A stretch of 28,513 nucleotides of DNA, from assembly GCA_963770835.1 (NCBI GenBank), contig CAVYRH010000015.1, positions 1-28,513 on the forward strand, in the 5' to 3' direction. A program made the position numbers and the translations under genes. Every line of letters starts with the position of its first letter. Positions within the stretch are counted from its first letter, which is position 1. Shown in pieces: positions 1-28,513 of this stretch. The notes under the pieces were generated by a model. The model was not told the origin of the DNA and searched no databases. It was given only the letters and a program-made list of their open reading frames with translations. The stretch is from an uncultured Pseudomonadota bacterium (GTDB lineage Bacteria; Oederibacteriota; Muellerivitia; Muellerivitales; Muellerivitaceae).

Positions 1-36
1 TTGTGTAAAGCACGACTCCACCGCAGTTTTCCCGCA

Positions 37-87
37 GTAGAAGTCATTAGCCAATGAAATTGGCGGTTTTGGGAGGACTCCATCCCC
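37..87 (-). promoter_or_regulatory. Fluoride riboswitch (crcB motif) aptamer, followed by an overlapping expression-platform hairpin (~14-45)
   Basis: Minus strand reads GGGGATGGAGTCCTCCCAAAACCGCCAATTTCATTGGCTAATGACTTCTAC, matching the crcB pattern GGnGAUGG-GUUCnCC..AACCGC..GCUAAUGAC..CUAC. A TATAAT box lies upstream at 113-108. GACTTCTACTGCGG pairs with CTGCGGTGGAGTC downstream. Confidence 0.85.
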
Positions 88-215
88 TGAAAATGTTCGC
101 TAAAGGCATTATAGGGCTTCAAAAATATAAGCAAAGCCAATTCACTGCCGATAGCTGGATAACCTGCTTAGCGGGCTTCTTGCTATGAAAAGGTTATTAA
201 AGAAAGGAAATTCTT

Positions 216-1013
216 GCAGAGTAGAGCACTGGCGCGATGGTGTGCAGAGGGTTCCTTGATCTGTTTCCCCGTTTCCGGTTCCGTGCCCCAACGAGGTTCC
301 CTCATCACTTCGTTTCCAGCGCCCCCTCGTCAAACCGTACGTGACCTTTTCGATCATACGGCTTTCCGACAACCTCTCCTCCGGCGGCTTTACAGGTTCG
401 ACTTCCCCCTTGGCCGCTCGGCATAGTGCCTGTTGTCAAAGGCCTCGCGCTTTGGTACTACAGAGTTGTTGGCCCTTTTGGGGCATGCTCCAGCGCCTAC
501 CTTCTTTGAGACACATGGTTGAAGCAGGGGTCCTTCCCTCAGGGTGGTTTTGTTGTCCACCCCTTCATCGGTACTGTGACCCCCTCCGACTTCCTCCCAC
601 CCTTGCCTCTTTTCGGTTTTAGCCTTATAGCGGCAAGTCTTTTGGCGGGTAGGATCTCCCAGCTTGCTTGCATAGCCTTTCCAACATTCCGTTCCCCATA
701 CTCCGGAGGACTTGCCCCGCTTGCTACCAGATTCTTCAGCGGGATCGTGGCCTTCGCCAGTAGACACGCGGCTCGGCATCCCCTTGCACCTTTCGGTGTC
801 CCATTCACGAAGCGGCAGGATTCACTTGATGTTGCGGACTGCTGGATTGTTCCCTCACTAAATGAGGTTTATGACCCCGTTTCGGGCAGGACCTCTCGAT
901 CCTACGCCGGGGGCTGACTTCCAGGCTCTCTGGTGATTACCTGGTCAGGACTTGGGTTGACCCTCATCGGCCTACTCCCTCACCTGCTGGCTCTGCAAAC
1001 CCTCCTCTGGCAC
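216..1013 (-). mobile_element. ORF-less (internally deleted) group II intron
   Basis: The 5' end GTGCC is at 1013. Domain V AAAGCCGTATGATCGAAAAGGTCACGTACGGTTT (~365-332) has the AGC triad. Domain VI reads GGGGGCGCTGG...CCAGTGCTCTACTCTGC with a bulged A 7 nt from the end. Domain IV holds only a short RT N-terminal relic (ATG 486, TKARGL*QQALCRAAK). Confidence 0.85.
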
Positions 1014-1015
1014 GA

Positions 1016-1043
1016 TGTCCACGATGGGTCCCCGTCGTGGACA
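1016..1043. repeat. 28-bp cassette-boundary site, copy 1
   Basis: tgtccacgatg-ggtccc-cgtcgtggaca. Confidence 0.9.
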
Positions 1044-1050
1044 AGTGCAT

Positions 1051-1941
1051 TCAGAGGCTGTAGGCCGGGAAAATCTTTGACAATTCGGCCAAAAATTCTT
1101 TTTCCTTGTCGCTTATATTTATCCATTTTTTCCCGTTCCAAGAAAACACGCCGAGACCCTGCAGCTCATAATGCACATTTCCGGGTCCGAGCTGACGATA
1201 TCCTTCGCCATAGACCACGATATCCCGGTGGCCGTTCTTTTCCAGGTCTTTCCCGAAGGAGTGGCTAAAATCATAATAAGTAATAAAATCGCTGTTTAAT
1301 TTGTAATCCCAAACTTCAGTGCTGGGAGAAAAACCGAACTTCATGTCCCCGCCGAGCCCCTGCGCAAAAATCCGATAGGTATCATCACCTATTTTTTCAA
1401 TTTCAATTCCATCCACCTCATTCGCGAATTTGCCCCTTTCCTTGGCCGGCCTTGCGTCCCTTCCGTAGGTTCCCGACAACAGCACAATGGCTTCTGTCGG
1501 TTTCATAAGATCGATAAAGTAAATGCTTCTTCCAAACCATACAAAGCCGAAGGAACCCCTTTTGCGAACCCATTTTTCCCGGATCATGTCAAGGCCTTCT
1601 CCCTTCGACCAACCCAGTTCTTGAAGCTTCTGGTAATCCTCCTTCCATTTCTTAACGTCTTTTTCATCAATGTCAGACTCGTCACTATCACGTTCTAAGG
1701 CAAGATCCAAATTTTCAAAAAACGTGAATAGATCAAAAGGGAGTTTTACGCGTTTAATCTTATTGATCTCGGCGGGATAAACATGGTCATCGTGATCCCC
1801 GAGGCTTGGTCGGGGAGTGGGCCATACCAATTCGACTTTTGGCGTCCAATCTTCACTCAGCGATGGAGTTTGAGTTTGGGCACATAAAAAGGTGGGTAAA
1901 AGAAGTACGGCCTCCATCAGGAAAAGGACTATGGTTTTCAT
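1051..1941 (-). CDS. Secreted hypothetical protein (cassette)
   Basis: Likely start MKTIVLF at 1941 with a signal peptide. The stop is 7 nt from a 28-bp site. Confidence 0.75.
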   Translation of the reverse strand: MKTIVLFLMEAVLLLPTFLCAQTQTPSLSEDWTPKVELVWPTPRPSLGDHDDHVYPAEINKIKRVKLPFDLFTFFENLDLALERDSDESDIDEKDVKKWKEDYQKLQELGWSKGEGLDMIREKWVRKRGSFGFVWFGRSIYFIDLMKPTEAIVLLSGTYGRDARPAKERGKFANEVDGIEIEKIGDDTYRIFAQGLGGDMKFGFSPSTEVWDYKLNSDFITYYDFSHSFGKDLEKNGHRDIVVYGEGYRQLGPGNVHYELQGLGVFSWNGKKWINISDKEKEFLAELSKIFPAYSL

Positions 1942-2018
1942 AAAGGCCTCTTTCGTGGACAACCTAAAATCCACTCCCGAAATATTTCAATTGCAGACAT
2001 AATTCAAGTTATTTTGTT

Positions 2019-2046
2019 TGTCCACGACGGGTCCCCGTCGTGGACA
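2019..2046. repeat. 28-bp cassette-boundary site, copy 2 (perfect consensus)
   Basis: tgtccacgacg-ggtccc-cgtcgtggaca. Confidence 0.9.
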
Positions 2047-2078
2047 GCTTACCTTAATGAACGACATGGTCGATTTAA

Positions 2079-2852
2079 CTATTTACTCTTATCCACGTAG
2101 TCGATTTCGACGTTCTCCCAACGGTCTTTCTTCTTTTCAAAGAGGGTCGCGTAATGGTCGTAATCAGCCCAAGTATTTTTGGACAATTTGTCATAGTTCG
2201 ACACCAGAACCTTTAAATGCGTTTCATCCACCCATACTAAATCGATCGGTTCGTAATGGGCATCGTACCCCGTCAAAATCATGATGTTGGCCGGATTATC
2301 TTCCAAATAATTCCTTAGTAAATAATCAACTGGATGGAATGGGGTTCCTTTTCGGCGAAGATTCAGATAAGTCTGTCCATCATTGAACATGCTCGGCCCA
2401 TATCGAAAAAAGATCGTGGCGATCGTACCGTTTTGGGGTGAGGTCCTTTCGACTTTGACGTCGTGAGGCATATATGGCTCATTCAGGATGGCCGGGATGG
2501 AGTACCAAAGATTGATCCCGACGAAAAGCCCTAGAAACAATATGCCAAGCACACGTAAGACCCGAGCCTTAAGATTTATCGCCTTCCATCGACATAAAAA
2601 GCACAAACCGACAGGCCATAAAACTATTAAAAGATCAAGGCAAGCCTTTTGGACCACCGCCGGATTGGAATTCCAGAAAGAATCAAGAAAAAATGACGCA
2701 ACTAAACTTAATAGGATTGCCAGCCCAATTAAAACCAGAAGACAAATTCGTACGATCTTTTTTCTTCGGAAGATAGGTTTCCAGACCAGAAGAGCGAAAA
2801 GAAAAAAGCCAAGAAGTGATTGAGCGCCAAATAAAATATAGTGGTCAGTCAT
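2079..2852 (-). CDS. Membrane protein: ~4 N-terminal TM helices plus a soluble C-terminal domain (cassette)
   Basis: 257-aa ORF with hydrophobic segments, filling the space between two 28-bp sites. Confidence 0.75.
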   Translation of the reverse strand: MTDHYILFGAQSLLGFFLFALLVWKPIFRRKKIVRICLLVLIGLAILLSLVASFFLDSFWNSNPAVVQKACLDLLIVLWPVGLCFLCRWKAINLKARVLRVLGILFLGLFVGINLWYSIPAILNEPYMPHDVKVERTSPQNGTIATIFFRYGPSMFNDGQTYLNLRRKGTPFHPVDYLLRNYLEDNPANIMILTGYDAHYEPIDLVWVDETHLKVLVSNYDKLSKNTWADYDHYATLFEKKKDRWENVEIDYVDKSK

Positions 2853-2909
2853 AAGATCTAATCCTTACTTATTGGATCACTGTTTTTCTCTTTGGGTCGA
2901 CATCCAAGC

Positions 2910-2937
2910 TGTCCACGATGGGTCCCCGTCGTGGACA
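2910..2937. repeat. 28-bp cassette-boundary site, copy 3
   Basis: tgtccacgatg-ggtccc-cgtcgtggaca. Confidence 0.9.
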
Positions 2938-3009
2938 GGTGTTTCGTCAATCCCATAATTCATGTTAGCGATCATTCGCAAGGAAAATTTTAACTTATTT
3001 AAGGCGGCT

Positions 3010-5937
3010 TTAGCGGATGACCAGAACCTTTAATATTTTAGAGGCCTTGACCGGGCCGGTGACTTGAACCCTTAAGTAGTAAAGCCCGCTGGCCACCGGT
3101 TTTTTCCAGGCATCTTCCATATCCCAAACCAGAACCGTGCTATTGCCACTAACCCCATTGGAAACATCGAGTATCTTGCGGAAAGCCGTCGTGAAAACAC
3201 TCCACTCGACGGTGGAACCAGCCGGTAACTGTATTTGTAAGGACACTGGACTCGGGCCTTGGACTGGGTTGGGATAAGGTGGGCCGATGCTGACCGTGGA
3301 AACGGTGGCCGAAGGACTGGGAGTCGCGGAGGCCGTGGGCGTGCCGGTGGGCTGGGGGGTCGGGCTCCAAGACGGGGTCGGCGTTTCCGTGCGGGTAGGG
3401 CTGTCCGAGGGCGACGGGGTGGGCGTAAAGGTCGCCGTGGGTGAGGAGGTGTCGGTAATCGTCGGCGTCAGGGTGGAGGTGGAGGTGGGAGTCCAAGTCG
3501 GAGTCAGCGTGGTGGAATTGGTGGCGGTTTCCGTCGCGGTGAAGGTGGCAGTCCAGCTTGCGGTGGGGGTCGGCGTAGCCGTCATCGAACTAGTGGGCGT
3601 GCCGGTGGGGGTGGAAGTGGCCGTCCAGGTGAGGGTGGCCGTCGGGCTCAAGGTCGCCGTATGGGTGGGTGTGAGAGTGGGGCTATTGGTGGCGGTCAGG
3701 GTGGGGGTGGATGTGGGAGTGGAAGTGTACCAGGTTCCCGTGGGGGTGGCGGTGGGCATGGCGCAGACGCCCGGGTAAAGCTGCAGGGAAGAAACCCCCT
3801 GGAAGGTGATCCCCGGCCCGGCCCAGTACAAAGCCGCCTCGGCGGCGGCAGTGTCCTGGTAGTAATCCATTTCGATGGGATAAAGGGCTCCCGCCTGCAT
3901 GGTGAAGGGGGTGGTGCCCGGCCAAAAGGTATCCGATTGGTCGGCCCAGTGGTTGACGATGGTGTAGGGCGTGGAAGTGGCGATGTCGGTCACGATCAGC
4001 CGACAGCCGTCGTCCGTCAAGGTGTAGAAAGTGTAGACACCCGTATTGGGCGGCTGTACGAACCCGGTGTATTCAATGGAAAATTTTGTCGATAAAACCC
4101 CGCAACCGGTGACCGTCAAGCCGCCACCCGAGGGAATGGCCCATTGGATCTGGGAAACGGGGCCCACCGCGCAGGGCGAGCCCATCAGGTTGTCGTTGGT
4201 GAAATACTGGGCGCAGAGGCCCGTGCCGGTCCCCACGGACGTGGGCGGCGGAGTGGCCGTGGGCGTGGCGCATGCGGGCAGGCCCGCCAAAACGTTGACC
4301 AGGCAGGCGGTCGGGGACCCCCAGCCCGTGACCAGGTCGTACCCAGGAACGGCGGGGTAAACACTGTTGGTGCCGCCGCCCACCACATCATGAAAAAGAT
4401 AATTCTGGTTCTGGCCGATGGTGTAAAGGGCGGGATTGGCGAAGCCCACGGGGGGCCGGGCATTGAGGGCGGCCTGCTGGTTGACGAGGGCCATGAAACC
4501 AGCCCATAGGGGCGCGGCGGCGCTCGTGCCGCTGGCGCCGTAAAGGGTAGTCGTCAGTTCTTCCGTGATGAGATCAGTGGCCACCATGGACACGTCCGGG
4601 ACATTGCGCCAGGCCGTGGAACCGCCGTTACCCCCGCTGGCGATGGGGTCCATGAGAACCCCGGCCTGGTAGGTGGGAATAGGCGTCAAGTTGCTGATGC
4701 CCCCGCTGCTCCAGAACCAGGGGCCTTCCCCGGCCCAGGGACCGCTCACCCCATTCGTCACCAGCACCGTCCCCCCCACGCTGGTGACGTAATTCTCGTT
4801 CAGGAATTGGCTCAGGCCGGTGGTATAGGCGCCCGAATCCCCGGCGGACTCGAAGAAGGATTGCCCCTGGGCCGCGAATTGGGCGAGGGAGTTCGTCACA
4901 TTCGTGTCCACGACCGTGGAGGCCGTGGTGAAGGAGAAATTGATCTGCCGGGGGAAGGACGCGGCGGGGGCGGCAGCGATGGCCGCGAAGATGGCATCAT
5001 TGTTACTGCCTTCGTAAACGCTGATATAGGCCTGGGGCGCCATACAAATGGCCATTTCAATATCCAGTTCCGCCTCGGATTCGTTGGCTCCGCCGTCGAG
5101 GGCCCCGCCGAAGCCTCCGCAGAGGACTCTGGAGGGGACGTTTGAAGGAAGACCCGCCATGGTCTCGTAGCCGGAGATGTCCGTGGCGCGGAAACCTGAA
5201 TTGGCAATGATGGCGATCGTCTGGCCCGCCCCTTCTAGGGAAATTCCCGGGATGTAGGCGTCCCTGAAATCAAACCCCTGGTACCAGCCGTTGATCCCCG
5301 AACCGGTCGAGGCAGGGGTGGGCCGGGGAGAAAGGCCGGGCTCCTTCAAGTAAGGCGCCGGCGGGGGGAGGGGGATTTTTTGCTGATGGGAAACGAACCG
5401 GTCGTAATTCTCCAGGCCTCCGATATGCCCCAAGGGAACATCCAGGTCGACCGAGGGCTCCCGGTCCGGCGCGTAGAAGAGGGTTCCGTCGGGCCGTCGG
5501 TGGCGGCTGAGGTTCACATGGAAAACCATCTGGATATCCGCGACCTTCCCGGTGACGGACAACAAGGCCCGGTTGGAATATAGGTGGGTGACGATTAAGC
5601 CGTTCGAAGTCACAAAGCGGATCAAAGCCTGGTAATCACTCGGGGCGGGCCCATAGCGGGCGGCGAATTCATCGGGCGTGAGAAAATGGCGGTAGAGGGG
5701 GTCCTGGGGATCGTAAAGGCGGTGGAGAAAATCCCTCAGGCCTTCGGTATTTCGCAAGGGCAGACCGATCGCGAGATCCAATCGCTCCTGCGGGTCCATG
5801 GCCTCCACCCAGGGGGCCGTGGCGATAGCCGCGGGAAGGTGGCCGGGCAATAGCTGGCGACCCACGCCTTGGGCCCAAGCGATTTGGGAAAATCCTATCC
5901 AGATGAGAAGACTTATAAATCGTTTCAAACGGTTCAT
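3010..5937 (-). CDS. Secreted S53 (sedolisin/kumamolisin-like) peptidase with pro-domain, PA14 domain, Thr/Pro-rich linker and C-terminal PYPNP sorting-like domain
   Basis: Signal peptide; pro-peptide [24 protein letters not shown]; catalytic motifs EAELD, SAGDSG and GTSAAAP; PA14-like [15 protein letters not shown]; long TPT repeats; C-terminal PYPNP...SGLYYLRV. Confidence 0.88.
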
Positions 5938-6043
5938 ACAGGAGGCTTCCAATCCGACTCGTTAAGATCAGATATAAAAACAGTTATTAGTATAGATAAC
6001 GGCTCAAACCGTTAAAACTTGATTGGGGCTGGTGTTTAAAGGC

Positions 6044-6397
6044 TCAAAAGGGACTAAACCCTTGGTTTGTGGACGGTTTCTGACTAAAGAAATAGTACTG
6101 CGGATTTTGGGGGCCAAGGGGTAGGCATTCGCTTTTCACGCGAGGGGGCAAATCACTGGAATAAACGGGCCTTTCCCGGCGAGTTCCGAATATTGCAAAC
6201 CCAAGTTCCCGTATCGCAGATTCAAAAAATAAATTTTGTTCAAAGAAACTGTTGGGCGTGGTTAATTTAGCCAATGAAGGGGACGAAAATCCTTGATCAA
6301 AAGCTTTGGAAGCGACCTCGGAAAGTTTAGTTCCAGTCGGGATGCCGTCAACAATCCGAGCGGCTGTATAAAGTAATTCCTTTGGCTCTTTTATCAA
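6044..6397 (-). CDS. Hypothetical protein, possibly a 3'-degenerate cassette gene
   Basis: 117-aa ORF starting just downstream of the 6438 site. The C-terminus looks low-quality, and no site separates it from the S53 gene. Confidence 0.4.
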   Translation of the reverse strand: MIKEPKELLYTAARIVDGIPTGTKLSEVASKAFDQGFSSPSLAKLTTPNSFFEQNLFFESAIRELGFAIFGTRRERPVYSSDLPPRVKSECLPLGPQNPQYYFFSQKPSTNQGFSPF

Positions 6398-6437
6398 GGA
6401 TACCTCACCAGAATATTAAAACTTTATTCTTTTTCCT

Positions 6438-6465
6438 TGTCCACGACGGCTCCCCTTCGCGGACA
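6438..6465. repeat. 28-bp cassette-boundary site, copy 4 (degenerate)
   Basis: tgtccacgacg-gctccc-cttcgcggaca. Confidence 0.85.
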
Positions 6466-6473
6466 TATAAAAC

Positions 6474-7307
6474 TCAATTCGTCTCAAGCTGTTCGTAGAG
6501 ACTCTCTAATGAATAATAAAAAAGGCGATGGACACGAAGCGGCCCCATTGAAGTCGCCAATACTGGGGTTTCTTTTGCGTCGAAACCCAAGATTACAATT
6601 TTTCCCGCGACCCGTTTTTTATCGAAGTTACCCTTTATGACGTCAACAAATGAAATTGAATCAATCCGGTCCTTGGCGGGTAGCTGGACGTGGATCTGGC
6701 CCGAGGCATCGACCCGCAGGCTGTGGCCCGCAAGGGAAATTTTGTCCCCCAGGAAGATGCTAGCCGGCTGGCCAAAGGCCAGCTCCAAAGCCGCTAGTTC
6801 CAAAGAGGGCAGGACACATCCCCTGTACTTTACGACCATGGGTATATTGAGAAGGTCGTTTTTTGAGGCGATGTCCACAAATCCAATCCCGGCGCATCCT
6901 TGGCTGAATTTTTCTAAGGGTATCCAACCACTTTGGCCCGAAAGAAGGGCGCTGGTATCACCCCGTACCCGTGACCCGCACCCGAAGCTGACCGGCAATG
7001 AATTGGGACGGGGTTCGGTCTGATCCAAGCGCGCTTGCAACAAAACCGGCATTTTTTTGATCTCGACGGACAGTTCGTCGTCCCCGATACCCGGCTTCGC
7101 TTGATCCAAAAAGTATTTTAGAACGACCGCTTTGGCTTTTGCCACTCGTAGGGTGGAAATGACTTCCGCGTATTTCGAACGGTCATAAGGAAAGGGGCCC
7201 AGTTCCTTTTCGGTCGCGTCATCCACAAAAACCGCGATGAATGGGTTTTGGGATGATTCTTGGGCTAATGCGAAATGGGGCCAATTGATTAGCAGAGATA
7301 AAAACAA
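6474..7307 (-). CDS. Stand-alone secreted CHASE2-domain protein
   Basis: VFVDDATEKELGPFPYDRSKYAEVISTL..AKAVVLKYFLDQ and VAGKIVILG are CHASE2-like. The start may be an in-frame ATT at 7322 after a GGAG RBS. Confidence 0.75.
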   Translation of the reverse strand: MFLSLLINWPHFALAQESSQNPFIAVFVDDATEKELGPFPYDRSKYAEVISTLRVAKAKAVVLKYFLDQAKPGIGDDELSVEIKKMPVLLQARLDQTEPRPNSLPVSFGCGSRVRGDTSALLSGQSGWIPLEKFSQGCAGIGFVDIASKNDLLNIPMVVKYRGCVLPSLELAALELAFGQPASIFLGDKISLAGHSLRVDASGQIHVQLPAKDRIDSISFVDVIKGNFDKKRVAGKIVILGFDAKETPVLATSMGPLRVHRLFYYSLESLYEQLETN

Positions 7308-7346
7308 AATTAACTTTTTAATTTCTTATCTCCTGTTCAAAACCCT

Positions 7347-7374
7347 TGTCCACTCCGGGTCCCCGTCATGGACA
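7347..7374. repeat. 28-bp cassette-boundary site, copy 5
   Basis: tgtccactccg-ggtccc-cgtcatggaca. Confidence 0.85.
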
Positions 7375-7376
7375 AC

Positions 7377-9431
7377 CTACTTAATGTGTCTTTCAATCCA
7401 ATTCATCATATAGTCCAAGACGGAATTGGCTGGTGTAGGGACAGGCGCCGCATATTCAGTCGGATTCCCCGTTTGGCACTCTTGGAAAAGATGATTCATT
7501 TTGGGAAATTCCTTGGTTTCGAAGTCGGTATTTTTTCCCTCTTTCAAGGCCACCCCAATCGCCGACAAATCCTCCTGGGAAGGGACCTGCCAATCCAACT
7601 CCCCGTTCACAGCCAGCACCGGGCAGGCCACTTTTTTCAGCGCATTTTTCGGGTCGTAATTCAGGAAAAAATGCTCCCAAGGGGAACCCATTTGTTGGTC
7701 TATAGCCAGGGCCGATGTTTCCAATGCCTTTCGCTCTTCGGGGGACTCTTGTGCGGTTTCTTCTTGGACTATCTTTTTCACTTGGTCTTTGATCCGACCC
7801 TTATTCGTTTCTGTCTTGAGGACCCCAATGATCCGTTCTTCGATCCTAAGGACCATATTAACGGATTTTTCATCGGTCTTTTGGGCCCCGAACATATACC
7901 TGGCTTGGTCCAAGGAGATTTTCTCGCCGCTGACTCCTGGTCCTGCCATCAGCACGATGAAGGCAATCTCCTTGGATCGGGCCGCTATCATCGGCGCGAT
8001 GAGACCCCCTTCACTGTGGCCGACCAGGCCGATTTGCATGCGGTTCACTTCTTTGCGCGATTTGAGGTAATCAAGGGCGGCCAAAGAATCTTGGGCGAAA
8101 TCCTCGGTCGTCGCTGTCTCAATGTTCCCGGTGGAATTGCCCACTCCCCGCTTGTCATATCTCAGGACCGCGAATCCCTTTCGAGTTAAATAGTCCGACA
8201 TGACCAAAAAAATGTGGTGACCATCGACGGTCTCGTTCCGGTCAATGGTCCCGGACCCTTGGATCAATAAGATCGCCGGGAAGGGGCCTTCCCCCTTCGG
8301 AAGGGTGAGGGTCCCGGCCAGCCGGACGCCCGCTTTTTGATCTTCAAAAGTGACCGTTTCCACGGAATAAGGGAAAGGTCTTTGGGGTTCCATGGACGCG
8401 ATGGGGTTCGGCTTGACGACAAGGTCGCGGTTGAAGTAAAGAGTGAAATCGAATGTTTTTTCATCGTCGGCTTTCCAAGTCCAGGGCTTGTCGCTTCCTT
8501 CCCCGTGGGAAAGAATAATCTCGAGTGCGTCCCCCCATTGTCGGCCGTCCTGTAAAAGGGTCGTCAGCTGGGGCGCCGTGACCTTAAGGCGAAGGCCCCT
8601 TTCGTCCGTCAAGGAACCCAGACGAAGCTCCTCCACTGTGGCGGTGGCCAAAACGGTGTTGGAAGACCTCTCGACGGGAATGGTTCCCCTGCTTTTTCCC
8701 AACTGGTAAGGCAGTCCCGTCCAATTGGAACAGGGGAGTTCCACATTGAACCGGGCCGCGATTAGCGTAAGGGGATCCAACGCTTTCAAGGTGGCGTGGA
8801 CCCTGAGTCCGGTTTTCAAAACCTCAATTTTGGATTTCATGCCGATCCTGCCTCCCTCCGGCAAGACCAAGAAACTATCGAATTGAGGGTCATCCGACTC
8901 GCCATGGAAGGAATGATATTGCCAACCTTCCGTGAATACCATGGCCGTTAGCGTGGCGATCGGATCCTGGCCCGCCGACATTTTCACCAAGCCGTTGTCC
9001 AGTGGTTCGACCACTATGGGGCCGGAAATCTCTCGGGTTGAATTCCCACTCGTTTTTTTGAGGTTAAGGGTTGCGTTTTGACCCTGGCTCCAAGTTCCAT
9101 GAATTTCATCACCATCCTGGCTCAATTGGCCGTCGTAAGTCGCATTCACGGCCGCGACATCCAGGCGTAAGCGACCCTTCTCAAAAGAGGTTTGGCTTAC
9201 GGGAATTCCAAAGGAATTTTGGGTCACACTATCCACGACTGAGGAGAGTAAATGGCCAGGGTTTTCTTTGATATGAATAACGACTTTTAGGTTTGTGTTT
9301 TCGAGGGTTCCATGCCAATCCCCAACGATACCGGGAGGGGCTGCCTCCAAAGCCGACAAGGGCGGTGCACCAAGTGCCGAACCTAAGATCCAAAACGCCG
9401 CGAGAAAAAACGCTTTTGTTATCAGTTTCAT
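7377..9431 (-). CDS. Secreted alpha/beta-fold serine hydrolase (peptidase S9/S15-like) with extra N-terminal domains
   Basis: LAGTLTLPKGEGPFPA, LRYDKRGVG, nucleophile GHSEGG, GELDWQV and MNHLFQ; signal peptide. Confidence 0.85.
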   Translation of the reverse strand: MKLITKAFFLAAFWILGSALGAPPLSALEAAPPGIVGDWHGTLENTNLKVVIHIKENPGHLLSSVVDSVTQNSFGIPVSQTSFEKGRLRLDVAAVNATYDGQLSQDGDEIHGTWSQGQNATLNLKKTSGNSTREISGPIVVEPLDNGLVKMSAGQDPIATLTAMVFTEGWQYHSFHGESDDPQFDSFLVLPEGGRIGMKSKIEVLKTGLRVHATLKALDPLTLIAARFNVELPCSNWTGLPYQLGKSRGTIPVERSSNTVLATATVEELRLGSLTDERGLRLKVTAPQLTTLLQDGRQWGDALEIILSHGEGSDKPWTWKADDEKTFDFTLYFNRDLVVKPNPIASMEPQRPFPYSVETVTFEDQKAGVRLAGTLTLPKGEGPFPAILLIQGSGTIDRNETVDGHHIFLVMSDYLTRKGFAVLRYDKRGVGNSTGNIETATTEDFAQDSLAALDYLKSRKEVNRMQIGLVGHSEGGLIAPMIAARSKEIAFIVLMAGPGVSGEKISLDQARYMFGAQKTDEKSVNMVLRIEERIIGVLKTETNKGRIKDQVKKIVQEETAQESPEERKALETSALAIDQQMGSPWEHFFLNYDPKNALKKVACPVLAVNGELDWQVPSQEDLSAIGVALKEGKNTDFETKEFPKMNHLFQECQTGNPTEYAAPVPTPANSVLDYMMNWIERHIK

Positions 9432-9468
9432 ATTCTTAATTTAAATGCCTCCCCTTCGTTGACAAACA

Positions 9469-9891
9469 TTATCTCGTTTTCCGTTCCATCGTAAGGCAAT
9501 AGTCTTTAAAGCCAATCCTTTTCCAGAATTCGATGCCGGTTTTATTGCCTACCAAAACATCCAGTCGAAGAATGAGAGTTTTTTTCCAAAAGCTCTTGAG
9601 AAGAAGTTTAAATGCTTTACTACCTTGACCTTGTTTCCGGAAAACTCGTTCAATGAAAAACTGGCGGATGTAGGTTAAACCTTCATCATTACTAAAGAGG
9701 CAATAGCCGATGATTTTTCCTTGTTCCTTGAAAAGACAGGCGTGGTATTTGCCTTTTAACCAACTCTTCATTCGGCGTGTCAATTGGACTTGGTTCATGG
9801 GGTTCCGGTGGCCCTCATCCCGTATGAGGCTATAATTCATTTCGGCAAGTTTTGGACAGTCAACTAACTTGGCTTTTTCAATTTTCATCAT
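9469..9891 (-). CDS. GNAT family N-acetyltransferase
   Basis: Motif A FFIERVFRKQGQGS and motif B NKTGIEFWKRIGF. Confidence 0.85.
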   Translation of the reverse strand: MMKIEKAKLVDCPKLAEMNYSLIRDEGHRNPMNQVQLTRRMKSWLKGKYHACLFKEQGKIIGYCLFSNDEGLTYIRQFFIERVFRKQGQGSKAFKLLLKSFWKKTLILRLDVLVGNKTGIEFWKRIGFKDYCLTMERKTR

Positions 9892-9932
9892 GACCTTATT
9901 CTATTAAACATATAAATGTACGCGCTTTACCC

Positions 9933-9960
9933 TGTCCACGACGGGGCCCCATCGCGGAAA
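9933..9960. repeat. 28-bp cassette-boundary site, copy 6 (degenerate)
   Basis: tgtccacgacg-gggccc-catcgcggaaa. Confidence 0.8.
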
Positions 9961-9991
9961 GCAAATTTAATCGGCCAAACCACGGCCCGCC

Positions 9992-11458
9992 TTAAGAAAA
10001 GGAGTCCAACACGAATTGTTTGAAAAGTTCCAATCCCTGGTCAGAACTCACGTTTCGGTAATAGCCAGCGGTCATCACACAAACCAGATCCAGGGAAGGC
10101 ACGACAATGATATATTGCCCACCTTTTCCATTGGCGTAATAGACGAAAGTCTCGCCCTTAGCGGAATGTAGATGCCGGGTCCACCACAAGTAGCCGTAAC
10201 CCTCGAAAGTCGGCCAGGGTTTGCCGTCGGCGGGAATGGGTTGGGGCCGGGTAGATTCCTCGACCCATTTCGATGACACCACTGTGCTTCCCTTCCACTT
10301 CCCATTGTCCAAATACAAAAGCCCCAGCTTGGCCATGTCTCGGGGCCTCAACCAGAAAGTGGAGCCAGCTTCAGTAGTTCCATCGGGGCCGGTCAACCAG
10401 GTGGGGGCCGGGATGTCCAGGGGATCGTAAAGGTATTTTTGGGCGAAATTCGGCAGGGGCATACCGCTTCGTTTAGCCAAGACAGCGCTCAGAATCGATA
10501 GACAGGAAGTGCAGTAGGCGTAATGCCGTCCGGGCTCGTGGGCCATGGGTTTGCTCAGGCAGAAATCCAGCCAATGGGGGGAGTTGAGCATGTCAATGGT
10601 GCAACCCGAGCCTCCTTCTTTACGGTAAGTGCCATCGTCGCAGTCGAACCCAGAGGTCATGGACAGGAGCGTTCCGAGGGTAATCCGGTTCTTCCGGTCA
10701 TCCCATCCGGCTTGGACACGGTAATCGGGGAAATAATCGAAGAGTTTTTTTCCTATCGTAACCAGGTCCTGATCTTGTGCGATCCCAAACAGAATGGAAA
10801 GAATCGACTTGCTGGTCGATTGCATTTGATGCTCATCACCTGGACCGTAACCATAAAAATACTCCTCCAGAACCAGCTTCCCATGCCGCAACAACAGGAT
10901 GCTGTGGGTGTTCGGGAATGTTCCCATGAGGACGGCATTGACCATGGCCCCAAGGGACGCCGGGTTCCCTCCGGTTTCAGCGAGGGAGGCTGTTTCCATT
11001 CCATCCCCCATGGGGGATGGCGCTTGGTAGTGATATTCCGTAACAGGCTTACCCTGGGCGTCCACCCGGGGAATGGAATAATCCATTCCCGGGCTTAATT
11101 CCAACGAAAGGGTTTTACCTGCAACCTGGGGAAAAAGAACCGGAATCTTGATCGTCCCCACCAAGCGGTGGAGCCCCTTCAGAACCAAGTTAATCCTCCC
11201 ATCTCCCTCAAATTCAGCTTGAAAACTTTTTCCCTTAACCCGGACATGGTCGAATGCCTTCCCGAAGTCTCCCCTTTCAATGTCGTCGTAGGTGGCTTCA
11301 AACTTTCCAGTGGCGGACTTCTGGATCACCACGACAAAATGGCATTTTCCACCATAATCGGCAGTACCGTGCCAGTTCCCGGCCAGACTTTCCGCAAAAC
11401 AAAAACTACTCGATAAGAAGAGTAGGAAAGTTAAACAATAGAGCTTGAGTTTAAACAT
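9992..11458 (-). CDS. Secreted serine hydrolase, beta-lactamase class C/PBP-like family
   Basis: SxxK (QSTSKS), LLSMTSG, PGRHYAY, LRPRDMAKLG, YGYLWW and GKGGQ motifs; signal peptide. The ATG is 5 nt after the last CRISPR repeat; an alternative GTG at 11470 lies inside the repeat. Confidence 0.88.
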   Translation of the reverse strand: MFKLKLYCLTFLLFLSSSFCFAESLAGNWHGTADYGGKCHFVVVIQKSATGKFEATYDDIERGDFGKAFDHVRVKGKSFQAEFEGDGRINLVLKGLHRLVGTIKIPVLFPQVAGKTLSLELSPGMDYSIPRVDAQGKPVTEYHYQAPSPMGDGMETASLAETGGNPASLGAMVNAVLMGTFPNTHSILLLRHGKLVLEEYFYGYGPGDEHQMQSTSKSILSILFGIAQDQDLVTIGKKLFDYFPDYRVQAGWDDRKNRITLGTLLSMTSGFDCDDGTYRKEGGSGCTIDMLNSPHWLDFCLSKPMAHEPGRHYAYCTSCLSILSAVLAKRSGMPLPNFAQKYLYDPLDIPAPTWLTGPDGTTEAGSTFWLRPRDMAKLGLLYLDNGKWKGSTVVSSKWVEESTRPQPIPADGKPWPTFEGYGYLWWTRHLHSAKGETFVYYANGKGGQYIIVVPSLDLVCVMTAGYYRNVSSDQGLELFKQFVLDSFS

Positions 11459-11526
11459 ATTGCGTTGCACACTATCCTTTTTGCGACAGGCATGTGCAGG
11501 TTTTCATAACGGTACCGTAAATTTAT

Positions 11527-12708
11527 TTAACGCTTTCCCTCAACTGGTTTTTCCCATTTCACAAGTCGGCCAAATCCAATGCCTTCCAGCTGATAAATGG
11601 TTCCCGTTTTCAGGTTTATGTCGTTCGGATAAAAATCGAATTTGGTCAGTAGCCGGAATTTTGAATTGAATTTATATAACCGATAAAGCACCCAAACAGG
11701 GTGTTCTCCTGCTAGTGGCACCAATTCATACACAGCATAGATGTCACCAAAACTATCTATATTCATAACATACTCAAAATCAAAACCATCTATTCTCCGA
11801 GGTAACCAGTTGCCATTTTCATCCATTTCGTATTGAGTCGCTCTGTTGTCCGTCAATTGGTATTTCAAATTCTCCAAAAATATTTTTTGGTCGATTTTGT
11901 TTTCATCCGCACTTGGAAGCCTATAAAATATTTTTCCAGTTTTTACCGCATAGATGACGCCATTAGAAAAGCGTAATACTCCATCTTTATAAAAATTCCA
12001 TTTTCGGAAATCCGGTCGACCCATTAAATTGCCATTAGAATCGTAAACCCAAGAAATGGATGGACCATAGTCACTGTAGATACAGACATCACCTTGCTCA
12101 TCTACCAACAAGGCGTTTTGTTGTTCGTTGTCTTTGGGGATTTCCTTAATAATTTTTCCACTCTTGTCGAATACCACCACAGCATGTTGGAAAGTCATAT
12201 ATATATTCTCTTGATCGTCCACTCGACAAACTGGTTTCGAAGCATCTCCATATTTTCCGCTTAACTCCGAGGGTATTGTAAACATCTCCGTCCGTTTATA
12301 TTTCTCCGGTACTTCGGCGCTCGACAATCCCTTTTCAATCCGTGGATGCTGTTTAAAAAAAGTTTCAGCCTTATCTGACAGTGAAACCTCGGCATTCACG
12401 GTTCCATTTTTTACTTTTAAATGATGAGGGACATGTTTAAGAGAGTTAGTTGGCGTAGGAGTTACGCTTAACTCAACTTTGGCTTGTTGAGTCGCTATGG
12501 CTGAAGGGCTTGATGGCGTGGCCTCTTTCCATCCAGGCAAACCCGCATAACTAACATTCATTGAAAGCATCACAACGAACAAAAGTGTCAGGCCAAAATT
12601 TATTTTTTTTTGTTTTAAAAATTTTAGAATTTGCCAAACCAAATCAACTGATCTCAAAAATGAACCCTTCGCCCGTGCTTTGTTCGAAGAATAATTCTCA
12701 TACTTCAT
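11527..12708 (-). CDS. Hypothetical membrane-anchored/secreted protein, possibly beta-propeller (NHL-like); fills giant spacer 3
   Basis: ATG 12708 with a GAGGTG RBS; hydrophobic segment; repeats such as VDDQENIY, VDEQGDVCI and IDSFGDIY. Confidence 0.75.
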   Translation of the reverse strand: MKYENYSSNKARAKGSFLRSVDLVWQILKFLKQKKINFGLTLLFVVMLSMNVSYAGLPGWKEATPSSPSAIATQQAKVELSVTPTPTNSLKHVPHHLKVKNGTVNAEVSLSDKAETFFKQHPRIEKGLSSAEVPEKYKRTEMFTIPSELSGKYGDASKPVCRVDDQENIYMTFQHAVVVFDKSGKIIKEIPKDNEQQNALLVDEQGDVCIYSDYGPSISWVYDSNGNLMGRPDFRKWNFYKDGVLRFSNGVIYAVKTGKIFYRLPSADENKIDQKIFLENLKYQLTDNRATQYEMDENGNWLPRRIDGFDFEYVMNIDSFGDIYAVYELVPLAGEHPVWVLYRLYKFNSKFRLLTKFDFYPNDINLKTGTIYQLEGIGFGRLVKWEKPVEGKR

Positions 12709-12772
12709 CTCGCACCTCGTGAAACAGGGTTGCACACTATCCTTTTTGCGACAGGCATGTGCAGGTTTTTAA

Positions 12773-13117
12773 CTATTCCAATAAAAGAATTTTAAGATTT
12801 TCCATCAACTTCGCCTTATGGATTGAGTTTAACTCCCCCAAATGCTTGACGAAGCGACGGTTATCAATGGCCCGGATTTGGTCGACCAAAATATCGGAAT
12901 CCTTTTTGAGCCCGCTGGCCTTGGGGGAAAGGTGAACCCTTAATATCTCCGATCCGTGAATCACGTTGGTGCTGATGGGGCAGACAATGGTGCTGGGGTG
13001 CAGGCTGTCGTTTAAGAGATTGGTTTGAAGGACGACGATAGGCCTCGTTTTGCCCGGTTCGGTTCCAAAGCGGGGGCTTAGATCGGCCAGATAAATATTA
13101 AATTTTCTGATTTTCAT
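12773..13117 (-). CDS. mazF: PemK/MazF family type II toxin
   Basis: IYLADLSPRFGTEPGKTRPIVVLQ...SDILVDQIRAIDNRR. Confidence 0.9.
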   Translation of the reverse strand: MKIRKFNIYLADLSPRFGTEPGKTRPIVVLQTNLLNDSLHPSTIVCPISTNVIHGSEILRVHLSPKASGLKKDSDILVDQIRAIDNRRFVKHLGELNSIHKAKLMENLKILLLE

Positions 13118-13353
13118 TCAATGGTTGCTTCTTCGAGCTTTTCCATCTCGCTCAGGATTTCCATGGAATTCTTACGGGTCAGCAGGGATTCCTTTTGCAG
13201 TTTTTGACGAAGCCCTTTGCGCCGGTTGAACGCGTTGTAAAAATCCAACGCCTCGTTGATGTAGGCGTTTCGGGGCATATGAAGCCGTTTGGTCTGGGCC
13301 TCCACGCCCTCGAAAATTTCTCCTTTGATTTTAAGCGACAGAACCTTGGTCAT
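13114..13353 (-). CDS. Ribbon-helix-helix antitoxin, translationally coupled to the MazF toxin
   Basis: 79 aa; KVLSLKI...MPRNAYINEALDFY RHH pattern; 4-nt overlap with the toxin gene. Confidence 0.8.
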   Translation of the reverse strand: MTKVLSLKIKGEIFEGVEAQTKRLHMPRNAYINEALDFYNAFNRRKGLRQKLQKESLLTRKNSMEILSEMEKLEEATIE

Positions 13354-13363
13354 TTTCAGCTCC

Positions 13364-13398
13364 TTTAAAGGTATATACTAATTGTATATACTTTTAAA
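13364..13398. promoter_or_regulatory. Inverted-repeat operator upstream of the mazEF-like operon
   Basis: TTTAAAGGTATATAC-TAATT-GTATATACTTTTAAA (15-bp arms, 1 mismatch). Confidence 0.6.
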
Positions 13399-13430
13399 AT
13401 AAAAAGAAATGACTTTTCGTTCAATCTATC

Positions 13431-13458
13431 TGTCCACGCCAGGTCCCCGTCGTGGACA
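13431..13458. repeat. 28-bp cassette-boundary site, copy 7 (inside giant spacer 2)
   Basis: tgtccacgcca-ggtccc-cgtcgtggaca. Confidence 0.88.
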
Positions 13459-13532
13459 ACCAGTTGCTATTTAAAGACTAAATTCATTTGATCAAAACCA
13501 AAATGTGCCTGTCTCAATAAAAATGGCCCTTT

Positions 13533-14681
13533 TTATATTTCTGACACTTTTTTGATCTTTCCAGTGTAACCATCGATGATCAATCTCAAAGACTTACCAA
13601 CTTTATTCGTAATATCTACTACCCAATCTCTTCCATCAATCTTTTCATCAAACGAGGAGTCTTCATTATTTTTTTTGTAATCGTAGGCGGTAAAAAAAGC
13701 CCGGTCCCGTGATATCATCCCGCCCTTCGCTCTGCTTTTATCCGCTTTATACCAATCAATCCACCGCTGGACGGGCGTTTTCATGTCGCAGATATGAATG
13801 ATGTCATTTTCATAATAATAATCGACCTTTTCTCCAAGGCTGGAATAATCACAACCCGTTAAGTTCTCCAAGGCAAAAGCAAATCCACCGTTTACAACGG
13901 AATTCGATATACCGTTGATTTGGAACCCATAATCTCCCCAATGTTTGGGAAGGAATAGTTCCGGCTCGACGACGACTTTGTCCTTTTTGGCCTCTAAAAT
14001 ATTTTTGATCAGTTGGATATTGAATTCTTCATTCTCATGAAAATGGCAATTCAAGGGCATTTCTTGGTACTCTTTGGGCAATTCTTGATGGACTGGTCTG
14101 TTTTGAAGGTTGTAACGTTGAAATGCCTTGTCAAAAGCCCAGGCGTTTGGCGTACCATTTTCTAGGACGGAAAATAATACTGGCACATCACTTGGCCAAG
14201 GATCACGGATAAGTAGGCTTAAGATGAGGTCTTGGGTTTCCGTATAGTGCAAGAGGGAAAGAAGGGCATCACGGGCTTTTGTATTTTCGAAATCCTCGTT
14301 AAATCGGCCTGCAATGCGGCTATCGATACCAATCAAATGGAGCGTAAATATGGCCCCCCTTCTCCCTTGGGCCGAGTGGGTCCCTTTAAATAAATCTAAT
14401 AAGTGCTGGATGGCTTTTTCTTTATAGGCAGCTATGGAATACATATCATCGGTATACCCAATCCAATAGGCCTTCCCTGTTTCCAATAAATCCCAATTGC
14501 CTTCTAATCTGTGAATTAATATTTTTAAGGGCGTCTTTTTATCTTGTGTGACTTTGGCGCCTCCGCCCTCGGCAGCACGCCAAGTGCTATCCCCATATGA
14601 ATCAACACCCAATTTATGTTGAGCGTTGGTAAACTGAGGCGCACTTAGAATTAAAAACCATAAAAAGATAATTTTTTTCAA
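13533..14681 (-). CDS. Secreted hypothetical protein with a possible C-terminal PepSY-like segment (cassette)
   Basis: Signal peptide MKKIIFLWFLILS; C-terminal WVVDI...LIIDGYTGKI. Confidence 0.75.
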   Translation of the reverse strand: MKKIIFLWFLILSAPQFTNAQHKLGVDSYGDSTWRAAEGGGAKVTQDKKTPLKILIHRLEGNWDLLETGKAYWIGYTDDMYSIAAYKEKAIQHLLDLFKGTHSAQGRRGAIFTLHLIGIDSRIAGRFNEDFENTKARDALLSLLHYTETQDLILSLLIRDPWPSDVPVLFSVLENGTPNAWAFDKAFQRYNLQNRPVHQELPKEYQEMPLNCHFHENEEFNIQLIKNILEAKKDKVVVEPELFLPKHWGDYGFQINGISNSVVNGGFAFALENLTGCDYSSLGEKVDYYYENDIIHICDMKTPVQRWIDWYKADKSRAKGGMISRDRAFFTAYDYKKNNEDSSFDEKIDGRDWVVDITNKVGKSLRLIIDGYTGKIKKVSEI

Positions 14682-14726
14682 TATGTGAGCAACTCCTGAT
14701 TCAGAATGGTCAATGAGTTAATCCAC

Positions 14727-14754
14727 TGTCCAATCCGGATCCCCGTCGTGGACA
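14727..14754. repeat. 28-bp cassette-boundary site, copy 8 (inside giant spacer 2)
   Basis: tgtccaatccg-gatccc-cgtcgtggaca. Confidence 0.85.
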
Positions 14755-14773
14755 CCTAAATCCGCCGCTTTGT

Positions 14774-15044
14774 TTATTCCACCCGCAAAAGGTAAAGGCT
14801 GATAAGTCCCAAAATGATCCCAACTACACGATGGGCGTTGATCGGTTCCTTAAAAAGAATAAACCCACCCAATATCGTCAACATGGTGCTCCCGATTAAA
14901 ACAAAGGAACCAGCCACCGAAAGCTGGCCTCCCCTTGAAAAAACGATAAAAAACCCAATCGAGCCCGCAGCGGCGCAAAAACCGGCGGCCAATGAAAAAG
15001 ACATTCCTAGGGCCGTCGCTGACTCTACCGACCCGTTAAACTTT
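14774..15044 (-). pseudogene. 5'-truncated EamA/DMT family transporter
   Basis: LGGFILFKEPINAHRVVGIILGLISLYLL is a DMT C-terminal signature. The frame stays open (KFNGSVESATALGMSF) right up to the CRISPR repeat at 15045, with no native N-terminus. Confidence 0.75.
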
Positions 15045-15081
15045 GTTGCACACTATCCTTTTTGCGACAGGCATGTGCAGG

Positions 15082-15754
15082 CTTGGACAGGGAACAGGCG
15101 GCCCTCCACGCCGCCGAGGATAATTTCGGCCCCTACCACCCCAATACCGTGCTCGTTCTCAACGACCTTGCCGCCATTTACTGGACGATGGGGCGTTATG
15201 AGGATTCGGAAGAAACTTATAAATGGGCCTTGGCGGTCCGCGAAAAAACATTGGGCAAGGACGACCTCCTGGTGGCCGACTCCTTAAACAACTTGGCCGC
15301 CCTTTATGAGGATTTGGGACGGGACCCGGAAGCCAAAATGGCCGAGGAAAGGGCTATTCGAATAGTCGAAAAGAAGGAGGGGGGTCTGACACCAGACTGT
15401 GGCCTTGAAATGCTTATCCTGGGAAAGATCCAAATAAACCTTCAGGATAATTTGGGAGCCGAAAAGACCCTCGACCAAGCCGTTTCTCTGGGCGCCAAAA
15501 CACAAAACAACAACCCGGGTCAATATTGTGAATCTTTAGTGGCCCTAGCCCAGGCCAACCAAGCCTCAGGCCATCTTCAAATTGCTGAAACCCATTTGAA
15601 ACAATACCTGGATTCTTGTGGGAAGCAATATAAGGCCGACAGTGTGGAAGTGGCCGATTCCCTGGAATGCTTGGGGGATTTTTACAAAGCGGAACACCTC
15701 AAGAAAAAGAGCCGGGAATATTACGAATCCGCCCTCAAGATTTACAGGAAATTT
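15082..15754 (+). pseudogene. Internal fragment of a tetratricopeptide-repeat (TPR_10/TPR_12-like) gene, equal to giant spacer 1
   Basis: FGPYHPNTVLVLNDLAAIY..GRYEDSEETYKWALAVREKTLGKDDLLVADSLNNLA. The frame is open across the whole spacer, with no native start or stop, and is cut at both ends by repeats. Confidence 0.85.
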
Positions 15755-15813
15755 GTTGCACACTATCCTTTTTGCGACAGGCATGTGCAGGAGCCTGCAA
15801 TTATTGGTGTTTT

Positions 15814-16149
15814 TCACCGTTCCGCCGAATTCGGCGTGATTTGGATAAGTTCAAACGCAGTTTCAATGTCGACATCATCTTTCTTAGAACTAAGCGTACC
15901 ACCGAAAACCGAATCTTCAAAGCACGACCGACAGAGCGTACTGATAAAAAACTTTTCGGTCTTCTTTGCGAAAGCCCCCTTGAATTTATTCTCGAGTTTT
16001 TCCCGTTCTTTTGAATACAATTTTCCGATATACATATTCCGGAAAACCGGCTTGAGACCATAATTCTTGCACCACAGAACCGCCTTGTCCCGATGCCGCC
16101 AGTCGCGCGTTTCCCACGATACTAGGGTGATGGCATTGAAATTGTTCAT
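15814..16149 (-). CDS. cas2: Divergent CRISPR-associated Cas2-like protein
   Basis: 111 aa, overlapping the cas1 stop by 4 nt. Ferredoxin-like pattern LVSWET..R..KAVLWCKNYGLKPVFRNMYIG..LCRSC. The canonical YDI motif is absent. Confidence 0.75.
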   Translation of the reverse strand: MNNFNAITLVSWETRDWRHRDKAVLWCKNYGLKPVFRNMYIGKLYSKEREKLENKFKGAFAKKTEKFFISTLCRSCFEDSVFGGTLSSKKDDVDIETAFELIQITPNSAER

Positions 16150-17156
16150 GATATCGAAAAAAGTTTTTCCGCACGAAACGGGTTGTACTTGTCCTCCTTT
16201 TCGACAAAGTGACGTGCCAACGCCCTAATCTGGTTATCTATGATCTGCTTAAGAGTATATTGTTTCCCCCGCCATGCCGTCGTTTCATTCAACCGCCTCA
16301 TGATCGCCCCCACCACGACGCTTTTTCCCTCAGGCGATAACAGATATTGCCCAACCGCGGTTTTTTCAAAATATTTCCGTTGGCTCAGTTTCTTTTCTAT
16401 GAAAAGCGGGAAAAGCACCGAGTCGACGATTGGTACGCGGAATTCTTCGACAAGATCGAGAACGAGGGCAGGCTTACCATAGCGTTCACTGTGGTAGAGG
16501 CCGAGATATGGATCAAGACCGACGTAAAGGCATGCCCGTTCGACTTCATTGTAAAGGATGCCGTAACCATAATTCAGTACGCTGTTAAACTGGTCCCTGC
16601 CTTGTGGTTTTCGGCCCGGGAATCTATAGAATTTTTTTAACCCGCTGAAATATTTGTCCGCGATGTATCCTTCCGTACCAAGGAGTTGCTCCTTGCCTTT
16701 CTCCGAACACGGGACATTGTCCAAGACATCAAAAAGGGTCTGCGCTTGTAAGAGTTCGGTCCCCACATCCTTTTTATATCGGTACGCGAGATATCGGAGT
16801 AGATCGAGCTGATTAGCGCATTTGCCCCGCACTAATTCTTTCGCGATTTTGAACGATCGCTCAAGCGAAGTTGACGCTTCCAGTTGCGCTTTACGAAGAC
16901 TCGCCAGCCCTTTTGGTTCGCTTGAAAATAGTCTTCCGATGGGCTTGCCAAAAGAACCGAGATAGACGATATCAACATCGTGCTCAATCGCGAGCTGAAC
17001 CGCGTGAGTCGTGAGCGAGGCCGGCCGCAGTATGACTATTTTCTCCAGTCTATGGATGGGGTATTCTTTTTTCTCTTTAACTTTCGGAAAAGAAAGGACG
17101 ATGCGCTCGCCATTTACGCCGATCTTGGTACCGTAAGTATCAATAAGCAAGTCCAT
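16146..17156 (-). CDS. cas1: CRISPR-associated endonuclease/integrase Cas1
   Basis: LLGTEG, DQFNSVLNYGYGILY, GLDPYLGLYH and LVLDLVEEFR; the catalytic E/H/D-E residues are intact. Start MDLLID at 17156 after a GGGGG RBS (17186 is also possible). Confidence 0.95.
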   Translation of the reverse strand: MDLLIDTYGTKIGVNGERIVLSFPKVKEKKEYPIHRLEKIVILRPASLTTHAVQLAIEHDVDIVYLGSFGKPIGRLFSSEPKGLASLRKAQLEASTSLERSFKIAKELVRGKCANQLDLLRYLAYRYKKDVGTELLQAQTLFDVLDNVPCSEKGKEQLLGTEGYIADKYFSGLKKFYRFPGRKPQGRDQFNSVLNYGYGILYNEVERACLYVGLDPYLGLYHSERYGKPALVLDLVEEFRVPIVDSVLFPLFIEKKLSQRKYFEKTAVGQYLLSPEGKSVVVGAIMRRLNETTAWRGKQYTLKQIIDNQIRALARHFVEKEDKYNPFRAEKLFSIS

Positions 17157-17230
17157 GTGGTCTGCCCCCCAAATTTTGTAAACCATCTTTATGCTGAAAG
17201 TGCCTGAATACCATTATCCATTATTTTCGT

Positions 17231-17258
17231 TGTTCACGAAGGGTCCCCGTCGTGGACA
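17231..17258. repeat. 28-bp cassette-boundary site, copy 9 (directly upstream of cas1)
   Basis: tgttcacgaag-ggtccc-cgtcgtggaca. Confidence 0.88.
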
Positions 17259-17309
17259 GGTAATTCAATTCAAAATGGCTTGTGATGGCAGGCCCCTTTT
17301 TAAGTGAAC

Positions 17310-19253
17310 TCAGGGCGTTTTTGGGAAAAAGCTCTCATCTGGGAACCAATTTTCCCCTGGGAAAATCTTATCGGAATAACCCACGAAACCTTCTTCGCTT
17401 TTCTTGTAATTAATCCATTGTTTCCCGTCGAAGTGATAACGCACGTAATCAGTTGAAGGCGTTGGGTTCAAATTCCCGCTCATGATCGAACCTCTTGGGG
17501 CCATGGTCGACCAGAACAGGATGTCCTTTTGGCCCGGTGACGAAGAAGGTACCCATTTCCAATTGCCCGCTTCCCTACCCCCATCCCCTCTTTCCAAAAA
17601 AATGGGCAAGGAAACCCGTTTTTCTCCAAAAGTTTCTTCGGCTTTTAAGTGATCCAGTTTCCCACCCACCACGCAAAAAATACGGGACAATGAAAAACCA
17701 TTCCCTTTTTCATCCATACTCGTACTCGTCATTAAGTAAACGGGCGGCTCGTTATCAACTGGATTCACTACCTCGAGAGTTGCAATGGGATTTTCATACT
17801 CAAAATATTGGCGGTTTATTTCATTTCCCGATGCGTCCATCAACTTGATAATCGGTTTTAAAAGATACCATTTGAACTGTTCGGGTCGCTCTGGTTTCCA
17901 ATTGCGGTTGGGTTCCTTCCCCAGCCACAAGACCAGCTTTCCATCGAAACCCTCTTTGACTTTGGTCAAATCGATGGTTTGAGAAACCGCGTAATTGCTC
18001 GAATCAGGGTAAGGAGTGGGGCAAATCGTCTGGGCGGGAAGAAGGGACGCTTCCTGGGGTGGCGGGGCTTCAATGCTAGGTGTTACCCCAATTACGGCCC
18101 AACCATATTTAGGGGGAAGCTCCCCGCTTTTATAAGCTTCAACGGCATAATAATATTTGTCGCGGGTTTTTAAGCTCTGGTAGCTGTATTTATTCGTGTG
18201 AATCCCATATCTAGTCAAGCTTGTGTAGCACTTCCCATCCTCCGAACGGTAAACCATATAACCAATGCTGTTTGGCACCTCATCCCAGTTCAAGTTATCC
18301 ACGCCTTTTAGGGTTTGGACCGTAAAATTCGCTGGTGCTGGCAAATTTATATCCGCCTCCGTCCCAATCCACTTGAACTGTATGCTACCCCCGCCCGTCC
18401 CGCTTCTAAAAATAGGATGCATCTCAAATTTGTAGGAACTTCCATTGACCAAACCCTCCACTACTGTTTCAGTCGATTTTTGAGGAAGCGAGATCTTTTT
18501 GATCACTTCGCGTTGAGCGGGTTTGGTTGAAGAAATATCTAATTCATAACCAATGGCCCCGCTTACTTTGTCCCAAGACACCTTGGCCAAACCGTCTCCT
18601 GGAAAAACCTGAAAAGACATTCCAGGAAGCTGCATGAAACCTTCCGGTCGGATTTCCTCAGGGTCATAGAGGTCTTTCTCAAGGACGAACTTTTGACCAG
18701 GGATCGGGCCGAAGGTCTTGACGCATTTCAGCAGTACTTTGTCCCAAATTTCCTTGGCGCTTTGGGGAAATTCCATATCGAAAGAAATGAAGATTTGTCC
18801 GCCCTCTTGACTAACAGGGATTTCCTTGAGATAAAAAATCTTTTCGTCCTGAAATCCAGAAATCACGAAATACTTTTTATTGATGGTCTTGTAGGTCACC
18901 TGGGCGTTCAAGTATTGCCCAAGCTGGTATTCGTATTCTTCCGGAAATGTTTTTTCTTCTTCGTTGTATTGGCCTAAAACTTTGAGCTGAACCTGACCAT
19001 CCTTGGAAACAAAGATATTTTGCTTCTCGGTTTCAACTTTCGGAACCGGGGATAACTCCGGGGGTATCTTCATTTCAAAAGCGAACTGGGAATTGGTGTA
19101 GATTCTGTTGGTACCCATCCCATTACGAATGCGAATTGCATGCATCGCTTTTGGAGCAGTGTTTTGGGCTTGGCATGGAATCACGAACCAACTTAAATCC
19201 ACCAAGGAAAGGATAAGTATGGCCGCTGTATAAATATTACATTTGGATGTCAT
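17310..19253 (-). CDS. Secreted multidomain protein with two fibronectin type III-like domains (cassette)
   Basis: Signal peptide; VSWDKVSGAIGY..VEGLVNGSSYKF and LNWDEVPNSIGYMVYRS..YYYAVEAY. Confidence 0.75.
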   Translation of the reverse strand: MTSKCNIYTAAILILSLVDLSWFVIPCQAQNTAPKAMHAIRIRNGMGTNRIYTNSQFAFEMKIPPELSPVPKVETEKQNIFVSKDGQVQLKVLGQYNEEEKTFPEEYEYQLGQYLNAQVTYKTINKKYFVISGFQDEKIFYLKEIPVSQEGGQIFISFDMEFPQSAKEIWDKVLLKCVKTFGPIPGQKFVLEKDLYDPEEIRPEGFMQLPGMSFQVFPGDGLAKVSWDKVSGAIGYELDISSTKPAQREVIKKISLPQKSTETVVEGLVNGSSYKFEMHPIFRSGTGGGSIQFKWIGTEADINLPAPANFTVQTLKGVDNLNWDEVPNSIGYMVYRSEDGKCYTSLTRYGIHTNKYSYQSLKTRDKYYYAVEAYKSGELPPKYGWAVIGVTPSIEAPPPQEASLLPAQTICPTPYPDSSNYAVSQTIDLTKVKEGFDGKLVLWLGKEPNRNWKPERPEQFKWYLLKPIIKLMDASGNEINRQYFEYENPIATLEVVNPVDNEPPVYLMTSTSMDEKGNGFSLSRIFCVVGGKLDHLKAEETFGEKRVSLPIFLERGDGGREAGNWKWVPSSSPGQKDILFWSTMAPRGSIMSGNLNPTPSTDYVRYHFDGKQWINYKKSEEGFVGYSDKIFPGENWFPDESFFPKTP

Positions 19254-19323
19254 AAATTTACCTCGGAGATATACGCGTACAAAGCACATCATTCAAAAAC
19301 TCATTTCATCGCGTTAAAGCTAT

Positions 19324-19351
19324 TGTCCATGACGGGTCCCCGTCGTAGACA
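19324..19351. repeat. 28-bp cassette-boundary site, copy 10
   Basis: tgtccatgacg-ggtccc-cgtcgtagaca. Confidence 0.88.
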
Positions 19352-19380
19352 AGCTTTGAACCTAGACTCTTTGACTGTTT

Positions 19381-20010
19381 TTACCCTTCGTCTTTCTCCA
19401 GCTGCATTCGTTTGACTCGACCATCATCATCAAAATCGATCGATAAATAAGTTCCATCTTTCCATGTAACCTGTAACTGGAGATCTCCATTTTTTTGAGA
19501 ACCCCTAACTTGTATTAGCTTCCCATAGATCCTTTCAACCTTCGAAAAAGAATCACCCAAAGCCAGACCCTGGCCGGTTAAACCCATTTTTCCATTTGGT
19601 TTGCTGCCCAAAACCCGAATGGCATTTTCTGCCGTTTCAATGATCTTCCCCGTTTTAGAGTCCGTATAGTAACCCGAAAAGAAGTGCATCTCTGTATTGG
19701 GTAATGACCAAATGTATTCCTTGCTTCCACTTCCCGGATCATATTGTTTATCGTCTTTGTCAGTCTCAATCTTTATCGTTGTTGGTTTACCGAATGTTTT
19801 AATAACCTTCGTTAAATTAATTCGATAAATATCCACTCCACAAATGACATGTTCAGCCTTTCCATTGGAATAAACATCATCCGCAAAATCAGGTCCTGTT
19901 CCAAATGAGGCGGAAGTCAAAAAAAATGTGAACAAAATAAATAATACTTTATTTAATCCGAAATTGAACTTTGACATTTCACGCCTTTCTTCACCTTGAA
20001 TTTCATTCAT
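19381..20010 (-). CDS. Secreted hypothetical protein (cassette)
   Basis: Signal-like segment; GLALGDSFSKVERIYG motif; fills the inter-site interval. The start may be at 19977. Confidence 0.72.
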   Translation of the reverse strand: MNEIQGEERREMSKFNFGLNKVLFILFTFFLTSASFGTGPDFADDVYSNGKAEHVICGVDIYRINLTKVIKTFGKPTTIKIETDKDDKQYDPGSGSKEYIWSLPNTEMHFFSGYYTDSKTGKIIETAENAIRVLGSKPNGKMGLTGQGLALGDSFSKVERIYGKLIQVRGSQKNGDLQLQVTWKDGTYLSIDFDDDGRVKRMQLEKDEG

Positions 20011-20032
20011 AACTTAGTTAAAGCTTTTTCTT

Positions 20033-20060
20033 TGTCCACGAAGGGTCCCCATCGTGGACA
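20033..20060. repeat. 28-bp cassette-boundary site, copy 11
   Basis: tgtccacgaag-ggtccc-catcgtggaca. Confidence 0.88.
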
Positions 20061-20246
20061 GCCTTAGCCTTTGGCTTTTATTAATCTTTCTTCAAAGTAA
20101 TCCATTAACTTCTTTCTTATTGGCGTCATAGCTCAATTCAATAATACTGGCATCTTCTGGGCAATCATCGTTGCATGTATACCCTTCCAACATGCTGAGG
20201 TATCCCATTTGATCCAAAAACAGTACCAAACCCGCTCAATGTCCGG

Positions 20247-20951
20247 CTACCGTAAAGCGTTAAGACCAGTTTTTCTTACTTGGGTTATAGTTGAAGCTGA
20301 GTCTTTCCAACCTAAGTCATAAGACTCTTTAAAATACTTAATGGCCTCTTTTCGAACGATGAAATCAATTTTATTGGTATCCAAATGTCCAAGCCAGGAA
20401 TTGCCATGCATTGATAAATTCAATCTGTTGACAATCTGGCCATCGTTTGATTGCTTCAAATCAAAATACCCTTGAAGGACTAAATTAAGATCTTTATTTG
20501 TTGATGGTTTAGGAACTATTTCCCAAGTTCCATCCAAGAAATTTATATTTGTAACCAAAGTTTCATCAGCTTTGATTTTTATTGTTGAAGCAAAATTGTA
20601 GTCCCAAATCCCATTGGTTCTCGATATTTCATACCGTATTTTCGGGTCTGCTTTATCTACGGCAGTAAAGGAACGTGCAAAATATCCCCAAGAATTCCAT
20701 TCTTCATAAACATTTACAGCCCTTTCATGGGCTTCCAATATAAAACGAAGTTTTTTTGGAGAACCCTTTTTCAATTCAAACAACCTATGCTCGTCCCCTT
20801 CAATTCGAGCGGTTAATCGGCCATTAGAAAGATCCCCGTAGGTCAATTTGCTGACGTCGAATTTATCGCTAAAAAAGAGGTAGGGCTTCAATCCGACCGA
20901 ACAAACTAGGATCGAAAAGAAAAGCGCTCCATAAATTAATATTCTTTTCAA
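20247..20951 (-). CDS. Secreted/membrane-anchored hypothetical protein (cassette)
   Basis: 234-aa ORF with an N-terminal hydrophobic segment. Confidence 0.7.
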   Translation of the reverse strand: MKRILIYGALFFSILVCSVGLKPYLFFSDKFDVSKLTYGDLSNGRLTARIEGDEHRLFELKKGSPKKLRFILEAHERAVNVYEEWNSWGYFARSFTAVDKADPKIRYEISRTNGIWDYNFASTIKIKADETLVTNINFLDGTWEIVPKPSTNKDLNLVLQGYFDLKQSNDGQIVNRLNLSMHGNSWLGHLDTNKIDFIVRKEAIKYFKESYDLGWKDSASTITQVRKTGLNALR

Positions 20952-21003
20952 ATTAGACTTTCTAAAAATAATTGGGCCAGGCCACGATTACCCATTTTCG
21001 CGT

Positions 21004-21031
21004 TGTCCATTCCGGGTCCCCGTCGTGGACA
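21004..21031. repeat. 28-bp cassette-boundary site, copy 12
   Basis: tgtccattccg-ggtccc-cgtcgtggaca. Confidence 0.88.
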
Positions 21032-21268
21032 ACAATCAAGAAATTTTTACAAACCCAACTTCACTCCAACTTGAACCTGAAGGAACCCCGCGTTAGAGAA
21101 TTGACGCCAAATCACTTCATCAAAAATATTAATATTTTTAATTATTTTTTCATTAGAACCTAGCTCAAATTGATAACCGAAAAAAATTAGTACTTATTGG
21201 AAAACTTGTTGAGGATGTATTATCAAACCCCAATCCCGCAAATAGATAAGGTTTAAAGTTTTCCGAAA

Positions 21269-21333
21269 GTCCACAGTTGGCAGTTGACGGCTGACAGAGA
21301 AACCCGAAAACTTGGCGGTATTTTATAGCCAAG
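21269..21333. repeat. 65-bp non-coding direct repeat, copy A
   Basis: gtccacagttggcagttgacggctgacagagaaacccgaaaacttggcggtattttatagccaag; 3 mismatches to 23748-23812. Confidence 0.85.
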
Positions 21334-21429
21334 CCGGGCGATTGGGGATGCATTTTCAATCAATGAATAAACGGGGATTCCCTGGCTTTGGAAACCTCAA
21401 GACGGTCCTGAGAGCGGTTGTTTTTAAAA

Positions 21430-22452
21430 TCACCAGGCCGTCGCCGCCACCGCGCCGTTAAAAGCAACCGCCGCAAACACCCCATTCCCATAGGCCACGG
21501 ATTCCCAGTTCTGTGAATTGGGCAGGCTGCGCCCCGTCCAATTGATCCCGTCCGGGGATGTCGCCGCCACCGCGCTGGGGCCGTCGGCAACTGCCGTAAA
21601 ATAGCCATTCCCGTAGGTCACTGACTGCCAGTCCTGTACGCTGGGGAGGGTTTGGGCCGTCCAGGTGATCCCATCCGGGGATGTCGCCGCCACCGAGCTC
21701 AAAAAAGCAACCGCCACAAATACCCCATTCCCATAGGCCACTGACTCCCATACCCTTACGCTGGGGAGGGTTTGGGCCGTCCAGGTGATCCCGTCCGGGG
21801 ATGTCGCCGCCACCGTATCCGGGCCACCGAGGCTGCTCGTGCTCACCGCCACAAAAACCCCATTCCCGTAGGCCACGGAGTTCCAATCCTGCGAACTGGG
21901 GAGGGTGCGGGACGTCCAGGTGACCCCGTCCGGGGAGGACGCCGCCACATTGTTACTCTGTGTAACCGTCACAAACACCCCATTGAGGCCGTAGGTCACG
22001 GAACACCAGACCTGTATGCTGGGGAGGGTTTGGGCCGTCCAGGTGATCCCATCCGGGGATGTCGCCGCCACCGAGCTGGGGCCGCCGGCAACCGCCACAA
22101 AAACCCCATTCCCATAGGCCACGGAATACCAACTCTGCGAACTGGGGAGGGTGCGGGCCGTCCAGGTGACCCCGTCCGGGGATGTCGCCGCCACATTGCT
22201 ACTCCGGGCAACCGCCACGAACACCCCATTCCCGTAAGTCACTGATGACCATTCCTGTGAACTGGGGAGGGCGCGTGAGGTCCATGTCGCTCCCGGCCAA
22301 GGGGTGATCGTGGGCGAAGGGGTAATGGTTGCCGTTGCCGCCACCTGCACCACCGTCACCGGCCCCAGGGCCGTAGGGCCCAGGTTTTTCCCGCAGGCCA
22401 GCGGTAAGAGGGCGAGCCAGGCCAAAATCAAAACAGCCAAGAACTTATTCAT
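21430..22452 (-). CDS. Lipoprotein with tandem Asp-box/BNR-like beta-propeller repeats (paralog 2)
   Basis: ATG 22452 with an AAGGAGG RBS; lipobox LPLAC; ~7 repeats of WTA.TLPS.Q.W.SV.YGNGVFVAVA..AATSPDG. Confidence 0.85.
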   Translation of the reverse strand: MNKFLAVLILAWLALLPLACGKNLGPTALGPVTVVQVAATATITPSPTITPWPGATWTSRALPSSQEWSSVTYGNGVFVAVARSSNVAATSPDGVTWTARTLPSSQSWYSVAYGNGVFVAVAGGPSSVAATSPDGITWTAQTLPSIQVWCSVTYGLNGVFVTVTQSNNVAASSPDGVTWTSRTLPSSQDWNSVAYGNGVFVAVSTSSLGGPDTVAATSPDGITWTAQTLPSVRVWESVAYGNGVFVAVAFLSSVAATSPDGITWTAQTLPSVQDWQSVTYGNGYFTAVADGPSAVAATSPDGINWTGRSLPNSQNWESVAYGNGVFAAVAFNGAVAATAW

Positions 22453-22504
22453 GCTCCACTCCTCCTTAATATCGGCTGAAGGCAAGTCCGCGCGAACAAC
22501 CGGA

Positions 22505-23506
22505 TTACCAGGATGTCGCCGCCACCGCGCTTCCACTTGGCCCACTCGCAAGCGCCACAAACCAACCATTCCCGTAAGCCAACGATTGCCAATACTGCGA
22601 ACTGGGGAGGGCGCGGGCCGTCCAATCAATCCCGTTCGGTGAGGTCGCCGCCACCGCGCTGGGCCCAGCCGCAACTGCCACAAACACGCCGTTCCCGTAG
22701 GTCACGGATTGCCAGTACTGTGAACTGGGGAGGCTACAGGCCGTCCAATTGATCCCGTCCGGGGATGTCGCCGCTACGGCGCTGGGTCCAGTGGCAATCG
22801 CCACAAACACGCCATTCCCGTAGGTCACTGAAATCAAATTCTGTGAACTGGGGAGGGTGCGGGCCGTCCAGGTGATCCCGTCCGGCGACGTCGCCGCCGC
22901 CGTACCACCCGTAGCAACCGCCGCAAACACGCCATTCCCGTAGGCCACTGACTGCCAGGGACGTGAACTGGGAAGGGTTTGGGCCGTCCAGGTGACCCCG
23001 TCCGGCGAGGTCGCCGCCACCGTGCTCAGTTCAGCAACCGCCACAAACAGTCCATCCGCGCTGGTCACGCATATCCAATCCTGTGAGCTGGGAAGGGTTT
23101 GTTGCGTCCAATGGATCCCGTCCGGTGATGTCGCCGCCACCGCGCTCCCAAAAGCAACCGCCACAAACTCCCCATTCCCGTAGGTCACGGAGTACCATTC
23201 CTGTGTACTGGGGAGGGTTTGGGCCGTCCAGGTGACCCCGTCCGGCGAGGTCGCCGCCGCCGTACCAAAAGAAACCGCCACAAACACACCATTCCCGTAG
23301 GCCACTGAATTCCAAGCATGTGTACTGGGGAGGGTTTGGGCCGTCCAGGTCTGCCCGGGTACGGGGGTGATGGTCGGGCTCGCCGTGATCGTGGAGGTGG
23401 GCGCCAACACCGTCACCGGCCCCAGGGCCGCGGGGCTCATGTTTTTCCCGCAGGCCAGCGGCAGCGACGCGGCAAAGATGATTAAAACCGCCGATATTTT
23501 TTGCAT
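22505..23506 (-). CDS. Lipoprotein with tandem Asp-box/BNR-like beta-propeller repeats (paralog 1)
   Basis: Lipobox LPLAC; same repeat unit as 21430-22452. Confidence 0.85.
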   Translation of the reverse strand: MQKISAVLIIFAASLPLACGKNMSPAALGPVTVLAPTSTITASPTITPVPGQTWTAQTLPSTHAWNSVAYGNGVFVAVSFGTAAATSPDGVTWTAQTLPSTQEWYSVTYGNGEFVAVAFGSAVAATSPDGIHWTQQTLPSSQDWICVTSADGLFVAVAELSTVAATSPDGVTWTAQTLPSSRPWQSVAYGNGVFAAVATGGTAAATSPDGITWTARTLPSSQNLISVTYGNGVFVAIATGPSAVAATSPDGINWTACSLPSSQYWQSVTYGNGVFVAVAAGPSAVAATSPNGIDWTARALPSSQYWQSLAYGNGWFVALASGPSGSAVAATSW

Positions 23507-23747
23507 CTCTATCCCCTTTTTTTGATTCCCAAACCGGTCCCAAGCATCCCGGTTCCTTTAAATGTTTTGCATTTTAAGTTTTAGGCAATGCCGTTTCAAC
23601 TGACTTTTATATTCGCAAAACGGGTGGTTATGCCTGGAAAACAATTGAAATTTCGCTGATGGATTACGGGTGGTGGGAAGAAACCATGGAAATGGACCCG
23701 GCGATGTCGAAATTCTTGATGGATACCTGGCGGAGCATTTGACACCG

Positions 23748-23812
23748 GTCCACAGTTGGCGGTTGACGGCTGACAGGGAAACCCGAAAACTTGGCGGTAT
23801 TTTATACCCAAG
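23748..23812. repeat. 65-bp non-coding direct repeat, copy B
   Basis: gtccacagttggcggttgacggctgacagggaaacccgaaaacttggcggtattttatacccaag. Confidence 0.85.
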
Positions 23813-23938
23813 GTAGGCAGATTGGGATAGCTAAGATTTGCCGGGCTAAGGGCGCCTTTTCAATCGATGGATTGGGGGGGATTTTGTGGTGTTGGAACAC
23901 AAAAGGCGGCCCTGACCACTGTAAATAGGATTTCGACT

Positions 23939-23966
23939 TGTCCAATGCGGGTCCCCATCGTGGACA
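23939..23966. repeat. 28-bp cassette-boundary site, copy 13
   Basis: tgtccaatgcg-ggtccc-catcgtggaca. Confidence 0.85.
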
Positions 23967-23977
23967 ACCGAAAATGC

Positions 23978-25372
23978 TTAGTGAAGATATTTTGTAATTT
24001 CTTTAAGCAATGGTTCGGATTCAATTGTGGACAACCCCTTAGCCAATTGGACCTTCTGTCCCTCGTATTCGAATTCTAGCCCGTAAGTATCCTTCAATTT
24101 CATGGCCATCCCACCCGCTTCCTTGCCCTGAGATGCCAATTGCAGATGGGTGATCTTGGAAGGGTCGAAGTTTTGGCGCTTTTTCCGGAACCCTTTCTCA
24201 CCCAGGCTCCATTCTTTCGAGTCCATGGTCAATTCTTCGTCGTATTCAATTTTTTCCAGCCGGACACCGCCCCTCGTCCCCCGGTCGATCCATTTCCGTC
24301 CCCGGATCAATATCTTAACGGCTTCCCCGGAAGGAGAAACGGAATACCGGGGTTTGGGGACAGCCAGTTCCGGGAAACGGTCTTGAATGGCCTTGAGCAG
24401 GCGGGTGGATTCCCGCCTATCCAAAGATCGCGCGAGAAGGGCAATCTTCTTCTCGCCCCGGTGGTCCATCTCCAATCCGTTCCCCAGGTCCGAAACCCTT
24501 ATGGCGTCAATATCTTGAAACAGGTAGGTTTTCGGAAGACCGATCCCCCATGGCCCTACCACTCGGGTCCATCGACCTTCTTTCAAGGTCATGATTTCTT
24601 TGTTGAAATAGGATACCCAAATGAAAAGGACCACCAAAACAAGGACAAAGGCAATCAACAGTTGGATGGGATCGTGGTTTTTTTGCGCCCCTTCCACCAG
24701 ACCTAGGGCCGTGAAACCCAAAAGCCCCCCAAGGACAAAGACCTGCAATAGATTGCTGCCGGCATGCCCAATCCGAACCTTCAATCTCTCCGCGCTTTCC
24801 AAGATAGCTAGGTTCTTGGTACGTATGGCCCCCTTCGCGCCTTCCGGGTTGGCGACAATCCCAGCCTTCGGGTAATAGGAAACGAGAATCTCCAATAAAT
24901 GTTTAGCGGCCGACGGGCCTAAAAACAGGACGTCGATTCTGGCTTCGGCCCCTCCATAGTCGAAAAGAATATTGACCTCATCGTCATCCAGACGAAGGTC
25001 GCTCATAATGACTGGATCGTAGATCCGGGCCAGTGACATTCCCAGCAGGTTTTTACTCACTTCCATCTTTTCCTTGGAGAGATTCAAAACGTCCCGGCCG
25101 AAAAGGCCTCTGAATAACTTATTGGGATTGAAAAGGGCGAGCAGGAATCCGCCGATGACGATGGGGATACCCAAGTTCAAATAGTTTCCACGGGTGACCG
25201 TTACATCATAGATCCCCCAGGCCAGCACGATGGGAACGGCGAGAGTCACAAAAGAAAAAAGGGCAATCCCTGTAGGTTTCATCTTTCTATCGATAAAAAT
25301 CTTGTACCGATTTCCGTCAGATTCTATTTGAAGACCTTTTATGTTTTTCAACGCCGACTTGCTGGTGTCCAC
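23978..25372 (-). CDS. Membrane protein with repeated (2 TM + soluble domain) units (cassette)
   Basis: 464 aa; two TM hairpins, each followed by a similar soluble segment, plus a third soluble repeat. Confidence 0.75.
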   Translation of the reverse strand: MDTSKSALKNIKGLQIESDGNRYKIFIDRKMKPTGIALFSFVTLAVPIVLAWGIYDVTVTRGNYLNLGIPIVIGGFLLALFNPNKLFRGLFGRDVLNLSKEKMEVSKNLLGMSLARIYDPVIMSDLRLDDDEVNILFDYGGAEARIDVLFLGPSAAKHLLEILVSYYPKAGIVANPEGAKGAIRTKNLAILESAERLKVRIGHAGSNLLQVFVLGGLLGFTALGLVEGAQKNHDPIQLLIAFVLVLVVLFIWVSYFNKEIMTLKEGRWTRVVGPWGIGLPKTYLFQDIDAIRVSDLGNGLEMDHRGEKKIALLARSLDRRESTRLLKAIQDRFPELAVPKPRYSVSPSGEAVKILIRGRKWIDRGTRGGVRLEKIEYDEELTMDSKEWSLGEKGFRKKRQNFDPSKITHLQLASQGKEAGGMAMKLKDTYGLEFEYEGQKVQLAKGLSTIESEPLLKEITKYLH

Positions 25373-25413
25373 TAATTGGCCTTTCCTAATTCCCGATTTA
25401 ACCCAATTTTACC

Positions 25414-25441
25414 TGTTCACTTAGGGTCCCCGTCGTGGACA
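25414..25441. repeat. 28-bp cassette-boundary site, copy 14
   Basis: tgttcacttag-ggtccc-cgtcgtggaca. Confidence 0.82.
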
Positions 25442-25515
25442 ATAAACTTACTCGATTTTACCCATCAAGAATTGTTGGTGGCGAGTTCACCTAACATTTG
25501 TAGAGTCCAAACGAT

Positions 25516-26379
25516 CTATTTCTTATTTTTCAAAGCAGAAATATAAGGGTCCGTTTTCAATTTATTTTTAATTACTTCGTAAACACCGCCATCCACATCT
25601 TTTAGTTTATTAACGATCTGATCAGCCTCATCCCCCTTGAATATCCCGTAAAATTTATCCCATCCCTCCTTCATGCGGCCTTGATACCAATATAAAGTGG
25701 CGACTTTGCAAGCGTCATCTAGTATCCCATCCTGGCACTTGTCCCCCTTTAATTTTTCGAGCTCTTGGTCAAAAAACTTGGGAAACTTATCGTTTGCGGG
25801 AACATATTTTCGGATTTTCAGGTCATAAGCGAAAATGAGTTTTGGAACAACGCAAGAACCAAAGGCACCCAATAGATGCTTCCAAGGATCTGATAAATCG
25901 ATTATTTCGACGTTCCCGTCGCCATTAATATCCTCCAACTCAAAATAACCCGCTCCCAACTGTCCGAAATCCCTGCCGCTGAATAAAACCGTCATTTCTT
26001 TTCCGAGGTTCAAAAACAGATAATCGCCGCCGCCATTCGCGCCTCCACCCCACCAACTGAGGACCAATTGGGTATCGGGGCCGGGGAATAACTTCCCGAC
26101 TTGGATTTTGTTCCATTCCCGGCTCTGGTCATCCGTCCAGTCCGGATAGCTTTTCATCGCCATCCCCCAATAGGATTCGAGCACTTTTCCATTCTTTTTT
26201 ACTTGGATTAAGATTGGATCTCCATAATCATCGGGATCGGTTGGCTTTGGTTTCAAATTGCGAACAATTTCATATTCCCCTATTTTTAAGTCATCACTTT
26301 TTATAACTTTGACTTCCGAACTAAAGAGTTCCGTCGGGAGAAGTATTAAAAAAAATATTCCAATTAATACTTTTTTCAT
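25516..26379 (-). CDS. Secreted hypothetical protein with an FG-GAP/VCBS-like motif (cassette)
   Basis: Start MKKVLIG at 26379; signal peptide; LEDINGDGNVEII. Confidence 0.75.
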   Translation of the reverse strand: MKKVLIGIFFLILLPTELFSSEVKVIKSDDLKIGEYEIVRNLKPKPTDPDDYGDPILIQVKKNGKVLESYWGMAMKSYPDWTDDQSREWNKIQVGKLFPGPDTQLVLSWWGGGANGGGDYLFLNLGKEMTVLFSGRDFGQLGAGYFELEDINGDGNVEIIDLSDPWKHLLGAFGSCVVPKLIFAYDLKIRKYVPANDKFPKFFDQELEKLKGDKCQDGILDDACKVATLYWYQGRMKEGWDKFYGIFKGDEADQIVNKLKDVDGGVYEVIKNKLKTDPYISALKNKK

Positions 26380-26404
26380 CGTTGTATACCTTTCCAAAAC
26401 TGTT

Positions 26405-26432
26405 TGTCCACGACGGGTCCCCATCGTGGAGA
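26405..26432. repeat. 28-bp cassette-boundary site, copy 15
   Basis: tgtccacgacg-ggtccc-catcgtggaga. Confidence 0.88.
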
Positions 26433-26450
26433 AGAAATACCGACTGCGTG

Positions 26451-26849
26451 TTAAAAGATTTGAACTTCCTTGATAACCCTGGCCATGTGGTTGAAATCCG
26501 CGTCATTATGCAAAAGCTGTAGCTTGTGCTCAATCGCAACCTGGCAGATCAGGCAGTCTATGGAACTGCGGGGCGTAACACCTTTTTCCCGGCAGCGGAA
26601 ATAAATCCGCGCCGCTTGGGCGTAGGATTCCAGGCCCCGCGTAACTCCATAAATGATTTGGGTATCCAGGTATTCCCGGAGATTCCGGAAATCTTTCTCG
26701 GAGGAAGCGCCCTGGAGGATTTCCTGATAGACGTGTTCGGTGATCCCATAGGGAACCCTGCGATCCAAAATCCCCTCAAACCGGTCCACTGCGGCGTTCC
26801 GCCGTTCCCTTAGGAAATCAATAAGAACCGACGTATCCACGAGGATCAA
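26451..26849 (-). CDS. vapC: PIN-domain VapC toxin
   Basis: MILVDTSVLIDF..EILQG..SSIDCLI..LLHNDADF. Confidence 0.92.
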   Translation of the reverse strand: MILVDTSVLIDFLRERRNAAVDRFEGILDRRVPYGITEHVYQEILQGASSEKDFRNLREYLDTQIIYGVTRGLESYAQAARIYFRCREKGVTPRSSIDCLICQVAIEHKLQLLHNDADFNHMARVIKEVQIF

Positions 26850-27052
26850 GAGCCGTGACTTACACGAAGCATTTTGTGGTCGTACCCTTTTCGAAAATGG
26901 ACCTTGCCCTTCAGGTCCCGCAAATCGCGCCGGCCATGATGGGCCACGAATTCCCGCAAGGCGACCTCAAAAAGTTCTTTTTTTGTTTTAGCCCCTGAAA
27001 AGCGAAGGGCTTTTTGAACCAAGTCATCATCCAACACAACATTCGTGCGCAT
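26846..27052 (-). CDS. vapB: VapB family antitoxin
   Basis: MRTNVVLDDDLVQKALRFSGAKTKKELFEVALREFV; AGGAGG RBS; overlaps vapC. An ATACAC-N7-GTGTAT inverted repeat lies upstream (27069-27087). Confidence 0.9.
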   Translation of the reverse strand: MRTNVVLDDDLVQKALRFSGAKTKKELFEVALREFVAHHGRRDLRDLKGKVHFRKGYDHKMLRVSHGS

Positions 27053-27198
27053 TTTTATACACCTCCTTATACACCATCCTAGTGTATCGAAAGCCCGCCC
27101 GTCAACGAACGTTGTCCGTTCCATCGGGGCTTAATCATTTCACCCTGAGCGGCTAACAGGCCCTGGTAGCCCAAAGTCAAATAATCAGTACCACTGAT

Positions 27199-27226
27199 TG
27201 TCCACGACGGGTCCCCGTCGTGGACA
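27199..27226. repeat. 28-bp cassette-boundary site, copy 16 (perfect consensus)
   Basis: tgtccacgacg-ggtccc-cgtcgtggaca. Confidence 0.9.
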
Positions 27227-27236
27227 ACACTTATAC

Positions 27237-27836
27237 CTAGATTACGCTTGGTCGTGAAGAATCCAAGTAATTAAACTTAGAATCCTCAAAAGCTCTCTCC
27301 AAAGCTTCAATCCCTTTTTCCTTCGCAAAGCCCAATTCTTTCTTTGTTATCGGTACTAGCCAATAACAACGTACATCCTTTTTCTCAAATTGAAAATTTT
27401 CCAATTTAGGACCATCTAAATAGGGCAACAAAATAAAGCCATGGCGACAATCGGAATCAGGTAACCAAGGACGACCAAAATCGACAGTGTGATGAAGATT
27501 TAGTTGGGAGCCGGTTAAGTGGTAATGAGTAATAACCGTCAACAACTCCACATGCAGTTCCACTTGTTGGCTCGGGGAGAATAAATGTAATTCGATACCA
27601 TTTTGTTGAAGTGTTTCCGACATTCCAATAGTGGCGTAGGTCCACATTTTTCTTTTTCCAGTTGGGGCAAATTCAATAATGGAAAAGTCGGCGGGCAATT
27701 CTTTATAAGGCCCCAAGGATAATCTTTCGCAGGCTTGTTCAGGCCTCCACAAAGTATTTGTCCGACCCCAATTGCTTTCATAATGCTGGATAAGAAGTTT
27801 GGAATAATTAGAACTGGAAATTCGAAGCCTCCTCAT
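27237..27836 (-). CDS. Suppressor-of-fused (SUFU) domain protein, polymorphic-toxin immunity-type
   Basis: WTYATIGMS..IELHL..HTVDFGRPW..WLVPITKKELGFAKEKGIEALE. Confidence 0.85.
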   Translation of the reverse strand: MRRLRISSSNYSKLLIQHYESNWGRTNTLWRPEQACERLSLGPYKELPADFSIIEFAPTGKRKMWTYATIGMSETLQQNGIELHLFSPSQQVELHVELLTVITHYHLTGSQLNLHHTVDFGRPWLPDSDCRHGFILLPYLDGPKLENFQFEKKDVRCYWLVPITKKELGFAKEKGIEALERAFEDSKFNYLDSSRPSVI

Positions 27837-27863
27837 TTAGGCAACCAAATCGAGCACTTTCGT

Positions 27864-27891
27864 TGTCCATGACGGGTCCCCGTCGTGGACA
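27864..27891. repeat. 28-bp cassette-boundary site, copy 17
   Basis: tgtccatgacg-ggtccc-cgtcgtggaca. Confidence 0.9.
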
Positions 27892-27894
27892 GAC

Positions 27895-28218
27895 TTAGGA
27901 ACGATTAAATATCAAACTAGTCCCTGCACACATCAAAAATAAACCAAGTACCCATTTCCACATTTTCGAATTGAATTGAGATTTATCCGTAGGGAAAAAC
28001 AGTTTTCCGATTTTACCTTCGTTGAGATTTATTACTTTATCTCCAAAAATCAAAACCAGGGCTCCCAAAACGACGAGTAATAAACCTCCGACATATTTTG
28101 CTATTCGCTCGTCGATGTAAATGAGCCAAGTCGCCAGACCCATTCCACCAAAAATCAAAACCAGGATTCCGATGAATTGAATAACCGCGATGAGAGAAGT
28201 TTTAAGATTTGAATTCAT
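27895..28218 (-). CDS. Small 3-TM membrane protein (cassette)
   Basis: 107 aa; AAGGAG RBS; stop 3 nt from a 28-bp site. Confidence 0.75.
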   Translation of the reverse strand: MNSNLKTSLIAVIQFIGILVLIFGGMGLATWLIYIDERIAKYVGGLLLVVLGALVLIFGDKVINLNEGKIGKLFFPTDKSQFNSKMWKWVLGLFLMCAGTSLIFNRS

Positions 28219-28238
28219 TTATTGCCGCTCCTTTACCT

Positions 28239-28513
28239 ACTAAGGCCATTCCTCAAGTTCAATTTTCTCCTACGGTCAGCCTTTTGGTTTCGTGGATTCA
28301 CGCTGCTATTCGTGCTCGAGGCACAAGATAAGAATTCGATAATCCTGAGGGAAGCCACCACCTGTCCATCGTGCCTTTAGGCACAGCTAAAACTCGTGGT
28401 CATTCCTAAGGGTTCGAATCACGAAACATAGGCTGAAACCTCTTTAGAGCGGGCCGATAAACTTCCTTTCGGACCAACATAGTCCAAAGGTGAATCAAAA
28501 GCCTGTGAGCCAT
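28239..28513 (-). mobile_element. Right end of an IS110-family (IS1111 group) element, extending beyond the window
   Basis: The minus-strand frame 28513-28406 reads MAHRLLIHLWTMLVRKEVYRPA..*, resembling IS110 transposase C-termini (A(R/H)KL....aML....Y). A long structured 3' non-coding end follows. A candidate subterminal IR at 28242-28254 lies 3 nt from the inferred end. Confidence 0.65.
28276..28436 (-). ncRNA. Predicted bridge RNA / seekRNA with two guide-bearing stem-loops
   Basis: Outer stem TCAGCCT..GTTTCGTG / CACGAAAC..AGGCTGA. Two internal loops are each capped by a GTGC..GCAC hairpin, and the loop strands match the target and donor junctions. Confidence 0.6.

Follow-up and report, generated by a model that had tools for sequence, protein, structure and literature searches.

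What does a 28-bp site do that stands 17 times, always in the same orientation, among the genes of a single contig, and which enzyme would act on it? The window (the whole stretch analyzed, 28,513 nucleotides) is one whole contig of a candidate-phylum FCPU426 genome from an uncultured soil bacterium. The sequence-only reading of this DNA had reported 17 copies of the site, here called S, in a single orientation, and this was borne out: repeat family D4 and a scan at ≤6 mismatches recovered all 17 co-oriented copies, for a chance expectation of 0. At ≤3 mismatches, the scan returned 13 positions on the plus strand and 0 in 100 shuffles. Those shared with D4 are 1016-1043, 2019-2046, 2910-2937, 6438-6465, 7347-7374, 13431-13458, 19324-19351, 20033-20060, 21004-21031, 26405-26432, 27199-27226, and 27864-27891, with a perfect consensus at 2019 and 27199; the scan also gave 17231-17258. 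The remaining plus-strand copies, 9933-9960, 14727-14754, 23939-23966, and 25414-25441, came from D4 and the ≤6-mismatch scan.

The 28-bp length proposed for S holds. The proposed 11-6-11 layout does not: the palindrome reaches further, and the architecture is TGTCCACGACGGG-TC-CCCGTCGTGGACA, i.e., 13-2-13. The GGTCCC core is kept in 14 of the 17 window copies, as had been noticed; the deviants are at 6438 (GCTCCC), 9933 (GGGCCC, with four mismatches in the site), and 14727 (GATCCC, with a variant left arm, as is also found at 23939). Among 85 copies in the genome, T14 is present in 98% and C15 in 100%, and the left arm is more variable than the right (124 versus 43 changes). The two arms evolve independently of each other; 169 arm changes are one-sided, and 4 are compensated. 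Because the changes are uncompensated, S is, as far as its sequence variation tells, a protein-binding site rather than a selected hairpin.

S could also be read as a REP-like element or as one that works in RNA (a hairpin at mRNA 3' ends, a site of processing, or a terminator of unusual form), with reshuffling as a by-product of homologous recombination between the repeats. On the gene strand, S does lie behind stop codons: at 15 of the 17 sites, the stop of a minus-strand open reading frame (ORF) falls 2 to 74 nt before S, the exceptions being 20033 (186 nt) and 21004 (133 to 398 nt), and a 12-bp stem is possible. REPs, like attC sites, are known to be hit by IS110/IS1111 elements and by group II introns (PMC7923331), and S is parasitized by three such elements, two group II introns and one IS110-family element. 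An ORF-less group II intron, Y (216-1013, minus strand; 18 genomic copies), sits directly behind the S site at 1016, and the end of an IS110-family element (group B; 28243-28513, minus strand), other copies of which lie directly behind S, breaks the contig. However, mapping S over the genome revealed clusters of fixed polarity in accessory islands, with 75 of the 85 copies within 5 kb of another, rather than copies dispersed in both orientations after the manner of REPs or terminators. A T-tail is present at 1 of the 11 S sites in positions 1-20000, and there on the non-coding strand, which is not the pattern of an intrinsic terminator. The one-sided arm changes also speak against selection at the RNA level. 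As for REPs mobilized by RAYT, Y1/RAYT transposases (PF01797) gave 0 matches in G040, a genome with 95 half-sites, and in G037; together with the clustering and the fixed polarity to genes, this led us to reject REP/RAYT. We consider the REP-like or RNA-level reading as a whole highly improbable.

Instead, the DNA between sites looks like cassettes. Of 28 window ORFs scanned, 27 are on the minus strand, and 12 have no Pfam family; the GC content varies, as had been observed, here from 0.38 to 0.65. The two toxin-antitoxin pairs of the sequence-only reading were confirmed by protein family matches in a Pfam scan: a PemK/MazF pair (12773-13117 with 13114-13353) and a PIN-VapB pair (PIN, 26451-26849; VapB, 26846-27124). 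The orientation of S is uniform within every contig, and in the 55 S-S intervals of ≤4 kb, the cassette strand accounts for 19,428 ORF residues and the opposite strand for 1,792. The arrays are chromosomal, reach 73 kb, and have the organization of an integron: a co-oriented array in which a cassette is an ORF plus one site and in which the order varies. The half-site of S is present in 27 of the 31 genomes of the family, and in a scan of GTDB species it was almost confined to records titled FCPU426.

Cassettes recur in differing contexts. The 863-bp minus-strand cassette at 2047-2909, which encodes a 257-aa membrane protein, has four copies in the genome that are 100% identical and lie in three different upstream contexts, with the breaks at S. 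Two minus-strand cassettes (25442-27198; a 302-aa ORF and the VapBC pair) are 100% identical on contig C17, where other cassettes flank them on both sides. The minus-strand cassette at 1044-2018, whose 307-aa secreted product belongs to no known family, extends the pattern to another genus: positions 1026-2045 are 100% identical to G004:C4:856662-857681, whereas the best conserved flanking DNA of the two genomes is ∼90% identical. More generally, genera whose conserved genes are ∼90% identical share cassettes at 99.9 to 100% identity. Conversely, genomes of the same genus have nothing >81% identical to window positions 1016-20060 except the sites, and an array on G004:C2 and one on G000 C11 share a flank at 90.8% identity and zero cassettes at ≥90%. 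The 100% identity of cassettes on contigs C17 and C15 means that a mixture of strains in the metagenome bin could account for part of the within-genome evidence of rearrangement.

The sites themselves record where exchange took place. The arm before a gene moves with that gene, and the arm and center behind a gene move with that one. Rare 5' arm variants go with the upstream flank; the rare 3' arm CTTCGTGAACA (gene strand), found at the site that precedes cas1 (17231-17258), goes with cas1 in three contexts in the genome and also in G004. When site pairs alike in the upstream flank alone were compared, 6 of 11 were found to differ: 5 have their changes confined to positions 19 to 28, and the sixth is a pair with an IS110 flank. 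At 25414, where the left arm is TGTTCACTTAG, homology to contig C17 begins at site position 11. In single site pairs, positions 12 and 13 follow one side, and position 18 follows the opposite side. Since rare arm variants travel with their own flanks, the exchange point maps to the center of S; the mapping, which is drawn from sequence comparison, fits a 2-bp center and a 6-bp spacer alike. Sites with divergent arms have only 18 nt in common, probably too short for RecA exchange, and they nonetheless carry hybrid arms, which argues against homologous recombination. The recurrence in differing contexts, the breaks at S, and the segregation of arms with flanks sustain the earlier proposal that the array arose from exchange at a short double-stranded site. 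We conclude that the S arrays are real, integron-like, and undescribed.

How close is the likeness to integrons? Integrons and CALINs share with S arrays the long series of co-oriented, unrelated, mostly promoterless single-gene cassettes with a site after each, and a cargo of toxin-antitoxin pairs, GNAT acetyltransferases, and proteins without known function. In both, the sites are hit by group II introns and IS110/IS1111-type elements, so that the parasites of S mirror those of attC, and many arrays have no recombinase nearby; half of CALINs are in genomes without IntI, according to the account in Cury et al. 2016 (PMC4889954). The differences lie in the site and the enzyme. attC sites are longer imperfect palindromes with RYYYAAC ... 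GTTRRRY ends and recombine as a folded single strand. S is a 28-bp near-perfect palindrome, its copies are direct repeats, and it has neither the attC boxes nor a sign of a selected folded single strand. IntI is absent: over the whole genome, TIGR02249 gave at best 44.6 bits for a cutoff of 265. An Rfam search at E ≤0.1 gave intron and riboswitch matches only. The sequence-only reading was therefore right to set S apart from IntI/attC integrons, and equally from pdif modules. The latter, as described for Acinetobacter plasmids, are flanked by XerC/XerD sites in inverted orientation (PMC6449649). Modules of the pdif/dif type resemble S cassettes in having 28-bp sites around small accessory modules in differing contexts (PMC6449649, PMC10132070, PMC13141974), an enzyme that acts in trans, and insertion sequences that target the sites. 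They differ in that pdif modules are plasmid-borne with inverted sites, while S sites are all direct and chromosomal, in arrays of up to 73 kb, and in that dif has a variable 6-bp center, while S is 13-2-13 with a conserved center. In this genome, a single Xer-like gene was found, with scores below the XerC and XerD cutoffs, and a search for dif identified no site.

Which recombinase would move the cassettes? The earlier suggestion was a tyrosine recombinase, to be sought with an attI-like region beyond the window ends. Neither a recombinase nor an attI-like end is found in the window, which ends in the group II intron and the IS110-family copy. A tyrosine enzyme, either the single Xer-like protein or one of six 370-aa paralogs, could still run the same cassette platform, treating S as a dif-like site of the 11-6-11 type. 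The 28 bp of S allow an 11-6-11 reading, as in the dif/pdif sites described in PMC6449649; the Xer-like gene is single copy and conserved in 5 of 5 genomes tested; the tyrosine recombinase family is multicopy across the bacterial family, with one copy 0.7 kb behind S at the end of contig C26; and a trans-acting host enzyme would explain arrays with no recombinase nearby. On the other hand, the palindrome extends to a 2-bp center, and none of the tyrosine recombinases is joined to S in a conserved arrangement. Five of the six 370-aa paralogs have neither S nor a half-site nearby, and both the paralogs and the Xer-like gene occur at similar identity in the site-poor genome G011 (4 half-sites). 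None of the recombinases reaches the XerC, XerD, or IntI cutoffs. With no tyrosine recombinase linked to the arrays, and with these genes also in site-poor genomes, we consider a tyrosine-driven platform unlikely.

A serine recombinase is indicated by the site architecture and by a conserved recombinase-plus-site module. The protein, SR275, has its gene on contig C17 and is the sole match to PF00239 in the genome. It has 275 aa, with a Resolvase domain (PF00239, residues 11 to 157) that carries the motif YVRVSSKEQ and a Recombinase domain (PF07508, residues 186 to 268). A catalytic domain with the active-site serine and a recombinase domain are what define large serine recombinases, and SR275 shares both with them and with SCC/Ccr. 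The protein ends at residue 275, without a zinc ribbon and coiled-coil part, and no separate C-terminal half was found elsewhere in the genome. SR275 thus stands without the domains by which known large serine recombinases choose sites and synapse. The short form stands apart in sequence: a large protein collection holds 19 clusters of 275 to 283 aa at ≥68% identity, and ordinary large serine recombinases are at ≤59%, with a gap between. The 19 short clusters lack PF13408, which many longer, more distant relatives have. The CcrB profile gave 70 bits (cutoff, 900). Five full copies (275 to 323 aa) from four genera have dN/dS values of 0.08 to 0.16, which by sequence comparison place SR275 under purifying selection.

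The SR275 gene adjoins a distinctive site copy, S*, whose left arm is TGTTCCTTTTG. Between the stop codon of the gene and S* lies an invariant 14-nt palindrome; the DNA beyond S* is different in every copy. This is also the layout of integrons, with a recombinase gene beside a special site and variable DNA behind. Of 12 SR275 copies ending at residues 273 to 275, 9 have a site 17 nt past the end of the match, 8 with the S* left arm (G000, G034 [4], G040, and G004) and 1 (G042) with the consensus arm. The strict S* junction occurs in 4 of the 31 genomes, the four richest in sites, and full SR275 in 5 of 13 genomes with ≥15 half-sites and 0 of 18 with fewer. In 7 of the 13 site-rich draft genomes, SR275 was not found (G031, G033, G012, G014, G035, and G018) or is a fragment only (G002), and G040, the site-richest with 95 half-sites, also holds a fragment only; these are drafts whose arrays break assemblies, which leaves absence unproven. 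Taken together, the sequence evidence makes SR275 the best enzyme candidate for S. It differs from IntI in class, serine rather than tyrosine, and in placement. At the three loci checked, the cassettes beyond S* are on the strand opposite SR275, and their genes point toward it, so that SR275 converges on the cassettes at their distal end, whereas IntI diverges from the first cassette beside a promoter. With SR275 transcriptionally distal, a single upstream promoter would not favor new cassettes.

Could the arrays be fossils, laid down by a lost recombinase or by introns, with nothing mobile today? Recombinase genes are missing from the neighborhood of most arrays, SR275 is often 5' truncated, and neither circles nor excision joints nor pairs of empty and occupied sites were found (the joints were sought in low-share assembled contigs from reads of three soil runs). 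Against this stand the cassettes that are nearly or fully identical between genera whose conserved genes have diverged by a tenth, the identical cassettes in several contexts of one genome, and the purifying selection on SR275. We see only a very slim chance that the arrays are fossils.

We hold, with somewhat better than even confidence, that the 17 sites are copies of one 13-2-13 site that bounds cassettes, and that these cassettes are likely moved by site-specific recombination at the center of the site, probably by SR275. In this model, a dimer of the recombinase would sit on the two 13-bp arms of every S. Two such sites would come together, the central TC/GA dinucleotide would be cut in both, and the halves would swap and rejoin. 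Given the asymmetry of this dinucleotide, ligatable products should arise only between co-oriented sites, much as large serine recombinases are described to yield product only from a parallel alignment of the central dinucleotide, which would set polarity in both systems (PMC3783163). Two direct S sites would then release a circle made up of a single cassette and a single site, and the reaction run backward would insert that circle at any S. In the description of large serine recombinases in PMC3783163, the recombinase and zinc-ribbon domains jointly span a 25-bp half-site, and the coiled coil controls direction. SR275 has neither the zinc ribbon nor the coiled coil, in keeping with a short half-site, and its reaction would have no control of direction built in. 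S* beside SR275, with variable DNA behind it, would be the counterpart of attI. Arrays that lack SR275, that of the window among them, would play the part that CALINs play for integrons, either as relics or with the enzyme supplied in trans. SCC elements lie between direct repeats, can form tandem stacks, and are movable in trans. They measure 20 to 60 kb, whereas the units here hold single genes, and large serine recombinases use attP/attB pairs of 40 to 50 bp, whereas all sites here are alike and 28 bp long.

The window array holds a second repeat (R) of 37 bp at four intergenic places, in exact plus-strand copies at 11464-11500, 12729-12765, 15045-15081, and 15755-15791. The last lies 22 nt behind the stop of a cas2-like ORF (15814-16149, minus strand; 111 aa), whose Pfam match is weak (15.5 bits, E 0.021), next to cas1 (16146-17186, minus strand; 346 aa). 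The unit from R to S that includes cas1 (15755-17258) has three whole copies and one truncated copy in the genome. As in CRISPR adaptation and casposons, in the features described in PMC4046053, R stands right behind cas1-cas2 and is found again farther downstream as exact, co-oriented copies, as expected if each insertion duplicated the repeat. It differs from CRISPR arrays in that the R "spacers" are 0.67 to 12 kb with genes or gene fragments, not a few tens of bases; no canonical CRISPR array was found in the genome, and a metagenome scan gave a single R per locus. It differs from casposons in that we saw neither a family B polymerase nor terminal inverted repeats with R. We suggest, tentatively, that two independent gene-capture machines may work in the same arrays: a minimal serine recombinase on S, and Cas1-Cas2 inserting kilobase-long DNA (genes and fragments) between the 37-bp repeats. 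If true, CRISPR adaptation would act here as a recorder of gene-sized DNA, with no interference genes seen beside cas1-cas2, and kilobase inserts at R would bear on the relation of CRISPR adaptation to casposon-type integration.

To our knowledge, every known integron relies on a tyrosine recombinase of a single family and on attC sites folded from single-stranded DNA. If, as is likely, a shortened serine recombinase moves the cassettes, the S arrays would be a new kind of gene-capture system. A second platform of independent origin, built on a short site in double-stranded DNA and probably on a minimal serine recombinase, would mark cassette arrays as a product of convergent evolution, and its compact recombinase and 28-bp site would be a candidate tool for genome engineering. 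For these organisms, it would open a large uncharted pool of cassettes in soil and peat bacteria.

The genome under study, G000, comprises 4.58 Mb in 26 contigs, and the window is contig C15 in its entirety (28,513 bp). It carries 17 copies of the 28-bp site S, all in one orientation, where chance predicts none, and 27 of the 28 ORFs scanned there lie on the minus strand. The sequence-only reading of a uniformly oriented motif array was thus borne out, as was its placement of the sites behind minus-strand genes: a stop codon precedes S by 2 to 74 nt at 15 of the 17 sites. The two toxin-antitoxin pairs and the varied GC content that it reported (0.38 to 0.65) are likewise present. Together with a GNAT acetyltransferase, hydrolases, and surface proteins, these pairs make up a cargo of the kinds typical of integron cassettes; 12 of the 28 window proteins lack a Pfam family. 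At the low contig end, just past the last cassette and the group II intron described below, we observed a fluoride riboswitch (positions 31-96, minus strand; 51 bits against a gathering score of 34). A 980-aa pro-kumamolisin/PA14 protein is encoded at 3010-5952 with a GC content of 64%, versus 38 to 50% in its neighbors, and its ORF has short G/T-rich internal repeats at 3318-3763. Two overlapping high-GC ORFs at 21430-23506 contain ∼13 tandem 120-nt (40-residue) repeats and give weak EPTP/beta-propeller matches; their upstream regions (21269-21349 and 23748-23828) are 88% duplicates.

The site had been described as 28 bp long with an 11-6-11 layout. The length stands, but the palindrome runs to 13-2-13 around a central TC (TGTCCACGACGGG-TC-CCCGTCGTGGACA). 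Among the 85 copies of S in G000, the central T is kept in 98% and the central C in 100%, and positions 7 to 10 of the inner left arm are kept in just 60 to 81%. Arm changes are one-sided in 169 cases and compensated in 4, which argues that the arms act as independent protein-binding half-sites, with no stem under selection. One of the 11 S sites in window positions 1-20000 looks like a terminator, and that one is on the wrong strand. Dispersal in both orientations, as expected of REP elements or terminators, is not what we found: 75 of the 85 copies have another within 5 kb, and orientation is uniform within each contig. As for a REP/RAYT system, the IS200-like gene of G000 is absent from G004, a genome of another genus, and the Y1/RAYT family has no match in the relatives G040 or G037. 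The largest array (C3, 37.3 to 110.9 kb) is flanked by lipopolysaccharide glycosyltransferase genes, and over 55 site-to-site intervals the cassette strand carries 92% of ORF residues.

Of 18 family members sampled, 15 carry the 28-mer (≤3 mismatches); it was absent from 11 genomes of the phylum's other families, outside this order. The half-site (≤1 mismatch) occurs in 27 of 31 family genomes, and copy numbers over the 31 run from 0 to 95. In a scan of GTDB species, the clustered matches among those listed were mostly in records titled FCPU426, and lone matches in high-GC genera agree with the ∼17 that we estimate to arise by chance. No exact half-sites were found in viral contigs.

Cassettes recur in different surroundings. 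An 863-bp cassette (window 2047-2909) exists in four 100% identical copies with three different upstream contexts, and homology around the copies ends at S sites. On contig C17, window segment 25424-27226 is fused straight to 2910-4131; over C17:13591-16584 these cassettes are 99 to 100% identical to those of the window and their order differs, explained either by true duplication or by a bin that combines two strains. Window segment 1026-2045 matches G004:C4:856662-857681, from another genus, at 100% identity, whereas conserved flanking DNA of the two genomes, e.g., the ATP synthase region, reaches only ∼90% identity. These cassettes are not shared with same-genus genomes. The G004 C2 and G000 C11 arrays have one flank in common at 90.8% identity and no cassettes at ≥90%.

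Among the 142 sites of G000 and G004, 11 pairs have the upstream flank alone in common. Six of these pairs differ in S, five solely at positions 19 to 28 (gene strand), the sixth being a pair with an IS110 flank; in 3 of the 11, both members carry the same rare 5′ arm variant. A rare 3′ arm, CTTCGTGAACA, accompanies the cas1 cassette in three G000 contexts, and the G004 copy has this 3′ arm with a different 5′ arm ahead. In two more pairs, positions 12 and 13 segregate with one flank, position 18 with the opposite one. Taken together, cassette breakpoints and arm segregation define the unit as the 3′ arm, leader, ORF(s), and 5′ arm plus center. These comparisons of sequence indicate that cassettes move and place the crossover at or beside the central TC. 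A scripted search for empty versus occupied sites (A-B versus A-X-B) returned 0 cases in G000, G004, and G034-G042 DNA, and sparse contigs of three soil runs (5 to 15% of sampled words) yielded no joints on window 1-20000.

The integron-like character proposed for this platform is upheld, but its assignment to a tyrosine recombinase is not. G000 has no integron integrase IntI and 12 tyrosine recombinases, none of which has a fixed junction with S. Six are paralogs of 360 to 370 aa with 55 to 80% identity, each with a small overlapping upstream ORF (C5:233290-234405, C5:241383-242486, C10:70284-71381, C1:7328-8407, C2:210367-211437, and C26:882158-883101). This paralog family is multicopy across the bacterial family and also occurs in site-poor genomes, and a single-copy Xer-like gene is conserved throughout the five genomes tested, G011 with its 4 half-sites among them; neither is supported as the S enzyme. 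For two further tyrosine recombinases, these five genomes yielded no relatives. In the neighborhood of the Xer-like gene, we found no convincing host dif site.

The sole serine recombinase of G000, the 275-aa SR275 (C17:12078-12905), is the candidate cassette-moving enzyme. It has resolvase and "recombinase" domains and lacks a zinc ribbon; a sequence search of solved structures matched the resolvase catalytic domain alone (E value, 1.4e-7). Because relatives at 46 to 55% identity have open frames of 510 to 570 aa and the rest of G000 contains no C-terminal half, SR275 at first appeared to be a broken large serine recombinase. We dropped this reading on the strength of full copies in four genera (five copies, 275 to 323 aa), low pairwise dN/dS (0.08 to 0.16, with dS saturated), short clusters, and a conserved site junction. 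The clusters come from a collection of 5.8 billion proteins, in which 19 clusters of 275 to 283 aa at ≥68% identity are set off by a gap from the ordinary, longer relatives.

The junction was compared in 12 SR275 copies, full or 5′ truncated, whose match ends at residue 273 to 275: in 9, S starts 17 nt past the match end. Between the SR275 end and S comes a 14-nt palindrome with the sequence TCAGTAGTACTGAG, sometimes with one base changed. At eight of nine junctions, the special S copy there, S*, has the left arm TGTTC(C/A)(T/C)TTTG before GGTCCC-CGTCGTGGACA; the G042 junction has the consensus left arm in its place. DNA beyond the junction is different in each copy, and at three of three loci checked, the cassettes beyond S* have their ORFs on the opposite strand. 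The conserved 14-nt palindrome between the SR275 stop codon and S* reads TCAGTAGTACTGA(G/C) in G000 (C17:12906-12919) and at the corresponding place in G034, G040, and G004; its candidate roles are those of an accessory binding site or a terminator. The strict S* junction is present in precisely the four site-richest genomes. Full SR275 occurs in 5 of 13 site-rich genomes (≥15 half-sites) and in 0 of 18 with fewer, counts that are not independent because the genomes are related. Remnants are found in G040, G002, and G042, and in six site-rich genomes no trace of SR275 was found.

A separate 37-bp repeat, R, is interleaved with S in the window, with exact copies at 11464-11500, 12729-12765, 15045-15081, and 15755-15791 and cas genes at 15814-17186. 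G000 has 27 copies (22 exact), in the same direction as S. Among 31 relatives searched, R is confined to G000, G004, and G014, as is a close Cas1 copy (93 to 100% identical) in the 31-genome sample; the Cas1 relatives in G019 and G022 reach just 30 to 33% identity. R begins 22 nt past the cas2-like ORF and recurs downstream at 0.7 to 12 kb; each metagenome locus has only one R, and G000 has no canonical CRISPR array. Unlike S, R often adjoins gene fragments: cas1 residues 103 to 346, an autotransporter C terminus, a malectin fragment, a GmrSD/FecR chimera, and, on the opposite strand, a TPR fragment. As a lead rather than a finding, exact R copies beside arbitrary fragments would be compatible with Cas1-type integration in which the repeat is duplicated, and R and the cas genes may form a Cas1-Cas2 system for inserting DNA of kilobase length. 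The abstracts searched on stand-alone Cas1-Cas2 with long spacers gave no description of such a system.

The site has its own parasites. An ORF-less group II intron (window 216-1013, minus strand; Rfam RF02003 and RF00029) has 18 copies. A full S lies ahead of 12 and an S split by another intron ahead of 4; the other 2 are ectopic, and some of the 18 contain an IS110-family element. Every copy has TC before and TCTGCA after its predicted ends, a pattern that simple retrohoming leaves unexplained. Another group II intron, which encodes a 455-aa reverse transcriptase, is present 11 times (C3:1709-3665 in G000 and 10 other places), none of them in the window. The 5′ arm TGTCCACGACG precedes nine of them; seven of these nine have a readable 3′ flank, which resumes at or near GGGACC. 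Two ectopic copies are in look-alike sequence. IS110-family elements sit behind S in either polarity, directly behind its GTGGACA end in three of four full copies, and the end of one occupies window 28243-28513, where the contig breaks. The IS1111-attC elements of integrons are one parallel to these parasites. As outlined in PMC7923331, the group IIC-attC introns of integrons are another, which the parasites of S mirror.

In literature searches at the level of abstracts, on FCPU426, integron-like non-attC cassettes, and serine recombinases in cassette arrays, we found no description of this system. In large serine integrases, as summarized in PMC3783163, the recombinase and zinc-ribbon domains jointly span a 25-bp half-site, a coiled coil sets direction, and product forms only when the central dinucleotides are aligned in parallel. 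A recombinase domain alone would need a half-site of ∼13 bp, as S provides. The invariant, asymmetric TC would impose head-to-tail alignment of two S sites, by which single-site circles could be excised and then reinserted; excision and reinsertion at S would thus proceed without built-in directionality.

Follow-up and report, generated by a model that had tools for sequence, protein, structure and literature searches.

The 28,513-nucleotide stretch of DNA analysed here (the window) contains a CRISPR-derived Cas1-Cas2 module for which no effector was found among the families tested, with clean-cut DNA of almost any length between its repeats. Judged from sequence, the Cas1-Cas2 pair probably joins long DNA to the repeat by both of its ends. 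The inserts are clean-cut pieces that show one slight base preference, alike at left and right ends; therefore, Cas1-Cas2 likely pastes DNA of nearly any length.

Four 37-bp repeats, 100% identical, lie downstream of cas1 and a divergent cas2, with a leader of 22 bp between the cas2 stop codon and repeat 1. Counted from the cas side, the spacers between them are 673, 2279 and 1228 bp long. An earlier note on this DNA had described the same repeats and intervals, and this description was confirmed. The note overlooked that genes along the whole window are set apart by another palindromic site of 28 bp, present in 17 copies, and that 23 further copies of the 37-bp repeat lie elsewhere in the genome. 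Two of the 28-bp sites are within the 2279-bp spacer, and one is immediately upstream of cas1. The features are as follows.

17231..17258, minus strand: 28-bp site upstream of cas1, at which the mobile module has its left boundary
16146..17186, minus strand: cas1, 346 aa (TIGR00287, E 1.7e-74; PF01867, E 3e-68), with putative catalytic E172, H232 and E247 intact
15814..16149, minus strand: divergent cas2 of 111 aa that overlaps the cas1 stop codon (alignment, PF09827 in homologs, model and Foldseek)
15792..15813, minus strand: leader, 22 bp; leader-repeat junction common to four of four module copies and related loci
15755..15791, minus strand: repeat 1, leader-proximal, 37 bp; the DNA after it differs per module copy and in two public runs
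15082..15754, plus strand: spacer 1, 673 bp, cut from within a TPR-protein gene and opposed to the array in direction (TPR families; frame open at both ends)
15045..15081, minus strand: repeat 2, exact 37-bp copy
12766..15044, minus strand: spacer 2, 2279 bp, piece of a 28-bp-site cassette array (sites and ORF families)
14727..14754, minus strand: 28-bp palindromic cassette site within spacer 2 (site search)
13431..13458, minus strand: 28-bp palindromic cassette site within spacer 2 (site search)
12773..13353, minus strand: MazF/PemK-family toxin gene (12773-13117; PF02452, E 1e-23) and upstream 79-aa ORF
12729..12765, minus strand: repeat 3, exact 37-bp copy
11501..12728, minus strand: spacer 3, 1228 bp, one seemingly whole ORF without assigned function (ORF and family scan)
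11464..11500, minus strand: repeat 4, exact 37-bp copy
9961..11463, minus strand: DNA of a beta-lactamase-family (PF00144) gene past repeat 4, up to a 28-bp site
9933..9960, minus strand: 28-bp site, the first downstream of the array

Spacer 2 comprises the 3' part of an EamA-family gene, a site, a 382-aa ORF, a second site and a toxin-antitoxin pair, in which the 79-aa ORF is likely the antitoxin from its position upstream of the toxin gene. The ORF of spacer 3 has a weak homolog (24% identity) on contig C9. The DNA beyond the last repeat is different in every module copy; in the window, the PF00144 gene has its likely ATG 5 bp from repeat 4, and 9961..11463 is possibly an older insert truncated by the cassette system. 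The host is a soil bacterium, and its genome, a repeat-rich metagenome assembly, is 96% complete.

The window Cas1 scores above the cut-offs of TIGR00287 and PF01867 and below all subtype cut-offs among its NCBIfam matches. Of 116 aligned sequences, 115 keep E172 and all 116 keep H232 and E247. The nearest solved Cas1 proteins are the Archaeoglobus-type 4N06 and the type I-D 7CR6; PDB entry 6OPM (431 aa), which we take to be a casposase, scores under both. Many close homologs were found in the protein set. In a FastTree phylogeny, a check that the earlier note had proposed, the Cas1 proteins of long-insert loci formed one clade of their own on a long branch with support of 1.0. No casposase was among the sequences of this tree, and its weak deep nodes single out neither a closest CRISPR subtype nor a donor phylum. 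All 158 matching plasmid records were below 60% identity to the window Cas1, which is at most 34% identical to plasmid-borne annotated Cas1 among the matches listed. The viral contigs searched held no relative, and a 400-genome sample from the phylum of genome G099 held no additional member of the clade.

The 111-aa ORF gave no Pfam match at E<=0.01. The Cas2 family PF09827 matched 12 of 14 aligned homologs weakly, with the window protein itself below the cut-off. When the predicted model of the protein (pLDDT 78.9) was submitted to Foldseek, the top ten of ten matches were Cas2 entries, and ranks 1 and 2 were titled SSO1404 and SSO8090, both of them Cas2 proteins. In an alignment including SSO1404, the first strand of the divergent Cas2 has Trp in place of the Tyr-Asp of Cas2; a CxSC motif and a C-terminal tail are conserved in the family.

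The genome contains 27 copies of the 37-bp repeat and four module copies, with three full copies of cas1, one of which has a stop codon; by chance, about 5e-16 occurrences of an exact 37-mer would be expected in it. No ordinary CRISPR array was found in it. In the cas orientation, the repeat ends in 3' GCAAC, and its terminal hairpin has a z of -3.09, with 0 of 200 shuffles folding equally well. Variant repeats were present as flanking pairs in both of two cases. Each module copy has a different first spacer at the position of spacer 1, and no strain series with shared older spacers was found. A promoter scan gave nine promoter-like sites against 10.4 expected, and therefore no leader promoter is claimed. 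Several repeat clusters have neither leader nor cas genes and are bounded on a side by non-repeat DNA, which simple addition at the leader end does not explain. Chromosome inversion as the origin of leader-less arrays was examined at one site, where the neighbour genes of same-genus relatives sit on another contig here, beside a 28-bp site, an arrangement compatible with rearrangement and mis-joining alike.

A search for the same clade elsewhere, also proposed earlier, found related loci with the layout of the window in candidate phylum FCPU426 and in Patescibacteria. Where Cas1 is 62-100% identical, a 37-bp repeat of one family lies directly behind cas2, and the repeat sequence drifts along with Cas1 across related loci. 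Of six outside Cas1 loci examined, four have ordinary arrays with a period of 66-74 bp. The 81 intervals measured range from 30 to 26,097 bp (median 1589 bp), and multiples of 3 are not favoured; 49 are at least 1 kb, 79 are at least 60 bp and two are shorter than 60 bp. Homologous loci thus do not always have spacers of 30-40 bp. The two short spacers, 30 and 38 bp, occur in one array. Because such spacers also exist, the length ruler, described earlier as lost or relaxed, appears relaxed and not reset to kilobases. More than one event may lie behind each of the two longest intervals (24.7 and 26.1 kb), and nested captured repeats split some single events into two intervals.

The origin of the inserts was traced through their junctions. 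At 26 of 195 distinct non-leader junctions, a donor match of at least 88% extends past the junction; the remaining 169 have no qualifying donor in the DNA searched. Donor and repeat end overlap by 0-2 bp at mapped junctions, with no microhomology above 2 bp, and inspection by eye of the small sample of 11 left and 15 right donor junctions found no shared outside motif that could serve as a PAM. Two whole spacers are exact internal pieces of another genome's DNA (559/559 and 885/885 bp), the 885-bp spacer being nested and inverted inside a 971-bp spacer of another genome. In both of these fully mapped cases, the spacer is a linear stretch of its donor and has no extra bases at either end. Three spacers of the window's genome are overlapping pieces of one source with differing ends. 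No RNA run was among the sequencing runs listed for this DNA. Four public runs were examined for the window, and the parts they leave uncovered carry no weight; contigs of X4 (496 bp, 0 differences) and X1 (85 bp; a run possibly from the same campaign as the window) continue the donor of spacer 1, 100% identical, past 15082 without a repeat. A longer 144-aa EamA-like cassette on contig C11 runs past the spacer 2 junction at 88-90%, and the toxin-antitoxin cassette of this spacer has a 79% homologous cassette on C8.

The spacer ends, read inward (n = 210), are depleted in G at position 3 (11/210) and C at position 4 (21/210) and favour T at position 5 (97/210). Left ends correlate with reverse-complemented right ends at r = 0.87, compared with 0.57 for the best of 361 offset controls and 0.03 without complementing. 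Closed spacers keep this bias both in FCPU426 (108 ends) and when this genome is taken alone (40 ends); at CPR-type loci (26 ends), only T5 and T1 reach significance. Many inserts consist of fragments of genes or IS elements, of a piece of the system's own cas1, or of housekeeping genes present as a second copy. Among 58 spacers, genes run along the array in 36, against it in 12 and in mixed directions in seven, with three lacking an ORF, the spacers of one array being non-independent in these counts. Replication direction may be a cause of this co-orientation. Of these 58, 19 have an open frame of at least 130 aa entering at the left end, and 14 have one at the right end.

These junctions make it unlikely that short spacers came first and were later enlarged by homologous recombination with donor DNA or by insertion of mobile elements. 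Expansion of this kind has been offered, as one scenario, for the 2-kb SiL-E1 pseudo-spacer (PMC3718332). It would agree with the 30- and 38-bp spacers and with the IS and intron-like elements inside some long spacers, but not with the two mapped spacers to whose ends nothing was added, nor with IS copies cut internally at the repeat. Terminal inverted repeats were found in none of 67 closed spacers, whose scores equalled those of mismatched pairs; one base preference occurs at both ends, and short spacers are just two of 81. The same absence, with donors continuing through the junctions, argues against each insert being an independent mobile element within an ordinary short spacer.

In this lineage, the Cas1-Cas2 module moves as a passenger cassette of the separate 28-bp-site system. 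Identity among the module copies on C15, C3 and C16 begins at the 28-bp site upstream of cas1; the cas-proximal arm of this site is the same in five of five site-bearing copies, and its distal arm and flank vary. The 37-bp repeat might be imagined as a recombination site or miniature element of another enzyme, such as the recombinase of the 28-bp system, with cas1-cas2 as a bystander. The cassettes that make up the window have a site of their own, repeat clusters in FCPU426 genomes are mostly distant from any cas1, and genome G044 (89% complete) has two repeats and no Cas1 match. Yet this explanation is about as unlikely as spacer enlargement: the 28-bp site is present in 27 of 31 family genomes and the repeat in seven of 31, six of these with a Cas1 match, and the repeat occurs at CPR-type loci that lack the 28-bp site. 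Insert ends are arbitrary rather than site-bounded, and at mapped-donor junctions the left and right flanks of the repeat stem from different sources. A miniature element dropped into genes was rejected for this last reason.

In the 96%-complete genome, no match was obtained for RAMP, Cas4, Cas6, Cas12f/TnpB or Cas9, and none above the cut-off for Cas3; a Cas12a search, which gave no signal in any control genome, carries no weight. Likewise, a scan of 27 window ORFs found no effector, Cas4 or Cas6 among them, which bears out the earlier note, and Cas6 and Cas12f/TnpB are absent in nine of nine carrier genomes. With these families not found, an immune or regulatory array, in which long spacers are transcribed and served by an unrecognised or in-trans effector, is similarly unlikely. 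The repeat retains a significant RNA hairpin on the array strand, but palindromic repeats are also read by Cas1-Cas2 on DNA. IS and mobile-element DNA is among the inserts, and some relatives have further Cas1 loci, one with an ordinary array. On the other hand, spacers in this genome match its own cas1 and IS copies at 100%, and immunity would therefore be self-targeting. Repeat-induced misassembly is scarcely credible: no public contig examined bridges any spacer-repeat-spacer junction of the window, whose assembly is repeat-rich, but mis-joins could reorder spacers and not generate repeats followed by hundreds of non-repeat bases, contigs of public runs have the repeat joined to at least 200 other bases, and independent assemblies share the layout, including seven FCPU426-family genomes, CPR-type records from other submitters and a single 876-kb record titled 'chromosome: 1' with eight repeats.

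Integration of long DNA by Cas1-Cas2 is thus the preferred explanation, with Cas1-Cas2 as the putative inserting enzyme. The integrase would bind the two ends of one long DNA and join them to the two sides of the repeat, which would be duplicated as when an ordinary spacer is acquired. Each Cas1 active site would hold one frayed, AT-rich 3' end, and the intervening DNA would loop out because the divergent Cas2 would no longer confine one short duplex. Substrates could be any linear DNA present, such as IS and cassette DNA, pieces of other arrays and chromosomal DNA of related species. New inserts would join at the leader-proximal repeat, a polarity suggested by the differing first spacers only. 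Selection may then retain some inserts, preferably those oriented along the array, and the locus is therefore proposed to act as a channel for horizontal gene capture and not as immune memory; this weakest step is about as likely to be right as wrong. Every genomic test run supports the mechanism put forward in the earlier note, a relaxed ruler with long DNA inserted at the repeat. As an adaptive role, the 'gene library' of that note is a hypothesis; many inserts look like useless fragments, and others duplicate housekeeping genes.

In the current view, Cas1-Cas2 is an integrase that sets spacer length. According to Hickman et al. (PMC6977970), it is unclear why, or whether, transposon-type and spacer-type integration exclude each other. 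A clade that keeps Cas2 and the repeat yet takes in 30 bp to tens of kb makes this question testable in a small system of two short genes and a target of 59 bp. Such a clade would also offer horizontal transfer a route for which no homology and no special ends are required, and whole operons and housekeeping segments have moved between species at such loci, which CRISPR finders have likely overlooked. If active in a laboratory host, the system would be a compact tool for integrating large cargo site-specifically and a molecular recorder of long fragments. The chances are roughly even that it represents a third evolutionary use of the Cas1 fold, in addition to immunity and the transposition of casposons: a two-gene, PAM-free, length-independent writer of up to tens of kb at a 37-bp site, which captures genes across species without homology, re-captures its own arrays and is itself a phylum-crossing mobile cassette.

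The literature searched, with most subscription journals outside its range, did not describe the clade and contained only isolated long pseudo-spacers in Sulfolobus. These are about 2 kb in SiL-E1 (PMC3718332) and 899 bp in locus F of S. solfataricus (PMC4390879). They resemble the present inserts in being kilobase-scale foreign DNA between perfect repeats with all bases accounted for; they are single accidents in ordinary immune arrays, whereas in the window's clade long inserts are the rule and no effectors were found.

Like a CRISPR adaptation module, the locus has the order cas1-cas2-leader-repeat, a 37-bp palindromic repeat, a whole repeat flanking each insert, the Cas1 active-site residues and a Cas2 fold. 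Unlike such a module, whose spacers are about 20-50 bp, it has spacers of 30 bp to about 26 kb, a divergent Cas2, leaders of at most 22 bp and no PAM, and Cas4, Cas6 and effector were not found in the families tested. By the usual definition of CRISPR-Cas, it has cas1 and cas2 beside a leader and direct repeats; it lacks short regular spacers and, for the families tested, effector or crRNA-processing genes in locus or genome. With casposons it shares a Cas1-family enzyme, site-specific kilobase insertion and target duplication. A casposon is described as carrying terminal inverted repeats and PolB, as duplicating 14-15 bp of its target and as mobilising only itself (PMC6977970). In contrast, the window system has no terminal inverted repeats, a 37-bp duplication, a Cas2 partner and arbitrary cargo, and its genome has 0 matches to PF00136, the family B DNA polymerase. 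Integrons and CALINs are likewise arrays of accessory genes, mostly co-oriented, beside an integrase. Here, Cas1 stands for IntI (best genome match 44.6 bits against a TIGR02249 cut-off of 265) and identical 37-bp repeats for attC, and the cargo is cut at arbitrary points, often within genes, rather than in pre-formed cassettes. The system fails a defining test of each known kind checked, and its chemistry is a variant of CRISPR adaptation.

The window takes up all of contig C15 in assembly G000 (4.58 Mb, 96% complete), and its minus strand carries two adjoining genes:
16146-17186, minus strand: cas1, passing the general Cas1 family cut-offs
15814-16149, minus strand: 111-aa ORF, divergent cas2 (PF09827 in homologues, structural model)

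The cas1 gene, the cas2-like gene, the 22 bp that separate the latter from the first 37-bp repeat on the minus strand, and the four identical repeats at separations of 673, 2279 and 1228 bp were all re-found in the sequence as the earlier note had described them. The Cas1 protein scores above the general family cut-offs and, among its NCBIfam matches, below every subtype cut-off. In an alignment of 116 sequences, E172, H232 and E247, which align with the presumed catalytic residues of Cas1, are kept in 115, 116 and 116 respectively. The 111-aa ORF encodes a divergent Cas2: PF09827 matched 12 of 14 homologues weakly, and the top 10 Foldseek rows for its structural model (pLDDT 78.9) were all Cas2 structures. 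Alignment places a Trp in its first strand where SSO1404 has Tyr-Asp, and a CxSC motif and the tail are conserved.

G000 has 27 copies of the repeat, grouped into four clusters, two on contig C3 and one each on C15 and C16. The cas1-cas2-leader unit is present in three whole copies (>99.7% identical), and a fourth, 5'-truncated copy sits between two repeats. The spacer at C3:60758-61838 consists of the system's own cas1 (aa 104-346) together with its cas2 and its leader, all 100% identical, and is a captured piece of another module copy. The cas1 at C3:47239-48279 has acquired a stop codon by a single base change, yet it heads the longest cluster (11 repeats). Inverted repeat pairs were also seen, one at C3:400723-400905 (109 bp apart, joined by the GCAAC ends) and one in the related genome G049 (C170:52252/52433). 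Ordinary CRISPR arrays were sought throughout G000 and none was found. The claimed absence of effector, cas4 and cas6 genes from the window agrees with a search of the whole 96%-complete genome for the families tested, in which RAMP, Cas4, Cas6, Cas12f/TnpB (two families) and PolB gave no matches. Cas9 also gave no match, and Cas3 and IntI gave nothing above cut-off; in the Cas9 and IntI searches no control rose above cut-off either. The effector negatives do not extend to Cas12a, whose search matched no control.

Homologous loci were fetched from a genome collection (15) and from metagenomes (18). Where the sequence reaches that far, cas2 is in most cases followed at 0-25 bp by a 37-bp repeat belonging to the same family, and the sequence of this repeat drifts together with Cas1. 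The exceptions are L012, with a broken cas1 and repeats 2.3 kb off, and L014, with a truncated cas1; most short metagenome loci did not match the repeat pattern used. The variant of the repeat seen here is carried by 7 of 99 genomes of the phylum, all within one family. Intervals between neighbouring same-strand repeats, excluding lone repeats, inverted pairs and gaps >30 kb, numbered 81, of which 14 measured 60-499 bp, 16 0.5-1 kb, 26 1-3 kb, 16 3-10 kb and 7 >10 kb. Just two were <60 bp, so the possibility raised in the earlier note, that homologous loci always have 30-40 bp spacers, does not hold for these loci. The 876-kb record L006 has eight repeats at intervals of 140-4007 bp. In the CPR-type locus L013 (4383-8070), another repeated site of ~22-32 bp occurs upstream of cas1 in four copies 0.8-1.6 kb apart, and the module may ride there in another cassette array. 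Genes starting MPRxKRIHYEGAVYHVT, presumably RAYT-like HUH transposases, recur in or beside the arrays of L003, L014, L016 and L020.

When 89 Cas1 sequences, with no casposase or Cas14 reference among them, were arranged in a tree with FastTree, the window Cas1 fell in a long-stemmed clade of 27 members (support 1.0) that takes in all long-spacer loci included. Cas1 proteins of the candidate phylum FCPU426 nest among Patescibacteria-type ones in this tree, whose deep nodes are weak. Ordinary arrays were present at four of six checked Cas1 loci outside the clade. No description of this Cas1-Cas2 clade was found in the literature searched.

The origin of the inserts was sought at 195 distinct non-leader junctions, after four duplicate loci had been dropped. 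At 26 of these, matching DNA (at least 88%) extends beyond the junction and lacks the repeat; donors overlap the repeat end by 0-2 bp, and the bases outside the junction share no common motif. For two spacers the whole length is accounted for. The related genome G048 has a 559-bp spacer that is an internal part of a transposase gene, which we take to be IS1380-like, on contig C17 of G000 (559/559), and an 885-bp spacer of G000 lies in inverted form within a 971-bp spacer of G054 (885/885). A single source supplied three G000 spacers, as overlapping pieces whose ends differ. In the window, spacer 1, counted from the cas side, is an internal piece of a TPR gene, whose repeat-free donor was found at 100% identity in sequencing runs of two studies (X4, 496 bp; X1, 85 bp). 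Spacer 2 starts inside an EamA-like gene, of which a longer version lies on C11, and stops 7 bp past a toxin gene.

Other spacers carry pieces of IS elements, RHS-like pieces and two large blocks. The 7.8-kb block at C3:385301-393105 encodes a 753-aa protein and neighbours, presumably a nitric-oxide-reductase cluster, and the 7.5-kb block at C16:21562-29110 includes genes, presumably tgt and queA, whose second copies on C5 match them at 84% and 77% identity. Both blocks are flanked by variant-repeat pairs typical of other genera, and we read the tgt/queA segment as foreign. Genes run along the array in 36 of 58 spacers, against it in 12 and both ways in seven; three have no genes. Terminal inverted repeats were found in none of 67 spacers. 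Repeat junctions occur at the same chromosomal gene block in three genomes (G000:C3:383301, G048:C3:410875, G049:C72:952-8198). Over 4.9 kb, the 7.2-kb G049 spacer matches DNA adjoining the G048 array at 99.96% identity, and no other copy was found in G049, which is 86% complete; a hotspot, transfer or mis-binning may account for the shared block. A dispersed ~125-bp repeat (C3:382155-382280) has dozens of copies in G000 and same-genus relatives.

The whole window is also filled by a second system, in which unrelated, co-oriented genes are parted by a palindromic site of 28 bp, laid out as 13-2-13 with a nearly invariant GA at its centre. This site has 17 copies in the window and 85 in G000 at up to six mismatches:
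1016, 2019, 2910, 6438, 7347, 9933, 13431, 14727, 17231: first nine 28-bp sites
19324, 20033, 21004, 23939, 25414, 26405, 27199, 27864: last eight 28-bp sites
3010-5952: one cassette, 980-aa kumamolisin-type protease with PA14 domain and long Pro/Thr linker
12773-13353: toxin-antitoxin pair of MazF/PemK type, among cassettes
21430-23506: two paralogous likely lipoprotein genes with ~40-aa repeats
26451-27124: toxin-antitoxin pair of VapBC type, among cassettes

An 81-bp direct repeat (21269 and 23748) flanks the lipoprotein gene pair. One window cassette recurs site-to-site at three other places, and identical cassettes sit among differing neighbours. The site is present in 27 of 31 family genomes, so the cassette system is independent of the Cas module. 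Copies of the module become identical from the 28-bp site that lies upstream of cas1; of the two arms of this site, the proximal one is constant and the distal one variable. Since L002, L003 and L014 are without the site, the module probably joined the cassette system secondarily. The sole resolvase-family (serine recombinase) match of G000, at C17:12078-12905, has its end 14 bp away from one of the 28-bp sites and is a candidate enzyme of this system. Sites captured inside spacers could allow the cassette system to excise array pieces; clusters that lack a leader, and the variation in what follows the last repeat, would then be accounted for. A transposase, which we take to be IS110-like, and an ~820-bp element, whose label is likewise presumed, recur in G000 as insertions immediately behind 28-bp sites:
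C3:45300, 81893, 38284, 39416; C8:165044; window 1016; C11:109897, 111606: insertions behind 28-bp sites

The spacer ends of the Cas module (116 left, 94 right, read inward from the repeat) share a base preference. G is rare at position 3 (11/210 ends), C is rare at position 4 (21/210) and T is common at position 5 (97/210); the first six bases have 33-36% GC, vs 45-47% deeper. Comparing the left profile with the reverse-complemented right profile gave r = 0.87, against a mean of 0.0 and a maximum of 0.57 in 361 offset controls and 0.03 in the uncomplemented control. Restriction to closed spacers from FCPU426, or from G000 alone, leaves the bias in place; in CPR-type loci it holds in part. Such two-fold symmetry is the trace expected from one enzyme acting on both ends, and its source may be Cas1 or a nuclease generating the ends.

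The DNA itself shows the anatomy, the junctions, the donors and the end symmetry. The feature is real, and the genomic evidence is strong that Cas1-Cas2 would integrate DNA independently of length, as the earlier note had proposed in suggesting a relaxed length ruler. In the most likely mechanism, in which we place considerable confidence, Cas1-Cas2 would hold a linear DNA molecule by both its ends while the middle loops out, and the ends would be joined to the two sides of a repeat, which would then be duplicated. The altered Cas2 would have a role in this process, which would show leader-end polarity. We put at about even the chance that the outcome benefits the host as the gene library also proposed in that note. 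Such a benefit is favoured by whole operons and co-orientation and disfavoured by fragments, self-captures and the broken cas1 copy; alternatively, the inserts may be a tolerated by-product of a mobile module.

Among known systems, isolated long pseudo-spacers are described from Sulfolobus in two papers (PMC3718332, PMC4390879), and casposon features, with an open question on two integration modes, are treated in a third (PMC6977970). The locus resembles CRISPR adaptation in how it works and a casposase in the size of its cargo, but it fails tests that define CRISPR-Cas systems, casposons and integrons.

Follow-up and report, generated by a model that had tools for sequence, protein, structure and literature searches.

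How did an internal slice of a TPR gene come to lie antisense to cas1, cut flush at both ends by identical 37-nt repeats, beside a cas1-cas2 pair? The sequence comparisons presented here make it likely that the slice entered as one long fragment, both ends of which would have been joined by Cas1-Cas2 to the leader-proximal repeat without a length ruler, in a recent capture by a locus that may serve to sample genes. The stretch analysed (the window, 28,513 nt) is the whole of contig G000:C15, where G000 denotes the host assembly (4.58 Mb, 96% complete, 3.65% contamination), whose closest named relatives belong to candidate division FCPU426. The features needed for the argument are the following:

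11464-11500, minus strand: fourth copy of the 37-nt repeat, identical
11501-12728, minus strand: insert 3 (1228 nt), a single ORF, apparently complete and of unknown family, with the same orientation as cas1
12729-12765, minus strand: third copy of the 37-nt repeat, identical
12766-15044, minus strand: insert 2 (2279 nt), a cassette-array piece with two palindromic sites
15045-15081, minus strand: second copy of the 37-nt repeat, identical
15082-15754, plus strand: insert 1 (673 nt), internal TPR-gene slice corresponding to residues 55-278 of donor P0123, antisense to cas1
15755-15791, minus strand: leader-proximal copy of the 37-nt repeat, exact
15792-15813, minus strand: 22-nt gap from the cas2 stop to the first repeat, likely the leader end, identical at all four cas2-linked repeats of G000
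15814-16149, minus strand: divergent cas2, 111 aa (PADLOC Cas2b, E=1.9e-7; fold matches Cas2 structures)
16146-17186, minus strand: cas1, 346 aa, for which homologs point to Met11 as the start; E172, H232 and E247 retained
17231-17258, no strand assigned: 28-nt palindromic site of the kind that separates gene cassettes, at the start of the cas1-cas2-repeat unit

Besides these four exact repeat copies (starts 11464, 12729, 15045 and 15755), which enclose inserts of 1228, 2279 and 673 nt, no further near copies were found in the window. Insert 1 had been called the only plus-strand coding DNA there, and gene calling agrees: among 21 genes called with a genome-trained codon model, which overlooked some window genes such as cas2, 20 lie on the minus strand and the sole plus-strand call is the TPR insert. 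Plus-strand ORFs made up 2/28 of those given to Pfam, and the remaining plus-strand ORFs, near 340-920, fall inside an ORF-less group II intron on the minus strand. This intron (215-1044; Rfam RF00029 and RF02003) abuts a palindromic site, has about ten near-identical copies in G000 and presumably resembles introns that target cassette sites. A fluoride riboswitch (31-96, minus strand) lies at the contig end, and positions 21430-23506 hold two paralogous ORFs of ~40-aa repeats with EPTP-like Pfam hits; before each of them lies one of two related non-coding blocks (21269-21411 and 23748-23915) that recur on contig C11. Three RNA runs hold <10% of words. Elsewhere in the assembly, at G000:C3:97310-98334, about 1 kb of homopolymer T and then A is likely a sequencing or assembly artefact.

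The window as a whole is an integron-like array with unusually short sites. Its 28-nt near-perfect palindrome (hairpin z=-6.1) occurs at 17 sites between 1016 and 27891, and about 90 times in G000, separating co-oriented gene cassettes. Pieces of the array match in many genomes of the family, and G000 contains 12 candidate recombinases.

The enzyme encoded next to the repeats is a Cas1, scoring 251 bits against the TIGR00287 cut-off of 71.7. It falls under every subtype cut-off in NCBIfam, the best PADLOC subtype models being Cas1b and Cas2b for the pair, and the closest solved Cas1 by sequence is 4n06 (E=1e-34), with 7cr6 also matching. Alignment to 4n06 places E172, H232 and E247 at what we take to be the positions of the Cas1 metal-binding residues, and the active site appears intact. 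The 111-aa partner gave no Pfam or NCBIfam Cas2 match; in a predicted model with a pLDDT of 75, Cas2 structures were the top fold matches, and its assignment as Cas2 is thus weak by profile and clear by predicted fold. A first model from the single sequence was discarded (pLDDT 37). No RAMP (PF03787), Cas9 (TIGR01865), Cas3 (TIGR01587) above cut-off or Cas12f/TnpB-type protein (PF07282) was found in G000 (96% complete), in a search of these four families; nor was an ordinary CRISPR array found in this assembly. The first insert differs behind every leader copy, and no trailer series shared across strains was found by which inserts could be ordered.

Insert 1 had been described in the first-pass annotation as one open TPR frame without native start or stop, flush between repeats; the coordinates proved exact and the frame continuous. 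It runs from 15083 to 15754 on the plus strand, open over 224 codons (chance ~1e-4 across six frames), and matches Pfam TPR_12 with E=1.7e-25. Its first codon, TTG, corresponds to donor Leu55 and its last to Phe278, and base 15082 is the third base of donor Ala54. The frame is also open through both flanking repeats (ORF 15062-16063, plus strand) and runs antisense over cas2. A chimeric read-through protein of 326 aa (P0124) is on record from one contig only and is likely a gene-calling artefact. Trinucleotide composition, at the 47th percentile, gives no sign of foreign origin. That the repeat had itself inserted into an intact gene was excluded, as excision leaves stops on both sides and restores no frame.

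The intact source gene was sought, as the earlier annotation had proposed, in the host genome and in environmental data, and it turned up only in the latter. A protein search of soil sequence data recovered P0123, a 385-aa TPR protein encoded on a 5,508-nt contig and in line in length with other family members (370-427 aa). Insert 1 agrees with its residues 55-278 at 223/224 positions; it has 54 further N-terminal residues, among them an apparent signal peptide, and 107 further C-terminal ones. Contigs from runs X1 and X3, which belong to two studies, match the DNA exactly from base 15082 onwards, over 496 and 85 nt, and upstream of this base they encode the donor's preceding residues, not the repeat. 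The cuts fall within ...VKTGSFEDA/LDREQ... and ...YRKF/SEMACT.... Repeat-like sequence at these breakpoints, which would have spoken for a pre-existing site, is absent from P0123 and from the X1 and X3 contigs, and no repeat translation in any frame resembles either donor flank. Since the repeat's edge base differs from the donor's next base at both breaks (G vs C on one side; G vs a Ser codon on the 3' side, known from protein only), the joints are flush and show no microhomology.

Where the donor came from can be narrowed to two possibilities. In G000 the best blastn hit reached 73% over 86 nt, the upstream donor motif had 0 matches, and the TPR paralogs are 35-36% identical to the donor; across 30 other genomes of the family the best copy showed 40% identity. 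No relative was found in metagenome contigs, and the DNA of the donor's 5' flank is known over 30 nt. In a tree of 30 homologs, the donor clusters with the G067 and G014 copies (support 95/89, each on a long branch), and two G000 paralogs stand apart from it. Given its absence from G000, the copies of at most 40% identity in the family and its placement in the tree, the donor is either a family gene of another lineage or an accessory gene that the G000 assembly lacks. No palindromic site was found within the loci of the nearest genome relatives, and the idea that the donor clade consists of palindrome-bounded cassette genes was dropped. The suggestion that insert 1 is the newest of the series fits its position next to the 22-nt gap behind cas2 and its 0 differences from donor DNA over 496 nt.

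Insert 1 is one of many such segments. The repeat is present in 7/99 genomes of the phylum, all of one family (six assemblies besides G000), with 100 copies in the regions analysed and 110 in the survey listing; G000 itself has 27 near copies and four cas1 loci. Across the seven related genomes, 66 distinct repeat-bounded segments measure 30-14,100 nt, 59 of them at least 200 nt. Ordinary spacer lengths also occur, as locus L068 (G067:C12:144389-145681) carries 30- and 38-nt segments among kilobase ones in one array. At least two repeats separated by long inserts were seen at 7/15 related Cas1 loci (L005, L007, L010, L012, L014, L016 and L017), a count limited to repeats within the flank. The order cas1-cas2-short gap-repeat is constant in distant hosts, and from FCPU426 to Patescibacteria a change in Cas1 goes with a change in the repeat sequence; at L010 and L012 this layout is present and the palindromic site was not found. 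In G031, a one-contig genome of 876 kb, there is a single cas1-linked array of 8 repeats, and one 386-nt insert is 99% identical to a distant site on the same chromosome. Elsewhere repeats are scattered as several arrays, part of them without cas genes. Orphan arrays also sit inside cassette arrays at L070:3917-4020 and L087:2775-2850, with the first repeat 11-40 nt past a palindromic site and cas1-cas2 missing.

The breakpoints of these segments look arbitrary. By the codon model, and as a lower bound, 37/118 segment ends carry a cut gene. Three segments come from one source region and have different ends, an IS-like element was cut at two positions, and one insert consists of a 3' piece of cas1; the flanks to the left and right of a repeat derive from unrelated places. 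In the window, insert 2 begins with a cut small gene, followed by a 382-aa ORF, a putative antitoxin and a whole MazF-like gene that stops 7 nt short of the repeat, where a normal array has a palindromic site. A 7.5-kb segment at G000:C16:21562-29110 contains an antisense run of housekeeping-like genes (apparently tgt/queA-like, by eye) and is cut at both ends; its joint with the repeat is seen in run X2. The segment at G000:C3:60758-61838 consists of a 3' cas1 fragment, cas2 and leader, followed by a further array, and appears to be a self-capture; the cas1 upstream of it, at C3:47275, has a stop codon. Thus, the view that capture ignores gene boundaries is borne out by the donor, by the IS-like element and by cas1, all cut mid-gene. 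The accompanying view that this is not site-specific cassette exchange fares equally well: the donor carries no repeat at either break, its cuts lie mid-gene and other inserts show differing breakpoints on one source, and exchange at pre-existing sites is therefore excluded for insert 1.

If breakpoints are arbitrary with respect to genes, the segment ends nevertheless have something in common. At position 3 inward from the repeat, G occurs at 9/184 segment ends, against ~23% expected. The deficit is seen at starts (6/99 vs a background of 24%, P=5e-6) and at ends (3/85 vs 22%, P=3e-6), with P values uncorrected for the 12 positions examined, a start set that includes sequence after last repeats and an end set that excludes leader-side junctions. 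Positions 3-5 are A/T-rich at both ends. The position-3 trend is the same in 7/7 genomes, which are related and not fully independent in this count, although every junction sequence is distinct. In insert 1, the leader end fits the bias well and the other end only in its non-G position 3. Because both ends share one bias, the same protein probably grips both, as two Cas1 active sites would. On the other hand, the PAM-like motif that we had been led to look for beside the sources of the inserts did not appear: in 24 flanks of sources at least 95% identical, no base at -1 to -6 exceeded 9/24. As these outside flanks have no common motif, we infer that no PAM is read during capture.

Orientation calls for a more divided answer. 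Capture itself may ignore it, both orientations being found, yet the retained segments are strongly skewed: among the 59 of at least 200 nt, 38 run mainly with cas1 and 9 mainly against it (at least one of the latter calls being doubtful), and 12 are without a call. The co-oriented share is thus 38/47 (P=2.5e-5). The antisense share is 3/8 at leader-proximal positions and 6/39 elsewhere, a difference that is not significant (P=0.17). The two older inserts of the window hold whole co-oriented genes, and cassette arrays, as well as the cas locus, contain or adjoin many of the traced sources. Both selection after random capture and a donor pool of co-oriented cassette arrays fit the 38:9 bias. 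Capture from RNA, an idea raised by the sense bias and the group II introns, was set aside: segments carry genes on both strands and their ends share the bias.

We propose that each Cas1 active site would take one end of a broken DNA molecule, preferably an end rich in A/T and poor in G at positions 3-5, and that each of the two ends would be joined to one edge of the leader-proximal repeat while the intervening DNA loops out. As when a CRISPR spacer is acquired, the 37-nt repeat would be duplicated on integration, but with no length ruler; in this manner the neighbouring Cas1-Cas2 could have pasted the middle of the TPR gene as a single double-stranded fragment. Capture would be possible in both orientations, after which selection or a bias in the donor pool would leave mostly co-oriented, gene-bearing inserts, with insert 1, truncated and antisense, as a recent capture awaiting purge. 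The locus is likely a gene-sampling device rather than an immune memory. Growth of an array one insert at a time does not cover everything: one inverted repeat (C3:400869) and segments that end exactly at a second cas2-leader need recapture or rearrangement. Inverted repeat pairs were seen at G000:C3:400723-400905 (109 nt apart) and L081:2253-2470 (~144 nt apart).

The same Cas1-Cas2 might be the agent in a less purposeful way, as a length-limited integrase whose half-site or two-molecule joins at chromosome breaks are completed by repair, so that long segments are by-products, the scars of a run-down module without a gene-sampling role. The inverted repeat, the cas-less arrays, the cas1 copy with a stop and the cas1 fragment found as an insert would all suit this, as would the numerous traced sources in or near cassette arrays and the cas locus, and insert 1 is a functionless slice. 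Against it, both ends of insert 1 map collinearly to a single donor gene and thus stem from one molecule; one bias is common to both segment ends; and the layout is kept in distant hosts, with whole genes in the older window inserts. We regard this account as improbable, if clearly less so than the two that follow.

Alternatively, the 37-nt repeat could be a recombination site or mobile mini-element of the cassette-array recombinase, with cas1-cas2 as a passenger. The unit does sit in an integron-like array (17 palindromic sites across the window), the repeat forms a weak hairpin (z=-2.0) and G000 has 12 tyrosine-recombinase matches; the donor breaks without any repeat, the unrelated origins of the repeat flanks, the same layout at L010 and L012, where the palindrome was not found, and a repeat that tracks the Cas1 sequence largely refute this for insert 1 and leave it very little probability. 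Hardly more credible is that insert 1 is an assembly chimera. No contig in X1, X2, X3 or X8 spans the repeat-TPR junction, the 3' junction is uncovered in these runs and none of the four runs covers the whole window, and the assembly contains the 1-kb homopolymer (C3:97310-98334) and 3.65% contamination. Yet a repeat-driven misjoin cannot place insert 1 to the base at both ends when the donor has no repeat, the independent run X2 shows a different G000 repeat-insert junction (C16:21525), and the repeat recurs in six other assemblies of the family. Two-ended, ruler-free integration by Cas1-Cas2 accordingly remains our preferred reading of the locus. A wider proposal, which we put forward tentatively and at slightly less than an even chance, is that this ruler-free and PAM-free Cas1-Cas2 integrase could be the integron's fragment-capturing counterpart: it would take any broken DNA from 30 nt to 14 kb, with the A/T-rich end signature as its sole choice, to a fixed site, travel as a cassette in integron-like arrays and supply genes that selection sorts, insert 1 being a raw capture from another lineage before sorting.

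Among known systems, the CRISPR adaptation module is the closest in its parts: a Cas1 above the TIGR00287 cut-off with its catalytic residues, an adjacent gene with a Cas2 fold, identical 37-nt direct repeats ending in AAC, a different insert behind each leader copy, and inserts that are cut regardless of genes and are in some cases self-derived. Cas1-Cas2 is known for measuring short spacers of ~35 bases, whereas inserts here span 30-14,100 nt, not a narrow length, and near-constant short spacers are not what these arrays contain. Only 22 nt separate cas2 from the repeat, no PAM appears in 24 flanks, no effector was found among the families searched, Cas1 stays below subtype cut-offs and the arrays are scattered. 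The system thus has the parts and working of CRISPR adaptation minus short spacers and PAM, and it is not an ordinary CRISPR array.

Integrons share with it the nature of a platform that gathers foreign genes serially and mostly co-oriented, and the cas1-cas2 unit itself lies in a cassette-like array. Integron cassettes (IntI, attI/attC) are whole genes with their own recombination site; insert 1, in contrast, comes from the middle of a gene, and its donor reads on in frame past both cuts with no such site.

Casposases resemble the present system in that a Cas1-family enzyme joins both ends of long DNA to a preferred site with target duplication, and PMC6977970 reports tolerance for varied and random substrates. 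Casposons are discrete elements bounded by terminal inverted repeats; they encode a casposase and polB of their own and come with a duplication of ~14 bp. The present system differs in its arbitrary cargo, its 37-nt duplication, the presence of Cas2 and an enzyme encoded outside the cargo. At insert 1 the two ends are dissimilar, and there is no polB among the window's Pfam hits. In the Discussion of PMC6977970, Cas2 is proposed to direct a short DNA piece between active sites; Cas2 is nonetheless present here.

A literature search, largely limited to papers outside the subscription journals, found no description of Cas1-Cas2 arrays with kilobase inserts. New here are a traced donor with both breakpoints, the lack of a PAM, a symmetric end signature and a bias in orientation; the last two yield predictions that are testable by expression of two genes. 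If the proposed reading is true, horizontal gene capture would gain a new route, in which kilobase DNA enters one site without a PAM or a site carried by the donor. The enzyme would then represent a living intermediate between casposase and CRISPR integrase, and a candidate tool for inserting DNA site-specifically or for recording in DNA.
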